A stretch of 64,000 bases of DNA, taken from positions 1,662-65,661 of the IMG/VR virus record IMGVR_UViG_3300008954_000048; one strand, written 5' to 3'. This document shows, piece after piece, positions 1 through 64,000 of this stretch. Under the pieces are notes generated by a model that was not told the origin of the DNA, made no database searches, and was given only the letters and a program-made list of their open reading frames with translations. This stretch comes from a virus (Duplodnaviria > Caudoviricetes). Both the position numbers and the translations under genes were made by a program. Position 1 is the first letter of the stretch. Each line of letters starts with the position of its first letter.

Positions 1-625
1 CCATCTTATATCGCTGTAGACCAGCCTGATACCCTGCTAGAATTTGTTTTCGGGATTTGCCCCTCATATTGGATAAATATGTACCAAAAACCTTATCAAA
101 CATAGGAGTTGAGATTCCTAAATTATAGGGGAGCAATCCCTTTTTATCCCCTCCTGATATTATATAGTGATGATGGATATCGTGTAGGCGAACAATGTAT
201 CTATAGTACCTTTTTGTTATTCTATTCTTGGACAACCAGTGGCCCTTAATATGCATAGTGTCATGCAACCACCCCATCACGATATATGCATACATGACCA
301 TCATGATTATTGATACCGTAGTTTGTAGTGTAGTAAGGTCTAAGATGAATGACTCTAAAAATATTGTAAATCCTATTAAGATAACCGCCGGTACAATCCA
401 TTCAGGCCCATATTTTAACAGCGGCTCTTTTGTTGCATGATGTTTATAGGTTTTAGAGGGCCTCATATTCGACCCGGGTGGATATGTATTTCGATGCAAG
501 TGGTGGTTCATATGTTGTGCAGATAACCACCGGATCTTGTCAGTATGTTGAAGGACGTGTAACCAATAACCATAAAACTCAGTAAGAATTATGGAACCTA
601 CGGCAATTAATAGCCATGCTAACAC
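1..625 (-). CDS. Fatty-acid hydroxylase/sterol desaturase superfamily membrane di-iron protein (3' end runs off window)
   Basis: Manual translation from GTG 625 (GGAGGA RBS upstream): His boxes YWLHVLQH, HMNHH, LHDTMH, HDIHHH and NLGISTPMFDKVFGT; absent from ORF track because it has no stop in the window. Confidence 0.8.
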   Translation of the reverse strand, partial: MLAWLLIAVGSIILTEFYGYWLHVLQHTDKIRWLSAQHMNHHLHRNTYPPGSNMRPSKTYKHHATKEPLLKYGPEWIVPAVILIGFTIFLESFILDLTTLQTTVSIIMMVMYAYIVMGWLHDTMHIKGHWLSKNRITKRYYRYIVRLHDIHHHYIISGGDKKGLLPYNLGISTPMFDKVFGTYLSNMRGKSRKQILAGYQAGLQRYKM

Positions 626-645
626 GTATTCCTCCTAAAAATCCC

Positions 646-912
646 CTATACGCATGTGGGCCCCGAAAGGGCTTCCTTCTGCCAATTTGGATTAACAAAC
701 TCTAAATAATAAGTCCTACCAGATGGAGTAAGCTCTACAACTCTTCTTACGTTCCACCCAACATGGCGAAACTTTTGAATTGACTCGTGCATTAGTGCTT
801 CACCGAGACCAAGGGGAAATATTACCCGCTTTCCGTCCTTTATCTCTTTAATTGTCCATGAGCCTTCAAGGATATGATTTAAGGCCTCAATCAACTGGCC
901 TATATCAGTCAT
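646..912 (-). CDS. Hypothetical protein
   Basis: ORF packed into the minus-strand operon, overlapping its neighbour. Confidence 0.6.
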   Translation of the reverse strand: MTDIGQLIEALNHILEGSWTIKEIKDGKRVIFPLGLGEALMHESIQKFRHVGWNVRRVVELTPSGRTYYLEFVNPNWQKEALSGPTCV

Positions 913-1174
913 CTTTTTCTTCAGCCTCTTCCGCTTCCTTCTGCGATTTCTTGCTCCATTTATCTTTCGGCATTAGCTTTTCAACCCGAAATGATAAAAC
1001 CTTCATGCCATTGACGGTGGGTTGACCTAAGTCATCAGTGCCTATTTTCTTTACGACGGTTCGTTTATTCTTAAATCGCCCAGTAAGGATAACATCACCC
1101 TTCTCAATATCAAGGGTTATGACTTCTCTTATAAGCATACGTAATAATGCTTCTTTTTCCTTACTACTACCCAT
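905..1174 (-). CDS. Phage hypothetical protein with N-terminal LRxxIRE tag
   Basis: EALLRMLIREVI followed by a beta-rich domain (KGDVILTGRFKNK). Confidence 0.65.
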   Translation of the reverse strand: MGSSKEKEALLRMLIREVITLDIEKGDVILTGRFKNKRTVVKKIGTDDLGQPTVNGMKVLSFRVEKLMPKDKWSKKSQKEAEEAEEKDD

Positions 1175-1181
1175 GCCTAAC

Positions 1182-1526
1182 TCAAGCGCCTACCAGCGTA
1201 TCTCTGATAATTTCCATTTCTTCAGATATATCTGGTAAAAGTGCTTTTAAGTGACCCACATATTTTTTGACTTCGTTGATATTAACATCATCTCCTGATG
1301 TTGCGGCAGCTAGCTTATCGACAGCCTCCATTGCACAAACGAGAGGATCCTCCTCTAATGTTGCGCATAGACCATTTAGCTCTTCTCGAATAATCTTACG
1401 TACCCTTGACTCCACCGTTACATCAGATTCCTGCATCTCTTCCCCAGCTAATGAATCAATTATAGAGCTAGGTACGCGCTTGTTCTGTTTTTGTAGTGTG
1501 CTAAATATTTGTTTTGTTCGTCTCAT
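1182..1526 (-). CDS. Hypothetical protein with internal VESRVRKIIREEL tag
   Basis: ORF; start moved to ATG 1526 abutting the upstream stop. Confidence 0.6.
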   Translation of the reverse strand: MRRTKQIFSTLQKQNKRVPSSIIDSLAGEEMQESDVTVESRVRKIIREELNGLCATLEEDPLVCAMEAVDKLAAATSGDDVNINEVKKYVGHLKALLPDISEEMEIIRDTLVGA

Positions 1527-1527
1527 A

Positions 1528-1974
1528 TTAATACCCCGATTCTGTTTCAAGCTCCCAAGGACCATATGTCCCTGAGTCTACCATCCACCGCCTGACTTCC
1601 TCTGGAGTGTATTTATAAATGTTGGATCCGACCTGACCCATACGGTAATAGACTTCCACCGGAAGCTGTATATTGTTTCCGTTAGAGTTATCAATAACGA
1701 TGCCTCCAACCTCTACCCAGGCATGGCCATATTTTAGACCATCGATTGGGCCCTGGCCAGTTACTTCAGCATGAACAAGGACCATCTCAGCTGACCCTCG
1801 TGAGAATAATGAATTATCGACAACATAATTTGCTGCCACTTCATAACAGTTTCCGCCTGCATGATCCTGTTGTGCAGACATGGTTGCATCTAAAGATACC
1901 TCTTTAAGGCTTGTCTTTACAAACTCTCGAACTGTGCTATATCGTTCTTTATTATCCATGATTATCCTACTCAT
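1528..1974 (-). CDS. Putative transglutaminase/papain-like fold protein
   Basis: GNCYE...GHAWVE Cys-His-acid pattern. Confidence 0.5.
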   Translation of the reverse strand: MSRIIMDNKERYSTVREFVKTSLKEVSLDATMSAQQDHAGGNCYEVAANYVVDNSLFSRGSAEMVLVHAEVTGQGPIDGLKYGHAWVEVGGIVIDNSNGNNIQLPVEVYYRMGQVGSNIYKYTPEEVRRWMVDSGTYGPWELETESGY

Positions 1975-2031
1975 TCATAAGTATTGTCTTGTATGGATAA
2001 TGTATAGAGCTAGATCGTATTATAGTACCGC

Positions 2032-3162
2032 CTAATCCCCATTTAGAATATGGGTTGATCCCTCTGAGGTTCCAGAATATGATTGTTTCATAAATTGTGC
2101 TTTTGCCTGTAGTTCCCTAATGGTCTTTGCACCACTATAAGATAGCCCGGATCGAATGCCTACTTCTAACTCATGCAAAATAGCACCCACAGGTCCCTTG
2201 AGCGGAACGGTGGTGGAAACACCTTCAATTGAAGAAGGGTATCCTCTCCAGTCAACCTGAGCCTCCTTGGATGCCATGCCACGATACTTCTTAACCCCCT
2301 TAGGCTCAGAATCATATGTATAGGATACTCCAGCTGGAGCACATACGGCTGCTGCAGCTGTAGAGGTTACACAATATTCATATCCATTATCAGCATACTC
2401 TACATCACCTGGCGTCTCATCTGTACCAGCCAATAATGATCCGATCATAATAAAATCTGCACCGGCTGCATATGCTTTAACGATATCGCCACTGGTACGA
2501 ATTCCTCCATCTGCAATTAGCATAACATCACGATCTGATTGTGCACATTCTAATACCGATTGAAGAGTTGGCATACCGTGGCCAGTTTGAAGCCTGGTTG
2601 AGCAAATAGATCCACCCCCGATACCTACGCGAATGCTATCTGCACCCCAGTCGGCCAGATCGTTGAACCCCTCAAGGGTTGCAACGTTACCAGCCATTAT
2701 ATGTACGGTATTTCCGAAAATATCCCTTAACCGATGTAAGGCCTGCTTCATTATAATATGATGGCCATGAGCTACATCTAGACAAAAGATTCGTACGTTA
2801 GTATCATATAATGCTGTAGCCCTATCAATGTAGCCCTCTGTCACGCCTATCGCTGCAGCCATACCATGGCGAGCGTTATTATCTTCTTCATAGAGTAACT
2901 CATATGCCTCACTGGCAATTTTTACCTGTTCCTCGATAGTATTGTATCTATGAATAATCCCTAACCCGCCAGCCTTTGCCATGGCGACCACCATTTTCGT
3001 TTCCGTAACTGTATCCATAGGGCTAGAAATAACTGGCAAAGTAAATTTATGCCTAACATTTTTGACTTCTGTCAACAGATCAATGTCTCTTCTTGACCTA
3101 ATAGGTGAGTATTGGGGCACTAATAACACATCATCGAAACAAACTCCTGTCTTCATTCTCAT
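2032..3162 (-). CDS. guaB: IMP dehydrogenase / GMP reductase family (no CBS domain)
   Basis: [34 protein letters not shown] catalytic Cys loop, ADGGI, YRGMAS. Confidence 0.9.
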
Positions 3163-3196
3163 CTTCTATAAACTCCGCTTTTGCGTAAAAATAAAA

Positions 3197-3274
3197 TGGT
3201 CGGCTGGCCGGGACTCGAACCCGGAACCCTCTGTTTATGAGACAGACGCTCTAACCTGATTGAGCTACCAGCCG
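3197..3274 (-). tRNA. tRNA-CAT (elongator Met or Ile2), CCA encoded
   Basis: Cloverleaf CGGCTGG...TCTGT CT CAT AA ACAGA...GGTTCGAGT...CCAGCCG ACCA; 1-72 paired, so not an initiator. Confidence 0.93.
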
Positions 3275-3472
3275 GTACATTAAACATCTTCGTAGCAATC
3301 CAATGCATGAAAATATTTGTAACTTTTTCCTTTTTTGACTACCATGTCTGGTTCTTTCATGAAGTCCTCAAGAATTAACTTCACAGTCTCTCTCTCAATT
3401 CCTGTCTCTTTAGAGATTCGATCAATCGTCTTCCACTCCAGAAATCCCACTGTGCTATTAACGGCATGCCAC

Positions 3473-3754
3473 TCATCCTCGTTCCATCTCTTCTTCTTTT
3501 CTTTTCTCACCTGGGGTAATCCTTTCAAAGATCTCAATAGGCAGTTTCGTAACGATAGTGCCATCAATAACCACATCAATGCAAGGCTTAAGTTCTGTCA
3601 TCGCAGCCTTACCGATAGCATTATAATGTGTAATGGTCCCCTCATATATACCACGGATAACAAGGGCGGGGCTCTTCCATAAATCCCGAATTACCCCATC
3701 ATCTCTTAGATAATCAGGAAAATCGATTCTTCTTACTAAATCACCTGGCTTCAT
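3473..3754 (-). CDS. Small SH3/KOW-like hypothetical protein (MKPGDLV family)
   Basis: N-terminal KPGDLV, RBS AGAGG. Confidence 0.55.
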   Translation of the reverse strand: MKPGDLVRRIDFPDYLRDDGVIRDLWKSPALVIRGIYEGTITHYNAIGKAAMTELKPCIDVVIDGTIVTKLPIEIFERITPGEKRKEEEMERG

Positions 3755-3785
3755 GTTGCCCTCTTTCTATTAAACTATACCAATG

Positions 3786-4001
3786 CTAGATACGCTTGTA
3801 TTTTTTACCACGGCGGATAACTTCATTATTACGAGCCATTGACTCTAAGATCGAACGTGCGATACCTGGTTTAACGTCGGCATCATTAGCAATCTGATCA
3901 ATCGTTGCCCACATTTCAAATGACAACGCATTATCGATGGCCATCTGCTCACCATCAGTCCATCCACTCTTCTTACTTCGTTTGGCCATTATTCTCCTCA
4001 T
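3786..4001 (-). CDS. Small winged-helix-like protein
   Basis: ATIDQIANDADVKPGIARSILESM pattern; resembles the C-terminal part of ORF 3280..3579. Confidence 0.45.
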   Translation of the reverse strand: MRRIMAKRSKKSGWTDGEQMAIDNALSFEMWATIDQIANDADVKPGIARSILESMARNNEVIRRGKKYKRI

Positions 4002-4602
4002 TATGGCGAAAGTCTTTAATCAGTTTTTTCTTTAGGACACTGTGTAGTCCTGGATTTACTTCAAATGCATGTGGCATAATTTTATGCCTGATATGATTTC
4101 TCATGTGCTTTGTATCTTGGTTAGATGGATCATTAATGAAAGGAACATCATTCCTGTCAATCCATTCTAGAAGCTCCTGTTTGGTTGTTGCAAGGAATGG
4201 CCTGATAACATCTCCATTCCTATATGGAATTAGCTTAGAATGGCCGCGTAGTGAGGAAAACATCCACCACTCAGCAACATCATCTAAGTGATGACCCATA
4301 ATAATTGGGCCAACTAGCTCTGTGAAAAATTCATATCTAGAATTACGCCAGAACTCTTCTTGAGATTGACGAGGCTCGCGCATTGAGGTTACTCGTCCAC
4401 AAATATACGGAATCTTATTATCGGAACAATAACGCTCAACAAATGTCTCTGCCTCCATGCCATGCTCTGTACCATGATCAAAATATGCGACACGTACTCG
4501 GCGCTTGCCGTTGTTTAGAAAATGAAGTGCAGCCATAGAGTCCGAACCCCCAGAACAGGCGATTGTAATATCGTCTGGAATTTTTCCTAATAAGTGAATC
4601 AT
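3973..4602 (-). CDS. tilS: tRNA(Ile)-lysidine synthetase, catalytic domain only
   Basis: PP-loop ACSGGSDS, FDHG, RNSRY, GHHLDD, IRPFL, DPSN..RNHIR. Confidence 0.88.
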   Translation of the reverse strand: MIHLLGKIPDDITIACSGGSDSMAALHFLNNGKRRVRVAYFDHGTEHGMEAETFVERYCSDNKIPYICGRVTSMREPRQSQEEFWRNSRYEFFTELVGPIIMGHHLDDVAEWWMFSSLRGHSKLIPYRNGDVIRPFLATTKQELLEWIDRNDVPFINDPSNQDTKHMRNHIRHKIMPHAFEVNPGLHSVLKKKLIKDFRHNEENNGQTK

Positions 4603-4627
4603 TAACTGTGTCTTTACCGTTTAAGGA

Positions 4628-4703
4628 TGGTGAGCCGCCCGGGAATCGAACCCGGAACCTGCGGATTAAAAGTCCGATGCTCTACCTGTTGAGCTAACGG
4701 CCC
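4628..4703 (-). tRNA. tRNA-Lys(TTT)
   Basis: GGGCCGT...TCGGA CT TTT AA TCCGC...GGTTCGATT...ACCA. Confidence 0.93.
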
Positions 4704-4801
4704 GTACGTCATCCTATACGTCCTTGAACCGTTTATATTTCATTTGGTGAGTCATTAGCATTATGATATAACTTTACCAACTCGAACTATGTTGTACATA
4801 A

Positions 4802-5284
4802 CTAACTATCGAAACAAACTACAAATCTGATGCAGTCTTCAATCGTACCACCTGGTAACATTAGGTCTTTTACTGTGCCATACCAGTCCCATGCAGTATC
4901 CTCAGTTTCATTTCGCCAACTTACAATAAGCTGTGTAACATTGGTGTCTAGCTTGGGAATAATCTCATATCCATGCACGTCGAACTCTTCATTATAAGAT
5001 CCAATTGAGCGCCTATTCATTTCGTGACATGCCTCCTGAACCTCGGATGGTGTTAACCATGTATGACTATGTAAGTCAACTCCCCAGTCATCTACCATGT
5101 CCCTATAGGCACCGGATGCATCATCTGGTACACCACGATTAGCTGTACCAATATCCGGCCCACCCCGTACAGCAGCAATAACACCGAACCAGTCATAATT
5201 TCTACCAGGGTTGATTGTATCAATTGCCATCCAGTTTCCAGTATGGTCTTTGACTTCCCAAAACCCGTGGATATCACATCCCAT
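4802..5284 (-). CDS. Conserved phage hypothetical protein (MGCDIH family)
   Basis: MGCDIH..E, RNYxxFG, HSHTWLT, C-terminal FDS. Confidence 0.7.
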   Translation of the reverse strand: MGCDIHGFWEVKDHTGNWMAIDTINPGRNYDWFGVIAAVRGGPDIGTANRGVPDDASGAYRDMVDDWGVDLHSHTWLTPSEVQEACHEMNRRSIGSYNEEFDVHGYEIIPKLDTNVTQLIVSWRNETEDTAWDWYGTVKDLMLPGGTIEDCIRFVVCFDS

Positions 5285-5292
5285 TTCTTTTC

Positions 5293-5826
5293 CTATTCAT
5301 CAAAATTTTGTACTTCATATGACTTAAGATATGGAAGCCATTTTGGGTGTATGCGTTTTCTTTCAACTGTATGAAAGATATAAGGTGAAGGTTGCATTGG
5401 GGGCTTTAACGGGTGCATGTGGGCTTCATATGGTAACATGCTTCCCTTTTTTTGATTGCACTTTCTGCAGCTGGTAACCACATTTTCCCAAACTTTAGGG
5501 CCACCCCTTGAGCGAGGTGTTACATGGTCTATTGTAAGCTCGCTATTTGCAAATACGTCACCACAATACTGACATGTATATCGGTCTCGCCAAAATACAT
5601 TTTTCCTATTGCACCTCAAACGAAGCCGGCCCTTACGTACATATCGTTTAAGTGCAATTACACTTGGAACAGGAAATTTGCGGCTGGCCGAATGATAAAA
5701 TGCATCATCATAAACTTCTACAATATTTGCTCTGCCCATATATACCATGCAAAATGCTTCAAATCCAGTAACAATTTGAATGGGCCTATATGAACTATCT
5801 AGCTTTAAAGTTTTCCATTCTTCCAC
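5293..5826 (-). CDS. HNH endonuclease
   Basis: RDRYTCQYCG, TIDHVTP, NVVTSCRKCNQKK. Confidence 0.9.
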   Translation of the reverse strand: MEEWKTLKLDSSYRPIQIVTGFEAFCMVYMGRANIVEVYDDAFYHSASRKFPVPSVIALKRYVRKGRLRLRCNRKNVFWRDRYTCQYCGDVFANSELTIDHVTPRSRGGPKVWENVVTSCRKCNQKKGSMLPYEAHMHPLKPPMQPSPYIFHTVERKRIHPKWLPYLKSYEVQNFDE

Positions 5827-5875
5827 AGCAGCCTCTTACCTTAAGTAGTTAGCCATGAAAGAATGGCCGAGAAAC

Positions 5876-6109
5876 TTATAAACTAACGTTTTTAGAAACA
5901 GCGTTGATAAGATTATCAAGCTCTTCATCAGAACTATCAAGCTTTGACTTAATCTTAACAATCCTGACAGCAGCCTGAATACTCTTTACATCTAGTTTGT
6001 CTTTGTACTCTGCGACTAGTAGCTTCCTATCTTCTGACAAAAGCTTCTGTTCACCTTCAATCCTAAATAGTTTTGTAACGAATTCATCCAATGTTGTTTT
6101 TTCTGACAT
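5876..6109 (-). CDS. DsbA/GapR-like small dsDNA-binding protein
   Basis: IEGEQKLLSEDRK..YKDKLDVKSIQAAVRIVK helical pattern. Confidence 0.55.
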   Translation of the reverse strand: MSEKTTLDEFVTKLFRIEGEQKLLSEDRKLLVAEYKDKLDVKSIQAAVRIVKIKSKLDSSDEELDNLINAVSKNVSL

Positions 6110-6138
6110 TTACTTTCTCCTGTTAGTAAGTTGTTGGT

Positions 6139-6224
6139 TGGTGGCCGAGGTGGGACTCGAACCCACACGAGCTAAGCTCAACGGATTTTGAGTCCGTCGT
6201 GTCTACCAATTCCACCACTCGGCC
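6139..6224 (-). tRNA. tRNA-Leu(CAA), long variable arm
   Basis: GGCCGAG...ACGGA CT CAA AA TCCGT...GGTTCGAGT...ACCA. Confidence 0.93.
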
Positions 6225-6228
6225 TGGG

Positions 6229-6585
6229 TCATATGACCATCTCTTCCCAAATCCCATCTGGGTTTGTATACCTAATTGTTTTAATACCTGCTGCCCTAAT
6301 ATGGGACATACAAAATGAACAAGGTTTTGCCATGGCAAGGTCGCAATCACGCTTCTTAAATCTCATTACCTCAAGGGTATCGCCGGGTTGGGAGAATCTC
6401 AAGGCATCCATTTCAGCATGCATATGAGATGCAACTGTCCCATCAGGGTATGTACGGGTAAACCGTGGATGCGTTTTGCTTGAGTTAATACCAACCCTAA
6501 CAACCCTACCTTTTCGACGAAGGATTGCAGCAAGGTGATAAACCCTACCATTCCTCATTGCTTTTTCACGAGCCGCGTAATACAC
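6229..6585 (-). CDS. Zinc-dependent deaminase (cytidine/deoxycytidylate deaminase fold)
   Basis: HAE (HMHAEMDAL) and PCxxC (KPCSFC) motifs. Confidence 0.8.
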   Translation of the reverse strand: MYYAAREKAMRNGRVYHLAAILRRKGRVVRVGINSSKTHPRFTRTYPDGTVASHMHAEMDALRFSQPGDTLEVMRFKKRDCDLAMAKPCSFCMSHIRAAGIKTIRYTNPDGIWEEMVI

Positions 6586-6641
6586 TTGGCATGATGACCA
6601 CTCCTATCCTTATTTAATAATCCAATTATAGAGATGATTGT

Positions 6642-7199
6642 TTAACCACACATTGCCTTATCTTTCCAGAAAAGGACAGACTCCTTAAGCGCAGACTCAA
6701 ACTCCTCAGGAGTCATTTTTGTCTTTGTCCCGCCAGACAAATCAAAGTGATTTGCGATCAATGCATTAGGAGGAATAGGTGGGGTTTCAATCGTAGGCGA
6801 TGCGTTGATACTGATAATCTCCCAATCGGCAACTGCCTTATAACCAGCCTCTTCTTCAAGCACAGTACGATGATAGAGAATCACTTCACAGCTCTTTGCT
6901 GGTAGCTTGCCACGAGAGTTGGATACAACCCACTTTCTAGGCTCCTCACCGGACTTACGGGCCTCATACTTTCCGTAAATGGATTCGCCCTCCCGGAGTT
7001 GAACAATGCCGCTCATGAAACCCCGCGGGGGAACAGGGACGCAATATACACCACTACGATAGCCAATCTTTGCCATATCTAGATTTTCTCGAATGAGCTG
7101 AATTAGCTCGCCCTCAGTTCCCTCAAAATGGGAAAACCGAGAATCAGGTGTCTGCCGCCTAGCAAATGTTAGTGCAATATCTTTGTTTGGTCTCATCAT
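6642..7199 (-). CDS. DUF3228-like protein
   Basis: FARRQ, GYR.G, YEAR..GEEP, ILY, WEIISIN, NHF...GGT resemble this family. Confidence 0.6.
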   Translation of the reverse strand: MMRPNKDIALTFARRQTPDSRFSHFEGTEGELIQLIRENLDMAKIGYRSGVYCVPVPPRGFMSGIVQLREGESIYGKYEARKSGEEPRKWVVSNSRGKLPAKSCEVILYHRTVLEEEAGYKAVADWEIISINASPTIETPPIPPNALIANHFDLSGGTKTKMTPEEFESALKESVLFWKDKAMCG

Positions 7200-7492
7200 A
7201 TCTCCAATGGCTTAAGGTCTTTAAAGATCTGGCCTGTTGTTACAAAAACCCCACCCCTGCTGTGGAACAATTCGTGAATTTTATGAACTGACTCTCCAAC
7301 TGGAACCCTTTTTGATCCCAGGTACATCCATGTGCCACCATCCAATATAGGGTAACCATCAAAACCTGGGGCCAAAATATCTGGTGCTGAGCGAACTGAG
7401 CGATGGCCAGACCAGCGCTGGCCACAATATACTATCGCAAACTCTTCTTTGGCCTCCAAAAGCATTCCTTCTTTTAGCTCCCGTACAAGCAC
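7196..7492 (-). CDS. Hypothetical protein
   Basis: ORF in operon. Confidence 0.5.
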   Translation of the reverse strand: MLVRELKEGMLLEAKEEFAIVYCGQRWSGHRSVRSAPDILAPGFDGYPILDGGTWMYLGSKRVPVGESVHKIHELFHSRGGVFVTTGQIFKDLKPLEI

Positions 7493-7734
7493 ATCATCTC
7501 CAATTCAATGGTTGTGATGTTAGGTCCCACTTATCGTGTAGCTCATCATCAAAAGTTATTAGATCCTCAGGACATTCAAAGGGATCCGGCCTATTTGGAT
7601 AATCACCAGGCTTGGGGATCCGGTACTCTTCATTCTCGCCTTCATCCCATTCATCAGGATCAGGAAGCTCAAAGGGGTCAATCCTCTGCTGGTCACTCAT
7701 TCCGCTGTTATTTCTCAATCGTGTATTATTCATA

Positions 7735-7941
7735 TTAATAGTCTCCTCGATTTGTGGCCATATACGGCACACCTATAAAAAAATCAAAAACTAGGCCCAT
7801 ACCAAGTAATCCACCAGTAAAAGCATACAGCAGCCCAGTCATCGGTCGACCTAGCATAAACCTATGAACGCCAAATACTCCAAAAAACAAAAGGGCTAAA
7901 TATCCCCATATTATTCTTGCTGTTGTTGATTCATCATTCAT
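7735..7941 (-). CDS. TM2-domain membrane protein
   Basis: FFGVFGVHRFMLG...GLLYAFTGG. Confidence 0.85.
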   Translation of the reverse strand: MNDESTTARIIWGYLALLFFGVFGVHRFMLGRPMTGLLYAFTGGLLGMGLVFDFFIGVPYMATNRGDY

Positions 7942-7985
7942 AATGTTCCCCTATGTATACAGCATTTTCTTTGAGTGTATACGAT

Positions 7986-8702
7986 CTAACTAAGTTCTAC
8001 TGCCAGTTGTTGCTCTTCAACAATCGCCAATGCGTGCATACGAGCCTCGAACATTTCGATTCGTGCCTTTTGCTCTTCAATCGTCTTTCTAGCGCCTTCG
8101 ATACTTTTCTTAATCTCGGATGCACCTTGGACATTAAGCGTAGTAACATCAGTCACTGTGCCATGACGAATAAACTCAACCCTAGGGTAGGAACTATATC
8201 GTCGTTGATCTTCAGGAACTAGATACCCGAAATAGAGATCAGCGGCGACCTTTGCTTCTTCAATGGTCGCAGCATAAAGATAGCCAAAAAATGTGCGATA
8301 ATCAGCCTGAACCTTATAGATCCCCTTTCCACCGGTATTCTTGACCCTGCGAACAGACTCATGAACCCTATCCCACAATCTGCGTACACGCCGCGTCACA
8401 GTCGATTTCTTTCTCCCAAGGTTCCACTTATTTTTACCTTCAAAAAACCGATTAAGGATATACTTTTCGGCATCCTCATCATCATGAATACCGAGATCAA
8501 AAATAGTCTCGTCTGTATATCCCCATGTAGGATGAGATGGAACTAGCTTAAATGTATCAACATATTCATAGTTCTTCTTACACCATCTATCCCCGGTACG
8601 TTCCTTTTCATATGTGATCTTTTGATGTGGATGACTCGGGCCCTGTGGGCGTGCCCTCATTAGATCGTCAATAATCTTATCTCGTGTCTTCTCGTTAAGC
8701 AT
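7986..8702 (-). CDS. Hypothetical protein with C-terminal coiled coil
   Basis: 238-aa ORF with RBS GGAG. Confidence 0.7.
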   Translation of the reverse strand: MLNEKTRDKIIDDLMRARPQGPSHPHQKITYEKERTGDRWCKKNYEYVDTFKLVPSHPTWGYTDETIFDLGIHDDEDAEKYILNRFFEGKNKWNLGRKKSTVTRRVRRLWDRVHESVRRVKNTGGKGIYKVQADYRTFFGYLYAATIEEAKVAADLYFGYLVPEDQRRYSSYPRVEFIRHGTVTDVTTLNVQGASEIKKSIEGARKTIEEQKARIEMFEARMHALAIVEEQQLAVELS

Positions 8703-8710
8703 TTTTTCTC

Positions 8711-8944
8711 CTATGCTTCTGCCCGGCCGCCAGCGACTGGAATTGTATCTTCAAAAAACTTACGCATCGACTGGTGTCTCTCAGCAGCCTCGAAATCTCC
8801 TGTTTCGATAGCTACCTTTTCAGATTCCCTCAATGCAGCGATTGTACGCAAAATCTGTCCAAAACTAATATCTAAGATCAAGCCATTCACAAACTCTGTG
8901 GCCTTTATCATTTCAATATCAAGGGGTGTCAAAAGGTCATCCAT
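8711..8944 (-). CDS. Hypothetical protein with UVR-like helix
   Basis: AIETGDFEAAERH resembles the UvrB/C coiled-coil motif. Confidence 0.45.
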   Translation of the reverse strand: MDDLLTPLDIEMIKATEFVNGLILDISFGQILRTIAALRESEKVAIETGDFEAAERHQSMRKFFEDTIPVAGGRAEA

Positions 8945-8947
8945 AGT

Positions 8948-9712
8948 TTATCTCTTTTGCCGGCGCTTACCAATGCGATCTGCAGAAAGGTCCAACATTT
9001 GGCCATTAACAATCGTAGGATAAACGAGGTTTCCGCGGTCGTTGACGAATGGTGCTTCGGCGATTAGGGCAACATCACCCATATAATACCGAAGGTCGCC
9101 GACGTTGTGGCGGGGGGTCTCAAGCTCTTCAAAAACCTTCTTATATGCCTTGAGCAACTTGTTACATGCCCACTCATCGATCTGAACATTTTCTGGATTT
9201 GCCAGCCAATCCAATACTCGCTTGTGAGACTTTGCAGTGCCCGGGCGATGTTGCCAATAGTAACCATTCTTACCACTGCCGATCCGAATTGCAATTTCCA
9301 TCTTGGCCTTGAGCTCAGCATCCGGAGCCCAAACTCCGTTGTTTCGGATATCGGCAGCCTCTGCCAACATATTGTTCAACCAAGTCTGCTGCTTTTCGCT
9401 GAGGTTCCAGCCGCGGCGAACCTTTCCAGCAAAGTCGGTGAGAATGTCTCGCCGGCGCTCCATGCCCTTGAGGTTAGCAGCAGCCATAATCTCATTGACC
9501 TGGGTTTCGTTCTTCGCGACCGGAACGCCTTCCTCAATAATGGAATCGAGCCAAGCTCGACGCTTTGGGCTAAGGCCTCGATTTGTATTGAGGCGCCATT
9601 CCATATCCTTGGCGAATCGACAATTTCGATCTTCACCCAGGCCTGCGGCTTCAAAAGCCTTGATTAGTTCCTGGGTTTGTGATAGCCGAAGTTCGCGGGA
9701 TTTGCGAGCCAT
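8948..9712 (-). CDS. Early hypothetical protein with internal repeat
   Basis: LSPKRRAWLDSI / LSEKQQTWLNNM repeats; RBS GGAG before ATG 9712; first gene behind a class I promoter. Confidence 0.7.
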   Translation of the reverse strand: MARKSRELRLSQTQELIKAFEAAGLGEDRNCRFAKDMEWRLNTNRGLSPKRRAWLDSIIEEGVPVAKNETQVNEIMAAANLKGMERRRDILTDFAGKVRRGWNLSEKQQTWLNNMLAEAADIRNNGVWAPDAELKAKMEIAIRIGSGKNGYYWQHRPGTAKSHKRVLDWLANPENVQIDEWACNKLLKAYKKVFEELETPRHNVGDLRYYMGDVALIAEAPFVNDRGNLVYPTIVNGQMLDLSADRIGKRRQKR

Positions 9713-9759
9713 GTTTTCTCTCCTATTACTTGGTAGGGCCATTCCCCACCATCAAGTAT

Positions 9760-9789
9760 ATTATACCCCATGGTCGACTTTTTTGCACG
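9760..9789 (-). promoter_or_regulatory. Class I promoter GTGCAA-N17-TATAAT
   Basis: Exact 17-bp spacing; same motif recurs at least 8 times in the window. Confidence 0.75.
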
Positions 9790-9819
9790 AAAATACAGCA
9801 AAAACCTCACAAACTACAT

Positions 9820-9851
9820 AAAAAAAGCCTAACCAGATTAACCAGTTAGGC
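9820..9851 (-). terminator. Intrinsic terminator
   Basis: GCCTAACTGG-ttaat-CTGGTTAGGC hairpin followed by a T7 tract on minus strand. Confidence 0.8.
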
Positions 9852-9864
9852 CTTGAAAATGAAA

Positions 9865-10019
9865 GTGAGGAGGAACCAATTACCATCCTGATATCGGGAG
9901 TCCCTAAACCTGACATTATGAGCACTAGTAACTCATCTACTAACGTCTTCCCCTTGGGGGAAAGGGGTCAGAGGCTTTTACTCAACCAACCGCAGGTATG
10001 ACAACCAATTCCTCCTCAC
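9865..10019 (-). ncRNA. 155-nt structured RNA (rod with branched tip; possibly 6S-like)
   Basis: Perfect 11-bp terminal inverted repeat GTGAGGAGGAA/TTCCTCCTCAC, extended by 11 bp with 6 G-U pairs valid only on minus strand, plus nested stems; no ORF; terminator downstream. Confidence 0.7.
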
Positions 10020-10025
10020 AAATAA

Positions 10026-11264
10026 CTATACCCTGTCATTCCGAAAATGGATAAAAGTTGGAAAACGAAGTGACCCGTCAGGGGTTACTTCCTGATATCG
10101 GACTTCGATTAATCGACCAATATAGTCATCTGGATTATTCCAGATCTCCTGGCGAAGCTCGTCATCCATGCCACTTCCAACACCCACCTCAACGCCGTTA
10201 TAGTCAACAATCAGCGTTCCACACATATCTCGGAATTTACCTTTTCCTTCTTCTATCCGAAGTACTTCAACATCAGCATCATGAAATGACTTTACCTTCA
10301 TGACCTCATACCCCCTGCCGCGGCGATACAGGGCCTCAAGATCTTTTACCATGACCCCCTCATAACCCTCTTCCACAAACTGATGATGGTACATATCAAT
10401 CTGGCCCTGGCATGCCAAAATAGTATGACGTGGAACTAGCAGAAGATATTTCGATTGACGCCCACCCGCGTAGAAGCGTGCTTCGAGCAATGCGCGTCGT
10501 TCCCGGCATGTTTCTCCAGGAAGGTCCTCAACCCAATCTTCAAGAGACATAAAATCGAACAAAGCTAGATATGAATTGGTAACATCCACATCATCTTTAC
10601 GATATGCTTGACGCATGAGAGCTACAAAATCTTCCCCCATTATTTCGCCATCATAGAACCCATCGCCTAATCGTGATAACTCATATCCAATTGTGTCATC
10701 AAAATTTGTAATCTGCTTTCCAGATCTGGCATACAGAGTTGCTGCCCCATCCTTAACAACAGCACAACATCGAATTCCATCTAGTTTCGGTTCAAGAGCA
10801 ATTACCTCTTGATTCTTAATCCTCTTTAGTTCGAACTTTTGTGCAAGCTGTACATCAAAAGTAGGAATCAAGCCAGGGAATATACTATTGATTGTCTTTG
10901 TCGATGCCCCAATCGCCAGGTGCTTCTTAAGAACCTTCCGCATCCACTTCTCTTCTCTAGGAAATGCCGATGATAAAGCGGTTTCCATAATTGATATTGC
11001 AGCATTACCGGTGTGATAACGTTCTGAGCAAAGCTTTGCACAATCTAAGAATAGGTTCCACCTATCTTCCTCTTCATAGCCACACTTTCGATTATCAAAT
11101 GCTAGCTTCGGAATCTTTACAATATTGAATACAATGTACGGATCATTTGCATACTTCAATACACGTTGCAGTAGCATATTGTCAGAATGTTCCTGTAAGA
11201 TTTGCTTCTTAGCATTTGAACCAGAAACATCTTTTACGGCTTGTAGGATATCAGATACTAACAT
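10026..11264 (-). CDS. lig: ATP-dependent DNA ligase
   Basis: EPKLDGIR, YDGEI, EGVMVK, MKVK, SLRFP. Confidence 0.93.
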   Translation of the reverse strand: MLVSDILQAVKDVSGSNAKKQILQEHSDNMLLQRVLKYANDPYIVFNIVKIPKLAFDNRKCGYEEEDRWNLFLDCAKLCSERYHTGNAAISIMETALSSAFPREEKWMRKVLKKHLAIGASTKTINSIFPGLIPTFDVQLAQKFELKRIKNQEVIALEPKLDGIRCCAVVKDGAATLYARSGKQITNFDDTIGYELSRLGDGFYDGEIMGEDFVALMRQAYRKDDVDVTNSYLALFDFMSLEDWVEDLPGETCRERRALLEARFYAGGRQSKYLLLVPRHTILACQGQIDMYHHQFVEEGYEGVMVKDLEALYRRGRGYEVMKVKSFHDADVEVLRIEEGKGKFRDMCGTLIVDYNGVEVGVGSGMDDELRQEIWNNPDDYIGRLIEVRYQEVTPDGSLRFPTFIHFRNDRV

Positions 11265-11285
11265 GGTGTAACTCCTTGTATGACA

Positions 11286-11315
11286 ATTATATCATACAAT
11301 ATATGGATTTACACG
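11286..11315 (-). promoter_or_regulatory. Class I promoter GTGTAA-N17-TATAAT
   Basis: Upstream of ligase; 17-bp spacer. Confidence 0.75.
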
Positions 11316-11325
11316 AAATTGCTCA

Positions 11326-11730
11326 TTAAGGCCGGTCGTCTTTTACGCCTGTTCCGCTCCATCGTGCCTTGCGGCCACGGATATCATAATGAGTAAAAGT
11401 CAAATAACGACCAACACCACCCTGCATCATTTTACCCTCTTCGATAAGTTGTAGTATTGTAGATCTTACATCATCCGGATGCATTCCGTCCACCTTGATG
11501 TCCGAAGCTTTTGCCAACATATGCTGGCTTTTACGAGCACCACCTATCTTTCGATTATATGGGGGAGAGCGATACCCGCTAATTACCCTTATTGGAAGAC
11601 CTATATGATCTCTAAGTACCTGTAAGTTTTTTGCCAGAAGCCGCACATTATCCATGTACTCTGGCGGAACATCCGATCCGTCTCTGCACCGAAATTCTCG
11701 TAAAGAAAAGTTTTTTGTTAAATCACCCAT
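11326..11730 (-). CDS. Peptidase M15A family (candidate endolysin)
   Basis: NFSLREFRC, SGYRS, SQH...ASD, THYD zinc motifs. Confidence 0.85.
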   Translation of the reverse strand: MGDLTKNFSLREFRCRDGSDVPPEYMDNVRLLAKNLQVLRDHIGLPIRVISGYRSPPYNRKIGGARKSQHMLAKASDIKVDGMHPDDVRSTILQLIEEGKMMQGGVGRYLTFTHYDIRGRKARWSGTGVKDDRP

Positions 11731-11751
11731 ATGCTGAGTGCACTCCTGTTG

Positions 11752-12015
11752 TCATCGAAATGTTGGATCTTTTGCCGTCTTAAATAGTTCTGGCATAAAA
11801 GACTTTTTAAGCTTGAGAAGCCTACCGAACTTTACTCGGCCTCGGAGGTTTATCAAGACACCTTTTGGTTTCTTAACTTCACCGTCGATTAATAGTTCAT
11901 CAAAATTATAAAATTTAACCTTAGCGTCTTTTGCTGGAGGTTTCGCAGCCATGGCTGTTTGAGCACATACGACGAAGGCAACAGAAAGGGCCAACGCTCG
12001 TATCACATGCTTCAT
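11752..12015 (-). CDS. cglF: CglF/GltF-like secreted gliding-motility protein
   Basis: Signal peptide + YNFDELLIDGEVKKP...FGRLLKLKKSFMPEL, matching my recollection of the myxobacterial CglF pattern. Confidence 0.6.
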   Translation of the reverse strand: MKHVIRALALSVAFVVCAQTAMAAKPPAKDAKVKFYNFDELLIDGEVKKPKGVLINLRGRVKFGRLLKLKKSFMPELFKTAKDPTFR

Positions 12016-12347
12016 CAGATCCCGAATTTGCCTGGGTCTATCTCATAGTTATTAAAGATTTCATCAACGCTATAGCCACCAAAAAATTCCTGAAGATCTA
12101 GGGCCGCATACTCTAAGGCGTCTTGTTGATTTGAACCTATACCGTCTAAATGCTTATCAATGTATACGTCCAATAGATCTGTAATTGCCCTATCAGCAAT
12201 CTCTTCAGCTGTCTGTACGGTGCCCTCATTAATCTTTTGTCCCTTTACTGCAGCGGCAAGCTCAGGATGGGCACGAGAACGCATAGGACTAAAGGATTCT
12301 ACTTCTTCCTTAATCAAGCTACGTAATTGTTTTCTAGATAATTTCAC
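12015..12347 (-). CDS. Putative virion internal protein (tagged)
   Basis: MKLSRKQLRSLIKEE N-terminus, KINE site. Confidence 0.6.
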   Translation of the reverse strand: MKLSRKQLRSLIKEEVESFSPMRSRAHPELAAAVKGQKINEGTVQTAEEIADRAITDLLDVYIDKHLDGIGSNQQDALEYAALDLQEFFGGYSVDEIFNNYEIDPGKFGI

Positions 12348-13253
12348 TTATCGCTCCCTACGGCCATAGGCTTTCACATTATCCCGAGTCCTTCCAATCT
12401 CATGACTACTAAGATGCCTAGCATCCTTGGCTGTCTTAGGGTCAAGGGCACTCCATGCGTCAGATAGTGCATTCTCTAAATAGTCGGCAAACTCCTTAGC
12501 CTTAGCTTTTTGTTGCTTACGAATCTCTGCATATTCTGGGCCACGAAGACCCTTAATGCCGCCACGCTTCGGGCCCCCAGCCTTCGCAGCACGCTTTGGC
12601 TTGGTTTGAACCTGGTATGTAAGATCCTGATATTCTTTTGCGAGTTGATCTAGCGTTGCATCACCCTCTAATACCGCCATCATCTGTGCTTGAATATCTC
12701 GACGTAATTCGGTTTTTAGCTGACTTAACTTCTTTTCTAGTTTATGTTGAGCGGCGCCGGCCATATTTCCTAAAATACTCTTGGCTACTCCGGCAAGCTT
12801 CACCCCGCCCCAAAGACCTGCAATACCTAATGCAACACCTGCTCCGATAGTAGCAATTGTTCCAAGTACCTCATTCATGTCATCCTCATTTAGCTCTAGT
12901 TCATCTGCTGTTAGAACGGGTTCTTCGCCATCGCCAGGATATCCCCCACCTAACTCTTCCCTAATGATTCGTCTTAACTGTGTCATTGTAATAGGCCGGC
13001 CGGCTCTTAATCTTTGGCGGGACTCTTCCATGCGTCGACGTTGTGACATTGGCGTAGATGTTATTGTAGCCTGAAGCCGTAATGCTTCGCTCTTTCGCCA
13101 GACCATAACCTGTTCTGCCTGAATTAGATCTAAATCATGCTCTGTCATGAGCATGCCCATATCAACGTCTAATAGTTCAAGTATTTCATCATCAGATAAA
13201 GGTGCATGTACCTGAGCCTTTAAGACCGCTAATTCTAAAACTTCTTTTGCCAT
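12348..13253 (-). CDS. Putative virion protein with tag and Gly-rich hydrophobic segment
   Basis: ITMTQLRRIIREEL; IATIGAGVALGIAGLWGG. Confidence 0.6.
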   Translation of the reverse strand: MAKEVLELAVLKAQVHAPLSDDEILELLDVDMGMLMTEHDLDLIQAEQVMVWRKSEALRLQATITSTPMSQRRRMEESRQRLRAGRPITMTQLRRIIREELGGGYPGDGEEPVLTADELELNEDDMNEVLGTIATIGAGVALGIAGLWGGVKLAGVAKSILGNMAGAAQHKLEKKLSQLKTELRRDIQAQMMAVLEGDATLDQLAKEYQDLTYQVQTKPKRAAKAGGPKRGGIKGLRGPEYAEIRKQQKAKAKEFADYLENALSDAWSALDPKTAKDARHLSSHEIGRTRDNVKAYGRRER

Positions 13254-13307
13254 TTTAAGAATCCTCCGCTACAGCTATTATAACCATATACATTCATGTG
13301 TAACTTA

Positions 13308-13317
13308 CATAAATATC
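13308..13317 (-). promoter_or_regulatory. Class II (putative late) promoter GATATTTATG
   Basis: ATAYTTA motif recurring upstream of tagged genes. Confidence 0.5.
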
Positions 13318-13349
13318 AACCGAAAGGAATAACGTACCTTAAATGAAGA

Positions 13350-13667
13350 CTATTTTAACTTGGAGTCTTCAAGAAGCATTTTCTTAACTAAATGCCGCCT
13401 CTCTGATTTCGACCTCACTAACTTGGGATCAAGCTTATATCGTTTAGCAGCTTTTTTCCAAAGCTTCCTAAATCGGCGTTGGACAACTTTTTTCTCATCC
13501 GGTGAAAGTGATACAAGCAACTCATCCAAAGTTTTTGGCTTATGATGCCACCCTGTAAAACCGAATGAATATGGGTCCTCAGAAAGTACACTAGTACTAT
13601 TTTCAATATCAGGCACAATTCCAGCATCCAGCATTAAAATCTGGAGAAGCAAGTTTCTGGAATCCAT
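13350..13667 (-). CDS. Hypothetical protein
   Basis: ORF with RBS GGAG. Confidence 0.6.
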   Translation of the reverse strand: MDSRNLLLQILMLDAGIVPDIENSTSVLSEDPYSFGFTGWHHKPKTLDELLVSLSPDEKKVVQRRFRKLWKKAAKRYKLDPKLVRSKSERRHLVKKMLLEDSKLK

Positions 13668-13711
13668 CTCAAACTCCGGTGCTGTGCATACGTCCTAGTA
13701 TGCTATCAAGA

Positions 13712-14065
13712 CTAACTGTTATCTGCTTCGGTCGCCGTAATTGTTGAGCTAGTTGATTCAGTATCTAGCTCAGCATAAAAATACCTTACCTCTGGTTGTT
13801 TTGAGTGGAGAACAACCCATGTTTCCAAAGTGAATGAATTGTCTTCCCCTTCAGGTACCTCATCATATTTGGCTTCGGCTTGAAACTTCCAACCAATCGT
13901 CCTTGATTCGTTATCCGGATCCTGCACACTTCCAACGATGGGGCCAAATTGCTCTTCGGCTGCTTGGCGAAGTTCGGCTACAGTCATCTCACCTACATCA
14001 TTTAGGCCACCTTCATTCAGGCAAACCTTTGCAGCATGATCAAACTCAAGTTGTTGTACAAACAT
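13712..14065 (-). CDS. Hypothetical protein
   Basis: ORF with RBS GAGG. Confidence 0.6.
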   Translation of the reverse strand: MFVQQLEFDHAAKVCLNEGGLNDVGEMTVAELRQAAEEQFGPIVGSVQDPDNESRTIGWKFQAEAKYDEVPEGEDNSFTLETWVVLHSKQPEVRYFYAELDTESTSSTITATEADNS

Positions 14066-14227
14066 TATCGGTTCCTCTTTTTCTTCCTATAGTCCTTATT
14101 TCTTATAAGAACACGTTCTCTTCGTCGCGATGGTCTTGATATCAAAACCAAGGCTCCCATGAAAATTGTAACTAGTAATAATGTATCCACTGCTAACTCC
14201 GTTGTATAAATACCATGCATAAATATA

Positions 14228-14304
<77 letters not shown>

Positions 14305-14309
14305 ATAAA

Positions 14310-14540
14310 TCAAAATGGATTATCCTCACAATATTGAATCAATTCCATAATATAGTCAAATGCTTCATCTGGTAAGTCCTTATATGAAACACCTCCGGCG
14401 GCATCCTTAATAACCTTGGGAATATGTGCATATGCATTTCTTCCCTGGGGATGTTTGGGATGATCTGGAAGCTTGCCCTTTAAGGCTTTAGCGGCTTCCA
14501 AGATCCTTTCCCTTATTTTCCCCTGGTTATCAGGTGACAC
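14310..14540 (-). CDS. Conserved hypothetical protein
   Basis: LPDHPKHPQGRNAYAHI motif; fills the gap between tRNAs. Confidence 0.6.
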   Translation of the reverse strand: MSPDNQGKIRERILEAAKALKGKLPDHPKHPQGRNAYAHIPKVIKDAAGGVSYKDLPDEAFDYIMELIQYCEDNPF

Positions 14541-14718
14541 CTAAGCATTCCTATAATTGTTATAGCAAAATGCTGCAAACAATGTGCAAATACCACAAAT
14601 TAGATAATTTCCAGTCATTGCTGTCTGTACAGCAAATGTAGCATTTGCAGCACAACACGCTAAACTTAAATTTCGCCTATTGAATATTTTTCTCATTATG
14701 TACTCCTCATGTTGAATG

Positions 14719-14791
14719 TGGAGCCAGGGGGGATCGAACCCCCGACCTTCTGACTGCCAGTCAGATGCTCTCCCAGCTGAGCTATAGCCCC
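14719..14791 (-). tRNA. tRNA-Ala(GGC), no encoded CCA
   Basis: GGGGCTA acceptor with G3-U70; TCTGA CT GGC AG TCAGA. Confidence 0.93.
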
Positions 14792-14801
14792 ATGAAAAAA
14801 A

Positions 14802-14878
14802 TGGTCGGGGCAGCAGGATTTGAACCTGCGACCCTCTGCTCCCAAAGCAGATGCGCTGCCAGACTGCGCTATGCCCCG
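14802..14878 (-). tRNA. tRNA-Pro(TGG)
   Basis: CGGGGCA...TCTGC TT TGG GA GCAGA...ACCA. Confidence 0.93.
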
Positions 14879-14883
14879 ATATG

Positions 14884-14955
14884 AGCGGGTGACGGGACTC
14901 GAACCCGTAGCCTTCTGATTGGCAACCAGATGCTCTACCATTGAGCTACACCCGC
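14884..14955 (-). tRNA. tRNA-Gly(GCC), no encoded CCA
   Basis: GCGGGTG...TCTGG TT GCC AA TCAGA...CACCCGC T. Confidence 0.93.
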
Positions 14956-14963
14956 GGCCCATC

Positions 14964-15569
14964 TCATCGTCTATTTCTAAACGCTTTAATGACGCCATTA
15001 TATCCTTCTTTGCGATATATCTTCCGAACCTCTCGCCTATACGTTCTCGATTTCGAAACCCCATCAATGTATACATCACAAAGCGCCCACCTATTCGGGC
15101 CACGATGGAAAACAAAATCAGCATCTACCTCTGCATCACTGTGGAGTGACTTTATAGTTGTACTAACTTTTGCAAACCTATGGCCTCGAAGCACCTTATA
15201 TTGTGTACCCCCGTTGAAGTATACTGTAAACTTTGCACTGGGTGAAAACAGGTAGCCATATCTACTGATGGCATCTCGCTGCAAAAGTTTTTTGAACTTC
15301 ACCTGCTGGGCCTTTGTCAACTTATCCCAATTAGGTCGAAAAATTGATTCTGCATATGTTTCCCAATCTATGTTGTTATCCAAAAACACCTGTGCTGACT
15401 TGGGCGGCCTCCTGGAACTATCAAGTATCTTATCTCGATACTTTTCAACGCCCGCTGGATTAAATGCTTGCACAGTTGTATATGCTTTGTACTGTGTATT
15501 CAGCATAATTTGTGGATCTCCCCCAGTGAACAAATATGCACTGGCAACTGCTACTACTAAAGACTTCAT
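14964..15569 (-). CDS. mlaC: MlaC/Ttg2D-family periplasmic phospholipid-binding protein
   Basis: Signal peptide; IDWETYAESIF..NWDKLTKAQQVKF and WALCDVYIDGVS..TYR hallmarks. Confidence 0.75.
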   Translation of the reverse strand: MKSLVVAVASAYLFTGGDPQIMLNTQYKAYTTVQAFNPAGVEKYRDKILDSSRRPPKSAQVFLDNNIDWETYAESIFRPNWDKLTKAQQVKFKKLLQRDAISRYGYLFSPSAKFTVYFNGGTQYKVLRGHRFAKVSTTIKSLHSDAEVDADFVFHRGPNRWALCDVYIDGVSKSRTYRREVRKIYRKEGYNGVIKAFRNRR

Positions 15570-15589
15570 CTAACTACCTCTTGTAAAAG

Positions 15590-15665
15590 TGGAGCCACCG
15601 ATAGGGTTCGAACCTACGACCTGCTGATTACAAATCAGCTGCTCTACCAACTGAGCTACGGTGGC
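15590..15665 (-). tRNA. tRNA-Thr(TGT)
   Basis: GCCACCG...GCTGA TT TGT AA TCAGC...CGGTGGC TCCA. Confidence 0.93.
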
Positions 15666-15670
15666 TTATG

Positions 15671-15985
15671 TCAAATGTACCTTGCTTCTTCACTCCCGTC
15701 ATAACAACCATTAACGGCAAACCCTGGAGGAAGTGCACATAACCTGCCAGTTACTTCAGAAATAAGTGGCATAAGGCCGGCTGCATCACCCTGATTTATA
15801 CCAAGCTTCTCCATTAGATAATTGTAATGTAACATACCATCATTCTTAAAAATAAATGCTTTTCCAGAAGCACCACCATCCTGAGACCAGACAAGAATCC
15901 ACTTATCACCCTCAGCCTTTCCAAACCAGCATGGATAACGAGTCCCGTTACCTGGCTGATGATCATAAAATTCCATATTAGTCAT
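15671..15985 (-). CDS. Hypothetical protein
   Basis: ORF with RBS, overlaps upstream stop. Confidence 0.55.
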   Translation of the reverse strand: MTNMEFYDHQPGNGTRYPCWFGKAEGDKWILVWSQDGGASGKAFIFKNDGMLHYNYLMEKLGINQGDAAGLMPLISEVTGRLCALPPGFAVNGCYDGSEEARYI

Positions 15986-16238
15986 GGTCTACTCCTTTGC
16001 GACATGCACTTTTATTTGCTTTCTTTTTCTTATCAGTAAATACAGTTGAGCGGCCTCGCCACCCTGATAAATCTCCGCCTTCTTTAAAGTACCGGGCACG
16101 GTCTGCACCAGCTGTTCGACGATTACGTTCAATAGCACGCTCTTCTGGAGTCATATTCCTCCATGCACGTGCACGACGTACGACGTTAAGCTTCTTACGC
16201 TTTGATGCCTTACTTCTTTTTCGTCGACTCATCTTCAA
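15978..16238 (-). CDS. Highly basic small protein
   Basis: R/K-rich ORF in operon. Confidence 0.55.
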   Translation of the reverse strand: MKMSRRKRSKASKRKKLNVVRRARAWRNMTPEERAIERNRRTAGADRARYFKEGGDLSGWRGRSTVFTDKKKKANKSACRKGVDHD

Positions 16239-16434
16239 AATCCTTTTGGATAAACTTTACCCAATCCTTTCCTGATATCCATTTCCCTAATGCAAATACC
16301 CCAGCGGCCAAGATAGCTAATAGAATATACCCAACTACAGTCCACCAATGGCCCTCTGACCATGCTGTACAAAGCTTGGTGACCATTGGGTGAAGTTGGC
16401 AAAAGTTATCAATCATCATCTTCCACCGGATCAC
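16210..16434 (-). CDS. Small membrane protein
   Basis: One TM helix (WWTVVGYILLAILAAGVFAL). Confidence 0.5.
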   Translation of the reverse strand: MIRWKMMIDNFCQLHPMVTKLCTAWSEGHWWTVVGYILLAILAAGVFALGKWISGKDWVKFIQKDFEDESTKKK

Positions 16435-16837
16435 CCTCTGGGGTCAGGCCTTGCCAAAGCATAAGTTTATCATGGAGATCAATCAGGCGCCGGCATTCCT
16501 CAATACCAATCTTCTCCAACTTCATCAGCGACATCATATGGTACTCACTAAGCGTTACCGTAACCTCACCCTCACCGATATCGACAATGATGCCCTTAAT
16601 AAGCATCATTGGCATAATATCATAAGCCTCTGCGGGGGATCCATACTTCCCTTTATCATAACGCTTTTCAACCGCCTGCTTTGCTTCCCGAAGTCCACAC
16701 TTTGTATCATTCCGAAGAGTCTTAATTGCCTGAATCTTCTGGCTATTAGCCATACATTCATCCATCTTCTTCATGGCCTGCGTCGACACACGTAGAACCT
16801 TGTTATTATGATCAATCTTGGACGTATTTTTTTCCAT
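16409..16837 (-). CDS. Protein with ribosomal L7/L12 C-terminal-like domain
   Basis: KIQAIKTLRNDTKCGLREAKQAVE matches the KI.aIK.vR...g.GLkEAK..VE motif. Confidence 0.7.
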   Translation of the reverse strand: MEKNTSKIDHNNKVLRVSTQAMKKMDECMANSQKIQAIKTLRNDTKCGLREAKQAVEKRYDKGKYGSPAEAYDIMPMMLIKGIIVDIGEGEVTVTLSEYHMMSLMKLEKIGIEECRRLIDLHDKLMLWQGLTPEGDPVEDDD

Positions 16838-16855
16838 AACTCAGCTCCTATACCA

Positions 16856-16885
16856 ATTATACAACAGACACGTACAATTTACACG
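16856..16885 (-). promoter_or_regulatory. Class I promoter GTGTAA-N17-TATAAT
   Basis: 17-bp spacer; upstream of the L7/L12-like gene. Confidence 0.75.
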
Positions 16886-17154
16886 AAACCGATATTAATC
16901 TTTAAGATCGATTGTTTCTCGAGGCCCACCGTAGCAAGACGGGAATCCGCCCTTAGCCATGGCCCGCTCATAGATACATGGTGCAATCTTATCTGGATAA
17001 CGAGCCTGCCATTCTTCGACAGCCATTGTTTCCGTATCAATCAGGTCCATATTTCCATCATCACAGCGCATCTCTGTAAAAACCAGAATTGCTTTATTCA
17101 ACTCACTATCCGAAAGACTTTCAAAGTATTCCGGAAAATCGATTCTAATACCCA

Positions 17155-17832
17155 TCACTCACCTCTTATAAATTGTCCATCAAATCCACAACACTGATAT
17201 GTTGTGCCAAGAATGTTCCAGGTCGTCGTCACATGATGATGACCAAAATACCAGATTGGTGGCTCATACCCACACAGCCTCACAGCATTATCTAGATTGC
17301 GGGGAGTTGGGCTATCAGACCTAGCATACTTTGCCATTGGGACTCGGAGTGGAGCATCGTGCGTAACCACAACATCAGGCTTCTCTGTTTCCAACCTTTC
17401 GGCAAACAACGAAAACTCCTGATAGCTTGGGGTCTCATTTCTCCACCAGCTCTTTCCCTCAGTGCGGTGATGCCGATCGATCGACTCCGCACCCCCAAGA
17501 AATAGGTGCTTCTTTCCCTCAAGCGTAAGCATAGCTCCCCGCTGGATCCAAAAACACCCAGGTGCCAACTCTACCAAATCCGGGTTTCCTTGCTTCTCTG
17601 CAAGCTCAGCCCACTTATCCCAGTTATCATGATTGCCACCACATGTAATCCATATCGGGGCACCCTCTGGGCGCTTCGAGAAGTACTTGTGAAAACTGCA
17701 TGGGGATCCACCCCACCTTGCACCAAAATCACCAACCTGGATTACATGAGATACGCCTTCCTTGATTGCTTGACGATCAACCATCACAATATCTTGGATA
17801 ATCCCGTGGATATCACCAACATAAAAAATCAT
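17155..17832 (-). CDS. Calcineurin-like metallophosphoesterase
   Basis: GDIHG, GDFG, GNHD, THDAP, GHHH. Confidence 0.9.
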   Translation of the reverse strand: MIFYVGDIHGIIQDIVMVDRQAIKEGVSHVIQVGDFGARWGGSPCSFHKYFSKRPEGAPIWITCGGNHDNWDKWAELAEKQGNPDLVELAPGCFWIQRGAMLTLEGKKHLFLGGAESIDRHHRTEGKSWWRNETPSYQEFSLFAERLETEKPDVVVTHDAPLRVPMAKYARSDSPTPRNLDNAVRLCGYEPPIWYFGHHHVTTTWNILGTTYQCCGFDGQFIRGE

Positions 17833-18000
17833 ATCTCAACCCTATCACTTAAAAGCTTTAGATCCCTAACTTTCTCAGATCCTCGGTGGCCATCTGTCCA
17901 GAGAATGGTAGCCCAGCGCGCCATCGATCCCAGTGTAAAGATTTCCAAAACAATTCCGGGTACAGAATAACCTTGGTTCATCTTAACAAGATCACCGGCT

Positions 18001-18345
18001 CTAATACTTTGAACTGACATTTACTTCTCCTGTCTCATAATCAATTAGGTATTGATAATTAGCACCCATATGATCAAATCGCCAATTGTGTTCATCAATA
18101 ACATATGGTTCATTATCATCAAGAAAATCTGTTTCCGGTGGGCCCTCATCAAGACCTGAACTGTGAAAGCTGCGAATACCTCCTGTGGCCTGGGCCCTGA
18201 TTATCATAAGTGATAGACACGTCGTCGTATACTTATCCAAATAGTTCTGGATGCGATCTTTCATCGTCGCACCATCATAGTGAACGTAGCACCCATTAAT
18301 TTTTCCATCAGGGAACTTAATCCCCAGCGCTGCATGTGTACTCAT
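18001..18345 (-). CDS. Conserved phage hypothetical protein
   Basis: MSTHAALG...YVHYDG pattern; first gene after a class I promoter. Confidence 0.65.
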   Translation of the reverse strand: MSTHAALGIKFPDGKINGCYVHYDGATMKDRIQNYLDKYTTTCLSLMIIRAQATGGIRSFHSSGLDEGPPETDFLDDNEPYVIDEHNWRFDHMGANYQYLIDYETGEVNVSSKY

Positions 18346-18369
18346 TTAATAATCTCCACTAGTATATGC

Positions 18370-18399
18370 ATTATACACCCCCGGGGGCAGCTTTACACG
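18370..18399 (-). promoter_or_regulatory. Class I promoter GTGTAA-N17-TATAAT
   Basis: 17-bp spacer. Confidence 0.75.
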
Positions 18400-18438
18400 A
18401 AGTAACCAATTAAAATATCTTTTATACTTCAAGAATAT

Positions 18439-19705
18439 TCAACATTTCTTCCTAATAAAACATCTAGCGAAACACCACTTCGGCCCATTATCGGTTAATA
18501 CCTTAACTAGTTTTCGATACTCGCCTTTGAAGAGCCTCGCAGACTCTACACAAAGATAAGTTCGGTTAGGTTCAATATCTTGAGGCCAGACTACTGTATC
18601 TTCAGTTAAGCCTATTCTATTATAATGATATGGAAAAAGCCTGGCCTCAGATCTATAATCCATTTCATCATCCTTAGTTCGTAGCAGATCGCCTGTTTCG
18701 AATTTTAGACTGTGTGCCATTATTGCATGCTCCTTCAGCAGCGGCTTCCTGAATCACATTCAAATAGCACTCATGCTCTGTCGTAATTCTTCCGTCTGCC
18801 CATCTTACTGTTGCAGAAAGCTTGGACTTTACCAATGATGTTTCTCGAAGTTCCATGATTAAACCGGGATCAGCCCTAACATGATTATTAAAGATTTCTG
18901 GGCATTTCCACCCTACTAAATCGCCGACCTTCATCTTAGCACCTCCCAATCATTACGATGTGAAAGTAAAATATCACCCTCTTTAGTCATAACCTCGATG
19001 CCTTCGTTAGTCATCGTGTCAAAGCACCCACCAAGATCATGTGATGTTACTGAGTATGATAAACCCATTGCTAACACAATTCCTATCTCTCCCCGCACGC
19101 AACGTGGCTCCTTTGCAGCCGGGCGCCGGGTGCCTTTATGTCTGACTAGTTCTCCAATCATTTAGCACCTATTGGTACCACATCCCCCTCAGCCTCGCCA
19201 AGGTTAACGGTATCTCCCTCTACAGGGGTAGGAGTTTCAATCTTTTTAAGAAAGTCATCCCGCATTGTTCGAAGCCTCGTTGGCACATTTCCCTTAGGGT
19301 AACCGTACGGTTCATCGAATTCAGTATCAACATAGTAATACTCAGAGTTTGCTGCCATCCTGACATTGAGGGCTACGCCCTCGCCAAACAGCTCATGGGA
19401 AACCCTGTCGTTAGTTGCCACCACTGATGGACGTGTAGTCCGCCCGATAAGCATTGTTGATTTACTCTTCTTCATTACTCTTCCTTTGCTCGTTGAATGA
19501 GCGTTAAATGTTCACAATCAATCTTGCGAAATGTATTATCATCGATTTCTATGGCTTCAATCCATTCGGAGCTATTAGCGGTGCCGGCGTCTCCATATGG
19601 ACCACAATCCCAGTCACGAAAATATGGGTCTGACAATATTAGTACTATTCTACTCATATATTGACAAAGGTCGCCCGGGCGTAGTGTACAAGCTGTATCG
19701 CTCAA
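18439..19705 (-). other. Array of five small SH3/KOW-like hypothetical genes (18439-18720, 18674-18949, 18931-19161, 19158-19475, 19475-19705)
   Basis: Overlapping stop/start codons; GDLL/GDLV/GELV/GDLC N-terminal motifs in four of them. Confidence 0.55.
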
Positions 19706-20244
19706 TATCTTCTCCCCACCCAGCCGCGCCGGCGATGGCGCCTGGCGGATTGTTTCATCTTATACTCAAGCTTCTCAGCCTCCTTTTGCTCTGGGGTAAC
19801 CCAACAAATCTCAGCACAAACCGTCTTACCGGATTTTGCCACAAAAGTAGGGGCATTACACTTATAGCACCTCTTACCAGTCTTGGCACTCTTCCAAGTA
19901 TCGCGCATGCGATGTAGCATACGATCAACAATCTCCTCAATGTTACCAGTGCGGTGGACACGAGTCGATTTTACAATACCCTTTGTATCACCTGACTTTG
20001 TTTTATAGACCGCACATACTCGAATAGCATCCATACCATTTGATCGAACTTCCTGACCTACAACTGTTGTATATACCTTTACGGAAATACTTTCATCAAT
20101 TGCCCTAGAGAAAACTCTCTCTTTGGTCTTTGCATCAACCTCAAGGTCCTCAGTAAAACCGGCCTCATCTAGCCTACCCATAATACTCAGGGCCAGCATC
20201 TCACGCAGGATCTGCAATCCAGGATCATAATCACCAGCCATCAA
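19702..20244 (-). CDS. Hypothetical protein with zinc ribbon
   Basis: CYKC...CAEIC. Confidence 0.6.
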   Translation of the reverse strand: MMAGDYDPGLQILREMLALSIMGRLDEAGFTEDLEVDAKTKERVFSRAIDESISVKVYTTVVGQEVRSNGMDAIRVCAVYKTKSGDTKGIVKSTRVHRTGNIEEIVDRMLHRMRDTWKSAKTGKRCYKCNAPTFVAKSGKTVCAEICWVTPEQKEAEKLEYKMKQSARRHRRRGWVGRRY

Positions 20245-20564
20245 ACCACCTCCAGTCTTTTAAGTTCAGGCCATACCGCTTGGCCGGCCTCGTATGTCAT
20301 AGCTAAATTTGGGTCATTAGAACAAATTGCTCGAGTTACCCAGAGAGATAAAACTCCACGCAAGTCTTCGGGCACTTCATCCATACGAATAAAATCCTTC
20401 TTATATACATACCCGAGCCCTTGAGGTGCATTGGTATGCGGATTATTGAGATAGCAAATATCAATATGGTTCTTTCGAACTTTGGTTACCAAGATAGGGC
20501 CTGAGAACATTACAGGCTTATCTGAATATTGGCATTTACTAAATACGATATCGCCAACCTTCAT
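20241..20564 (-). CDS. Hypothetical protein (MKVGDIV family)
   Basis: ORF in operon. Confidence 0.55.
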   Translation of the reverse strand: MKVGDIVFSKCQYSDKPVMFSGPILVTKVRKNHIDICYLNNPHTNAPQGLGYVYKKDFIRMDEVPEDLRGVLSLWVTRAICSNDPNLAMTYEAGQAVWPELKRLEVV

Positions 20565-20953
20565 TAAATCACCTCAAGGAGATCACGCTTGACATAAGCG
20601 GTTTCACCGGTATGAGTACAGAGTAGCATCGTCATACCTGGGGTAGCATTTCCCCAACCCAGCCGGACTCTGCATCGGGCCCGAAGAACCTGGTAGATTC
20701 GATCGCGGTGGAGAGTCACTTGTCTTGACTGCGGCGGGAGCTTCGACTCACCAGCGGAGTCCATCCCCTTGCTGGCATCGGAATCATACCATGCAGAAGT
20801 TTCTTCAGCGGTAACTGGGCGAGCTGCCTGGACGGTACCGGCCTCATCATTCGCGTAATTAGTTCGAGGGTATTGAAGGCCTCCACCAAACTTTTCGGTA
20901 AAGCATCGATCTACATTCAATTTAACCAAGGCGCCTTTTCTTAGGGTACTCAT
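20564..20953 (-). CDS. Early hypothetical protein
   Basis: RBS GGAG; first gene after a class I promoter. Confidence 0.65.
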   Translation of the reverse strand: MSTLRKGALVKLNVDRCFTEKFGGGLQYPRTNYANDEAGTVQAARPVTAEETSAWYDSDASKGMDSAGESKLPPQSRQVTLHRDRIYQVLRARCRVRLGWGNATPGMTMLLCTHTGETAYVKRDLLEVI

Positions 20954-20998
20954 GTATTCTCCAGGTTGCGGTAGGATCCATTCCCCACCATCAATTAT

Positions 20999-21028
20999 AT
21001 TATACCCTAGTATGAGAATATTTGCACG
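20999..21028 (-). promoter_or_regulatory. Class I promoter GTGCAA-N17-TATAAT with conserved leader hairpin
   Basis: 17-bp spacer; leader nearly identical to 9733-9765. Confidence 0.75.
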
Positions 21029-21567
21029 AGCATGCCTAATAAATCCCTAAACTAATCTTTATTAGAACCCACTAGATTACCTTCGCCTGGACCTGATAGT
21101 GGGAATGCTTTCGAAGAAGAGGTATGATCACCTGGAACCAAAGCAACCAGAGATTCTCCTGGATATTGTTTTTCGAATGTAGCCTTGGCATCCATAGAGT
21201 CATGGGGCCCATTGAAAGTATTAACATGCGTATTTCCTGCTGACCAGTTATATGATACTGCAGTCCATATTCTTATAAACGTCATCTTTCCTCACTATGA
21301 TAATAGTCTTTTGCTTTTTCAAGTGCCTCAGCAAGATCAGCTTCTTCAAGCTCTTCAAGGTCGACTGCCGATGATTCATATGCATCAACTATTTGTTCCA
21401 ATAGTTCATAATACTCCTCGACGGTGTCTCGCAATCTTTCAACTTCTTCTTCAAGATCCCACTGTGTACGTGTTTCCTTAGTCATATTTTAAGCTCCTAA
21501 AATACCATTGTACAAGCAGGCCGAAATAGTCAGGCCTACCCACATTAGGTATTACGCAGGATATAAG

Positions 21568-21846
21568 TTATTCAGCCTGATCTGATGCGATTCCGAGAAT
21601 CGCATACCCGCAGATATCATTCCATGGGCTCTCACCAAAAGCATCTTTCCTTGTTGCTAGTCTAAATAATTTGTCTAAGACACGAGTAATTGCCAACATG
21701 TCCCTGTATTGGTGGGGCTCCACACCATTTGGGTATAGTACCTGCAGAATCTCTTCAGCACGTCCAAAGCTGTCACCATAAGCTTCATTTTTTTCTTTCA
21801 CTAAGGCACCCACCAACCGGCCGATTTCTTCAAAGTCTCTTTTCAT
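21568..21846 (-). CDS. Nucleotide-modification-associated small helical domain (DUF1599-like)
   Basis: KNEAYGDSF...KLFR...DICGYAIL. Confidence 0.6.
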   Translation of the reverse strand: MKRDFEEIGRLVGALVKEKNEAYGDSFGRAEEILQVLYPNGVEPHQYRDMLAITRVLDKLFRLATRKDAFGESPWNDICGYAILGIASDQAE

Positions 21847-21855
21847 GATGCTCCT

Positions 21856-22128
21856 TTAATAATATGGATTTTGTCCCAGGGCATGATCTGTTGCATCAAC
21901 TACTTCAGAGATACCTGGAAATTCTTCTTGTATTGCATGGGTTATCATCAACTTCAGCGTTACTGTTGCGCTAGCACAACCCTGGCAGCCACCACCCATC
22001 ATGATACCAAGTACCCCTGTACTTTCATCGTAGTCTTGTATTTGAGCATATCCCCCATGCATCTCAAGGCCAGGATTTATCATTTCATCAATAAATTTTT
22101 CAATTTGATCTTTATTCGGTCTTTCCAC
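21856..22128 (-). CDS. nfuA: NifU C-terminal domain (NfuA-type Fe-S carrier)
   Basis: INPGLEMHGG, GGGCQGC, VVDATDH..GQNPYY; start moved to GTG 22128. Confidence 0.85.
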   Translation of the reverse strand: MERPNKDQIEKFIDEMINPGLEMHGGYAQIQDYDESTGVLGIMMGGGCQGCASATVTLKLMITHAIQEEFPGISEVVDATDHALGQNPYY

Positions 22129-22483
22129 TTTGTTGTACCTTTCCCATATCAAATGCAACTGACTCGCCACATCCACAAGATTTTGATGCATAGGGAGTTT
22201 TGAATGTAAACCCGGAAGACATCAACGATTCTTCATAATCAATCTCTGTACCGGTAAGAAAAATTATTGATTTCTTACCACAATAAATCTTTAAGCCATC
22301 GTGCTCAGAGACAACATACATCGACTCATTTTTCGGGGGTTCAATAAAATCAAATTCATACATAAATCCAGAACATCCCCCGCCCCGCAGGCCGACGCAT
22401 AATACCCAATCCTCCGGCTTCTGCAACTTCGTTCTCATCTCTTTAGCTTTTGCAAGAGCCTTATCTGTTATTTTTAACCCCAT
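22112..22483 (-). CDS. iscA: HesB/IscA A-type Fe-S carrier
   Basis: GGGCSGFMY, CGCGES. Confidence 0.92.
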   Translation of the reverse strand: MGLKITDKALAKAKEMRTKLQKPEDWVLCVGLRGGGCSGFMYEFDFIEPPKNESMYVVSEHDGLKIYCGKKSIIFLTGTEIDYEESLMSSGFTFKTPYASKSCGCGESVAFDMGKVQQSGKTE

Positions 22484-23166
22484 TACTTTTTCTTCCTCTT
22501 TTTGCCATGCGTCTTTTTTACCTTAACTCGTTTCTTCTTCTTCTTGCCCGGGCCGTGTGACTGTTGCCTCGGATCATCTGGGTTAATCCCTCTTAGTTCA
22601 AGGCGTTCTCGACGTTGTAACTCAGCCGTAAGCTTAGCCTTACGCTTTCTTAGTTTAAGTATTTTCTTCTGGATTCTTTGGCGTTCCCAATGTGAAGTCC
22701 TGTTAAGATAAAGTAGTCCAGCTAGGTGATCTGTTTCATGTTGTATTACACCACCGAGGGGCCATGGTGCGTCGAATGATTTAGACTCCCCTTCAATATT
22801 TTGATATGTTACGTGCACACCGTCTTTTCTTTTCACATGTGCATTATAGCCAGGTACTGAAAGACATGCTTCTTGCCATCTAATCTCATTGCCAGAAAGT
22901 TTCAAGGCAGGATTTATTAGAACTAGCAAATCCTCATTTCCTGAAAATGGATCTGGATTATCGATCTCTATTCTGCCACAGTCAATTACTAGCACCTGTT
23001 GATGCCTGTTGATCTGTGGGGCTGATAGGCCGATGCCAAAATTAACATTCATAGTGTCAATTAAGTCTTGTACCAATGATCTTAAATCATCATCAAAATC
23101 GATAACTGGGACTGATTTTTTATTTAGCCCTGAGCTGGGCCATGTCAATATCGTACGATTAGCCAT
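22483..23166 (-). CDS. def: Peptide deformylase with long basic C-terminal tail
   Basis: GIGLSAPQI, EACLSV, QHETDHLAG. Confidence 0.92.
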   Translation of the reverse strand: MANRTILTWPSSGLNKKSVPVIDFDDDLRSLVQDLIDTMNVNFGIGLSAPQINRHQQVLVIDCGRIEIDNPDPFSGNEDLLVLINPALKLSGNEIRWQEACLSVPGYNAHVKRKDGVHVTYQNIEGESKSFDAPWPLGGVIQHETDHLAGLLYLNRTSHWERQRIQKKILKLRKRKAKLTAELQRRERLELRGINPDDPRQQSHGPGKKKKKRVKVKKTHGKKRKKK

Positions 23167-23377
23167 GGTACAATTATAACGGGTTACTGTATTGAGTACA
23201 AGAGGCTACTCTGGATCGGGTGCAAAATAATGGCCGATTGTGCATGCAATTCCTGATAATACGTTTAGCAAGCAAAGATCCCAAAGCTCCATTGATGCAC
23301 TGCCAATGGCCAGGCATACATTCATTAAAACAAAGATTAGCCACACCCATTTTGGAATTGGTAGCCACATCTTCGGT

Positions 23378-23677
23378 TTATTCAATGGGTTTCTCCACAA
23401 AGTTATGATCCCAGACAAGCAGCACCTGACCATCTACCAGGGCATGCCAACATTGTCTTCCTTGACGATCTAAAAGAACAGCATTCGTCTCTTCAAGAAG
23501 ACTAACGGCTGGGCGGCCTATGGCCGGTTTTCCAATACCTGGGACAATAAAATATTGTCCGGAACGTAATTTTACTAACTGCCCTTGTTCTGATGCTTTA
23601 TTTATGTTTATTTCATTCATTATTATTCCTGAATTATGCCTGGCTTTCTGGGTGCCCTGCCTTGACCAGTGACCCAA
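23378..23677 (-). CDS. Small SH3-like hypothetical protein
   Basis: QGQLVKLR..; true start probably later. Confidence 0.4.
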   Translation of the reverse strand: MGHWSRQGTQKARHNSGIIMNEININKASEQGQLVKLRSGQYFIVPGIGKPAIGRPAVSLLEETNAVLLDRQGRQCWHALVDGQVLLVWDHNFVEKPIE

Positions 23678-24218
23678 CTATCTGAGCCTTGGTACTCTTA
23701 CTGCTCAGCCCCTCTATATTTACACTTTGTGCAAGTTCAAGGAGCTGACTCTTTTTCATCATAAAGTTCCATATAATTTTCTTGGACTTTTCAGGCTCTT
23801 TAACAATTGGAGTAGGTGCAGGCTCAAGAGTACTTTTAGCCTCTTTGGCCTCAGGTTTTGATGCCACTTCAGCTATAAATGGTTTTATCATTGGTGCCGG
23901 ACTTTTTTTAGGTTCCGGCTTTTTTCTAACTGGCGGCACTTTTACCGGCTGCTTTGGTGTGGGCTTTGGCTCTGGCTTACGCTTCGGCACCTGCCGTGGT
24001 TTCGGTTTTGGCTTAGGCGGTATACTTTTTGATTTGGGTGGCGCAGGATTATTAGCTGCAGCCAAAAGATCTTTTACTGCATCATGCTTAGGCGGCGATA
24101 TTGATCGTTTCTTACATTCTGCCTCTAGATCGGCATATGTCTGAATCTTCTTGCCCCTCAGCCATGCAACAATATTTAGCCCTCTTCTCTTAGTATAGTG
24201 CTCCCAACTTATTGGCAT
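23634..24218 (-). CDS. Pro/Lys-rich protein with C-terminal Rho-N/HeH-like domain
   Basis: PKPKP linker; MKKSQLLELAQSVNIEGLSSKSTKAQIV. Confidence 0.6.
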   Translation of the reverse strand: MPISWEHYTKRRGLNIVAWLRGKKIQTYADLEAECKKRSISPPKHDAVKDLLAAANNPAPPKSKSIPPKPKPKPRQVPKRKPEPKPTPKQPVKVPPVRKKPEPKKSPAPMIKPFIAEVASKPEAKEAKSTLEPAPTPIVKEPEKSKKIIWNFMMKKSQLLELAQSVNIEGLSSKSTKAQIVGSLVKAGHPESQA

Positions 24219-24233
24219 CTTTACTCCTTTTGA

Positions 24234-24539
24234 CTAAATATCAATCTTACTGTCGTCATCGTAAACCTCACCAATCAATTCAATCATACCCGATTGAAAT
24301 CTAGGATCGCGTGCTGCTTTTTCAACATGTGACGGATCATCAGCCAGATCATATAGTTCACAAAGAGGGGTTGCTAGCTTTTTCATAGCCCGCAGGAAAA
24401 TATTCCTTGCAGTAGCATGATTCATCTGATGGCCATCTTCGGTCATCTTCTGGGCAATGGTCCTATAGTCCATTCCTCCATCCGTACCTGTAACAGTTGC
24501 ATATCCCTGCTTACTTTTGAATCCCTTTGGCATACTCAT
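24234..24539 (-). CDS. Helix-turn-helix protein
   Basis: MDYRTIAQKMT..MNHATARNIFLRAMKKL, sigma region-4-like. Confidence 0.55.
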   Translation of the reverse strand: MSMPKGFKSKQGYATVTGTDGGMDYRTIAQKMTEDGHQMNHATARNIFLRAMKKLATPLCELYDLADDPSHVEKAARDPRFQSGMIELIGEVYDDDSKIDI

Positions 24540-24540
24540 A

Positions 24541-25347
24541 CTAAACCTCCACTTTGGCATTGATAAGACTATCAACCGCACGTTTCTTAATTGAACTTAG
24601 TTCCCGGTTGGTTACAGGAAAACTACTATGATCTGTAGGGTCCTCAGTTATTCCAAACCGAAGGCGCAAGATCTTTTCTTCCCTATCAGAAAGAGAATGA
24701 AGGGCTTGGCGTACAACCTCTGTAATCTTTTCTTGATCTAACTTTTCGCCTGGATGCTTTGCGTCAGTATCAGGAATAACGTCAGCTAACTTCCTGCCAG
24801 TTGACGGACCAGAGCTTCCACCGTAACTAATTGAACTATCTAGCGAGATTGGTGTTCCCGCAGCATCAATAATGGCACGCATCGATTCTAAGGATACACC
24901 AAGAAGCTCAGCTAACTCCGCTTGTGAAGGAGGAGCTCCGAACTCCTCTTCAAACTCAGCTGCAAACTTCTTCATTTTCCATAGCATACCTTTTGCATGG
25001 GATGGTAGCCTGATTGAGTTTGAGTTGGATGCAATATGACGCATCACCGCTTGCTTAATCCACCAACAACCATATGTAGAGAACTTAAAGCCCCTACGCC
25101 AGTCGAACCGATCAACGGCTTTCATCAAACCAATATTGGCTTCCTGGATCAAATCCTCAAGTGGACAGCCTCTATTTTGATATTTCTTTGCGATGCTAAT
25201 TGCTAGCCGAATATTGGCTGCAATCATATGGTCTCGGGCTTGCTTATCACCCTTTTCAATTCGTTTCGAAAGAGAAACCTCTTCCTCACGTGTTAGCAAT
25301 TTTGTTTTACCAACGTCCTTAAAGAACGTCGAGAGTGTATCACTCAT
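24541..25347 (-). CDS. Sigma-70 family RNA polymerase sigma factor (regions 1.2-4)
   Basis: LLTREEE, ANIRLAISIAKKY, DLIQEANIGLMKAVDRFD..RGFKFSTYGCWWIKQA, LSDREEKILRLRFG. Confidence 0.93.
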   Translation of the reverse strand: MSDTLSTFFKDVGKTKLLTREEEVSLSKRIEKGDKQARDHMIAANIRLAISIAKKYQNRGCPLEDLIQEANIGLMKAVDRFDWRRGFKFSTYGCWWIKQAVMRHIASNSNSIRLPSHAKGMLWKMKKFAAEFEEEFGAPPSQAELAELLGVSLESMRAIIDAAGTPISLDSSISYGGSSGPSTGRKLADVIPDTDAKHPGEKLDQEKITEVVRQALHSLSDREEKILRLRFGITEDPTDHSSFPVTNRELSSIKKRAVDSLINAKVEV

Positions 25348-25384
25348 ATTAACTCCTCTTAGTTATTTAACTTTCAAATTCCAA

Positions 25385-25696
25385 TTAGCGAGTCATTCGT
25401 TCTCTGTACCGAGAACTCATTGGCCGGCCTGGACGGTCTGCGGTTTTCATGCCGCTTTCCATATTCTTTTTTTTTAGCCTTTGTGCTTCAAGCTTTTTCT
25501 GTACATTTCTCCTTGTTACTCTGTGATCGATCTCCCTTCGAAGATAACAATATTCAACTTCCTGCGTTCGGGTATCTTGGCCCTTACGTCTCTGTGCTTC
25601 AATTTTACCCTTAATATTTCTTTCAAGAGCGTAAAGCTTCTCATCGGTCATTTCCATTAATTGCTTCGTATCGAAAAATGCGGCGTCAGTACTCAT
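25385..25696 (-). CDS. Hypothetical protein
   Basis: RBS GGAGG. Confidence 0.6.
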   Translation of the reverse strand: MSTDAAFFDTKQLMEMTDEKLYALERNIKGKIEAQRRKGQDTRTQEVEYCYLRREIDHRVTRRNVQKKLEAQRLKKKNMESGMKTADRPGRPMSSRYRERMTR

Positions 25697-25845
25697 GTTC
25701 TTTCCTCCAGCTATGAGATATTGAGTTTCTTTATATGCCTATTGCTTAAATTACCGATCTACTACTATAATATAAGTATAATCACCCCCTCCTGAATGTA
25801 TAAGGGACATTTCTGTCATTATGCTGAATTTTGAAGAGGCCATTA

Positions 25846-26295
25846 TTATCCCTCTACTGCGTATCGTAATTGCTCAAGCGCATCAGGATCGCCCATTCGA
25901 TGATTTGCACCACACCTAATAACCTCAATCCCTGGGCTGCTCATTAACTCCTCAGAGTCTTCAATGTGGACAATATCATCTGTCGGACAATGTAAGATCG
26001 TGGTACCTGGTGGAACATTTGGAGGTACGTCAAAATGCCTCCATGCGGGTGCAATCAATACTAACTTAGCACCCTGTAAATCTAAAGACATCGCAACAGC
26101 GCCGCCACGAGAAGACCCCACAACAACGTCAGGCCTTTCGGCGTCAATCTCTTGTTGTGCTATCTCTACAGATTCCCCAAAGTTTCCTTTAGGTAATCCA
26201 GGATCAATAACATCATAACCCAGGCTGCGGAGATGCCTGGGTTTTATCCCACCTGGCATAGACTCAAGGCCATGTAAAAAAAGTACTTTCGACAT
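25846..26295 (-). CDS. Alpha/beta hydrolase (YqiA-like esterase)
   Basis: FLHGLES, GSSRGG nucleophile, DDIV, NHRM. Confidence 0.85.
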   Translation of the reverse strand: MSKVLFLHGLESMPGGIKPRHLRSLGYDVIDPGLPKGNFGESVEIAQQEIDAERPDVVVGSSRGGAVAMSLDLQGAKLVLIAPAWRHFDVPPNVPPGTTILHCPTDDIVHIEDSEELMSSPGIEVIRCGANHRMGDPDALEQLRYAVEG

Positions 26296-26548
26296 AAGTG
26301 TCTTACCTCTACGCTTCTAACGTTTCGCCAGTAGTTATATCAATAATAATAGGTCCACGGGGAATGGATTGTTCTGGCACATAATCTGTTTGGTGGCCAT
26401 CGGTCGGGTAAGGTATAGGAATATATAGACGAGGGCGATTATTGTCCTCTTGCTGCTCACGGCGGGCTTCTTCGATACGCCGAAGTTCCTCTATGATATA
26501 TGGGGGCAGATGTGTCATCGTTATACTCCTTATTGTCCTTACATATAA

Positions 26549-26578
26549 ATAATACCATACATGGGAAACTTTTGCACG
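26549..26578 (-). promoter_or_regulatory. Class I promoter GTGCAA-N17-TATTAT
   Basis: 17-bp spacer; upstream of 26309..26518. Confidence 0.6.
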
Positions 26579-26588
26579 AAAAGCACTA

Positions 26589-27035
26589 TTATTTAATAAA
26601 TTCTTTTAGGTTCGAAAATAACTCATCATGCGATTCTGGGAAATCACCGTAGCGAGCCTGATACTCTTCACGATGAAGTTCGGCAGCAGTTCCATACCCC
26701 TTTGATTTTAAGAGGTTGTACCCTACCCAGTCTGCTTCTCTTTCGATCTTTTCATCCCTATGGCTTGTTTGATCGATCTTTGAATGTCCAGCTCGATAAT
26801 GCCCTAGCTCATGAGCCTGAATTACCAGTAAATGATCTTCTGAAAACCACGGCTCATCTACTTCGGCTCCATCAATAACCATAAGATCTAGATCATGCAT
26901 CAAAAATGCAATACCGGCTCTATCAAAGTGAGGTACCAGCTGGCTGTATTTATTTGAGCCAGGATAGATTATCACCACATTAAGGGTTGGATCCAGGGGG
27001 CTTGAAAATACTAATTCACTCTTATTTTTGCTCAT
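26589..27035 (-). CDS. Zincin-like metallopeptidase domain protein
   Basis: AHELGH...EREAD. Confidence 0.7.
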   Translation of the reverse strand: MSKNKSELVFSSPLDPTLNVVIIYPGSNKYSQLVPHFDRAGIAFLMHDLDLMVIDGAEVDEPWFSEDHLLVIQAHELGHYRAGHSKIDQTSHRDEKIEREADWVGYNLLKSKGYGTAAELHREEYQARYGDFPESHDELFSNLKEFIK

Positions 27036-27261
27036 TACTCTTTTTCCTATTTTCAGGTAAGCGCTTATCACAAAACTCTGCGAGTGACCTAAGATCTGTT
27101 CCGCAGGGTGGATGAACACCAGGAATTATTGCATGTAATAGTTGGCACATACTGGCACATAGCAGTTTAATGCTCACTGTTACGGCACAATAAAAGTGTT
27201 GCCAGTATGTTTCCCCTACGGAACGCGGGTGCTTGAAAAACATATGATCTAAAAACTTCAT
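27022..27261 (-). CDS. DUF6356-like small protein
   Basis: FKHPRSVGETYWQHF...HAIIP. Confidence 0.65.
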   Translation of the reverse strand: MKFLDHMFFKHPRSVGETYWQHFYCAVTVSIKLLCASMCQLLHAIIPGVHPPCGTDLRSLAEFCDKRLPENRKKSNEQK

Positions 27262-27295
27262 TTATGCCCCCACATTGCCATATGGCAACTAGCTG

Positions 27296-28942
27296 CTATG
27301 ACATTATCAATGTATTATCAGGACCTGGGTCTTCTTCCCCAACATCCTCAATCATGGCGCAGCCTACGGATAATAAATTACACGCTGCTGACGATGCATG
27401 TTCCAATGAAGACCTAACAACCTTGAGTGGATCAATAATACCAGCCTCCAGCATATCAACATACTCACCGGTAGAGGCATCATATCCCTTATTATGATCT
27501 TTTGAGCGGGCCACCTTTTCTAAAACAACCTCAGGTGCACCGCCAGAATTCCGAACAATCTGCATCAGTGGAGCGCTGCATGCCTTACGTACAACATCGA
27601 TTCCTACCTGAACCCCCACGCCGTATTCTTTCTTGTTCATCTTAAGGCTCTCTAGATGACGCGCTGCCCTAACCAATGCAACACCCCCACCGAACAATAA
27701 ACCTTCTTCTACAGCTGCCTGTGTAGCATGTAAGGCATCGTCGACCCGGTCTTTACGTTCCAGTAATTCAACCTCAGTTGCACCACCAACCCTAAGTATC
27801 GCAACTCCACCAGCTAACCTTGCTAGACGCCTAGTAATTGCAGCTTGATCTGGTACTGACAATGTCGGGTCCCTTAATACTTTCCTTAATTCATCGGCAC
27901 GGTGGTCAATTTTCTCTGCATCTCCAGCACAATCGATGAATGTAGTATAGCCCTTTCCAACAATAACTTTACGACATGTACCTAATTGCGTAAGGTCAAT
28001 ATCCTTAATATCATCCTCAGAAGCCATGCTCAATACTTCACACCCTAAAATTATGCCTAAATCTCCTAAGGCACCAACCCTCGACTCACCAAACTCTGGG
28101 GCCCGAATGGCACATATGTTTAATGTACCCTTTACACGGTTAAGCACCATCCCATGAAGAGCCTCGCCATCCACATCATCTGCAACTATTAATATCGAGC
28201 GTTGTGAGCCATGTATCTTTTCGAGTATTGGTAAAATATCATTCAATGATGTAATTTTTCTATTTAGCAAAAGGATATAGGGATTGTCCAATACTGCAGC
28301 CATTTTGTCTTGATCTGTAATAAAATACGGAGAAAGATAACCTCTATTAATCTCTGTTCCTTCAACTACATCAAGTGTTGTCTTAAACCCCTTTGCTTCC
28401 TCAACAGCAATGACACCATCCCTGCCAACTTCTTTCATAGCCCTACATAAAAGCTCACCAATTGTACGATCACCATTGGCAGAAATTGTACCTACCTGAA
28501 TTATTTCCTCATCACTGGTTACTGGTACTGCAATCTGTTTTAAGTACTGTACGACCTCTTCGGTTGCTATGTTTATTCCCCTACAGACCTCCGTTGCAGA
28601 ATATCCAGCTGCTAACATCATTAACCCATCATTAAAAATGGCCTGAGATAGAACTGTCGCTGCGGTTGTACCATCACCCGCTACCTCAGCTGTCCTGCTT
28701 GCAGCTTCCTTTACCATCTGTACACCAAGATTCAAAAACCTGGCCCGTAGGTTTATAGCCTTAGCTACGGTCACACCGTCTTTTGTCAAGTGTGGCACCT
28801 GGCCGGGGCGCTCAATTACAACATTTTGCCCACGTGGGCCCATAGTAATTTTTACCGCATTAGCTAAGACATCAACACCTTCTAGAAGTTGTTCTCTAGA
28901 TTTCGAGCCAAAAACTATCTCCTTATAAGAATCAGTAGTCAT
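27296..28942 (-). CDS. groEL: Chaperonin GroEL
   Basis: TMGPRG, TKDGVTVA, AGDGTT, GGVA, DPLKVVR. Confidence 0.97.
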   Translation of the reverse strand: MTTDSYKEIVFGSKSREQLLEGVDVLANAVKITMGPRGQNVVIERPGQVPHLTKDGVTVAKAINLRARFLNLGVQMVKEAASRTAEVAGDGTTAATVLSQAIFNDGLMMLAAGYSATEVCRGINIATEEVVQYLKQIAVPVTSDEEIIQVGTISANGDRTIGELLCRAMKEVGRDGVIAVEEAKGFKTTLDVVEGTEINRGYLSPYFITDQDKMAAVLDNPYILLLNRKITSLNDILPILEKIHGSQRSILIVADDVDGEALHGMVLNRVKGTLNICAIRAPEFGESRVGALGDLGIILGCEVLSMASEDDIKDIDLTQLGTCRKVIVGKGYTTFIDCAGDAEKIDHRADELRKVLRDPTLSVPDQAAITRRLARLAGGVAILRVGGATEVELLERKDRVDDALHATQAAVEEGLLFGGGVALVRAARHLESLKMNKKEYGVGVQVGIDVVRKACSAPLMQIVRNSGGAPEVVLEKVARSKDHNKGYDASTGEYVDMLEAGIIDPLKVVRSSLEHASSAACNLLSVGCAMIEDVGEEDPGPDNTLIMS

Positions 28943-29175
28943 TAATCCCTCAGTAATTTTCGATTTGATTCTAACATAAGAGTATTAGTGTTTAGGATTC
29001 TTCTCTCCTTAGTTAACACATTCTCTGCTAAGATTACATCACCAACAATTATTGCAACCTCCTGCTCTGTAATCAAACCAGATTGTCTCAATTTTTCCAT
29101 ATCATTATTGGTAACAGGTTTTTCAGACATACTATACCTCCTAAAAGCTTATGCATTACAGCAAATAATACTATA

Positions 29176-30000
29176 CTAATCTTCTCTTGTAATATAATAG
29201 CTAGCTGAACGATCGAATGTCGTAACAAACTTTGACCACGACTTTGCATTCGTAATTGAGAAAAATTGCATATCGTTAAATTTTGCCTTAATAGTTTTCC
29301 AGTTGACGTCCGGACTAGAACGCTCAAAATCTGGCTCTTCATTCTTTAGATCATGAAACCGAATAAGGCTACAGTTAACTTCAAACTTCTCTTTATGTCC
29401 CGGGGCTTTTTTCAAAAACTCTTTTAATAGCTTCGGTGAGTCGACTAATTTTTTGGCGCGCTTATTTCCAATCCCCTCAAATCCCTGAATATTATCAGAT
29501 GCATCTCCACGAAGAGCCTTATAAGAAACATAGTCAAACTCTACTTTGGGAATGATCATTTTTCTAACAGGATTATAGATCTCAACATTATTACATGTAT
29601 TATGCAATTGATAAAAATCAGAATCTGAAGAAATTATGACACATTCATCTTGGCTATGTGTATGCTGCACTAAGTGAGCTAATACATCATCGCACTCATA
29701 GTCTGGATGGCGGACAGACGTTATTGGAAAATTCTCTTTCATTAACCGAATGATCATTCTCTTTTGCTCATGAAAGTTGTTATTATCTGCGCGGACCCGG
29801 GTTCCCTTATATTCAGGTAATAACTCCATTCTACGTCGAGGATATCCTTCTAGAACAAAATAAATCTTATGAGGTTCAAACTTCTCTACTAAAACCCGTA
29901 AACTACGAAAAAAACTATAAACCGTACCATGTTTTCCTTTATTGAATCCATGATGGGCTCTATGAATAAGGTTATATGCATCTAACAGTAGTACTTTCAT
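29176..30000 (-). CDS. 5'-3' exonuclease / phage RNase H (flap endonuclease)
   Basis: LLDAYN, YKGTR, YECDD, SSDSDF, GDASDNI.G..GIG.K.A. Confidence 0.9.
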   Translation of the reverse strand: MKVLLLDAYNLIHRAHHGFNKGKHGTVYSFFRSLRVLVEKFEPHKIYFVLEGYPRRRMELLPEYKGTRVRADNNNFHEQKRMIIRLMKENFPITSVRHPDYECDDVLAHLVQHTHSQDECVIISSDSDFYQLHNTCNNVEIYNPVRKMIIPKVEFDYVSYKALRGDASDNIQGFEGIGNKRAKKLVDSPKLLKEFLKKAPGHKEKFEVNCSLIRFHDLKNEEPDFERSSPDVNWKTIKAKFNDMQFFSITNAKSWSKFVTTFDRSASYYITRED

Positions 30001-30425
30001 AGGGTGTCTCCTGCAATACCATCAGGCAACCTTACGTTTGCAATCTGGCCATCGTCTAAAGTTATCTTCATTGATTCACCATTTTCCTGATTTTTGCTGG
30101 CATCTAATATTGGGGGTGTATCCTCTGAGTGCTCGTACTTGAATCTCTTTTGCGCTACGGCCACTGCCTTTTGAGTCATATCAAGTATCGTTGATTTTGC
30201 ATTCGTTAGCATTGCATCCCGAACATCCTCAATTGATGTGTACACAGCACCATCTAAACCAGAAAGTTCGAATGTCTTATCACCATCTTTAGTGGGAACA
30301 TTAACAGAATACTGGATCTCTTCGCCCTGTAAAGAACGACGAACCACTTGTTCTATTACTTGTACTGGAATAATTTGTGGGCGCTTATTTAGCACCACAA
30401 ATAGTATTTGGCCAACTTCATACAT
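29997..30425 (-). CDS. Hypothetical protein
   Basis: MYEVGQILFV SH3-like start. Confidence 0.6.
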   Translation of the reverse strand: MYEVGQILFVVLNKRPQIIPVQVIEQVVRRSLQGEEIQYSVNVPTKDGDKTFELSGLDGAVYTSIEDVRDAMLTNAKSTILDMTQKAVAVAQKRFKYEHSEDTPPILDASKNQENGESMKITLDDGQIANVRLPDGIAGDTL

Positions 30426-30513
30426 AAAAACACCTTCCCTATGTGTACGCTACATATAATCATACCACGTACGAGGAAGGTGTTTCAGCTTAAAAACAGC
30501 TTATAGGAACTTT

Positions 30514-30921
30514 CTACATGAATCCTGGGCCGCCGAAGCCTTTTTTGCCGCCGGGGCCACGTGCAGCTGCACGATTGGGATTATTGCTACGGGGACGGAA
30601 TGCATCACTTGCAAACCCCATGACTGCGCTAACGCTGCGGCTCTTTTGAGCATTTTGAAGCTGCGCAGCATCACGTGAGGCCATAACCTCATCGATAACC
30701 TGGCCAACCTCTTTGCGAATGATTTGACGAAGCTTGGCTTCCTCTACGGTGTCAGAATCCTCTGTCTCACCATCTTCTGCTTCAGCATCTGCGGTTGCAT
30801 CATCTTCTGCTTCAAAAACCTGGCTACGATTAATGCTTTCATTCAAAGCGTTGTCTCTATATTCATCTCGAGAAATCAATCCTGAGAGTCTTGCTATTCT
30901 ATCCGTATTCCAATTCATCAT
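30514..30921 (-). CDS. Putative virion internal protein (two tag types)
   Basis: DRIARLSGLI; ALNES; EEAKLRQIIRKEV; acidic linker. Confidence 0.6.
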   Translation of the reverse strand: MMNWNTDRIARLSGLISRDEYRDNALNESINRSQVFEAEDDATADAEAEDGETEDSDTVEEAKLRQIIRKEVGQVIDEVMASRDAAQLQNAQKSRSVSAVMGFASDAFRPRSNNPNRAAARGPGGKKGFGGPGFM

Positions 30922-30956
30922 TATGCTCCTATGACCGTGGCATCCACAAATCATAA

Positions 30957-31706
30957 TTATGGTGCTACAGGGGAAACTTCTTTGGTGATGCACTCATCAG
31001 AATCAAAAAGTGATAATTGAGCCCCACCAAGGCCTTCAAGCTCAAAAGAAAATCGGGGTGGTGTAGTTTCCCAATATTCCAACTTTTGCTTTATTTCTTC
31101 ACGTTGGGCCTGTGTAGTAGCAGCCAACAGTTTAAGGTTTAGCTTATCAATGTGTTTTTCGTTTAGATTTATTGCGGTGCCCATAAGCATATTGCATTTC
31201 TTCATGCCTTCATGCTTTTTCATAGCGACCTTGCCACGGGAGCCATTTGCAACTGGACGAAAATCATCAGTAGTAAGGCCGATGAAATGTAACACAGCAA
31301 ACTTCTCAAAATCATGATCCGCAATAAGGTACAGGTAATCTAGGCTGCCCTTTTGTTCTAGGGTCCTAAAGTCTGTCTGAAAGCTAATTGCTCCTCCTTT
31401 ATGGCGAGAAGTTAGCTTACACTCAAGCTCCTTATTAAGGGAGCCAATAATAATATCTGGTTGCCCTGTTTTGCCATCTGCGGATACACCAGCATATGCA
31501 GTAGAAAGAACCTGTGAAAAGAATTCTTCCTGAGCTTGGGACATTACGATATTTCTTCGCCCCAGATTATCTAGCAAATCCATACCGTGCTTATTGTATA
31601 ACCCTACAACATCGGTATGAAACTGTTTCATCTTTCCGACTGCCTGTTGGGCCATTTCTCTAGTAATGTAATTCATTGCAATACTCCTAATATTGTTGTA
31701 TAGCAA
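30957..31706 (-). CDS. PD-(D/E)XK restriction-endonuclease-like protein
   Basis: QEE...PDIIIG...ELECK. Confidence 0.6.
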   Translation of the reverse strand: MLYNNIRSIAMNYITREMAQQAVGKMKQFHTDVVGLYNKHGMDLLDNLGRRNIVMSQAQEEFFSQVLSTAYAGVSADGKTGQPDIIIGSLNKELECKLTSRHKGGAISFQTDFRTLEQKGSLDYLYLIADHDFEKFAVLHFIGLTTDDFRPVANGSRGKVAMKKHEGMKKCNMLMGTAINLNEKHIDKLNLKLLAATTQAQREEIKQKLEYWETTPPRFSFELEGLGGAQLSLFDSDECITKEVSPVAP

Positions 31707-31735
31707 TTATACCCCATTCGATGCAAATTTACACG
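31706..31735 (-). promoter_or_regulatory. Class I promoter GTGTAA-N17-TATAAT
   Basis: 17-bp spacer; implies the nuclease starts at the later MNYIT ATG. Confidence 0.7.
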
Positions 31736-31741
31736 TTTTTA

Positions 31742-32152
31742 TTAGCTATTATCTGTATCCAGGGCATCTAGTGCATCCAAGGCATCTACATCATCATCAG
31801 TTACCTTAACACGTATGTTGCTTGTAATTTTAGAGCCCTTAACAGCAGCTGTCCTTAGGGACTCAAGGCCCAAAGCAAACCTGACATTATCATATTCCAT
31901 ATGGGATAACTTTTGTTTTAGTATATTCATATTGGCATACTGATGTAGGTCTAATTGTGTTACCGGTAGCTCTTCACCATCAAGGCCGGGCTCAAACTCT
32001 CCGGTCTCCCTAGACTCAAACATAAAAAGCATATTAGGCATATGCTCGCCAAGTGGTACCTGAATAAATGGTATGTGAGAACTAATTCCTTCACCACTAT
32101 CTTCATACATTATCTCTGGAATCCAGGGCGTTTTTACTTTATTATCAGACAT
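31742..32152 (-). CDS. Hypothetical protein
   Basis: RBS GAGG; C-terminal DALDALDALD repeat. Confidence 0.6.
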   Translation of the reverse strand: MSDNKVKTPWIPEIMYEDSGEGISSHIPFIQVPLGEHMPNMLFMFESRETGEFEPGLDGEELPVTQLDLHQYANMNILKQKLSHMEYDNVRFALGLESLRTAAVKGSKITSNIRVKVTDDDVDALDALDALDTDNS

Positions 32153-32240
32153 ATATTACCTCTCCATTTGATAAATACAGTATTGCATAACATGTGGAAA
32201 TGTATCAATATCATGCAATATGTAAAAAGTCAACAATGGG

Positions 32241-33512
32241 TTAATTCTTTATTTCTTTAACTGCATTTTTAACTGCATCAATCAATTGCTGGCCAGCTGG
32301 GGATGCTGATATCATGTCCCAATCATCTTCTGGGGGTACATCTTCCATTACCACTTTTAGTGCTGCATCGGCCATCTGTTTGACACCTTCGAAGATCTTT
32401 TTCTGTAGTGGCGTTTTTGATTGCATAAAGACAATTTGTTCCACATGTTTAATAAGCTCTTCTTCATTTACTTCCTCCGGAAGTTCAGGTGACTCACCGT
32501 CTTCTCCTTTTGGAATTTTCTTTCCCTTAGCTTCTAAAACCGCAAGGGCCATAGCATTCTTTGTATCCGGATCTTTAAGCATCTTATCAACATTAGCCTG
32601 AAGCTCTTTGCCTAAAGCAGCAATGCCACCACCACCAATATCTAAACCACTAGAGTTTGCCTTATCTATTGCAGCCTTAAATGCCGGCGCATCCTCAGCC
32701 CTATACAGGCCATCCAGTATTGCAAACTTTGCCCGGGCATCATTCATAGTATCTTCGATAATCTCTATCTTTGCCTTGACAAGATTCATAGCATCTGACT
32801 CTATTTTGTCCAGGATCCCTAGCTCATCTAAGTAACCTTCCATACCTGTCTCTAAATCGCCACCCTTGGACTCTTTATCTTCCTCAGCCTCAAGCAGTAC
32901 TGCTCCATCCGGGGCATGGTGTGCAATGAAGAAAAGTTTTGCCAATGCTTTTAGTGTGCCTCCTATTACCCCCGGGTCGTCAGGCTCTTTATCTGGTTCA
33001 TTACCACCAACAAGTGCACTTGCCATTGTCATATCAAACCCAGCATCTTGAAGATACTCAACTGCAGCTGGTGTATTTGATATCCCTTTTGCCACCAAGC
33101 CAGCACCTAAAAATCCAGCTGGGTTTAGCATAAATCCTACCAACGCAGTATCACCACTTTCCAAGGCTTTATTAATGGGCTCCATTACCTTAGAATATTC
33201 TTGATCAATTTTATTCTTGCGCTGGCCCCAGGCAGCATGTTGCTTCTCCATTTTATCAGGATCAAATGTAGTTAATAGTTCAAGATTTAAGACCACAGAG
33301 CTTGTAATATCCTTTACAGCAACCTTAGCAACCTTAAAAACATTTGCAAATGGTGCAACCCAAGTATCATAAGCCTCTTCAGGTGACATCCAGCTAGGGC
33401 CGCCCCATTCAAAAAGCATTGACTTAGATCGGTACTGGCGATCTTCTCTTATTATATTCCGAACCCACCTACGTACCTGTTCTTCATTTTGTCTCTTAAC
33501 GGTTTTATTCAT
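32241..33512 (-). CDS. Putative virion internal protein (tagged)
   Basis: QNEEQVRRWVRNIIRED..SMLFE; acidic and helical. Confidence 0.65.
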   Translation of the reverse strand: MNKTVKRQNEEQVRRWVRNIIREDRQYRSKSMLFEWGGPSWMSPEEAYDTWVAPFANVFKVAKVAVKDITSSVVLNLELLTTFDPDKMEKQHAAWGQRKNKIDQEYSKVMEPINKALESGDTALVGFMLNPAGFLGAGLVAKGISNTPAAVEYLQDAGFDMTMASALVGGNEPDKEPDDPGVIGGTLKALAKLFFIAHHAPDGAVLLEAEEDKESKGGDLETGMEGYLDELGILDKIESDAMNLVKAKIEIIEDTMNDARAKFAILDGLYRAEDAPAFKAAIDKANSSGLDIGGGGIAALGKELQANVDKMLKDPDTKNAMALAVLEAKGKKIPKGEDGESPELPEEVNEEELIKHVEQIVFMQSKTPLQKKIFEGVKQMADAALKVVMEDVPPEDDWDMISASPAGQQLIDAVKNAVKEIKN

Positions 33513-33747
33513 ATTCTGGTAACCTCAACCTTATGCCTGTCATATCTTCATAAATATCAATTACGACCTGCTCAAAATCATTCAATGACTGTTTTTTTGT
33601 CTTTGGGTCTCGTGTTGAAAAGTTTTTCCTCATTTTAGAAGGTATGGACAACAATAAGTATTTCTTAACTGGCATCCAATCCTTTTCTTTCGAGCCAGAA
33701 CCGGCAATAAGTGCTAGTTCATCGATTATTTTTTTAGGAATATCCAT
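33505..33747 (-). CDS. Hypothetical protein
   Basis: ORF overlapping downstream start. Confidence 0.55.
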   Translation of the reverse strand: MDIPKKIIDELALIAGSGSKEKDWMPVKKYLLLSIPSKMRKNFSTRDPKTKKQSLNDFEQVVIDIYEDMTGIRLRLPEYE

Positions 33748-33832
33748 TACACCCTTTTCGTGTACAATAATAACCTATAGATATTTACCTGTAACGGCGA
33801 TATTTATAGATTGAAATGGAACGAGGTTACAA

Positions 33833-34450
33833 ATGAAAATCGGTTTAGTCCCAGTATCAGCAAAGCCATACCATGCAGGCCATCATGCCCTAGTATCAAT
33901 GGCTGCAGGAGAAAATGACAAAGTTATTCTATTTGTCTCCACGTCTGATAGAAAGCGTAAAGGTCAGTTTCCTATTTTGGGTGCTGACATGGTCAAGGTC
34001 TGGCAAGAAGAACTTGAAGGTATCATGCCACCCAATGTTGAAATTGAGTACGGGGGCTCACCGGTCAGAAAAGTATGGGATGCATTAGGGACTGCTAGCG
34101 AAGATCTGGATAACCAGGACACATATGTTGTCTATTCTGATCCCGTCGATACAGCACAAAACTATCCTGAAGCTAGCCTTGAAAAATATTGTAACGACCT
34201 AAGGGCATCAGGACAGTGTGTACTTGCGGCAGAAGAAAATCCGGGAGCATTTACTCGTGGAGAAGGAACACCTAACATTAGCGGTACTGCAGTTAGGGAA
34301 ATGTTGGAAGCAGGAGACTTTCAAGGATTTGCAGCAGCAATGCCCGCGGGGGTAAACAGTCAAAATATTTTTAATATTCTTACCCAAAAAACTTCTCAAA
34401 ATGAATCCTTACTACGTAGCCTTATAAGGGAAACAATTCTATCTGGTTGA
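33833..34450 (+). CDS. HIGH-superfamily nucleotidyltransferase (cytidylyltransferase-like) with C-terminal tag
   Basis: KPYHAGH, ISGTAVRE; C-terminus QNESLLRSLIRETILSG. Confidence 0.85.
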   Translation: MKIGLVPVSAKPYHAGHHALVSMAAGENDKVILFVSTSDRKRKGQFPILGADMVKVWQEELEGIMPPNVEIEYGGSPVRKVWDALGTASEDLDNQDTYVVYSDPVDTAQNYPEASLEKYCNDLRASGQCVLAAEENPGAFTRGEGTPNISGTAVREMLEAGDFQGFAAAMPAGVNSQNIFNILTQKTSQNESLLRSLIRETILSG

Positions 34451-34553
34451 GAATCAGAGAAGAGCAGAATCCAAGATTATACGTAAACCGCTATAAGAAG
34501 TTAACAGAAAAACTTTTTAACTGGTATAGGTATTTTATGGAGGCTGTAATCTT

Positions 34554-35159
34554 TTGCCGAAAATCTGTGCCAACGCTGCACTCTTACTCCTGGCCCTTTT
34601 AGCAGGATGCGTTGCCCATGTACAAGACACTAGCCCCGATGATGATGACGATGATACACCTGCTTTAATTACCTGGACAGATTGCGGTGGCAATCCTGGT
34701 GATAAAGCATGTGATTTTACGTTTACAGATCAACATGAAAATGAGTGGAGACTTTATGACCATTACGGTACAGTAATGGTATTGGATTTTTCTACGATGT
34801 GGTGTGGGGTTTGTCAAAATATTGCCCCGCTAGCGCAACCACACCAAGATGATTATACATCAGCAGGCCATGATTTCTTATGGGTTACGGTATTAGTTGA
34901 TGAAATGACATGGGGGGAGCCTCCTAGTCTACAAGATATTCAAGACTGGGCTGATATCAATGGAATGTCAACTTCCCCTGTTTTAGCCGGTGACCGAACA
35001 ATTATTGATACTACCGCGGTGGATGGATATCCCATCTCATCCTGGCCGACGCTTATTGTTGTCGATGAAACCCTAACAATTCATAATGGACTTCGCGGAT
35101 GGAACGAATCAACGGTTCTTCGATGGGTCGACGAGGTGCTGGGCATCTCCGAAAACTAG
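34554..35159 (+). CDS. TlpA-like thioredoxin lipoprotein
   Basis: Lipobox LAGC, poly-Asp linker, DFSTMWCGVC, cis-Pro SWPT. Confidence 0.85.
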   Translation: MPKICANAALLLLALLAGCVAHVQDTSPDDDDDDTPALITWTDCGGNPGDKACDFTFTDQHENEWRLYDHYGTVMVLDFSTMWCGVCQNIAPLAQPHQDDYTSAGHDFLWVTVLVDEMTWGEPPSLQDIQDWADINGMSTSPVLAGDRTIIDTTAVDGYPISSWPTLIVVDETLTIHNGLRGWNESTVLRWVDEVLGISEN

Positions 35160-36163
35160 TCTTAACACCACTTTTATTACTTTGGGTGGGGGTATCAGCG
35201 TGTACCCAAGACTATGCGATCCATGCACCAGTAGAATATGTCGAGGTCATTGTAGAGGTTGAAGTACCGGTAGAAACCGAAGTTGAAGTTGACGTGCCCG
35301 CGGGGGATGTCTGGGTCGATCATTTTTTCCAACCTACCTCTGTTAATGGCGTTGATGTTTTATGGGTTATTGATACATCTGGTTCTATGAATAGTTTTCA
35401 AGATGAACTGTTGGCAGGGATTGAAGCAATGCTGAATAATCTTCCACCCTCTGGGTGGAGATTAAATATGATCTCTAATTCGCCAGATAAAGCAACCATT
35501 GATCAACAATTTCCCCTCGTTCCTGGGGACGGATTCGTTGAAGCCGAGGCTATGTATAATGCCATGTCTATAGGACATCAGGAGGAAGGGTTTGATGCAA
35601 CATATGAATATATTATAAACAACCCCTACGCCTCTACATGGATGCGACATGATGCTGCACTATTGGTTGTGTTGGTATCTGATGAGGAAGATCAAAGTAA
35701 CTTTCATTTTCCGGTTGTTGACGATTTTGTTTGGTGGTATGGTAGCCTAAGATCTTCGGTATTTCTTGCATCAATAATCCACCTTGACCCAAGTATGTCG
35801 CTATGTAACTCATCAACACATAATGCTGGATACCGGTATGAAGATGCCACAACACAATTTTCTGGCACTGTCGTTGATATTTGTGCAGCTGATTGGGCAC
35901 CAGGTGTTGCAGATGCATCAAATCAAGTTGAACCATTTGAAGAATGGGAACTTACATGGATACCATTAGTAGACAGCATCGTAGTATTTATTGATGGAGT
36001 GCCAGACCCTGAATGGACTTACGATGCCGCAACAAACTCAGTGTTGTTTACGGTCATTCCTCCCGGGGGTTCCTTGGTCGAAATAGGTTATATCATCGAT
36101 CCAAGCTTTGTAGATACTGGTGATACTGGTGATGATGATGACTCTGGGGATACTGGCAGCTAG
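35099..36163 (+). CDS. VWA-domain lipoprotein (myxobacterial type)
   Basis: VSAC lipobox, MIDAS DTSGS, VSDEEDQS, DTGDDDDS tail. Confidence 0.8.
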   Translation: MERINGSSMGRRGAGHLRKLVLTPLLLLWVGVSACTQDYAIHAPVEYVEVIVEVEVPVETEVEVDVPAGDVWVDHFFQPTSVNGVDVLWVIDTSGSMNSFQDELLAGIEAMLNNLPPSGWRLNMISNSPDKATIDQQFPLVPGDGFVEAEAMYNAMSIGHQEEGFDATYEYIINNPYASTWMRHDAALLVVLVSDEEDQSNFHFPVVDDFVWWYGSLRSSVFLASIIHLDPSMSLCNSSTHNAGYRYEDATTQFSGTVVDICAADWAPGVADASNQVEPFEEWELTWIPLVDSIVVFIDGVPDPEWTYDAATNSVLFTVIPPGGSLVEIGYIIDPSFVDTGDTGDDDDSGDTGS

Positions 36164-36996
36164 TTTTGGCTAGCCCATTCTTCTTCGTCATAAGGATCAT
36201 GAGTACGAATTGTGCCACGATATCTTGTTGTGATGGGTGCTAGCTCTGACGTTACTATATCATTTTCCACATCATACACATATTCTATTGGGATGAAGTC
36301 AAAATGACCGCCATCCTGACTATCGTCATTCCAGTTGTCATTAAAGTTATTATAGAAATCTTGAACTGCAAACCAGTCACGAGTAACTAAGATATTCTCG
36401 AAATTGGTTTGAGCATTTGAACTAAAGTTAAATGAACCTGTAAAAACAGATCCGGTGCCATCTTCTCTATACTCAACGATATATTTGTTGTGGTGGATTG
36501 TACTACCCTTATATGCATAGCTTATTTCACCACTACCATTATATTCTAGCTCAACCTTTCCATTGCGCGGTGGATCGTTTGGACACTTACCTGGCTTACA
36601 GTCGCATATTACAAGTTCATAACTACCATCTTCATTGAGCTGTGGTACTTTATCTTGTTTCGTTGGAACCCCTGCATCCTGTAAGAGGCGCACTATCATT
36701 TTGGCCTGGGCACTACTACGGTTATTATCAATGATAACCCTTACAGTACAACCCCTATTAACATGTGCATTAATCAGCGCCTGAGCTAATCTTCTAACTG
36801 TGAAAGCATATGCAGCCAATAAAATTGTTGATCCATCAGGGCACCTATCAACAAATCCGATTGCATGATTAATTGCTGGGGTATCTTGTCTAGAAAAATG
36901 ACACCATGTGTTTCGATCAGGTTCTGGACATGGTTCAGGTTCTGGACACCTGGACATAACATACCGTTGCCACCAGGTTGCTCTTCGTTTCCCCAT
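36160..36996 (-). CDS. Phospholipase D-family (Nuc-like) single-HKD protein
   Basis: AAYAFT, HHNKYIVE, TGSFNFS, NFENI. Confidence 0.85.
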   Translation of the reverse strand: MGKRRATWWQRYVMSRCPEPEPCPEPDRNTWCHFSRQDTPAINHAIGFVDRCPDGSTILLAAYAFTVRRLAQALINAHVNRGCTVRVIIDNNRSSAQAKMIVRLLQDAGVPTKQDKVPQLNEDGSYELVICDCKPGKCPNDPPRNGKVELEYNGSGEISYAYKGSTIHHNKYIVEYREDGTGSVFTGSFNFSSNAQTNFENILVTRDWFAVQDFYNNFNDNWNDDSQDGGHFDFIPIEYVYDVENDIVTSELAPITTRYRGTIRTHDPYDEEEWASQN

Positions 36997-37339
36997 TATC
37001 TTGGCCCATCGATTTTGAAGTTTTTAAGAATGTGACGAAGTATCAAAGCAGCTACAACCAGCATGCCGACAGATGCACCAACAAATATTGCTAGTTCCAT
37101 TATTTATACCTCTTTCCATCTGCTGCAGTATGGTATCCACCATGACCTTTTTTCAATACACAAATATTATATTCTCTGTCTTTGGAGTATTTAGCAGTTA
37201 GACTCATTGATTCTTTACATTGATCTAAACAGTGTGCACATTGTTGTTCACTCTTAGGAATAAAAGAAAGTACAGTTATTAGTAAGCCACCAACTATCAT
37301 GGCTGTTATTGCTACCCATATAACTGACATACAATTCTC

Positions 37340-37633
37340 CTATACCGACATTGTATCGATGATGTTCCTGCGTTGGTACATCATGGTGTGGAAGGCCCTT
37401 AGTACTTTCTTTGATATTGCTATCACTGCCTTCTCATGTTCCTTACCCTTGAACTCACCTTTGATAGCTTCACTGACTATCTTTTCCACTTCCTTCTTGA
37501 AGCCGGGAGCTCTTAGCTGTTTATCAAATTGCTTACGAGCAATCTTCTCAATTTCTTTCTTATCAGTCTTTGTAAGCTCCTCGGTAAGGAGGGATTCAAT
37601 ATATCTTCTAAGAAGTTTTTTATTGCCTAACAT
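37340..37633 (-). CDS. Putative virion internal protein (tagged)
   Basis: KKLLRRYIESLLTEE. Confidence 0.6.
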   Translation of the reverse strand: MLGNKKLLRRYIESLLTEELTKTDKKEIEKIARKQFDKQLRAPGFKKEVEKIVSEAIKGEFKGKEHEKAVIAISKKVLRAFHTMMYQRRNIIDTMSV

Positions 37634-37648
37634 TTGTGATATATCCTT

Positions 37649-38803
37649 TTATGCTATACATTTTCCTGCCAATGTGAGTACGTCTTCAGGGTCGTCGAGG
37701 CTAAAGGTGGATTTAGGGATTTGATTATAGTTCAAACTAAGTGTAGCTCGAAGAACCATATTTCTCGAATTCATAATCTGAACCTTTATTGTCGGCGTCG
37801 GTAATGAAGCAATTGCATCACTAAAGCTTAAAGTTTCCAACCCTAATGGATTATTACCTATATGATATAGACCCTTATTCAAAATTTGAATATACTCAGC
37901 TTTCTTTTCAAGATAATAATCCACAAGAATATTTGGTGTAATTTCTATCTTGGGTGCGCTTTGACTAATGAGGGTTTTTCTCTTTATAATACGGTATTGA
38001 TCTATTGACATTTGTGTTGAGAATATACCACCTCGGAATCCTTTACCATTGTTAATATATTTTGCCCATCCATCATTTAACTTATTCATCCATGCTCTAA
38101 TTCCAGGATCATTAAAGCGTATTGCCCTATTAAGAAGCCTCGAAATCATTAATGCATTTTTCTTAGACCTTGACGCTTTGGATGGGCTAAACGGATACAT
38201 TTTTGCATTATATGAATAGCGTAGCGTCGGCTCCCCAAACTTTCCACCCTTCGCTTTAAGTTCAAATCCAAGTTCTCCTTGGCATGTTGCTACAACATCA
38301 GTATATCTTGGATCTGTTCCCTGTATTACGGTGATCCCCGCGGACTGGAGTACCTTTACCGTATCCTCTTCATACTTGTATCCACCACCACGTTGGCCGC
38401 CTGCGGCGAGGGCGGCAAAAATAATGTTCTTTGTCTGAACCTCTCCGTTCTGGTCAGTGCCTGAAACCTCATATGTATTATATGTTCCTGAAATATTCAT
38501 GCTCATATTTTGTACGGTGACGGTCGCCGGGTCTAAGTTAAAAACAGTAGTAACAAGGTCTTTTGCTTTTGTTTTAAGTTCCGTATCGCTTTGGCTATGT
38601 GTGTCTTTAGTATGAATCCGAAAGTGTGCAGGAACCCCAGATTTAGTACCAACACCCGTATATTTTACCCCACTAGGGGTTTTAATATCTTTAATTCCCA
38701 CCTGTGGAGCAGTAGCTTGAATTAAGCGAGCATCTGATGCCCCTGATTCTGTTAAGAGTAACTCCCGAATCCATTCTCGTAACAACTTCTCACTCATCAT
38801 CAT
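37649..38803 (-). CDS. PD-(D/E)XK nuclease-like protein with N-terminal tag
   Basis: SEKLLREWIRELLLTES; GYKYE...TDV...FELK; YIQI..GLY..NPLGL. Confidence 0.65.
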   Translation of the reverse strand: MMMSEKLLREWIRELLLTESGASDARLIQATAPQVGIKDIKTPSGVKYTGVGTKSGVPAHFRIHTKDTHSQSDTELKTKAKDLVTTVFNLDPATVTVQNMSMNISGTYNTYEVSGTDQNGEVQTKNIIFAALAAGGQRGGGYKYEEDTVKVLQSAGITVIQGTDPRYTDVVATCQGELGFELKAKGGKFGEPTLRYSYNAKMYPFSPSKASRSKKNALMISRLLNRAIRFNDPGIRAWMNKLNDGWAKYINNGKGFRGGIFSTQMSIDQYRIIKRKTLISQSAPKIEITPNILVDYYLEKKAEYIQILNKGLYHIGNNPLGLETLSFSDAIASLPTPTIKVQIMNSRNMVLRATLSLNYNQIPKSTFSLDDPEDVLTLAGKCIA

Positions 38804-39621
38804 ATTCCTATTAAGAAACTTAGATCTGCCTCGAGATCAACCGTTGATGGTGATAAACCAGATAAGACTAGCCCATTATTCCATGAGATTGATGATCGTT
38901 TATTAGCAACCTTAGGATCTGCTGCCTTTTCAGGATCTGCACTATGGTAAGCAGTTACACCTGCACTTGACCCACCCCACTTAAGCCGAGACCTAACCTG
39001 GACCTTGGCAGGAGCAAACTGCGGAACGCCTAATCCTAATGGGTCTGAGTCTAGATAGTAGAACCCATATCCTTCCCCTACCTGGATATAGTGTACACCC
39101 TTTTGGATATAGTTTGCATAGATCGCATCGGGTGTTACATCCACCTTCATTAATTCAAAGGAAAAATCTGGATTCTCATTTCGAAAATCCCAATACTCTT
39201 GATTAGTTACGGACATTGGAAGCTTAGGCGACCCAAAATATGCCATAAACTCTTCCATATGCTCCTGAACCCCGGGGCCACTAAGGATGAAATCATCAAT
39301 CAAGCCTATATCATCGTAGAACTCAGTAATAGCGTCTGTTGATCCCCAATTCCACTTTCCTCCACCATGATACCTGCAATTCTTTTGACCCGCAAATACG
39401 TTTGGACTTAGCTTTGCTTCAATTCCATGTTCTCTACCAGATGAATCAATAAATACCAGGTCTGCGCCATGGCCAGCACCTGCTGTTGCCTGTGATGGTC
39501 CGAGATCAGCAGATGCTAGCATTGCCTGTAGCTTGGCCTCATACTCAAATCCGCCCTTGGCAAATGCCATTTCCGAAAGTAGTTTTTCTCTAATCCATTC
39601 TCTTAATAGTTGTTCTTTCAT
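38800..39621 (-). CDS. PD-(D/E)XK nuclease-like protein with N-terminal tag (paralog of previous)
   Basis: KEQLLREWIREKLLSE; GFEYE...ADL...IEAK; YIQV..GFY..DPLGL. Confidence 0.65.
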   Translation of the reverse strand: MKEQLLREWIREKLLSEMAFAKGGFEYEAKLQAMLASADLGPSQATAGAGHGADLVFIDSSGREHGIEAKLSPNVFAGQKNCRYHGGGKWNWGSTDAITEFYDDIGLIDDFILSGPGVQEHMEEFMAYFGSPKLPMSVTNQEYWDFRNENPDFSFELMKVDVTPDAIYANYIQKGVHYIQVGEGYGFYYLDSDPLGLGVPQFAPAKVQVRSRLKWGGSSAGVTAYHSADPEKAADPKVANKRSSISWNNGLVLSGLSPSTVDLEADLSFLIGI

Positions 39622-39622
39622 A

Positions 39623-40900
39623 TCAGCCTGCCATTATCGCCATTCTTACATAAGTACGTAAGAGCGACTCATTTTTATCTGGTTTTGGTGCCGACATTCT
39701 TGAAGCCCGGCCTACAATCTGGTTATTCATAGCAAAAGTGCCTGTTAGCTTATATAGTACCCTACTGCCTGGTGGGTGTTCGAATACAACCCCTTCCATA
39801 TCGGATGCAACATTCTCGATATCACCGAGTTTCCCTAGTTGCTTATCCAATAATGCAGCAGCAGCCTCAGCATTTTCCTCTGGTACATTTTGAAGTGCAA
39901 CGATAGCACTTTGAAGTTGCTCTTTCATCCTGGCAATCTCAGCATCATGATCACTAACAAAAAATGATTCCAGACCTTTAAGCACTTCAATTGCAAAATC
40001 ACTGATGGCCTTCTCTATAGGGCCTACTGCACGAGATATTGCGCCGTAGCGATTAGTTGTGGTAGCTATAGCACTAATAGACTTTCGAACGTCCTTAGGC
40101 ACCATCTTCTTTAAAGCATTAACATTTTTGGCACCCTCTTTTCCGAGGATCGTCTTTAATACTTCTTCTTGTTGGTCAACGGGGATTGGTAAATCACCAA
40201 CAGGGCCAGTCCTTAAACGTTCAGCAACATAATCACCAATAGTAGCATCATCACTCATTCCTGTTATGGAATCAAGCTCAGCAGCAAAATCACTATATGC
40301 AGACCCATCTGAAATGTCATTTAATTCCACTAGCTTTGGGCCGGACATTTGCCAGCCCTCTTCATCCATTTCACCTTCGGCTGTCTCTACAGCAGAGACC
40401 AATGAAGAGAATGCACCACCGGATTCGATGGTCTTCTTACCTTCTTCATCGAATTGGTGCATGTTATGTAAGACAATCCAGTCACCACTGTACACGATAA
40501 TGTTGGGATTCTTTGTATACATGATCTCGGCATTGATATAGTTCTGGCCATGATCACCAAAGATTTCTTGTAGCTGTTCAGGGCTAAGCTTGCCCATGGC
40601 TCGCTCTACAGCATGGAACCCATTCATAAATGCCTTAGCAACATTAGGGTTCGGATGGGCAGCCCATTTGGAGGCATACTCATCAGGTGACATTCCGCCC
40701 TTTTTGATATCACCGTCGTTTCGCGCGGTGCGGATCTGGCCCACACTAGCATCCCATGTAAAGAATACATTTTGGCCGTCGACCTTTTCAATAACATCAA
40801 TGTTAGCTGTTGCTACATCTGATAATATCGATTTGATCTCGCCAAACGTAAAATCTAAATTTTCATGAAGGTGACTTAAATGTCCTGCGACTCCGCCCAT
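39623..40900 (-). CDS. Ligase-like nucleotidyltransferase fold protein (DUF6267-like) with C-terminal tag
   Basis: MGGVAGHLSHLHE, EKVDGQN (KxDG), EGVVF, YKLTG; C-terminus KNESLLRTYVRMAIMAG. Confidence 0.7.
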   Translation of the reverse strand: MGGVAGHLSHLHENLDFTFGEIKSILSDVATANIDVIEKVDGQNVFFTWDASVGQIRTARNDGDIKKGGMSPDEYASKWAAHPNPNVAKAFMNGFHAVERAMGKLSPEQLQEIFGDHGQNYINAEIMYTKNPNIIVYSGDWIVLHNMHQFDEEGKKTIESGGAFSSLVSAVETAEGEMDEEGWQMSGPKLVELNDISDGSAYSDFAAELDSITGMSDDATIGDYVAERLRTGPVGDLPIPVDQQEEVLKTILGKEGAKNVNALKKMVPKDVRKSISAIATTTNRYGAISRAVGPIEKAISDFAIEVLKGLESFFVSDHDAEIARMKEQLQSAIVALQNVPEENAEAAAALLDKQLGKLGDIENVASDMEGVVFEHPPGSRVLYKLTGTFAMNNQIVGRASRMSAPKPDKNESLLRTYVRMAIMAG

Positions 40901-40971
40901 CTGTTTTTACCTCTCTAAGATTCCTACCTTACTAATTATATCGTAACAAGGGGGTATTTACAGGAATGGGA

Positions 40972-41277
40972 CTAATCTTCTTCAGTTAACATTTCTTCCT
41001 GCTGCATCTTATCAAATTCTTTGAGTGCAGCACGTTTCTGGCGGCGTAATACATTCAATACACCATTATAATGACCGCGTGAATCTGACCTGCTTGGACA
41101 TGTATCCCGAACCCATACTGCATCTGCTATACGAGCCCCAATATCATCTACACAAGACTGGCAGCCGAACTGGACCATGTTTCCACCCAACGTTTTATAT
41201 GATGCATCACCAGACATTTCACGGAGCATTTCCCTGACTAGCGTTTTTACATACAGCCTTTCGCTTAATTCACTCAT
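40972..41277 (-). CDS. Hypothetical protein (tagged)
   Basis: LSERLYVKTLVREMLRE. Confidence 0.55.
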   Translation of the reverse strand: MSELSERLYVKTLVREMLREMSGDASYKTLGGNMVQFGCQSCVDDIGARIADAVWVRDTCPSRSDSRGHYNGVLNVLRRQKRAALKEFDKMQQEEMLTEED

Positions 41278-41999
41278 TATGCACCCCTCATTAATTTTCT
41301 AGCTCTTCTTAAAATGGCACCTTTATCGGCTGCCTCGCCGACAACAATTGGCACATTTTCATTATCTGCATCGCCCTTAGGTACCTTAGCTTTTTCGGCA
41401 GGTGTGTCAGGTTTCTTTTCTTTTGACCCAGCCTTAGGCTCTTTACCTTTCATGGTAATGCCAACCTCACCGGGAGAAGGTGACTCAGAACCAGAAACAC
41501 CAGATGATACAATTTGTGATATCCCGCTTAGAAAAACAAACAATGATTGTCGCTCGCCTGCAGATAGCTCTGCTATATACACATCAAGGTTCTTGCGGAC
41601 CTTCTCATCCTTAAGAGATGAACCACTGCGTATCATATTAAGCTGATCAATAACGTCCCTCAGGCCTGCCCCCAGGACCTCCTTACTGGTCGGAACTTCA
41701 ACATCCTTGGTTGACTTGTCTGCAGAACCTAATTTCGTAAGGTCTTTTCTAACAATTTTTCTTTTTTCAGTCCCAGTATCTTTATCATCCTTTCCAGTAT
41801 CTTCTTCTTCGTCAACTTCATCCTTTTTATTTTCATCGGATGCACGAAGGCCGGCCAGGTCCTTATCCTTCTTTGCTTGTTGATGCCGTTCACTTTCATA
41901 AACAGGTGGTAAGGCTTCCCTTACGCTCTCCTCAGCAACTCGCTCAAGAAACCTAGCTAGTGCGGATGATGTCTTGATGTCAGCCATTATTCTTCCCAC
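41277..41999 (-). CDS. Acidic/Lys-rich putative head protein
   Basis: Low-complexity charged linkers; ALARFLERVAEE. Confidence 0.6.
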   Translation of the reverse strand: MGRIMADIKTSSALARFLERVAEESVREALPPVYESERHQQAKKDKDLAGLRASDENKKDEVDEEEDTGKDDKDTGTEKRKIVRKDLTKLGSADKSTKDVEVPTSKEVLGAGLRDVIDQLNMIRSGSSLKDEKVRKNLDVYIAELSAGERQSLFVFLSGISQIVSSGVSGSESPSPGEVGITMKGKEPKAGSKEKKPDTPAEKAKVPKGDADNENVPIVVGEAADKGAILRRARKLMRGA

Positions 42000-42218
42000 T
42001 TATTAATAGGGTGGAGAGGTATCATCCTGACCCTATTCTGTGGGCGCTCTCTATAAAGCTTGTTATACTCTAGGGCAGGGTTATCTTCATGGCTTTCAGC
42101 ATATGCCTTCTGTTTTGCCTTTGCTTCCTGCTCACGCCTAACAATGTCATCAATAAACTTGTCAAAATGCCCAGCTTGTTCGTTTTGATCACTCATTGTA
42201 ATGTCTCCTTAAAGGTAA

Positions 42219-42644
42219 TTATTTCGCCCATGCGCCAAAAGTCAGAGTAACAACAGAATTCGCAGACTCCTGCCACTGGATTAAAACATCAACATTCGCA
42301 GTTGGTGTAACATCAGCTTTCATAAGCTCCTTGTCGTCGCTAGCAGTATATACCCTATATGATTCCAGGGGTGACACATTCAAAAGCTTACAGGCATCCA
42401 CTGAGGGTGTTGAAAAGGTATACGATGACTTGCCATCTTCAATAGTTGCCGCAAAGCATAGTAGCGTCCCAGTAATAGTGTAGTCACTAAAAACAAATTC
42501 ACATGATGGATCTAATCTAATATCATCATCTAGCTTCGGGTAAAATTCACTAAGGTCAACCCTACTCTCTAGCTCATCACTCATAATCACGTTATCTGGA
42601 TTTCCCATTATTCTGTTCCACTCGTTATCTATATTCGCCACCAC
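42219..42644 (-). CDS. Hypothetical protein
   Basis: ORF with RBS GGAG. Confidence 0.55.
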   Translation of the reverse strand: MVANIDNEWNRIMGNPDNVIMSDELESRVDLSEFYPKLDDDIRLDPSCEFVFSDYTITGTLLCFAATIEDGKSSYTFSTPSVDACKLLNVSPLESYRVYTASDDKELMKADVTPTANVDVLIQWQESANSVVTLTFGAWAK

Positions 42645-43038
42645 TGGCTCCTTCTTCTTCCATAGAAAAATATCTCACATCTTGTAAGATGTTATCAACC
42701 ACCTGTGCATACTCTTTATCCACCTCGGTTACATCGTTCACATCATGAGTATATACTTCTATTATCACCTTTCGATGATCAATTGTAATCTTTCCATGAT
42801 GCTGAGAGTCTTCTTGATACAATAAAACTTCATTTAGAAAAGAGAATAGTTCACCAGATGAGGTAAATTCAAACGTTCGCATTAGCCTATTAGGGTCTGA
42901 TACTACTTCCCATGTATCGGTCTGCACTGGGCACACTGGTAACTTTCTCGATGATACAAAAGATTCATCAAGCAATTGCTTCGGTCCTGGTGAATTGGTA
43001 AAATAATCACTCATTACGTCTAATATGCTACCTGACAT
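42625..43038 (-). CDS. phhB: Pterin-4-alpha-carbinolamine dehydratase family
   Basis: W...LMRTFEF, QHHGKI, YTHD..DVTEVD..A. Confidence 0.8.
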   Translation of the reverse strand: MSGSILDVMSDYFTNSPGPKQLLDESFVSSRKLPVCPVQTDTWEVVSDPNRLMRTFEFTSSGELFSFLNEVLLYQEDSQHHGKITIDHRKVIIEVYTHDVNDVTEVDKEYAQVVDNILQDVRYFSMEEEGASGGEYR

Positions 43039-43043
43039 CTGCT

Positions 43044-44309
43044 TTACTCCATGGCTTTTTCATGGGCATCCCAGTCAATCTTTGGATCATCTTCTTTTTG
43101 CCCTGCTTGAAACTTTGCAGTTGATGTTAATGCTTGCTCTAATGCCTTTTGCCGGCGACCTTTACTCTGCTTGCCCCATTTATCTTTTGCAACATCCAGA
43201 ATGTCAACATCAAGCTTCGCTAATTTAGAGAGCTTAGGCATTTCCGCATTTGCGAGCCTGGCTAGTGCCGTAGCTGTTTTATCTGGGTCGTCATCTGTAA
43301 CTTCACCCTTCTCAATAAGTTCTTTATAATCCTTATTAATCTTTTTTGCTAGCTTCTCTTGACTACGAGGCGTTTCACCTAAGGCTTGATTTAAGACAGT
43401 TTGGCGTGATCTCTGAGGTAGGTTCATTTTATCAATTTCTGTGCTAATGGCATCAACTGATCTTTTCTTAATAACCCTCATTGCCGGCCTCAAAATATGT
43501 GCCGTAAAGAAAAACCTATATGAATCTAACTTCTTAACAGCATCTGGGGATTGCTGGAGTTCTACAGCATCTTCTTCGTCTATATAATCACCAGCGAGCA
43601 TTCCATCAATGAACTCAGCTGCTGCAAAGTCTCGTAACTCTTCTACATCGTTATGAGGTACGTCATCAATCATATATCTCATCTGTGCTAGCCATCGTTC
43701 GCTTGCTTGACGCATTTGTGTAATGGAGCCTGTCCCTTCCTGATCTGCAAGGTCCTCAAGGCTCATTCCATCAGGGGTATTATCGATAGGTTCAACTTCG
43801 TCCTCACCCGGATCCCAATCATGTACCGATAACTCTTCTTCAGCATATCTTGGAACGTCCCAATTAGATATTGCCTCAATCATTGTCCGCACTTGTCGGC
43901 GAACACTTTCTTCAGTTACTTCTTCCTCAGATGGCTCTTTATTTTCAGGATGATTATGTTCCCCCATTGCATCATCATATAATCTAAGCATATCCCTATA
44001 AAATGCCGCAACTTGATCGCCAGGTATCATTCTTGCAATCTGGTCGGCGGCCCGGGCAAGTTCTTTTGGATTTTCTGGAATAAAATCCTCATCTTCAATA
44101 GGCGGCCTATCATCTGCTAGTTGTGTAGCCATCATTTCAGTTGGCTCAATAGGCACCTCACTCGGAACAGTTGATTCCGTCTCGGGTGTTTCGTTATCTG
44201 CCGAATCTGGGCCGGGTTGATCATACATCCCATACCTTATATTTTCACGTTCAAAAAGAACACCATTCAAAAACTTTCTTAGCGCTGTACGCTTAACTGA
44301 AACACTCAT
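43044..44309 (-). CDS. Putative virion internal protein (tagged twice)
   Basis: RTALRKFLNGVLFE; VTEESVRRQVRTMIE. Confidence 0.65.
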   Translation of the reverse strand: MSVSVKRTALRKFLNGVLFERENIRYGMYDQPGPDSADNETPETESTVPSEVPIEPTEMMATQLADDRPPIEDEDFIPENPKELARAADQIARMIPGDQVAAFYRDMLRLYDDAMGEHNHPENKEPSEEEVTEESVRRQVRTMIEAISNWDVPRYAEEELSVHDWDPGEDEVEPIDNTPDGMSLEDLADQEGTGSITQMRQASERWLAQMRYMIDDVPHNDVEELRDFAAAEFIDGMLAGDYIDEEDAVELQQSPDAVKKLDSYRFFFTAHILRPAMRVIKKRSVDAISTEIDKMNLPQRSRQTVLNQALGETPRSQEKLAKKINKDYKELIEKGEVTDDDPDKTATALARLANAEMPKLSKLAKLDVDILDVAKDKWGKQSKGRRQKALEQALTSTAKFQAGQKEDDPKIDWDAHEKAME

Positions 44310-44349
44310 ATTAAAACTCCAAACAAATTATAACTGGATACTCCAGCAC

Positions 44350-45060
44350 TTAAACACCGCCCAATAATATTTTCATATGGGCCTTTTCACACCCGCCTAT
44401 ACCACGGCAATACCAACCTTCATGATCTGGACCATATCGGTTTGCATATTTTTCTTCTGGGTGCCTACCAACCCAATCCACCTTCTTGCCAGTTAGGGCT
44501 TCAACTTCTTCCTTGCTGGTTACTGCCGGTACACCATAGCGTGTTATCATAACATGTGCTATCTTTCCAGACATCTCGGCGATGTCACCACTCTTAAGAC
44601 CTTCGGCAGTCTTATCCAGGTACATTTTAATTGCAGCTTCACTACCATCATGGCCAACTATCCCCATCTTCATCCTTCCGCCGCGCATCTTCCCTCCGCG
44701 GAAATAATCAGGCTCAGGATCACCATCAATCTCAGCAGCCTTCATAACTGTGTATCCGGCTGGAAGGTCGGATGGGCTCTGGACCTTTATGTTACCAAAT
44801 TTCCCATCACCTAGCGGGACTTCACCATAAGCATTTTGGATTAGATCAAATATTTCATCATCTAAATCACGTTCCTCAGGACAGGGAGGTTCTACACAAT
44901 CTTCATCATCGAAATCCTCAGGAAAAATTGGAATAGCCTTCCCTATTGGTGCATTAAAATCTGCCCATTTTTTTTCTATCAGCATACGTGCACGGTGTGC
45001 CTCAAGCTCTTCTTGAATAATGCGTCTTAACTTAGACTCTGAAATTGATTTACGTTTCAT
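44350..45060 (-). CDS. Tagged hypothetical enzyme-like protein
   Basis: ISESKLRRIIQEEL..MLIE followed by a globular domain. Confidence 0.65.
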   Translation of the reverse strand: MKRKSISESKLRRIIQEELEAHRARMLIEKKWADFNAPIGKAIPIFPEDFDDEDCVEPPCPEERDLDDEIFDLIQNAYGEVPLGDGKFGNIKVQSPSDLPAGYTVMKAAEIDGDPEPDYFRGGKMRGGRMKMGIVGHDGSEAAIKMYLDKTAEGLKSGDIAEMSGKIAHVMITRYGVPAVTSKEEVEALTGKKVDWVGRHPEEKYANRYGPDHEGWYCRGIGGCEKAHMKILLGGV

Positions 45061-45066
45061 GTCACC

Positions 45067-45651
45067 TTACCTTGTTTCACTTAGGCCGTAGTTCAAACCT
45101 ATCGCTAGCGCGCTGGTTGCAACAATTGAGATGGTCGCGACGAATGCAGGGTGCTCATACCACCTTCGCTTAGCTGCCTCAAGTGCAATATCTCGTTGTG
45201 CAGTAACCTCTGCTATTCTTAGTGCATCTAATTGTTGCCTTGTACGAGCTTGATCCTCAAGCATCCTCATTGACAATACATCAGCGTTCCTAACCCTTCC
45301 CATAGCATAATCTAGCTCATAATCAAAACGACTTTGGACAAATGATTGCCATGCTAGAAAACTGGCTGCTGCTTCTTTATTTAAGAATATGCCTTCGCCC
45401 AATGTGGGATATGCACCGGCAGGGATAGGGGTTACCGTACAACCTGCACATGTTGATGCATTTAGAGTAAAGTCAGGAAGATCTAATTGTAACTTAAGAT
45501 CCGCCAGCGGAATCAATGTACTTTCATAAGTTAGCGTGGGGGCGCCAGGTGATTCTGGTTCCTCAGCATATACTGTAGAGGGCACAACAATCAGCATCAT
45601 AAAACATAATGTGATATATGAAACTGCTTTTTTTCCCCATGATCTCTTCAT
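45067..45651 (-). CDS. Exported membrane-anchored protein (possible lysis accessory)
   Basis: N-terminal signal peptide, coiled coil, C-terminal TM helix. Confidence 0.55.
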   Translation of the reverse strand: MKRSWGKKAVSYITLCFMMLIVVPSTVYAEEPESPGAPTLTYESTLIPLADLKLQLDLPDFTLNASTCAGCTVTPIPAGAYPTLGEGIFLNKEAAASFLAWQSFVQSRFDYELDYAMGRVRNADVLSMRMLEDQARTRQQLDALRIAEVTAQRDIALEAAKRRWYEHPAFVATISIVATSALAIGLNYGLSETR

Positions 45652-45665
45652 TATCCCCTACCACA

Positions 45666-46625
45666 TCACTTGATTAGTCCAGCTAATCGTTGCCAGTTCT
45701 CTATAATCACATCATCATTAGACCGATATGATTCTTCCGTTTTTTCTTCTTTGGCATAAGGCTCATTAAGGTCAACTTTTCCTTGTTGAAGTAACTCAAT
45801 TGCCTGCTGCAGGTGACCTTTGCCCTTACTAATTACAGGCATATCAGGTCTCTCTGGGAACCCGCCAGGGACTGATAACGTTAGTTGAGATACGTTTTCG
45901 CCCATTTTCTTTGCTGCTGCAGAAACGGCAGCATCACCCTCTTCATCGGTCCATTCTTCACATGCTGCTTGACACTGATCAGCATCGGCGCCCCAAAAGC
46001 CGGCTTTGACTAAAGCCTGAAGCTGTTCTAAGATTCCAGCCTCATTGAACTGGTCAAATCCTCCACTGCCTTCTTTACCTGAGGTTATGCCCAGTTTCAC
46101 AGTAATCATATTTAAGGCTGCAATCATCTCTTTAGCAGGAAAATCGACAATATAGCCCCCTACTGAGGCTGATGGGTCTATCATACCAGTTGCTATCCAC
46201 CGGTGGTGGCCATCCATGATGTGGCCGTCGCTAGTAATAATAGCACCTAAGTCACCACCTGGGCCTGTTGGAAATGGTTTAACCTTTAGAATTGCACAGA
46301 TTGCAAATTGGCATGCCTTTTCAATGTTCATTGATGACTGAGAAGGCTTTAGGTTACTTACAGCAATGTCCCCTGCCTTTGCACCCACCTTATCATCATC
46401 TGCATCACCGTCGTCGTCGCCACCAGTTGCCAAAAGTTCTGCCTCATCACCAGCTTTAGTAGCTGCCTTGCTAAGAGGCATTGGAAAGCGATCCGAGTCA
46501 ACCTTGGTTGGATCTGCATCCTCAAAAAGAACGTCTGCTAGACTAGGTTTACGCTTTCGTTTGCTCACTTTATTTTGAAGCACTTCCCGAATCGCCTTAC
46601 GCAATTGTGTTTCATTCTTAATCAT
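45666..46625 (-). CDS. ParB/Srx-like domain protein tagged at both ends
   Basis: LKPSQ, IMDGHHRW; N-term NETQLRKAIREVL; C-term ENWQRLAGLIK. Confidence 0.75.
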   Translation of the reverse strand: MIKNETQLRKAIREVLQNKVSKRKRKPSLADVLFEDADPTKVDSDRFPMPLSKAATKAGDEAELLATGGDDDGDADDDKVGAKAGDIAVSNLKPSQSSMNIEKACQFAICAILKVKPFPTGPGGDLGAIITSDGHIMDGHHRWIATGMIDPSASVGGYIVDFPAKEMIAALNMITVKLGITSGKEGSGGFDQFNEAGILEQLQALVKAGFWGADADQCQAACEEWTDEEGDAAVSAAAKKMGENVSQLTLSVPGGFPERPDMPVISKGKGHLQQAIELLQQGKVDLNEPYAKEEKTEESYRSNDDVIIENWQRLAGLIK

Positions 46626-46692
46626 GATACATAATCTCCTTGATTTCTATTCATAAATATCATATCATACCTCAAACAGTTAATAAATATCA

Positions 46693-47085
46693 TCAACTAG
46701 GGGGTGGTGTTACCTCTGCCCCAAGGGCCCTGGCTATATCCTCAGCCAGCTCCTCTATGGATTTCTCGTTATTCTCTTTAATAGCTTTTTCCATTGCTTT
46801 CTTAGTTTCGGATCGGTGGAGGTTATATTTTTCCTGAAGCTCTGCTTCAAGTTTATGATAATCTGCCGTTCGTTTGATCTCATTTTCACGGGCTTGTCTC
46901 AATACTTCCTGCTCACCCTTAAATCGCTCATCGCTAGCGCCTATCATCTTTTTAGCTAATTCAACCCCATCTTTTCTTGTAAGAACCAGTATAACACCAA
47001 ATAATCCTAATACTACAAGCCACCCATATTTCTTAAACCAAAGCCATGTCTTTTTAGCTCCGTATTTGAAAGTAAGCCATGTCAT
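46693..47085 (-). CDS. Single-TM coiled-coil protein (i-spanin-like)
   Basis: N-terminal TM followed by coiled coil. Confidence 0.45.
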   Translation of the reverse strand: MTWLTFKYGAKKTWLWFKKYGWLVVLGLFGVILVLTRKDGVELAKKMIGASDERFKGEQEVLRQARENEIKRTADYHKLEAELQEKYNLHRSETKKAMEKAIKENNEKSIEELAEDIARALGAEVTPPPS

Positions 47086-47495
47086 TATGCGCCCTCTTCT
47101 TCCTCTTCACTTGGTGGGGGTACAGCAATCGAAGGATCATCTGGTAATGCAGGGTCAGAAGTAGGCTGATTTGATGGTTTTTTAACTGCCGATAGGTATC
47201 CTGACAGCGATGCGCCGGCGCCTTTGTTGGCAGTCATTAATGCAACAATATCCTGTGCGGATTGTGCTCCTATGAAAACTAGTAAAATTAATGTTAGATT
47301 ATTCTCTGTTAAGATCTGAGGAATTGTTATTGATCCCTTAGAAATTAATGCCACAGCCCATGGTGTAAGAAAAATTGCCAAAGCAACTAATGTAACCATT
47401 AACTTTCTAGAAACAACCTTTTGTAATATTCGGTCAACTACATTATTTCTAGAAAAAATTCCCGGAGTCTTCTCTTTATCATCAGCCATTACCAT
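47085..47495 (-). CDS. Two-TM membrane protein (holin-like)
   Basis: SRKLMVTLVALAIF and second TM LILLVFIGAQS..D. Confidence 0.5.
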   Translation of the reverse strand: MVMADDKEKTPGIFSRNNVVDRILQKVVSRKLMVTLVALAIFLTPWAVALISKGSITIPQILTENNLTLILLVFIGAQSAQDIVALMTANKGAGASLSGYLSAVKKPSNQPTSDPALPDDPSIAVPPPSEEEEEGA

Positions 47496-47580
47496 ACTCC
47501 CTAAACGTAAAAAACACGTATCTTTCAACACATAAGTATTGCAAACACGTGCTTTCGTATTAAGGAAGAGAAGAAATGTG

Positions 47581-47931
47581 CTAGTTTAACCAGCCACCGC
47601 CATTGCCACCGTTGCCATCGTCGTCATCATCGTCATTACCATCCCAAGAGTTAAGGCCCCATTTTGCAAATGGGTCTTGGGAAAAATGACCAACTACACT
47701 TTGTAAGCTCTCATATATCGTAGCCATATCTGTAGCTAGCGCATTATTGGCCTGGGCAATATATTGAACTATTAATTGTGTCTCCTGTAGCCGGCTCTCA
47801 AGCTCTAAGACAACCTTATTTAGTTCTGTAACTGATTTTTCTAAGGTCTCAATTTTCTTAGCTTGAGCCTTTATCGTGCGGGTGCCACCCTTACTATCTG
47901 TAGAGTCACCAAATAATCCAAAAAATGCCAT
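47581..47931 (-). CDS. Coiled-coil hypothetical protein
   Basis: Heptad repeat, D/G-rich tail. Confidence 0.55.
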   Translation of the reverse strand: MAFFGLFGDSTDSKGGTRTIKAQAKKIETLEKSVTELNKVVLELESRLQETQLIVQYIAQANNALATDMATIYESLQSVVGHFSQDPFAKWGLNSWDGNDDDDDDGNGGNGGGWLN

Positions 47932-47934
47932 CTG

Positions 47935-48228
47935 CTAATCCTCCTGGCCCTTGAGCGGATTCTCTCCCTCTATTGCTCTAAAAATTGACTCAGCATCTGT
48001 CTCAGAAAATCCCTCAATAGTCTTGGTTCGCTTACACTCAGCTAATGTCTCAAGTAGGTCTACCATATAGGGTTGAGCCTCTACTATTTGCCTTGCTGTA
48101 GCTTCGAATATTTCCTGCATTGAAAGATGATGCTTAAATGCCACCATCCGAAGTGCTGCATGGGTTTCTCTAGTTAAATTTATATGTACAGATTTACGAG
48201 TCTCAAAATCTACATAAGAACTAGGCAT
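47935..48228 (-). CDS. Ribbon-helix-helix-like DNA-binding protein
   Basis: KSVHINLTRETHAALR..A....LSMQEI. Confidence 0.55.
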   Translation of the reverse strand: MPSSYVDFETRKSVHINLTRETHAALRMVAFKHHLSMQEIFEATARQIVEAQPYMVDLLETLAECKRTKTIEGFSETDAESIFRAIEGENPLKGQED

Positions 48229-48905
48229 TATGCGCCACCATCAGCTGCCATTGACCCTATCGCCTGAGGGGCTGGGGGTGTTGATTCATCATCTGCGGCG
48301 CGTTGTGTTGCACCAACATATTTGTCATACGTTGAATCCATCATCTCTTCAAAATATGTAGTAGTTTCTTGATCATATTTGTCAAGGAGGTAATCCTTTG
48401 CTTTATTTATAATCAGCGCTTCCATATCTAGTAAACTATCATAATTGTCAATAAGGCGACTAACGTCGCCAGCAAAACTAGCAATATCAATGTTGGTTGA
48501 CCCAACCCAATTGGGGGCGGCGGCGGCAGAAGCTTCTTCTTCAAATAACATATCTGCCAAAGGTCGTTTATGCCACTCAACTTCAATTTCGACATCAGGT
48601 GCCACCCGCAGTGTATTATCTGCTGCAACTGTTGCTGATTTCATTGCCTTCGTTTCAAAGTCAATAAGATAAGCTAAGATCTGATCATCAGCAGATCTGC
48701 TTAGCGTAGCTTGTTCTTCTGGACTTACATAAATGTCATCTTCAGGCTCTTCCTCTTCTGCCGGTGCATCCTCACCTCCTTCATCAGCAGCTTCTTCGCC
48801 CTCTTCTTCGGTTGCTTCTTCGCCCTCTTCTTCAGGCTCGGCCTCAAGAAGTAGATCAAACTCTTCTAAAATCAGCTTTTTCAAATGTTTTTTTGTCAAG
48901 CGCAT
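48228..48905 (-). CDS. Acidic putative scaffold/internal head protein (tagged)
   Basis: MRLTKKHLKKLILEEFDLLLE; Glu-rich linker; LADMLFEE. Confidence 0.65.
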   Translation of the reverse strand: MRLTKKHLKKLILEEFDLLLEAEPEEEGEEATEEEGEEAADEGGEDAPAEEEEPEDDIYVSPEEQATLSRSADDQILAYLIDFETKAMKSATVAADNTLRVAPDVEIEVEWHKRPLADMLFEEEASAAAAPNWVGSTNIDIASFAGDVSRLIDNYDSLLDMEALIINKAKDYLLDKYDQETTTYFEEMMDSTYDKYVGATQRAADDESTPPAPQAIGSMAADGGA

Positions 48906-48929
48906 TCTTAAACTCCTAAAACTAAATAT

Positions 48930-49475
48930 CTACCAGCGGTATCCTAAGGTAATTCCTGGATACGGAACAACGGCCTCGAGTCCAGAACCCAATTTCCACA
49001 CAGCCGCAATTGGAATATAGATTTCCCCATGAAGATGTTCTCCCCACACCTTACCTAGTCCTATAGAAGGGCCGCCGGCAAGATATGTATTTTCATAATC
49101 ATAGCAATCCTCATACCCATTCGGATAGTCTTCACCGGGAGGTGGGTTGGCATCGACCCATTCACATTCTTCGCCCTGGCTATACATTGCCCCAAGCCCA
49201 ATCGCGACATTTAAGTAGAAATTATCATCACCCTGGATTCTTTTTCCAAATTGTGTACCTGCAAAAACAGATCCACCATCTTCCTTATTCCAAGCCGGCA
49301 TTAAAGCTAACTGGCCAAACCAGCCATCCATTGCACCGCGATATGTTAAGCCCAGGCCTGTCGTTGCACCGGCTGTAAAACCTACAGTGCTATGAAGCTG
49401 TTTTTTCTGAGTACCTGCATGGGCGCTGGTTGTTAGGGCTAATAAAAATGCACAAGCAACAACTAGTCTTTTCAT
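48930..49475 (-). CDS. Outer-membrane beta-barrel protein
   Basis: Signal peptide, alternating beta strands, C-terminal beta-signal GITLGYRW. Confidence 0.7.
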   Translation of the reverse strand: MKRLVVACAFLLALTTSAHAGTQKKQLHSTVGFTAGATTGLGLTYRGAMDGWFGQLALMPAWNKEDGGSVFAGTQFGKRIQGDDNFYLNVAIGLGAMYSQGEECEWVDANPPPGEDYPNGYEDCYDYENTYLAGGPSIGLGKVWGEHLHGEIYIPIAAVWKLGSGLEAVVPYPGITLGYRW

Positions 49476-50203
49476 GAGCTCATCACCTTGGCAATTTTCT
49501 CGGCTTTCTTAACACGTTTTTCAATAACATCCCAATCAAGCTCTTTCATCATAGCCCTAATATAGGTTTTTCTATCATTAAGATAATCCCTATAGTAAGA
49601 TGTTTCAGAACAATCAAGAACAATTACAGGATATGATGATAGCGGTGCATTATTGGCCGCCAAGTCTACAACCACATTTACATAGCGGTTTAACCAAGAA
49701 TTATAGACTGTCATAGCCCAGCCGCTACGAGATGATAGTGCACATGCGATAAAATCTTTCTGCCAATCATCAAACGTTCCAAAATCTCTTTCAAGGCGCA
49801 TAAATGCCAGAGAATCCATTGCCAATCGACTTTGCATATCACTGATATTTTCAAAAAACATGCCGTGAAGAAATGCTGCATTTAGATTATATGACTCATC
49901 TACCTTAAGGTTTCGAAACTCAGAATGATTTGCATTAACATCCGACCTGTCCGTAGCATCCAGCTTGGCACTAACTTCATTTAGTGAAGCAATGTGGTGC
50001 TCCATTACTTCAAGGTGTGCTGTCTTATTCTTATTACTAAGAAGCTCTGTTTGAAGATTGAACTTCTTTCCTTGTGTGACGTAAGCTTCTTGAAGAACCT
50101 TTTTTGCCTCTTCGGCAGAGAGCTTATCCGGGGACATACCCAGGGACTCCCTAATGGTTCGAACTAGTTCCTCGCGTGTCAATGCAGATTTATTTGATGC
50201 CAT
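49472..50203 (-). CDS. Fe/Mn superoxide dismutase homolog, degenerate metal site, N-terminal tag
   Basis: LHGMFF, RDFGTFDDW..F, SGWA, VLDCSETSYYRDY (canonical DVWEHAYY); LTREELVRTIRESL. Confidence 0.75.
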   Translation of the reverse strand: MASNKSALTREELVRTIRESLGMSPDKLSAEEAKKVLQEAYVTQGKKFNLQTELLSNKNKTAHLEVMEHHIASLNEVSAKLDATDRSDVNANHSEFRNLKVDESYNLNAAFLHGMFFENISDMQSRLAMDSLAFMRLERDFGTFDDWQKDFIACALSSRSGWAMTVYNSWLNRYVNVVVDLAANNAPLSSYPVIVLDCSETSYYRDYLNDRKTYIRAMMKELDWDVIEKRVKKAEKIAKVMSS

Positions 50204-50204
50204 G

Positions 50205-50579
50205 TTATTTAACCTCATATTCCTTTTCGAACTCTTCCTGATCAACTATAAATATCTCATCATCTGCAGAATCCTGATTCTTAAGCTTATATCTATCAGG
50301 TGCCTGAGCTGCTAATGGATCACCGGTTGCAGGTGGTTCAACTCGTGGTTCTTCCGGAAGATTCAATGTAACCTCAAGATCACCAGACTCTGGGTCTTCC
50401 TCTACATTATCTACCGTATATTCATATTGTGTATCTTTATGACGTACTTTAAGATCCTTTCCGACGATCATATTTCCCCTATCGTCGACCATATCGGATT
50501 CATCCAAGACCTCTGTTAGTCTTTTTTTGTACTCATCTCTCATCATTCGGATAATATCACCCTCGGTTAACATACTCAT
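50205..50579 (-). CDS. Tagged hypothetical protein
   Basis: MLTEGDIIRMMRDEY..RLTE. Confidence 0.6.
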   Translation of the reverse strand: MSMLTEGDIIRMMRDEYKKRLTEVLDESDMVDDRGNMIVGKDLKVRHKDTQYEYTVDNVEEDPESGDLEVTLNLPEEPRVEPPATGDPLAAQAPDRYKLKNQDSADDEIFIVDQEEFEKEYEVK

Positions 50580-50580
50580 A

Positions 50581-52374
50581 TTAGTACCCCTTAATTCCTG
50601 CTGCGCGCATCCATCGATGTCTTACCAGTTCATCTGTAGACCAGTCCGTATTATGATCAGCCATTGGGTCTGAAAATTCATCTTGAGGAGGTGTATCTAG
50701 ATTTACTATACGTTCTGTCAACAATTGTGCATCGCGTTGTGAAAATCCTTCTTCAAAAATATCTTTGCCAACTGCTTTATTCATTGCTAGTCTAAATGCC
50801 CGACGTGATCTTGTAGCCTTACCACCCTCGCCGGCGATGTCAGGGAAACTCTTAAGAAGCCTGGCAAGCTTCAATTTATCAAATGGGATACTCCCCAGTG
50901 CCTGTTCTGCTTTGTCAGCCATTTCATCAGCAGCCTCAATATCTTCTGGGGAAAGTTCTGCATCTTCACCTGTTAGCTCTTCATCTTCTGTTTCTCCGCC
51001 GGTGGTGATGTCTGTTACAATTTCATCTTCCATAGCATCATTAATACCTTGGGCCACCTGTGTAAGAACAGCATTTTTGTCAACATCATCACCTAAATCG
51101 TCCGCGCCACTCATTTTAACCAAGTCTTCAAATCCAATTTCTTCATTTAATAAAGACATAAGGGAAAATGAATGCATGGATCGGCGTTGAAAAGATTCTT
51201 CAAAAACGACACCCTTGCCTGAAAGAACTTGCTTAAAGCCATCAACCTTGCCGAGGTTCTGTAGGATCTTTTGTGCAGATGCACCATCATCAGTAACATC
51301 AAGGACTGCCTTTGCAATATCTTTCCATTGTTTACCTGCTGCCTCAGCATCATCTAGATTAGCCTCATCGGCAAGATCTTCTAGAGCATCTTCCGGGGCA
51401 ACGTCACCGGCCTCGACTGCAGCATCAACAGCCTCGACTGCATCTGATCCATCTTTGACCCCTGCACCAGTTAGCTTCTTAAGAAAATCTGGATAGTTGT
51501 CTTCAATATACTGCATAAGATCAAAGTTTGGACGTTTTTGGGCTTCCCCTGGAGATGCTACTTTTCCGCCCTCCTCTTCAGCGGCGCCTGAAAGGTCATC
51601 CTCCATTCCGGCCATGGCTTCACCGGCTGCCTCGGCGCCTTTATCACCTTTGGCGTCGGCCTTCTTTACCTCAGCGACCATTCCTGCCAGTTCTTCAAGC
51701 GATAGTCCCAACATATCTTCAGTAAAAACTGATTTGTCGAGCTCTTTCCCCATTTTGCCCTTAAACCACCCCACAATTTTACCAAAAAGACCTTTTGACT
51801 CCTTTGATGGAACATATGAACGCTCGATACCTGTGCGTAGGGTTTTCTCATCAGGAAAATCCCCACGTTCATCTTCACCCATTGCCGCAAGATCTTTAAG
51901 CGATTTTTGTATTATTTCAGGTTTTTGCTCTTTTGCAAATGTTGTCTTCGATAACTGACCACCGAGAAGTGCAACAGAGTTAGCAAAAGAGTCTCTAGCT
52001 TTTTGAATCTGAGTCATGGCAGCAGAAGCGGTTTGTGCACGCTTCTTCATTGTTTTTGTATCACCCTTGATTGCTAGTTTTACCATTTCACCATTATCGG
52101 GCAGCTCAGCAACTAGTTCCTGGAAGTACTTTTTAACATTTTCCATTTTTGTGCCTGGCATGCTGCCAGCAAGGGCCTCTAAGCCTGCACGAGTTTGCTT
52201 CACCGCGGAGTCTAGTTTTTCTGCTTCATCTTCACTAACATCCTCAGTTAGCAAAAAACTCATAGAGCCATGACCTAATGACTCCTCAAGTGTAGTAAGA
52301 CGATTTAGCTTATTAGAAGCTTCAATCATCATGAAGATATTTCGAAAATCCTGTTTTGTTGGACGAGTTAGCAT
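50581..52374 (-). CDS. Large acidic helical putative internal head protein
   Basis: Multiple LLTE/LLNE sites; C-terminal RWMRAAGI. Confidence 0.7.
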   Translation of the reverse strand: MLTRPTKQDFRNIFMMIEASNKLNRLTTLEESLGHGSMSFLLTEDVSEDEAEKLDSAVKQTRAGLEALAGSMPGTKMENVKKYFQELVAELPDNGEMVKLAIKGDTKTMKKRAQTASAAMTQIQKARDSFANSVALLGGQLSKTTFAKEQKPEIIQKSLKDLAAMGEDERGDFPDEKTLRTGIERSYVPSKESKGLFGKIVGWFKGKMGKELDKSVFTEDMLGLSLEELAGMVAEVKKADAKGDKGAEAAGEAMAGMEDDLSGAAEEEGGKVASPGEAQKRPNFDLMQYIEDNYPDFLKKLTGAGVKDGSDAVEAVDAAVEAGDVAPEDALEDLADEANLDDAEAAGKQWKDIAKAVLDVTDDGASAQKILQNLGKVDGFKQVLSGKGVVFEESFQRRSMHSFSLMSLLNEEIGFEDLVKMSGADDLGDDVDKNAVLTQVAQGINDAMEDEIVTDITTGGETEDEELTGEDAELSPEDIEAADEMADKAEQALGSIPFDKLKLARLLKSFPDIAGEGGKATRSRRAFRLAMNKAVGKDIFEEGFSQRDAQLLTERIVNLDTPPQDEFSDPMADHNTDWSTDELVRHRWMRAAGIKGY

Positions 52375-52431
52375 ATTTTATTTCCTTCTACCGATCGTGA
52401 AATGCACGCTGTACTAATATTATGTATTGTG

Positions 52432-52863
52432 CTAGGGGGTAAACTTCCGTACAAGAAGGCCCGATTTCCTTAACACGTCCAACCCATCAGTTATCCGATA
52501 TTCCTCATCGTATATAACTTCGGCAACACCAGAATTAATGATAACTTTTGCACACATCTCACATGGAGACATTGTTACGTATATCTTCTTCTTCTGGGGA
52601 TTGTTGTAATCTAGTTTTATACATGCATTTATCTCAGCATGAATTAAGCCAGACTTTCCTGGCTCTAAAGAATCAACTTCATTTGAACCACCTTTATAGT
52701 TGCCATTATAACCCAGGGCTAAAACCTGGGTATTCTCTTCATTCACTACAATCGCACCTACTTGAGATCTTGGGTCAATAGAACGACGGGCAATAAGGTG
52801 TGCCATCTCCATCCAAATATCATCCCACCCTGGGCGACCTTTTCTAGCTTTCTGTGTTATCAT
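52432..52863 (-). CDS. dCMP deaminase
   Basis: RPGWDD, RS.D...QVGA, GYNG, HAEIN, PCEMC; start moved to ATG 52863. Confidence 0.9.
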   Translation of the reverse strand: MITQKARKGRPGWDDIWMEMAHLIARRSIDPRSQVGAIVVNEENTQVLALGYNGNYKGGSNEVDSLEPGKSGLIHAEINACIKLDYNNPQKKKIYVTMSPCEMCAKVIINSGVAEVIYDEEYRITDGLDVLRKSGLLVRKFTP

Positions 52864-53833
52864 CTCCGGGTCCAGCAAGGTGTTCCATAGTTTTGTTGTT
52901 TGGTCCTTCATCCAACTCTTCATTGATTTTTTCCTCTCCAGTGACTGCAACCACTTCAGCATTTAATTCTTCCTCCGAGGCTAATACCTCATCCTGTACA
53001 TCGAATAATTCTTCAATATTACAATCTCCAGGAAGATTAAAGCCAGCTGCTTTGCGGTGGCCACCACCACCATATTTCTTAGCAATCTCTGATACATCTA
53101 CATCATCATGAAATGCACGTAGGCTCACCTTGACATCATAATCATTATGGTCATAATACCAAATGATTGCAAAGTCACAATCTGGCGAAAGGCGAGCACC
53201 AATCTCCGACATCCAATGTGATGCATTCACAACCAGCACATCCCTTCCTTCAAAAACGCGCTTGGATGCTTTCTCACACACTTTCTTAACAACAGTCTTT
53301 GAATATGCTAGGACATATGAGCCCCTCTTTACAGCATCATCGAATACAGAGTCATCTTCAAATTTTTCAAATTCCTCAAACTCAAAGGGCACCATATCAA
53401 ATGCAGCAGAAAATTCCTTTGAGTAAGGGAGTTCCCACTTCCAAAGGTCTCTATCTTCAATGTAGTTAATGAACTTTGGGACGTCCTTACCTGGATGAAA
53501 GAAATCCCAAGCCAACCGAGCGCCGGAGTGGGTCATATCAAATTGGGCATTTGATATATCATGTAATTCTACCACAGCGGACTTATGATGATCAATAATG
53601 ATAAGATCCTTGGCATCCTTAATCATTTGCTTTGTTGTAGCATTATTATAAGAAAAATCCAGAATTGCTACAGTTTTACCAGTTACATCCGGGGGTTTTG
53701 TTCCATGTTTACATGCAAGGTATTCGGCTTTATTTCCTAATAACTTCCATGCAGAAAATGCAGCACCGAATCCGTCAGTACAATCTGCATGATAGATTAC
53801 CAAATCTATGCTGGACGGTTCTAGCAATGGCAT
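52844..53833 (-). CDS. DHH/DHHA1 phosphoesterase
   Basis: YHADCTDG, IDHH, DRDLW, GGGGHRKAAGF. Confidence 0.9.
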   Translation of the reverse strand: MPLLEPSSIDLVIYHADCTDGFGAAFSAWKLLGNKAEYLACKHGTKPPDVTGKTVAILDFSYNNATTKQMIKDAKDLIIIDHHKSAVVELHDISNAQFDMTHSGARLAWDFFHPGKDVPKFINYIEDRDLWKWELPYSKEFSAAFDMVPFEFEEFEKFEDDSVFDDAVKRGSYVLAYSKTVVKKVCEKASKRVFEGRDVLVVNASHWMSEIGARLSPDCDFAIIWYYDHNDYDVKVSLRAFHDDVDVSEIAKKYGGGGHRKAAGFNLPGDCNIEELFDVQDEVLASEEELNAEVVAVTGEEKINEELDEGPNNKTMEHLAGPGDDNTES

Positions 53834-53835
53834 GA

Positions 53836-54402
53836 CTAACTATCCTTTTCACGCTGGTTCATATAACTATGATGTTCCCAGCATCGTGGTTCATATAACT
53901 CTTTGCCACCAACTGCAATCTCTTCTAGGCCTTCGATTTTTCTATGTGTATAATAAGCATCATAACCGGTAACCGTACAGACTGCTGGACATACTTCAAT
54001 CTTGGTAGCCCATGGCATCATATCCCTAATTTCCTCAAAAACATTTCCTGAGGCTGACAGTTGTAAAGATGAGACTACTATCGTCTTGCCGAGTCTAAAT
54101 AGTTGCAGTAAAACTTCTGCAATCCCATTTATCATAAATGCTTCATCGACAGCAATAACATCAAACTCATCATACGTATCTTTCAAATAATTTAGAATAT
54201 CATTTCCATCCTGCACACCAACTGCAGGAAACCTGCCCCCAGAGTGTGTGCTTATCTCAACAGATGAATACCTATCATCCATTCTTGGCTTAAACGCAAC
54301 TACACGGCGGTTTTGATAATGGTATCTATCAACTACAGCAAGAAGCCTTGTCGTCTTTGATCCAAACATTGGACCAGTAAAAATAATAAACTCTGGATTC
54401 AC
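53836..54402 (-). CDS. tdk: Thymidine kinase
   Basis: GPMFGSKT, FKP.MDDRY, VDEAF, VGGKELYEPRCWEH. Confidence 0.92.
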   Translation of the reverse strand: MNPEFIIFTGPMFGSKTTRLLAVVDRYHYQNRRVVAFKPRMDDRYSSVEISTHSGGRFPAVGVQDGNDILNYLKDTYDEFDVIAVDEAFMINGIAEVLLQLFRLGKTIVVSSLQLSASGNVFEEIRDMMPWATKIEVCPAVCTVTGYDAYYTHRKIEGLEEIAVGGKELYEPRCWEHHSYMNQREKDS

Positions 54403-55415
54403 TATAACCCCCACCATTCCCATGTTTTTCTAAGCCCTTCATCAAGAGAAACCTTAGGTTCATATCCTAAAACCTCATAAGCCTTAGAAATATCTGCCAA
54501 GGTATGCTTTATGTCACCTGTTCGAGCAGATGCACATACTGTCTCTATATCCCTAAACTTCCCTCGAAACTTAGCAAGTACTTCATTATTTGAATATTTT
54601 TTTCCCGTTGCAATATTCAAAATTTCACCTGCTAGTTTACCGGCAGGAGCTTCTGCTGCAAGAATATTTGCCTCTATAACATCATCAATAAAGACCATGT
54701 CTCTCGTCTGAGTCCCATCCCCATCTGATCTTAGCGGCTCATCTGTTGTAACTTTATGACACCATGCTGAAATTGCTGTAGCATATGGAGAATCGCCAAG
54801 CTGACGAGGTCCATATACATTAAAATATCTAAGGCAAACTGCCTCCAGTCCATAGAGATCGGCAAAAAGCTTAATATAGTCTTCACAAATACGTTTTTGA
54901 AGAGCGTATGGCGACTTAGGCCTCAATGTAAAAGATTCACTAACTGGTAGCTTCCCTAGTTCACCCTCTACATCACCATATACTGCGGCCGATGACGAAA
55001 ATACAACTCGATCCACATTCCCAATAGCATAATAAAGTAAACCTACAGTCTTAAGAACATTTGTCTCTGTTGTCTCGACAGGACGCTCTACAGAATATTC
55101 AACTCGAGGATTTGCAGCAAGATGAAAAATTACATCATATGTACCTGCCTTAATTCTATCTAAAACATATTCATGTGCAAAATCAGCCTGAATCATTAAA
55201 AGATCTGGGGCATCATCATGTACTTTATGATTATAGAAATATAATAAATTTGCAGGAATTGTCCTAACGGCCAAGGGCTCTAAAAATACAAGGTTCCCAT
55301 TTGACATGTCATCGACGCCCTCGACAGACCACCCTTCTGCAATTAACCTATGTACCAAATTGCTACCAATAAACCCGCAGCAACCGGTAACTAATGCTTT
55401 TTTCTTTTTTGTCAT
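54402..55415 (-). CDS. NAD-dependent NDP-sugar epimerase/dehydratase (extended SDR)
   Basis: VTGCCGFIGS, SSSAAVYG, SPYALQK, LRYFNVYGPRQ, GTQTRD. Confidence 0.92.
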   Translation of the reverse strand: MTKKKKALVTGCCGFIGSNLVHRLIAEGWSVEGVDDMSNGNLVFLEPLAVRTIPANLLYFYNHKVHDDAPDLLMIQADFAHEYVLDRIKAGTYDVIFHLAANPRVEYSVERPVETTETNVLKTVGLLYYAIGNVDRVVFSSSAAVYGDVEGELGKLPVSESFTLRPKSPYALQKRICEDYIKLFADLYGLEAVCLRYFNVYGPRQLGDSPYATAISAWCHKVTTDEPLRSDGDGTQTRDMVFIDDVIEANILAAEAPAGKLAGEILNIATGKKYSNNEVLAKFRGKFRDIETVCASARTGDIKHTLADISKAYEVLGYEPKVSLDEGLRKTWEWWGL

Positions 55416-55425
55416 CTTCTACTCT

Positions 55426-56418
55426 CTAAAATTTGTGATATCCTACAAAGTCGGTTGATTTAAGCAGGGATCTTTTCTCATTTTTTAGGCCAAGTTTTCC
55501 GCATCGATGAGCAGCCAGTACCTTAACCCAGTCAGTCCAATATGAATCTTCTGTCCGAAGTAACGCAGGTGCTGATTTGATAATGTCTTGTAAGACGCTG
55601 GTATCTTCTGCATTCCGAATCTCTTCCTCTAACGCAAAGAGGAGAGTCGTCGGTGGCGTAGTTGTAACCGCAGGCATTGGTCCGATTTTTCTATGCAACT
55701 CTAATGCAGTCTTAATAGCATCTTTCTGCAACATCTTCTCCACCATTTCATAATGTCTTTCATATATGTGTAATGAATTACTCACGTGTGTATACGTGCC
55801 CACGTCAATGCCTAACTCAAAAGCCATTAGTTCTTGAAGCATTGTAAATGCTGGAATATCGTATGCAATTCCCAATATTAGATCTGAAGATCGCATATGT
55901 GCAACAAGGTGAAGCTTCTCATCCCTGATAAAGAATTGAAGCGACAACGTACAAGGTACATCTAGCTTAGCTTCCACAGAGTCCCAAGGCGAACGAATAT
56001 GCACTACTGCCCGGCGGGAATCAGGGTCATTTTTTAACTCATTTTTAATATAGTCCCATTGAGAAAATGAACCACCAGCAATGCGCGGGTGGGGTTTGAA
56101 AATTCTAGCACCATATGCAGAATTTGCAGTTTTACCATCGTCACTAATATTCCTCCAGAATGAAGAGTAATTTGCTATCCACTCCGTCTCATTATTTCCA
56201 GATAAATACCACAATAGCTCTGCAACGACATATGTCGTAGAGAAATTTCTCATAGGCACATAAGGTAACCGATCAAGCGGATTCGTTATAGTAAATTTGC
56301 ATGCTAGTTTCTCCTTAATCGCCATCCCTCGAGGTGCAGATTCATAATCCGGATCTTCATATACCTGCCTTGCTAAATCCAAATAGCATGATGTAAAATC
56401 TTCATATACGTTACTCAT
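55426..56418 (-). CDS. Thymidylate-synthase homolog, probable dCMP hydroxymethyltransferase
   Basis: AELLWY, SRRA, catalytic DVPC, MRSSDLILGIAYD (Asp at the ThyA Asn177 position), SLHIY. Confidence 0.75.
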   Translation of the reverse strand: MSNVYEDFTSCYLDLARQVYEDPDYESAPRGMAIKEKLACKFTITNPLDRLPYVPMRNFSTTYVVAELLWYLSGNNETEWIANYSSFWRNISDDGKTANSAYGARIFKPHPRIAGGSFSQWDYIKNELKNDPDSRRAVVHIRSPWDSVEAKLDVPCTLSLQFFIRDEKLHLVAHMRSSDLILGIAYDIPAFTMLQELMAFELGIDVGTYTHVSNSLHIYERHYEMVEKMLQKDAIKTALELHRKIGPMPAVTTTPPTTLLFALEEEIRNAEDTSVLQDIIKSAPALLRTEDSYWTDWVKVLAAHRCGKLGLKNEKRSLLKSTDFVGYHKF

Positions 56419-56426
56419 AAAACCCC

Positions 56427-57461
56427 CTAAGCCTGATGCTCAATAAATTCACAGACATGGTCGACTTTAAAGTCATGATATCTCAAAAGATTATCCCTCT
56501 GTTCTGCTACGATTTCTTCACGTTCAGTGGCGGTCATACCCTTTAGCTCGAGTACACGCTTGTTAACATCCCATCCTGAGTTAACTGACCAGTACTTGCC
56601 AAGTAAATCATCTTTTACAAACTCCGATGGTACTAACGCCGGCGTATTTGTAATAATATTCTCCAAATAACGAGGCGAAGCAAATCCCTGCCTTGCGTAT
56701 CTTGGCTTTGTAATATGAACAGTTGCAATAAAAGAATTCAGTCTCTCCATCGACTCTCTAAACCCTAGCCGAGGAGCAAACGACACAAACGGATGAAGTG
56801 TAACCAAAAGCTCAGGTTGTACTCTTTCTGGGGAGCGTTGTAACCAATTTCCATGTACCGTTGTTTGCACCCCATTTTCTCGAAGTAACTTGCTTGCTTG
56901 TGAGTAGTACTTCATAAACATTTCATCTCGTTCGTAATTGTTTCCAATATACCCAAGCTCTAATGGCTGCTCTGCAGCAGAAAATAGTGGCTTGAAGTCA
57001 GACCAAAATGTCAATCTCTCACGACGTAAAAACTCATTCTTAGGATTAAATGTAGGGTCAGCAACAATCATCTCTGGCCAGGTTTTTTCATCTTCTGGGG
57101 TCATTTTAAGATCTGTATCCCATGCAATCACTGGTGTATTACCACAGTAGTGGTTTAGCAGCTCTTTTTGCCTATCAAGATCTGGCTCAAATTTATCTGG
57201 GCCGGAGTTTTTATAAATTGGCCAGCGCCATTCAAGAAAAACAACATCAAGATCCGGTAATCCTTCTGAATACGTTAAGTTTTTATAAGGTACAGGTTCA
57301 CGACGTTGTTGCAATGCAAATACCTCATGCCCCCTACTAACCAATGTATCTACCAAAAGGCGGCGACCATATCGATGCCCATCAGGTGTGTTGGCAATAT
57401 TACATGAGTCAAAATCCTCACAAAATCCCCAATATGATAATCCAATTCTAGCCACGCTCAT
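56427..57461 (-). CDS. GT-B glycosyltransferase, candidate DNA glycosyltransferase
   Basis: N-terminal ARIGLSYWG, WDTD, GYIGNNYER, TTVHGNW, SPRYLE C-terminal GT motif; operon context. Confidence 0.65.
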   Translation of the reverse strand: MSVARIGLSYWGFCEDFDSCNIANTPDGHRYGRRLLVDTLVSRGHEVFALQQRREPVPYKNLTYSEGLPDLDVVFLEWRWPIYKNSGPDKFEPDLDRQKELLNHYCGNTPVIAWDTDLKMTPEDEKTWPEMIVADPTFNPKNEFLRRERLTFWSDFKPLFSAAEQPLELGYIGNNYERDEMFMKYYSQASKLLRENGVQTTVHGNWLQRSPERVQPELLVTLHPFVSFAPRLGFRESMERLNSFIATVHITKPRYARQGFASPRYLENIITNTPALVPSEFVKDDLLGKYWSVNSGWDVNKRVLELKGMTATEREEIVAEQRDNLLRYHDFKVDHVCEFIEHQA

Positions 57462-57987
57462 AACCTCCTACAAAGTTTAAGACTTCAAATAATTCTCTAT
57501 CTAAATTTTCATCATCAACATTCAAAAAGAATGTATCACAATTTGTCCAATCACTAAATGCCCTGTAGATCTCTTCAATGTCCTGGAGGATCGCTGGCTT
57601 TATCGATTCGAATTGATCCACAACACCATCATAACTTGTTCGGCAGGGAATTATAATTTTAGCATCAAGGGCCGCGGCTCGATCATCAATCGCTCTTAGC
57701 ACACCATAGTCTGTAGGCCTCTTGAATGCCTTAGAGTACACCCATTCAGAAGGGTACCACCTATCCATAATAACAGATGCTTTTGTTTGCTCCAGATATG
57801 ATAAGAAATATGGGTCGCCATACGTCATTGCATTAATGAAATAGGATGGATCATCCTCAAAGCAACTCCATTCAGACTCATTCTTAAAATATGGGACCCC
57901 TATTACTCGCTCCAACTCCTTGGCAATGTTTGTTTTTCCACAACCATCAGGGCCTTCGAAGATTAATATTTTCTGTTGTTTATCCAT
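57448..57987 (-). CDS. Deoxynucleoside monophosphate (thymidylate-type) kinase
   Basis: IFEGPDGCGKT, MDRW.PSE.VY. Confidence 0.88.
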   Translation of the reverse strand: MDKQQKILIFEGPDGCGKTNIAKELERVIGVPYFKNESEWSCFEDDPSYFINAMTYGDPYFLSYLEQTKASVIMDRWYPSEWVYSKAFKRPTDYGVLRAIDDRAAALDAKIIIPCRTSYDGVVDQFESIKPAILQDIEEIYRAFSDWTNCDTFFLNVDDENLDRELFEVLNFVGGYERG

Positions 57988-58040
57988 TTCATGTACCCAT
58001 TGCTATGTAACATAGTATACACTACATTAGCTGCATTGTA

Positions 58041-58328
58041 TCAATCACCTTGACCATGGGAGGTATACCAATCGTCATCCTCGCCTGAACAAAATTCTTG
58101 CTTATCTTGTTTTACTACCTGCTTTAAGAGAGAGGCATTCTCAGCTTCAAGCTGGTCAATTTTTTGCTCAAGCTCTGATATCTTTATCCTTGCCATAAAC
58201 AGTTCTTCTGTATATAGCTTTGAGATATCTCGTTGTAGCCCCTCTATGTCTTGGCGCAATGATGATATTGTATAGCTATCATCACCGGTCTCCCTGTCTT
58301 CTTTCCACTTCTTAAAAGAATCACTCAT
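58041..58328 (-). CDS. Coiled-coil hypothetical protein
   Basis: RBS GGAG; heptad pattern. Confidence 0.55.
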   Translation of the reverse strand: MSDSFKKWKEDRETGDDSYTISSLRQDIEGLQRDISKLYTEELFMARIKISELEQKIDQLEAENASLLKQVVKQDKQEFCSGEDDDWYTSHGQGD

Positions 58329-58337
58329 TGCGATCTC

Positions 58338-61300
58338 CTAGCTACTTAACACCTTCAGCTTATGCATCTTTGTTGAGCACCCAAATTCATTTTTACTTAC
58401 CTCTGCAACACAGACAGAGTATAGGGGAAGGGGGGTTTCTCCATCCCATCCCCAACAGAACATTCGAGTTGAACCAGCGAGTCCGGCGGCAGTGAGAAGT
58501 AAATATGGCCGGCGGTTTTTTGTTAGCTTCGGTTTTGCATCGACAACAACAAACCAATATAGATCTTGCTCTTCAGCTTCATCAATAGGACGAATATTTC
58601 TCTCTTCAAGTTTTTCCTGAAGCTCATCAGGAACTAGCATCGCGGCATTGAAGTTACCCAGGAGCTCAATGGTATTTTGTGCCATCTCACGACGGGTCCA
58701 CTCTGCCATATCCTGAGTATCGATTACAGCCTCATAAAAAGCGTTCTTTCCCTTAAATGGTTCTTTCTTCGTAGATTTCTTAATGTCATTATTGCGATCG
58801 ATTAATACTTCATGGACTTGCCTCCAGGAAGAAAATTGTTTTCCCTCCCCCACGACGTCCATGGATCCTAATGCACGGATCCTAATCAGGCTAGCAAGAG
58901 CCCGCTTATTGAATTTAGAATGTCTCCACCCACCCTCTTCATTCCATAGCATATCTTCAATATTCTCATATGGGCGGTTCGCAACGATTTCATCAATCGC
59001 GGACTCACCAATACCCTTACATGAGAGAAATGATGGCATGAACTTCTTACCCTCTAGAATAGTCCATGTTTTATCAGCATGATTAACGTCAAGTGGGACA
59101 ATCTTATAACCCAGCTTTTTGATTTCGCTGTAAGCTTTCTTTCGCTTATCTGGAGTATTAGACATTGCCTCGAGGTATGCACAGAGCCACTCTTCCTCAT
59201 AGTGATGCATCAACCAGGCACAGTAATAAGATACAATAGCATAACTGACAGCATGGGACTTATTGAACCCATACCCTGAGAAGAAGAGGATCTTTTCGTA
59301 TAGGTCATCTGCCAAGCTTTCACGCAGGCCATTGGATACGCAACCACTGACGAATCGCTCCTTAAGTTCTTGGGCTTGTTTCTTCATGGCCGCGGCCTTC
59401 GAAGCCGACCTCTTCATAATGGTACGGCGGATCATATCACAGTCTTCCTTGGGGAACCCTGCAACGACATGGCATAGTTCCATGACTTGCTCTTGGAAAA
59501 TAATTGTACCGTATGTGCTTTTGAGCACCTTCTTGATGAGTGGATGCTCATAGTCAACATCCTCGGGATTCGCCTTCGCACCCAAATAGATCTTATGCAC
59601 ATCCGCGGAGAGCGGCCCGGGACGATAGATACTGGTCAACGTTGCAATATCCACAATACTACGGGGGTTACCCTTTTCAAAGAATCGCTGGGCTCCCTTC
59701 TGAGTCGCTTGGAAGATACCTCCCCAGCGCCCAGAATGGTAGACCTGCTCATAGACATCCTGGTCATCAAAATTGATCACCTTTGGATCCATGTGGGTAT
59801 CAAACCAAGTACGTACATCATCAAACGTTGGCTTCTCTACACCCTCATGACGTTGCATGATCAACTCGATACTGCGCTCGATCATACGGAGTGTCTCCAA
59901 GCCAAGGAGATCGAATTTAATCCAGCCGAACTCTTCCAGGTGCTTATAATGCATCCCTTCGACCCATGGGGTTTGCACCTCTCCCTTGGCCATGATAACA
60001 GGCATGCGCTGTTCAATGTTTTCAGAAACAATAACCCCACCCGCATGTCGGCCGAGACTCTTATTCTGCTTGAACAGGATCTCAATTGGTTCAGCTACCT
60101 CTGGGTATTTCTCAATAAACTCCCGGAAGACCTTACTATGTTGGACCGCATCCTCGTATAGCAAGACAAATAGGTTCTTATCAGTCCCCTTCTTGAAGAC
60201 AGCCCGCTTCACATCGTTCTCTACAGGACCAAGTACCCTATTCACCTCGTCAAACGGAATTCCGTAGAATCTCGAGATATCCTTCACCAATGATTTGAGT
60301 TTGAACGTGTTATAGTTCGAAATGGGTACAATATTCTCTTTGCCAAACTCCCTCTTCATCAGATCAATCAGGAGGTCTCGGTCGGCCACGTCACTATCAA
60401 TATCTGGGTATTCCTCTCGATGCAACGATAAAAACCGTTCAAAGAGGAGCCCGTATTCAATGGGGTCCACATCTGTAATATATAACACGTAGTTAACAAG
60501 CGATCCAGCACCACTACCACGACCAGGACCTACCAGCATATGCTTACGTGCAATATCCCAGATGGCCTTCATGGTCAGGAAGTACTTAGAGAACTTCTTT
60601 TCCTTAATTACGCCAAGTTCTGTCTTAAGGCGGGTGATATACTCGGGATTAGTATGGAGACCACGTCTTACTAGCCCTTCTTTACACGCCTCGAGAAGTG
60701 CCTTGTCTTCCGTAAGCCCTTGTGGTACTACGTAGTTTGGTAGCTTCACCGACTTATCCGGGTGGATGTCACCAATCTCGTGATGCACAATATCATGGGT
60801 GCGCTCAATGGCATCGAACACTAGTTCATCATCATACCAATCGCATCCCTCTTTTACCTCATTATATGTGTCCCATACCTGCTCGGCGTTCTTTGGGTAC
60901 AACTCACACTTGAGGTCCTCTCGGCTTTGGGGAAGGTTCTCGGGGTTGAACTCCTTATAATTGAGCCAACCCAGCTTGCGGTAGATTTCACGCTCTTTCC
61001 AGTGATCGGGGTGCGAGTAGTGAGAATCGGTGGTGACCACTAGCTGGTCATCAAGATTCTCGTTACGAGCAAATTCCATAATAGCTCTATTAACCAAGTT
61101 TTGTGCTGGAAGCTTATTGAACTGCAGCTCTAACTTTACATTCCCTCGGCCAACTGAATCTACTAAGCTTCCATATGCATTACCTACACTCGTTTGTACC
61201 TTGGCCATAAGTGAAGGGTCATCCAATAGTTTTGCATTGAGGTCATTAAACTCAACCTGTTGAAGATGGCGAAAAACCTCATAACATAGTGGGCCGCCTA

Positions 61301-61937
61301 AGCATGCGCTAGATACCATTAGATGGCCACCCTCGGCCGCCTCTTTAAGCATCTTATAGTCTACACGAGGAAACCTATAGAAGCCCTCCTTGTACCCCCT
61401 AGACACTAAATGAAACAACCTTTGTAGGCCAATGGATGTCTTTGGAAGGACCACCAGATGATGCCTGCGCTTCACAGGATCATAAAACTTACCTGATTTG
61501 GTTTCCTCTTCATTCTCAACAGTAACGCCAGCATCAACCTTGGTAATATCAATAGTTTCATCATCTACGTCAGTAATTGCAAGAAGAGGTGTTACTAGGG
61601 CTTCACGTTGTGCGCGCAGTGTATGTAGTGCATCCTTGTCACCTTTTTTGGCAGCCTTCTGGATCTCATAGTCTAACTTCCAAGCATCAAGATCCGGGTG
61701 AACATACATTTCGCAACCTGGAATAAACTTAAAATCTGCCCCTGCCTTATTCAGCTTCTCATTATAAAGCCAAGCATGAGCAAACGAATTCATATGACCA
61801 TGGTTAGTAAGACACCACGAGTCCATGCCATTTTCACGAACAAAGTCAATATGCTCCTGAGGATATCCCAATCCGTCGAATGTTGAAAACCCATCATGGG
61901 CATGGAGTGATGTAAACTTGCTTGGCTTTTTTGACAT
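58338..61937 (-). CDS. dnaE: DNA polymerase III alpha subunit
   Basis: PHP LHAH..TNHG, GPGRGSGAGS, FERFL, PDIDSD, HAGG, KFDLLGL, FNKSHA. Confidence 0.97.
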   Translation of the reverse strand: MSKKPSKFTSLHAHDGFSTFDGLGYPQEHIDFVRENGMDSWCLTNHGHMNSFAHAWLYNEKLNKAGADFKFIPGCEMYVHPDLDAWKLDYEIQKAAKKGDKDALHTLRAQREALVTPLLAITDVDDETIDITKVDAGVTVENEEETKSGKFYDPVKRRHHLVVLPKTSIGLQRLFHLVSRGYKEGFYRFPRVDYKMLKEAAEGGHLMVSSACLGGPLCYEVFRHLQQVEFNDLNAKLLDDPSLMAKVQTSVGNAYGSLVDSVGRGNVKLELQFNKLPAQNLVNRAIMEFARNENLDDQLVVTTDSHYSHPDHWKEREIYRKLGWLNYKEFNPENLPQSREDLKCELYPKNAEQVWDTYNEVKEGCDWYDDELVFDAIERTHDIVHHEIGDIHPDKSVKLPNYVVPQGLTEDKALLEACKEGLVRRGLHTNPEYITRLKTELGVIKEKKFSKYFLTMKAIWDIARKHMLVGPGRGSGAGSLVNYVLYITDVDPIEYGLLFERFLSLHREEYPDIDSDVADRDLLIDLMKREFGKENIVPISNYNTFKLKSLVKDISRFYGIPFDEVNRVLGPVENDVKRAVFKKGTDKNLFVLLYEDAVQHSKVFREFIEKYPEVAEPIEILFKQNKSLGRHAGGVIVSENIEQRMPVIMAKGEVQTPWVEGMHYKHLEEFGWIKFDLLGLETLRMIERSIELIMQRHEGVEKPTFDDVRTWFDTHMDPKVINFDDQDVYEQVYHSGRWGGIFQATQKGAQRFFEKGNPRSIVDIATLTSIYRPGPLSADVHKIYLGAKANPEDVDYEHPLIKKVLKSTYGTIIFQEQVMELCHVVAGFPKEDCDMIRRTIMKRSASKAAAMKKQAQELKERFVSGCVSNGLRESLADDLYEKILFFSGYGFNKSHAVSYAIVSYYCAWLMHHYEEEWLCAYLEAMSNTPDKRKKAYSEIKKLGYKIVPLDVNHADKTWTILEGKKFMPSFLSCKGIGESAIDEIVANRPYENIEDMLWNEEGGWRHSKFNKRALASLIRIRALGSMDVVGEGKQFSSWRQVHEVLIDRNNDIKKSTKKEPFKGKNAFYEAVIDTQDMAEWTRREMAQNTIELLGNFNAAMLVPDELQEKLEERNIRPIDEAEEQDLYWFVVVDAKPKLTKNRRPYLLLTAAGLAGSTRMFCWGWDGETPLPLYSVCVAEVSKNEFGCSTKMHKLKVLSS

Positions 61938-61980
61938 GTATGTAATCCTATGTAGTCGCGTCTAGGGTAGTTCCATGTCT

Positions 61981-62010
61981 ATTATATCTTATTGGTGCCT
62001 ATTTTACACG
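61981..62010 (-). promoter_or_regulatory. Class I promoter GTGTAA-N17-TATAAT
   Basis: 17-bp spacer; upstream of dnaE. Confidence 0.75.
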
Positions 62011-62030
62011 TAGATTACAAACTAATTTGC

Positions 62031-62234
62031 TTATCCATATTTCGAAATCTCATACCGCCGATATACATACCTGCTATCTTCTGGATCGATGCCTACTTCA
62101 CGTAATGCTTGTTTTACTGTTTCTATTCTTTTATCGCCGGCGGGACATATACAATACACACGTATGACTCGGCCGCCTATGTAGGCTTGTGCATATCCGA
62201 AATCATAACAAATCGAACAATGAGACATCGGCAT
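62031..62234 (-). CDS. Small Cys-rich protein
   Basis: CSIC..G...CIC zinc-ribbon pattern. Confidence 0.5.
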   Translation of the reverse strand: MPMSHCSICYDFGYAQAYIGGRVIRVYCICPAGDKRIETVKQALREVGIDPEDSRYVYRRYEISKYG

Positions 62235-62246
62235 TGAACTTCTCTA

Positions 62247-62954
62247 TTAAAGCCCTGCATTTATTAGTTTAAAGTTTGTATCAACTACAAAACTCGAATG
62301 TTTCCTGGTCCAGCCCGGGTAATTTATTCCTTCATGATCTTGATCTGGTTTATAGTACGGAGGGGATACCCACAACGAAGCATGGACTAACTCATGAATA
62401 AATGAAGTGTTCCCTATCGTTCTATGCATCGGCTCTTTACTAGCATATACCCATATCCAGCCGGATGTTAGACAAAGCCCTATTATCCATGGCTTTTCTA
62501 GCTTTTTCCCATCTATCGTATATGCAGAATGTATCGTTTTCTTCTCCGGACTCCACTCTATCAACATACCGTTTAGTTCTTTCCAGACATCACCATTTGG
62601 ATCACCAAACTCTGCTTTCCATCCCGTATAGAACATCAACATTGCCTGAGAAACGTCGTGCGAATCGTATTTTTTACAATTATGTACTATATGCCAGGCA
62701 TTTTTGAACTTTGGAACTCGAATCATTTGAGGAAATGGCTGTTTCTTATCACAACCTGGATTATATGATGCATCATCATAATATGCTATTGGATGGAACT
62801 GTGAGAATAACTCAAGGCGCGCATGGGCCTTTACTAGTTCAAGATCATCATCAGCTGACGCATCTGTATTTAGGATAGTTGCTAATAAGCAGACACAAAA
62901 AAGAAATATTGCACGCTTCACGGACCCCCCTGATTTTGTTGACCTGGAATACAC
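62247..62954 (-). CDS. Secreted zincin-like protein
   Basis: Signal peptide; FIHELVH..DQDH. Confidence 0.6.
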   Translation of the reverse strand: MYSRSTKSGGSVKRAIFLFCVCLLATILNTDASADDDLELVKAHARLELFSQFHPIAYYDDASYNPGCDKKQPFPQMIRVPKFKNAWHIVHNCKKYDSHDVSQAMLMFYTGWKAEFGDPNGDVWKELNGMLIEWSPEKKTIHSAYTIDGKKLEKPWIIGLCLTSGWIWVYASKEPMHRTIGNTSFIHELVHASLWVSPPYYKPDQDHEGINYPGWTRKHSSFVVDTNFKLINAGL

Positions 62955-64000
62955 ACGTCTTCAAAAACTTCATTTAGTAACTGAACTCCGGCCGGTACCG
63001 ATCCCCCTAGTCCTATGTTAAATGCAGCAAAGTCCTTTATCCGACCCTCTACATCAAGCTGGCCACCAGGGAATCCCCACATATTTTTCCATGATGATGT
63101 TGTTACAACATAAAACTCATAGTTCCCCCCTGGCTGTTCTTCACAATCAGGGTTAGCTATACAGCAGCCAACGGTACAATTATTCATTCTTCCCAATACA
63201 TCTGGCAAAGTAATCTGGTTCCATGTCTGTGGGGGCTCGTCGGTTAACAATACTATATATGGATATGCATCAGCTCTCCAATCCAAAGGCATGTTCAAAT
63301 TTACATTTCCTTGTACCGGTTGTATGCACATTGAGGCATATGCTGCATCGAAAGTTGGTTCCCATCCCCCATTATTTTGGATCGAATTAACGTCTGCTAA
63401 AAATGGGCCAATAGGCTTGAACACTTGCCCATTGTTTGCATTTATTAATCCATACGTTGGACTGTTGCCACCATTGGCTCCGGCTGGAGGAACTACGGCT
63501 ACAGCAAATCTATGGCACTCTTCATCCGGGGCATTTGGCATATTTGTGGGTGGACATAACGTCTGTTGAAATGTTCCAACATATTGACTTATGGATTGAA
63601 ACAATATCCCAATCGGCGATTGTAGGCTGCCTGTATTACCCATTGAGCCTGAAACGTCTACTATGAATAGCATATCAACTTTTTCATGAGGGTTTAGATC
63701 TTCATCAATCTCGGTATCACAATCGTTATCAAGGCCGTCACAGACTTCGTCGGTTGGCAGTACTTGGTCATTACATGGACCAGAAAATGCCTGCCCATCA
63801 CACTCTCTCCACCCGCCTATGCAGACACCCACACCTTCTGTACCCGGTGGGCCTTCGTAGCATGGGTCATTTATTCCCACACAAATCTCTAAATTTGGAT
63901 CCTGACTTACATCCTCAGAATCGATTCCGCATACACAATCATCATCCCACCCATTACAGACCTCAGCGGTTACACCAATAATATAACAAGGGCCCCATTC
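62918..64000 (-). CDS. Cys-rich repeat + VWA protein (5' end outside window)
   Basis: Frame open to 64000; EVCNGWDDDC and EVCDGLDNDCD repeats; DVSGS MIDAS, LLTDE. Confidence 0.8.
   Translation of the reverse strand, partial: EWGPCYIIGVTAEVCNGWDDDCVCGIDSEDVSQDPNLEICVGINDPCYEGPPGTEGVGVCIGGWRECDGQAFSGPCNDQVLPTDEVCDGLDNDCDTEIDEDLNPHEKVDMLFIVDVSGSMGNTGSLQSPIGILFQSISQYVGTFQQTLCPPTNMPNAPDEECHRFAVAVVPPAGANGGNSPTYGLINANNGQVFKPIGPFLADVNSIQNNGGWEPTFDAAYASMCIQPVQGNVNLNMPLDWRADAYPYIVLLTDEPPQTWNQITLPDVLGRMNNCTVGCCIANPDCEEQPGGNYEFYVVTTSSWKNMWGFPGGQLDVEGRIKDFAAFNIGLGGSVPAGVQLLNEVFEDVCIPGQQNQGGP

Follow-up and report, generated by a model that had tools for sequence, protein, structure and literature searches.

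A recurrent helical peptide as a candidate head-targeting label on diverse proteins of a giant T4-like phage

The stretch of DNA analysed here (the window; 64,000 nucleotides) belongs to a 65.6-kb record, IMG/VR IMGVR_UViG_3300008954_000048, which covers an estimated 21% or so of the roughly 300-kb genome of a giant uncultured marine T4-like phage. Many of its proteins carry a helix of about 15 residues, hereafter the tag, composed of an S/T/N-E cap followed by L-R-x-hydrophobic-I-(R/K)-E-E-hydrophobic. A second, W-type motif is found on some of them. The sites are as follows, with proteins named by the first coordinate of their reading frame and scores derived from the motif matrix described below.

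1124..1147, minus strand: N-terminal tag core of 905-1174, 89 aa (17.0 bits)
1383..1406, minus strand: internal tag core of 1182-1565, near residue 41 when counted from the likely start (20.3 bits)
12306..12329, minus strand: N-terminal tag core of 12015-12347, 110 aa (20.5 bits)
12957..12980, minus strand: tag core, internal, residues 92-99 of 301, in 12348-13253 (22.6 bits)
30712..30735, minus strand: tag core, internal in 30514-30993 (12.5 bits)
30874..30915, minus strand: W-type motif of 30514-30993, at what is probably its true N-terminus (start Met25, AGGAG ahead)
33444..33467, minus strand: N-terminal tag core of 32241-33512, 423 aa, then M-L-F-E (12.5 bits)
34409..34432, plus strand: C-terminal tag core of 33833-34450, a nucleotidyltransferase, residues 193-200 of 205 (18.4 bits; checked)
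37592..37615, minus strand: N-terminal tag core of 37340-37633, 97 aa, then L-L-T-E (13.7 bits)
38762..38785, minus strand: tag core, residues 7-14, N-terminus of the 384-aa protein 37649-38803, then L-L-T-E (22.6 bits; translation checked)
39586..39609, minus strand: tag core, residues 5-12, N-terminus of the 273-aa protein 38800-39621 (21.7 bits)
39641..39664, minus strand: borderline C-terminal tag of 39623-40900, an RNA-ligase-like protein, residues 413-420 of 425 (11.5 bits)
41218..41241, minus strand: tag core, N-terminus of the 101-aa protein 40972-41277 (13.5 bits)
43884..43907, minus strand: weak internal match in 43044-44309, not counted as a tag (9.3 bits)
45010..45033, minus strand: tag core, N-terminus of the 236-aa protein 44350-45060 (20.7 bits)
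45669..45701, minus strand: second tag, C-terminal W-x-R-L-A-G-L of the ParB-like 45666, a motif as in the scaffold's invariant C-terminus
46521..46541, minus strand: L-A-D-V-L-F-E, candidate protease site where the leader of 45666 meets the mature domain (E35 and A37 invariant)
46584..46607, minus strand: tag core, residues 7-14, N-terminus of the 319-aa ParB/Srx-like protein 45666-46625 (20.0 bits)
48540..48560, minus strand: L-A-D-M-L-F-E, candidate cleavage site, residues 116-122 of 48228-48905, after a long acidic stretch
48864..48887, minus strand: borderline N-terminal tag of 48228-48905, an acidic protein of 225 aa (10.0 bits)
50144..50167, minus strand: off-register match in the SOD-like 49472-50245, not counted as a tag (3.0 bits)
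50584..50619, minus strand: W-type motif at the C-terminus of 50581-52374, an acidic protein of 597 aa

The matrix was trained solely on 39 N-terminal instances in other phage records, none from the source record, and was run over the record's 107 proteins, with 50 shuffles that keep each protein's composition providing the expectation. At 12 bits or more, 15 proteins match against 0.64 expected (11 against 0.12 at 14 bits or more, 19 against 2.24 at 10 bits or more); 13 of the 15 lie inside the window and two in the 1661 bases of contig preceding it. The simpler pattern [LV]R..[ILV]RE is found nine times in the 104 window proteins (19,244 aa), compared with a mean of 0.14 and a maximum of 3 in 2000 within-protein shuffles, and six of these matches fall within the first 30 residues, where 0.02 are expected. 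A motif scan against shuffled controls had been named in advance by an earlier note on this DNA, and the helix that it described is present far above chance. Twelve of its 16 examples are strong (905, 1182, 12015, 12348, 30514, 32241, 33833, 37340, 37649, 38800, 44350 and 45666), 39623 and 48228 are borderline, and 43044 and 49472 fall away; it had missed 40972, and its total of about 20 proteins was an overcount, 13-15 being right. The same note called the helix amphipathic, which is not established, as the hydrophobic moment is higher than in 95% of a tag's own shuffles for only 1 of the 13 strong window tags and unremarkable for the other 12. Its statement that replication and metabolic enzymes lack the helix agrees with the counts (1 of the 23 window proteins with a Pfam match above cut-off vs 12 of the 81 others), but the contrast is not significant (Fisher p = 0.29).

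Nine of the 13 strong window tags are N-terminal (L before R at residue 6-17), three are internal (1182, 12348 and 30514) and one is C-terminal (33833). For 12348, a GGAGG ribosome site precedes the first ATG of the reading frame and none is found at the Met beside the tag, while the likely start of 1182 lies just past an upstream stop codon. The consensus has a high content of K, I, E, L and R, and the majority of copies directly follow the start codon. The conserved Arg is encoded by CGT (7), AGA (4), CGA (2), CGG (1) and AGG (1), and the mean pairwise nucleotide identity of the tag cores is 0.48; since the codons swap between CGN and AGR, the constraint acts on the protein. The carriers are generally unrelated otherwise, as had been claimed, with the exception of one pair of paralogs, 37649 and 38800 (BLASTP 8.9e-6 outside the tag, and also phmmer).

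The tag is portable across families. Among 1830 unique ORFs of the window and its relatives, it is N-terminal in 109, C-terminal in 15 and internal in 24, against 5, 0 and 5 in one shuffle of the set; the matrix for this count included its own 50 seed instances, and the counts include homologs and are therefore not independent events. Once the tag is removed, the tagged ORFs fall into 75 families. Within enzyme families the tag comes and goes: of 135 nucleotidyltransferase representatives (at least 165 aa), 14 have the C-terminal tag helix and many end without it, and two large fusions are tagged at the N-terminus instead. In structure models, tags appear as add-on helices outside the folded domains, separate (pLDDT about 46-55), on linkers below 50 that join them to cores above 85-90. 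AF2 places helix 5-18 of 45666 on a linker with pLDDT below 50 and helix 304-318, containing its C-terminal W motif, behind a disordered linker, and helix 410-424 of 39623 (pLDDT about 46-53) behind a weak linker; the Atlas structural matches of 38800 begin at residue 19/21, leaving the tag out. The tag may have a structural role in fusions, because in 662-689-aa fusions of RNA-ligase-like and nucleotidyltransferase domains a tag-like helix forms the interdomain linker.

Among the carriers, 33833 is a nucleotidyltransferase. The nuclease label is a weak lead: 38800 may be restriction-endonuclease-like, with an R.HinP1I-like lead at 0.90. The ParB-like label of 45666 comes from weak fold matches, which suggest a ParB/Srx-like protein with D-G-H-H-R, and the nearest folds of 39623, in which K-x-D-G is present, are RNA ligases (E 2e-3). 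Homologs of 39623 keep the C-terminal tail, and the ortholog of 44350 in the relative G001 has a tag with a different spelling. In the ParB-like family, the leader up to the hydrophobic-x-E-[DEKQ]-A boundary is kept in 115/115 full-length homologs, and E35 and A37 at this boundary are invariant in 34/34 sequences.

A second portable tag, overlooked in the earlier note, consists of a C-terminal R-W-x-x-L-A-G-(L/I), the same as the invariant end of the lineage's scaffold protein, whose C-terminal R..LAG is found in 23/23 sequences and is its most conserved part. Outside the scaffold, this ending is shared by the ParB-like protein, by an acidic protein of 597-677 aa and, in L029 and L030, by a kinase-like protein. 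Orthologs of 50581-52374 in G001 and G002 (677 aa) retain the motif. In the ParB-like family, the C-terminal W motif is absent in 13/13 members with a W-type N-leader and present in 98/102 without one.

No head gene (protease, capsid, portal or scaffold) was found in the 65.6-kb source record, which is silence rather than absence because the record holds an estimated 21% of the genome. Window genes 27296-57987 are collinear with the relatives L007-L012, of which L011 and L012 are contained in G001 and G002, and these syntenic relatives have a T4-type portal, capsid protein and gp21-family prohead protease (in G001 and G002, Portal_T4 at 1.5e-77, Gp23 at 1.3e-75 and Peptidase_S77 at 5.9e-27); terminase and sheath also occur in the lineage. 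In G001, the head module occupies 87-98 kb, tens of kb from the orthologs of the tagged block (20-34 kb and 0.6-7 kb), and gene neighbourhood therefore lends no support in this sub-lineage, in contrast to L001, L003, L030 and L032, where it does. The T4 late-promoter octamer was not enriched (7 observed vs 4.3).

The link to head assembly comes from the relatives, in which the tag helix occurs at the N-terminus of the protease, on a small core protein beside it and inside the N-domain of the scaffold. In a MAFFT alignment, the T4 gp23 cleavage site (E65, after F-L-T-E), which is known from experiment, shares its column with the (I/L/V)-L-(R/K)-E of the lineage's capsid protein, to which the tag's hydrophobic-(R/K)-E core corresponds. 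The first 10 residues of T4 gp24, its propeptide, likewise end in L-L-R-E, resembling the tag core. Hydrophobic-x-E sites number 1.57 per 30 aa behind the tag vs 0.55 elsewhere in the same 80 proteins, homologs included and hence not independent events, and at least one occurs in 90% vs 44% of windows. The L/I-x-E-type sites reported to follow the tag are likewise in excess ([LIVM]L[TSL]E, 15 vs 5.4 expected, a number reached in 1/1000 shuffles), and the near-identical LADVLFE and LADMLFE are indeed found in two genes (D[LIVM]LFE, 2 observed vs 0.07).

Judged from sequence, the tag is most likely an address label that brings its carriers into the virus head and is removed afterwards, and we think it fairly probable that it corresponds, in this lineage, to the capsid targeting sequence (CTS) of T4. 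In the proposed model, for which we infer core binding, cleavage, packaging and ejection, the helix would dock its carrier on the scaffolding core of the assembling prohead; Peptidase_S77, a T4-type serine protease, would cut after Glu, both within the hydrophobic-(R/K)-E core and at downstream hydrophobic-x-E sites; and the mature protein would remain in the head, probably leaving with the DNA at infection. The R-W-x-x-L-A-G-(L/I) peptide, copied from the scaffold's end, would serve as a parallel address. The head-packaging reading of the earlier note is partly supported: the comparative evidence (T4-type head genes, the helix on protease, core protein and scaffold, the cleavage column and the likeness to the gp24 propeptide), the add-on character of the helix and its coming and going within enzyme families favour it, but the record itself has no head gene and the tagged genes lie far from the head module.

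T4 internal proteins attach to the core through the CTS and gp21 removes propeptides (PMC5694885; PMC3012670); a 10-residue CTS is enough for loading, with residues 4 and 7 for targeting and 8 and 10 for processing, Alt undergoes C-terminal cleavage as well, and L-I-E-9 is present in gp21 (PMC9026906). The leaders of IPI, IPII, IPIII and Alt and the N-terminal piece of gp24 resemble the tag in being short, N-terminal, on unrelated proteins and ending in hydrophobic-x-Glu; homologs of gp20, gp21 and gp23 in the lineage and the C-terminal processing of Alt are further parallels. Unlike the IPII/IPIII decamer, to which it has no letter-by-letter likeness, the tag is longer (about 15 residues, with L-R-x-x-I-R-E), also occurs C-terminally and between modules, is paired with a candidate scaffold-derived C-terminal tag, and is found on 13-15 proteins in 65 kb and in at least 75 families over the relatives, compared with a handful in T4. 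In the giant phages phiKZ, 201phi2-1 and SPN3US, a T4-related prohead protease also trims many head and ejection proteins, and the propeptides, which have a small P3 residue (A/S-x-E) and are mostly longer than 100 residues, are believed to direct proteins to the prohead (PMC5694885); in the present lineage, by contrast, P3 is hydrophobic, leaders are mostly below 35 residues, a gp23-type capsid protein is clearly present, and a scaffold can be recognised. [quoted passage not shown] The lineage scaffold is most conserved at its C-terminus, in line with the shell-binding C-terminal end of the P22, T7 and SPP1 scaffolds, but its peptide also occurs on non-scaffold proteins as a candidate portable tag. 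To our knowledge, such reuse lies outside the textbook picture. Encapsulin cargo-loading peptides are short terminal peptides that direct diverse enzymes into an HK97-fold shell. The tag would be a similarly short terminal address on diverse enzymes, but the lineage has portal, terminase, sheath and protease rather than an encapsulin shell, and its tags appear built for removal by protease.

Rather than being cargo, the carriers could belong to the scaffolding core as expendable components, comparable to T4 gp22, gp67 and gp68; the helix would build them in, and the protease would degrade them fully, with nothing functional reaching the host. Many are small, acidic and of low complexity (48228, 43044, 50581, 12015 and 905), like T4 gp67 and gp22, the helix occurs in the scaffold and in the small protein beside the protease, and T4 core proteins end as small peptides (PMC9546572); we nevertheless regard this as unlikely, as well-folded enzyme-like carriers with invariant catalytic-type residues (ParB/Srx-like with D-G-H-H-R, RNA-ligase-like with K-x-D-G, nucleotidyltransferase and the restriction-endonuclease-like lead) are not expected of pure filler. 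A role unrelated to the capsid, in which the helix stays uncleaved and serves docking or oligomerisation at a different hub (the phage's own chaperonin, a replication/transcription factory or the membrane), would suit the distance of tagged from head genes, the internal or interdomain tags, and the GroEL and sigma-70 factor encoded in the record; it appears quite improbable to us, leaving unexplained the same helix on head protease, core protein and scaffold, the match of its core to the capsid cleavage column, the pile-up of hydrophobic-x-E sites behind it and the copying of the scaffold C-terminus by the second tag. That the tag has no common function, being a by-product of composition or first-codon translation selection (A/T-rich Lys, Ile, Glu, Leu and Arg codons) and a helix-capping habit, would fit its K, I, E, L, R-rich consensus mostly right behind the start codon and the post hoc definition of the motifs on data already seen, but is highly improbable, with the composition-keeping shuffles (0.64 vs 15 observed for the matrix, 0.14 vs 9 for the simple pattern) and the mutually exclusive swap of motif position within the ParB-like family counting strongly against it, alongside a matrix derived from other genomes, the C-terminal and internal copies and Arg codons that vary across codon families.

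Read as an address label, the system would repeat, on a larger scale and in another spelling, a device already known from phage T4.

A short helix with the core L-R-x-hydrophobic-I-(R/K)-E, hereafter the tag, recurs on unrelated proteins of the window. The pattern [LV]R..[ILV]RE occurs 9 times in 104 window proteins, against a mean of 0.14 (maximum 3) in 2000 composition-preserving shuffles, and within the first 30 residues there are 6 matches where 0.02 are expected. To avoid circularity, a position matrix was built only from 39 N-terminal instances in other phage records; scanned over the record's 107 proteins, with expectations from 50 shuffles, it gave 15 proteins of at least 12 bits (0.64 expected) and 11 of at least 14 bits (0.12 expected), which bears out the earlier note's observation that the motif recurs. 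Thirteen of these 15 proteins lie in the window, nine of them sharing the tag as a leader at the extreme N-terminus, three with an internal tag (1182, 12348 and 30514; genes are named by their start coordinate) and one with a C-terminal tag (33833). Among the 16 examples that the note had listed, 12 are strong, those at 39623 (11.5 bits) and 48228 (10.0 bits) are borderline, and those at 43044 (9.3 bits) and 49472 (3.0 bits, one residue out of register) are unsupported, while one strong case, 40972, was absent from the list. Inspection of ribosome sites suggests corrected starts at Met25 for 30514, Met15 for 49472 and Met14 for 1182, whereas for 12348 it bears out the internal position of the tag.

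The statement that the carriers otherwise share nothing holds save for the paralogs 37649 and 38800, and with this one related pair a single paralogous family is ruled out. For 37649, a pattern search for related loci gave 13 matches, none of them confirmed, and a homolog search returned only the protein itself, so that it has neither a family alignment nor a good fold. The conserved arginines are encoded by CGT, CGA, CGG, AGA and AGG, and DNA identity between cores is just 48%, so the constraint lies on the peptide and not on an RNA or DNA element; the crossing of codon families rules out a translation enhancer or a promoter inside the coding sequence. Other properties ascribed to the tag fared less well: an amphipathic nature is not demonstrated, the hydrophobic moment not exceeding that of shuffles in 12/13 tags; its rarity in annotated enzymes has the direction claimed, without significance (p = 0.29); and the T4 late-promoter octamer was uninformative, being found 7 times against 4.3 expected, a count reached by 17/100 shuffles.

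The features of the window to which the following refers are:
45666-46625: ParB/Srx-like carrier
39623-40900, minus strand: RNA-ligase-like protein
33833-34450, plus strand: nucleotidyltransferase
33833-36163: the one clear island of plus-strand genes, all else being minus-strand, holding the tagged nucleotidyltransferase
49472-50245: SOD-like protein
50581-52374: acidic 597-aa protein
45669-45701, 50584-50619 and 30874-30915 (and 9750-11240 of L088, a locus of a relative): portable R/x-W-x-x-L-A-G-(L/I) motif, at C-termini and once at an N-terminus
within 3197-15665, minus strand: eight tRNA genes (Met, Lys, Leu, Arg-tct, Ala, Pro, Gly, Thr)
2032-3162, 14964-15569, 22112-23166, 24541-25347, 27296-28942 and 42625-43038: host-like genes, encoding an IMPDH/GMP-reductase-type enzyme, MlaC, an Fe-S assembly protein, a peptide deformylase with a poly-Lys tail, sigma-70, GroEL and a pterin-4a-carbinolamine dehydratase

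AlphaFold2 models made with family alignments have confident cores in the ParB-like protein (residues 40-289) and in most of the RNA-ligase-like protein, with the tags predicted as separate helices (pLDDT about 46-55) behind linkers below 50. Fold searches were weak but consistent, pointing to a possible ParB-N, Noc or sulfiredoxin likeness for the ParB-like family (best E 0.04) and to RNA ligases for the 39623 family (best E 2e-3), which has no match in the PDB by sequence at E up to 1; the family alignments contain invariant D-G-H-H-R and K-x-D-G motifs. Atlas models resembling 38800 align only from residue 19-21 onwards, and the restriction-endonuclease family of R.HinP1I is a tentative lead for this protein. 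The C-terminal helix of the nucleotidyltransferase family is optional, being present in 14/135 representatives. In the SOD-like protein, which probably starts at Met15, Pfam recognises the C-terminal Fe/Mn-SOD domain alone (7.8e-18), and the NCBIfam score of 92 bits falls short of the cut-off of 300. In the window, separate genes on opposite strands encode the RNA-ligase-like protein and the nucleotidyltransferase; in some metagenomic relatives (e.g. P0156, P0167 and P0179) they are fused into proteins of 662-689 aa in which a tag-like helix forms the linker, which hints at one pathway, perhaps RNA repair. The plus-strand island also encodes a 354-aa protein that is hydrophobic at its N-terminus, matches VWA weakly and ends in an Asp/Gly-rich tail.

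The virus record comprises 65,661 bases, of which the window covers 64 kb, and nearly all window genes are on the minus strand. CheckV estimates the record to be about 21% complete, which implies a genome of about 300 kb; in line with this size, relatives of the tagged families are found on contigs approaching 300 kb (297,894 bases for the contig of locus L076; up to 288 kb for protein contigs). By Pfam, the record encodes replication proteins (DNA polymerase III alpha, ATP-dependent ligase, flap endonuclease and DHH phosphoesterase), nucleotide enzymes (thymidylate synthase, thymidine kinase, deaminase and an IMPDH/GMP-reductase-type enzyme) and host-like proteins (GroEL, sigma-70, peptide deformylase, MlaC and Fe-S assembly). 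Two called ORFs, 14065-14262 and 14696-15124, overlap tRNA genes and are probably spurious. Capsid, portal, terminase and protease genes were not found by Pfam in the record, including a Peptidase_S77 prohead protease in these 65.6 kb at about 21% completeness, and PHROGs and Pfam gave no structural family for the window's unknown proteins. Searches of GenBank phages gave no close relative by DNA and only weak partial matches with the ParB-like protein as query.

Metagenomes contain 580 relatives of the ParB-like carrier, and ocean surveys are the source of several; in the IMG/VR collection, relatives were confirmed at 198 of 244 pattern-matched stretches, 80 of which were kept as the loci set. 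In many of these loci the ParB-like gene lies inside a head module composed of terminase, portal (phrog_213), head maturation protease (phrog_207), a small protein, an acidic scaffold-like protein of 350-690 aa and the major head protein (phrog_138), followed by the sheath. Six loci (L007-L012) are collinear with the window from gene 27296 to 57987, and the records of two of them, G001 (119 kb) and G002 (126 kb), were read whole. Both encode Peptidase_S77 (5.9e-27), Gp23 (1.3e-75) and Portal_T4 (1.5e-77), about 55 kb away from the orthologs of the window's tagged block. Peptidase_S77 is present in 3/5 related records searched, including both of these, the other two being 25-26% complete. The nearest named relatives of the capsid protein are those of the far-T4 phages Microcystis phage Mel-JY01, Flavobacterium phage immuto and Rhodothermus phage RM378. 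Given collinear relatives with T4-type head genes, the window is a piece of a giant marine T4-type phage, whose own head genes are off the fragment. IMG/VR lists G002 (126.6 kb) as a provirus, which may be an error, since its T4-type modules are the same and look lytic.

The tag reaches the head module itself. In many relatives the head protease opens with the same helix followed by hydrophobic-L-T-E. The helix also begins an adjoining protein of 81-104 aa, and the conserved N-domain of the scaffold contains it as well. Among 1830 unique ORFs, 109 N-terminal, 15 C-terminal and 24 internal tags were counted against 5, 0 and 5 in one shuffle, with a matrix that included its own 50 seeds and with homologs inflating the counts; once the tags are removed, 75 families can be told apart among the carriers. 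In both G001 and G002, four to six different proteins in a row begin with almost the same tag, and there are also large proteins with a tag between modules.

In T4, internal proteins join the core via a short capsid-targeting leader, the CTS, which gp21 then removes (PMC5694885 and PMC3012670). According to a review, ten residues suffice, with positions 4 and 7 for targeting and 8 and 10 (hydrophobic and Glu) for processing, and Asp in place of the Glu is reported to abolish processing while leaving targeting intact; Alt undergoes C-terminal trimming as well, gp21 carries L-I-E-9 close to its own beginning, and the CTS has already been suggested as a means for T4-like phages to load various proteins (PMC9026906). 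In the T4 genome (NC_000866), gp24 begins with a 10-residue piece ending L-L-R-E, IPII and IPIII have a common decamer ending I-A-E, and residue 65 of gp23 is the Glu of F-L-T-E. In a MAFFT alignment, this gp23 site shares its column with (I/L/V)-L-(R/K)-E in 16/16 lineage capsid proteins and with V-S-E in that of immuto, so the maturation site predicted for the lineage and the tag core I-(R/K)-E are alike in form. Judged by its residues, the leader appears to end in a protease site, with a hydrophobic P3 and Glu at P1. In a set of 80 tagged proteins, the density of hydrophobic-x-E over the 30 residues that follow the tag is about threefold that in the rest of the protein, and the follow-on sites reported in the window are there in moderate excess ([LIVM]L[TSL]E, 15 against 5.4; hydrophobic-hydrophobic-F-E, 8 against 3.6), as is the LADVLFE/LADMLFE type (D[LIVM]LFE, 2 against 0.07). 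Across the aligned ParB-like family, leaders differ in both length and sequence until an invariant Glu and Ala, a boundary present in 115/115 full-length homologs, beyond which the mature domain is highly conserved.

Compared with the tag matrix, the T4 leaders of NC_000866 showed no letter-level likeness to the IPII/IPIII decamer, the T4 CTS and the tag having in common only an M-K start and a hydrophobic-x-E end. Propeptides of phiKZ and SPN3US have a small P3 (A/S-x-E) and mostly exceed 100 residues (PMC5694885), whereas P3 is I, L or V here and most leaders are shorter than 35 residues. An encapsulin-type system would be a shell without portal, tail or protease, and the relatives have Portal_T4, terminase, sheath and S77 protease.

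There is also a second portable peptide. W-x-(R/K)-(L/A)-A-G-(L/I) closes both the ParB-like protein and the acidic 597-aa one, and 30514 begins with a motif resembling it. The lineage's scaffold has an invariant C-terminal end identical to this motif, with R486, L490, A491 and G492 unchanged in 23/23 aligned sequences, and the scaffold of the cultured phage immuto carries the same motif at its C-terminus, spelled R-W-Q-K-L-A-G. R-W-x-x-L-A-G is present on 98/115 full-length ParB-like proteins: on 98/102 members with an ordinary leader and on 0/13 whose N-terminal leader is itself of the W type. This mutual exclusivity (13/13 against 98/102) indicates one W-type peptide per ParB-like protein, at either end, and is hard to explain unless the peptide is a functional, position-independent module. 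No published description of a scaffold-mimic tag was found in the literature. In immuto (MW353176), the scaffold is annotated as a "DNA polymerase phi-like protein", and two adjacent genes (L106:2730-3731 and L106:3731-4030), one annotated as a cob(I)alamin adenosyltransferase, have a common N-terminal leader of about 25 residues with a different spelling.

The explanation that we favour, with somewhat better than even chances, is close to the head-packaging signal proposed in the earlier note: a system of capsid-targeting propeptides like that of T4 but spelled in its own way, present on many more proteins than in T4 and joined by a scaffold-derived C-terminal tag, for which we infer a binding partner, cleavage, packaging and ejection. 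Counted against it are the lack of head genes on the fragment, a sub-lineage without gene-neighbourhood support, tags that are internal or act as linkers, and the missing letter-level likeness to the T4 decamer. A complex prediction that paired the scaffold (496 aa) with residues 1-45 of the ParB-like family, run without controls, gave a score of 0.00 (mark, 0.32) and speaks neither for nor against binding. The carriers might instead be disposable parts of the core rather than cargo, an unlikely reading that the helix on the small protein and the scaffold favours and the enzyme-like folds oppose. Somewhat less probable still is that the helix is a docking module for another hub, a reading that the internal and linker tags favour but that does not explain the hydrophobic-x-E sites behind the tag. 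That the tag is a compositional by-product is very improbable in view of the shuffles.

Beyond the capsid-targeting reading, it is conceivable, though we hold it only tentatively, that marine far-T4 giant phages run a two-letter, position-independent address code that loads a tenth or more of the proteome into the head for delivery before gene expression. The first letter would be the CTS-like helix, derived from the N-termini of protease and core, and the second the peptide copied from the scaffold's C-terminus, which would attach to the shell or the core in the manner of an encapsulin cargo peptide. The load would include the RNA-ligase-like enzyme, the nucleotidyltransferase, the ParB/Srx-like protein and the restriction-endonuclease-like proteins, and a single scaffold-type peptide, no more and no fewer, would be required per cargo, whichever end it occupies, as the mutually exclusive W motifs of the ParB-like family suggest.

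The principle of loading by a tag is known from T4, and the T4 CTS is already in use for packaging foreign proteins in phage capsids; the tag described here differs in spelling and is carried by many more proteins, and no published description of the helix tag was found in the literature. If the reading is correct, it would provide new short loading peptides for such packaging and an annotation handle blind to function, whereby a tag marks a virion-internal and probably injected protein, and many 'hypothetical' genes would become candidates for factors of counter-defence or takeover that act early. Phages abundant in the ocean would then owe much to loading their heads with changeable cargo, a major trait open to expansion rather than a T4 curiosity; the ParB-like carrier alone has the 580 metagenomic relatives mentioned above.

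Follow-up and report, generated by a model that had tools for sequence, protein, structure and literature searches.

The 64-kb stretch of viral DNA analysed here, hereafter the window, carries on its minus strand a 155-nt element (positions 9865–10019). It is best explained as a previously unrecognised, structured RNA domain located at the 3′ end of the transcription unit of an ATP-dependent DNA ligase gene in a small clade of marine jumbo phages. It is very likely a real RNA structure that has been maintained by selection. The window makes up 64 kb of a 65.7-kb IMG/VR virus record, a jumbo phage fragment for which CheckV estimates a completeness of 21%. The fragment encodes a DnaE-like polymerase, and the element sits between two tRNA clusters (ARAGORN finds eight tRNAs in the window).

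The genes surrounding the element are all located on the minus strand. Read along this strand, the ligase gene is followed by a 6-nt spacer, the element, a 10-nt U-rich stretch, a terminator-like hairpin, a promoter-like motif, and a gene encoding a protein of 254–264 amino acids. The start of the element 6 nt after the ligase stop codon and the presence of an intrinsic terminator behind it, both of which had been noted in an earlier sequence-only reading of this DNA, were borne out: the stop codon occupies 10026–10028, the first base of the element is 10019, and a hairpin of 13 pairs (9854–9824) with a T-run follows. Gene order, with the stop codon before the element and the terminator behind it on the same strand, implies that it is transcribed at least as the 3′ untranslated region (UTR) of the ligase message. 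The promoter-like motif of the next gene occurs three times in the window against 0.01 expected. The protein encoded by that gene matched only unnamed viral clusters in the ESM Atlas, and its use as bait, both alone and as a two-sequence alignment, recovered no relatives in IMG/VR. The features of this region are as follows.

10026–11264, minus strand: ATP-dependent DNA ligase gene, directly 5′ of the element (Pfam PF01068 and PF14743).
10025–10030, minus strand: −10-like hexamer TATAGT, overlapping with the stop codon of the ligase gene and separated from RNA position 1 by 5 nt.
9865–10019, minus strand: the whole structured RNA element, 155 nt (fold statistics; end-to-end match of covariance model R1).
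9855–9864, minus strand: U-rich tail UUUCAUUUUC, directly 3′ of the basal rod.
9824–9854, minus strand: separate canonical terminator-like hairpin, 13 pairs, followed by a T-run (pattern scan; absent from the homologous locus L005).
9739–9789, minus strand: promoter-like motif of the next gene, CGTGCAAA-N15-GGTATAAT, with the conserved leader TTGATGGTGGGGAATGG.

The predicted minus-strand fold has a minimum free energy (MFE) of −64.6 kcal/mol, compared with a mean of −44.1 kcal/mol (sd 4.35) for 200 dinucleotide shuffles, none of which folded as well (z −4.71). The plus strand reaches −46.4 kcal/mol (z −2.33), and 3 of the 200 shuffles were as good. This asymmetry of 18 kcal/mol arises because G-U pairs turn into A-C mismatches on the opposite strand; under the structure shared with the homologue described below, the window copy contains eight G-U pairs and three mismatched pairs (GA, UU, and AG). 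In a 160-nt sliding scan over both strands of the 64 kb, 9861–10020 on the minus strand ranked first of 6,386 windows, with a GC-adjusted residual z of −4.42 (runner-up, −3.12). The minus strand had already been chosen as the RNA strand from the letters alone, and the z-scores agree. The same reading had described a closing stem GUGAGGAGGAA/UUCCUCCUCAC, its continuation by UUGGUUGUCAU/AUGGUAAUUGG with six G-U pairs and then by CCUG/CAGG, and two tip hairpins, all of which are present in the minus-strand sequence.

The element is noncoding, as had been stated. ARAGORN identified no tRNA at 9865–10019, the Rfam tRNA matches all lie elsewhere, and no open frame is common to the window copy and its homologue. 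Start-codon-like triplets at position 1 (GUG or AUG) open frames of unequal length, 13 and 4 codons as read by eye.

The sole syntenic homologue was found on a metagenome contig (L005, positions 3753–3915), which encodes a ligase that is 75% identical to that of the window. In this contig, the element has the ligase gene upstream and, downstream, the promoter motif seen in the window and a gene 61% identical to the next gene there. The homologue folds with an MFE of about −72.3 to −72.8 kcal/mol (z −9.65), and its antisense strand with −66.2 kcal/mol. The MFE structure coincides with the centroid, the strands of its junction contain 4, 1, and 0 unpaired nucleotides, the 0 being on the 3′ side, and its longest unpaired run is 6 nt. 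Under the shared structure, its non-Watson-Crick pairs on the gene-sense strand are without exception G-U. A covariance model (R1) derived from this copy alone matched the window element end to end with 44.2 bits (E 1.7e-7 in 112 kb).

The collection of homologues had been suggested as a check by the sequence-only reading, and the one obtained provides evidence for selection on pairing. In the alignment fitted to the structure by the model (A5), 97.3% of 111 pair cells are paired. Sixteen of the 61 pairs have changed on both sides, compared with 0–2 in six slid controls. Nine of these double changes fall in the two helices of the rod (helices 1–2), three in the six pairs of helix 3 (P3), which is 100% paired, and two in the five pairs of helix 5. 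Alignment A5 is itself fitted to the structure, and its two independent sequences are too few for a formal covariation statistic. A MAFFT alignment that uses sequence alone contains 9 double changes in 35 predicted pairs, and RNAalifold arrived at the same architecture, with 16 double changes over 54 pairs. The two copies are identical in only 78 of 139 ungapped columns (56%). Between window and homologue, four-fold degenerate sites show 44% identity in one flanking gene and 29% in the other; pairing has therefore been kept across near-saturating divergence. A further contig (L049), which belongs to a metagenome-assembled genome (MAG) labelled Halobacteriovorax, shows no difference from L005 over the 500 nt that were compared and adds no independent sequence. 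As delimited by these sequences, the family has two members.

The two copies share a common architecture, in which a basal rod of 31 bp, with a bulged A at position 23, leads via a conserved UU bulge, a GAG/CUC helix, and an asymmetric loop rich in purines to a three-way junction. The junction carries a C-rich hairpin designated P4 and a second, interrupted arm designated P5-P6. What would be the loop of the rod is thus a conserved domain of approximately 85–95 nt. The parts of the window copy are as follows.

9986–10019, minus strand: basal rod P1, 5′ arm (RNA 1–34; A23 bulged, 2×2 loop at 28–29; predicted folds).
9865–9897, minus strand: basal rod P1, 3′ arm, which includes CCUCCU (RNA 123–155; predicted folds and alignment).
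9984–9985, minus strand: conserved unpaired UU bulge at the boundary of P1 and P2 (RNA 35–36; same place in both copies).
9980–9983, minus strand: 5′ strand of P2, GAGU, inside the conserved UUGAGUA block (partner ACUC, 9898–9901).
9972–9977, minus strand: 5′ strand of the 6-bp helix P3, AAGCCU (partner AGGUUU, 9906–9911; CCACCG/CGGUGG in L005).
9947–9967, minus strand: C-rich hairpin P4 with the conserved block GACCCCU...CCCCC...GGGG (folds and alignment).
9912–9947, minus strand: P5 (GACGU/AUGUC), internal loop U..UAG, and hairpin P6 (AUGAGU-UACUAGU-GCUCAU); in the window this pairing lies about 5 kcal/mol above the MFE.
9902–9905, minus strand: asymmetric internal loop, purine-rich and confined to the 3′ side, AGGG (UUGAAA in L005).

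In the predicted structures, the P1 rod comprises 31 bp in the window and 31 bp in L005. The element has a perfect terminal inverted repeat of 11 bp. The arrangement of the head is less certain in the window copy. The CUGAC/GUCAG closure that had been proposed for the tip exists in the sequence, but the MFE structure does not use this pairing; a tip closed in this way has −62.0 kcal/mol and so lies 2.6 kcal/mol above the MFE. With the pairing that corresponds to L005, the value is −59.4 kcal/mol, 5.2 kcal/mol above the MFE. The exact junction of the window copy is therefore uncertain within about 5 kcal/mol. The loops of P6 are self-complementary in both copies (ACUAGU in the window, UGCA in L005).

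The element was sought widely. Neither the window region nor the L005 region matched any of 50,697 records of cultured phages by megablast and blastn, and the best ligase in a cultured phage is 36% identical. Ligase-based searches recovered three IMG/VR loci at 57–58% identity and eight metagenome loci. In five of the related loci (L002, L003, L004, L007, and L008) the element is absent; a short spacer and a different gene follow the ligase gene. Relatives with ligases that are 51–60% identical thus do without the element, which is therefore not essential to the wider group. Model R1 detected no second copy in the window or in ten related loci (L002–L005 and L007–L012; L006, which is the L002 contig, was left out). 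A model built from both sequences, run with filters off, found no further copy, and three whole related virus records (G001–G003) also contained none. The element is single-copy in the 65.7-kb record and in the 4.9-Mb MAG.

Pattern scans of IMG/VR returned no matches to the inverted-repeat termini with a gap, to the P4 hairpin, or to UUGAGUA plus the C-rich block. Four matches to three conserved blocks were rejected as poorly folding chance occurrences. The promoter-leader motif was found at 30 IMG/VR loci, none with a promoter context and most of them coding matches of a DGGDW-like kind, and these were also discarded. Of six pattern matches in GTDB genome contigs, one is L049 and the other five are chance. 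A host-derived origin was considered and rejected: R1 matched only 1 of 151 genomes of the MAG's order, namely the L049 MAG itself. Two seawater metagenome runs from other studies (X5 and X6) contain variants of the element, with 54 differences over 9645–10018 and 6 over 9719–9966. An RNA data set (X19) covers only 10353–10548, inside the ligase gene.

Some of these observations bear on the idea of a DNA-level or selfish element. The sequence could be a palindromic, MITE-like insertion, a cruciform, or a single-strand hairpin that serves replication or recombination, and would then not act as RNA at all. It has the 11-bp perfect terminal inverted repeat, the opposite strand of the L005 copy is nearly as stable (−66.2 versus −72.8 kcal/mol), and the element is absent from distant relatives and located where synteny breaks after the ligase gene. 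However, it is single-copy, with no other copies in the record, in the three related viral records, or in the MAG; its compensatory changes extend to the apical helices and are not confined to the termini; and it lies inside a transcription unit, between stop codon and terminator. A double-stranded cruciform needs both arms paired, which is at odds with the 18 kcal/mol strand asymmetry of the window copy. We regard a purely DNA-level element as very improbable.

Comparison with catalogued RNAs revealed no relative. Neither copy matches any of the 4,227 families of Rfam 15, which include 6S, Y RNA, pRNA, SRP RNA, tmRNA, ribozymes, and riboswitches, either at the gathering score, applied over the whole window, or at E ≤ 10, applied to 9700–10150 (451 nt) and L005:3700–3980 (281 nt). 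The eight matches that cmscan reported at the gathering score over the whole window are all tRNAs. Weak matches to STnc410 over the terminator (E 0.18), CRISPR-DR57 (E 3.8), mir-2774 (E 4.6), and GHRLOS (E 6.5) were set aside as chance.

The sequence-only reading had offered two interpretations, a 6S-like decoy and, as a fallback, a new class of noncoding RNA. The second has held up: the element is strand-specific and noncoding, shows compensatory changes in a second lineage, and has no match in Rfam 15. The first has not. It proposed that the RNA mimics an open promoter and traps the host's sigma-70 holoenzyme, thereby favouring the sigma factor of the phage. The element is similar to 6S RNA in length (155–163 nt), in the pairing of its 5′ and 3′ ends into a long rod, and in being noncoding. 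A phage with its own sigma had also been envisaged, and the record indeed encodes a sigma-70-family protein (PF04542, 76 bits, window positions 25021–25227), which supplies context for the idea but not evidence for 6S. Because 6S sequences are poorly conserved, a failed Rfam search alone is not decisive, although the cmscan search that had been suggested found no 6S match in either copy at the gathering score or even at E ≤ 10 in the 451-nt and 281-nt stretches. The shape argues further against this identity. A 6S RNA has a large single-stranded central bubble between a closing and a terminal stem, by which it imitates an open promoter, as described in the parts of PMC3274451 and PMC8545117 that deal with it. 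No large central bubble occurs in the predicted folds of the two copies or in the RNAalifold consensus. Instead of a bubble and a second long terminal rod, the rod of the element ends in a tight three-way junction (4, 1, and 0 unpaired bases in L005) with two hairpins. Moreover, the conserved blocks of the element are found not in G-C pairs flanking a bubble but in a bulge, a short helix, and a C-rich hairpin. A 6S-like decoy is accordingly the least credible of the explanations considered here, with hardly any probability left to it.

Among phage RNAs, jumbo phage PhiKZ produces an abundant RNA of about 100 nt that is processed from the 3′ UTR of PHIKZ298 and whose second stem-loop may be a terminator, according to the section of PMC8545117 devoted to it. 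Like the element, that RNA belongs to a jumbo phage, is structured, directly follows a protein gene, and has no mapped separate start in that section. By the description given there (PMC8545117), on which this comparison is based, it differs in consisting of two simple stem-loops and in having been shown by Northern blot, whereas the element is a predicted rod that encloses a three-way junction. The rnaC and rnaD genes of phage T4 (species 1 and 2; NC_000866) also encode small phage RNAs (119–139 nt, stable) in a tRNA-rich region with no assigned function. They were rejected as relatives: R1, run with filters off over NC_000866 69000–74000, gave a best score of 10.2 bits (E 0.16) that does not fall on rnaC or rnaD. 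When folded, rnaC has a tRNA-like 3′ arm without an end-to-end rod, and rnaD is not significantly structured (z −0.83). A bacterial Y RNA, the partner of Ro60/Rsr, was likewise discarded, with no match to Rfam Y RNA or YrlA models and no TROVE protein (PF05731) in the 65.7-kb record, which is 21% complete.

In the pRNA of phi29-type phages, the two ends of the RNA pair into a helix, and two hairpin arms extend from a central three-way junction; complementary loops allow intermolecular pairing. The element resembles pRNA in its end helix, three-way junction, two arms, and comparable length. The identity was nevertheless rejected: neither copy has an Rfam match, and neither has P4 and P6 loops that are complementary to one another. 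Furthermore, phi29-type pRNA comes from small protein-primed phages, whereas the element comes from a jumbo phage fragment with a DnaE-like polymerase. A catalogue of structured-RNA candidates from IMG/VR required at least three unique IMG/VR regions per candidate and spans lengths of 29–151 nt, as its description states (PMC10690425). Judged by that description, the element is probably absent from the catalogue (PMC10690425). Full-text literature searches returned no comparable RNA. The element is thus a structured RNA outside all Rfam 15 families; phage genes with a structured small RNA at their 3′ end are known, and this architecture is new.

The position and form of the rod suggest what it may do. 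A stem whose arms lie approximately 130 nt apart would be an unusual terminator. Nonetheless, the element shares with intrinsic terminators a GC-rich stem base, a U-rich tract directly after it, and a location at the end of a transcription unit. The base of the rod consists of 11 GC-rich bp, directly followed by UUUCAUUUU in the window, where the U-tract is interrupted, or by UUUUUGUU in L005, where UUUUU-G-UU lies immediately 3′ of the rod. The pattern scan for terminators accepts loops of 3–8 nt only, a range that the loop of the element exceeds, and it detected no other terminator between the L005 ligase gene and the next promoter. In view of the U-rich sequence directly after the rod in both copies and the lack of another terminator in L005, we read the rod as a terminator and a block to exonucleases. 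The window phage differs in having both the interrupted U-tract UUUCAUUUU and an extra canonical terminator. As this terminator of its own stands 10 nt after the rod, the rod is not needed for termination there.

A related reading takes the rod as a cis-acting site at which the host's RNase III cuts the 31-bp duplex and thereby sets the 3′ end and half-life of the ligase mRNA. The intergenic RNase III sites of phage T7 and lambda sib are precedents for such processing and retroregulation. RNase III needs a near-continuous duplex of about 20 bp or more, and the rod, with 22 uninterrupted bp in the window and 17 in L005 out of its 31 bp, belongs to the required length class; like the T7 R sites and sib, it offers a duplex long enough for the enzyme. 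Its position, between the end of the ligase gene and the promoter of the next one, fits as well. A 223-nt contig from run X9 corresponds to 9865–10087; one of its ends is exactly the last base of the rod, and at the other it extends into the ligase gene for 68 nt. As the library is labelled metatranscriptomic but flagged 'probably DNA', the hint of cleavage is weak. Against this reading, a signal that requires only a duplex leaves the selection on head helices 3–6 and on the sequence blocks unexplained. T7-type processing sites recur between genes, whereas model searches found a single element in the 64-kb window, and no other rod occurs among the 25 longest of its 89 inverted-repeat pairs. 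In addition, no RNase III gene is present in the fragment. Both ordinary terminators and RNase III sites differ from the element in that its 'loop' of about 85–95 nt has been kept by compensatory change, and the window has a separate ordinary terminator. We therefore consider a role solely as an RNase III site unlikely, although it is the alternative to which we give the most weight.

The sequence directly upstream points to another possibility. In L005, the −10-like hexamer (TATATT) keeps the same 5-nt spacing from the element although the ligase stop codon is 11 nt further away, and the 14 nt upstream of the element are identical at 10 positions in the two copies. With the hexamer at this fixed spacing and the upstream identity, a stand-alone transcript is possible. 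Such a transcript could be a base-pairing small RNA with its own promoter, in which the C-rich P4 pairs with the G-rich ribosome-binding sites of targets, as do the C-rich loops of staphylococcal RNAIII and RsaE. Consistent with this, a conserved CCCCC run lies in or beside the P4 loop, and the rod with its U-tract resembles the terminator of a small RNA. However, a two-hexamer scan called no promoter at the −10-like site of the window, which has no acceptable −35 element, and the L005 match of 9/12 is no better than chance (1 found versus 1.4 expected in shuffles). The C-run is mostly paired with the GGGG of its own hairpin, and the X9 contig, if it derives from RNA, runs on into the ligase gene. 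A base-pairing small RNA is in our judgement a poor bet, behind RNase III processing.

The explanation that we favour, tentatively, combines a terminator and stabiliser with a functional head. All helices of the head and the blocks UUGAGUA, GACCCCU..CCCCC..GGGG, and U..UAG are conserved beyond the needs of a terminator, from which we infer that the head binds a partner. In the model suggested by gene order and strand, transcription from the ligase gene would enter the element; in addition, a separate transcript may begin from the weak −10-like box 5 nt upstream. The head, with its three-way junction, C-rich hairpin, and interrupted second hairpin, would fold first. The 3′ arm would then close the 31-bp rod with its GC-rich base and adjoining U-rich tract, and rod and tract together would stop RNA polymerase and block 3′ exonucleases. 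The product would be a stable, end-paired RNA of approximately 155–165 nt, either free or still joined to the ligase message; the 3′ UTR-derived RNA of PhiKZ is a precedent for such a product. Its head may bind a partner, most likely a protein, and so have a second role that is trans-acting or regulatory.

It is tempting to speculate that the partner is a host protein. In this more specific model, the nuclease-proof rod would present the junction head as a decoy that captures a host protein during takeover by the sigma-bearing phage. The target could be the holoenzyme, bound in a manner unlike that of 6S, a ribosome or RNA-decay factor, or a defence protein that senses structure. The RNA would then be the first known member of a new class of stable decoys encoded by phages, and with its self-complementary P6 loops it might work as a kissing-loop dimer. 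We hold a decoy of this class to be improbable, to about the same degree as the base-pairing small RNA.

Small RNAs made from untranslated regions are known in jumbo phages. Very few of them have a defined fold, and no function is attached to any that are named in the section of PMC8545117 on these transcripts. The element described here has an unusually clear architecture that is backed by selection and has no match in Rfam 15. Practical limits are that this marine phage is uncultured and that the family has two members. Should the element do no more than terminate and stabilise, it would be unusually elaborate for that task and of use as a natural RNA scaffold that resists nucleases. Binding of a host factor by the head would instead reveal a new RNA-based means by which a phage manipulates its host.

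In comparing the copy of the RNA element in the window with the syntenic copy in the homologous metagenome contig L005, we noticed that the window has an insertion of ~60 nt after the rod, the 31-bp basal helix of the element (window 9800–9864 against L005:3916–3935). The insertion supplies the canonical terminator of the window copy and contains a second GUGAGG, like the hexamer with which the rod begins. A 223-nt contig spans window 9865–10087, extending from within the ligase gene and stopping exactly at 9865, where the rod ends. The run that yielded this contig is labelled metatranscriptomic, yet it is flagged 'probably DNA'. The end at 9865 could mark the 3' end of an RNA or could be an accident of assembly.

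The loop of hairpin P6 in the head of the element differs in sequence between the two copies, but is self-complementary in both: ACUAGU within UACUAGU in the window (9918–9936) and UGCA in L005 (3837–3854). Such loops would allow homodimers to form through kissing loops or an extended duplex, a reading of the sequences that was made post hoc and has modest chance odds.

A further stretch, L049 (G004:C16:44109-44271), shows no difference from the L005 phage across the 500 nt that were compared. The contig that holds it is 48.8 kb in length and was binned into a 4.9-Mb metagenome-assembled genome (MAG) labelled Halobacteriovorax, which is either a hint of the host or the result of a mis-binned phage contig. 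The RNA was sought in 150 other genomes of the MAG's order, and none carries it (0/150).

The window contains eight tRNA genes in two clusters, both on the minus strand, that lie on either side of the element. Comparison of the window's large ORFs with PHROG identified a chaperonin and a DNA polymerase, while most others were without a match.

Other genes in the window
3197–6224, minus strand, tRNA cluster
14228–15665, minus strand, tRNA cluster
27296–28942, GroEL-like chaperonin (PHROG 5725)
58338–61937, DNA polymerase of 1,199 amino acids (PHROG 405)

The 413-nt gap that separates tRNA-Arg from tRNA-Ala (14305–14717, minus strand) folds well beyond shuffled sequences (z −4.88). It opens with GAGGAG, which resembles a ribosome-binding site, followed by ATG; the gap may thus hold small ORFs instead of, or besides, a structured RNA.

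A phage-specific, promoter-like motif, CGTGCAAA-N14/15-GGTAT(A/T)AT, was found in three copies versus 0.01 expected. In two of the window copies and in L005, the motif is followed by a conserved leader, TTGATGGTGGGGA(A/T)TGG. The record also encodes a sigma-70-family protein with an above-cut-off match to PF04542 (region 2; 76 bits).

Promoter-like motif, leader and sigma factor gene
Window 9760–9789, minus strand, motif copy 1
Window 20999–21028, minus strand, motif copy 2
Window 26549–26578, minus strand, motif copy 3
Window 9739–9768, minus strand, leader
Window 20978–21007, minus strand, leader
L005:3920–3985, motif and leader in the homologous contig
Window 24541–25347, minus strand, sigma-70-family gene (Pfam match at 25021–25227)

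The motif may be the site that the phage's own sigma factor recognises.
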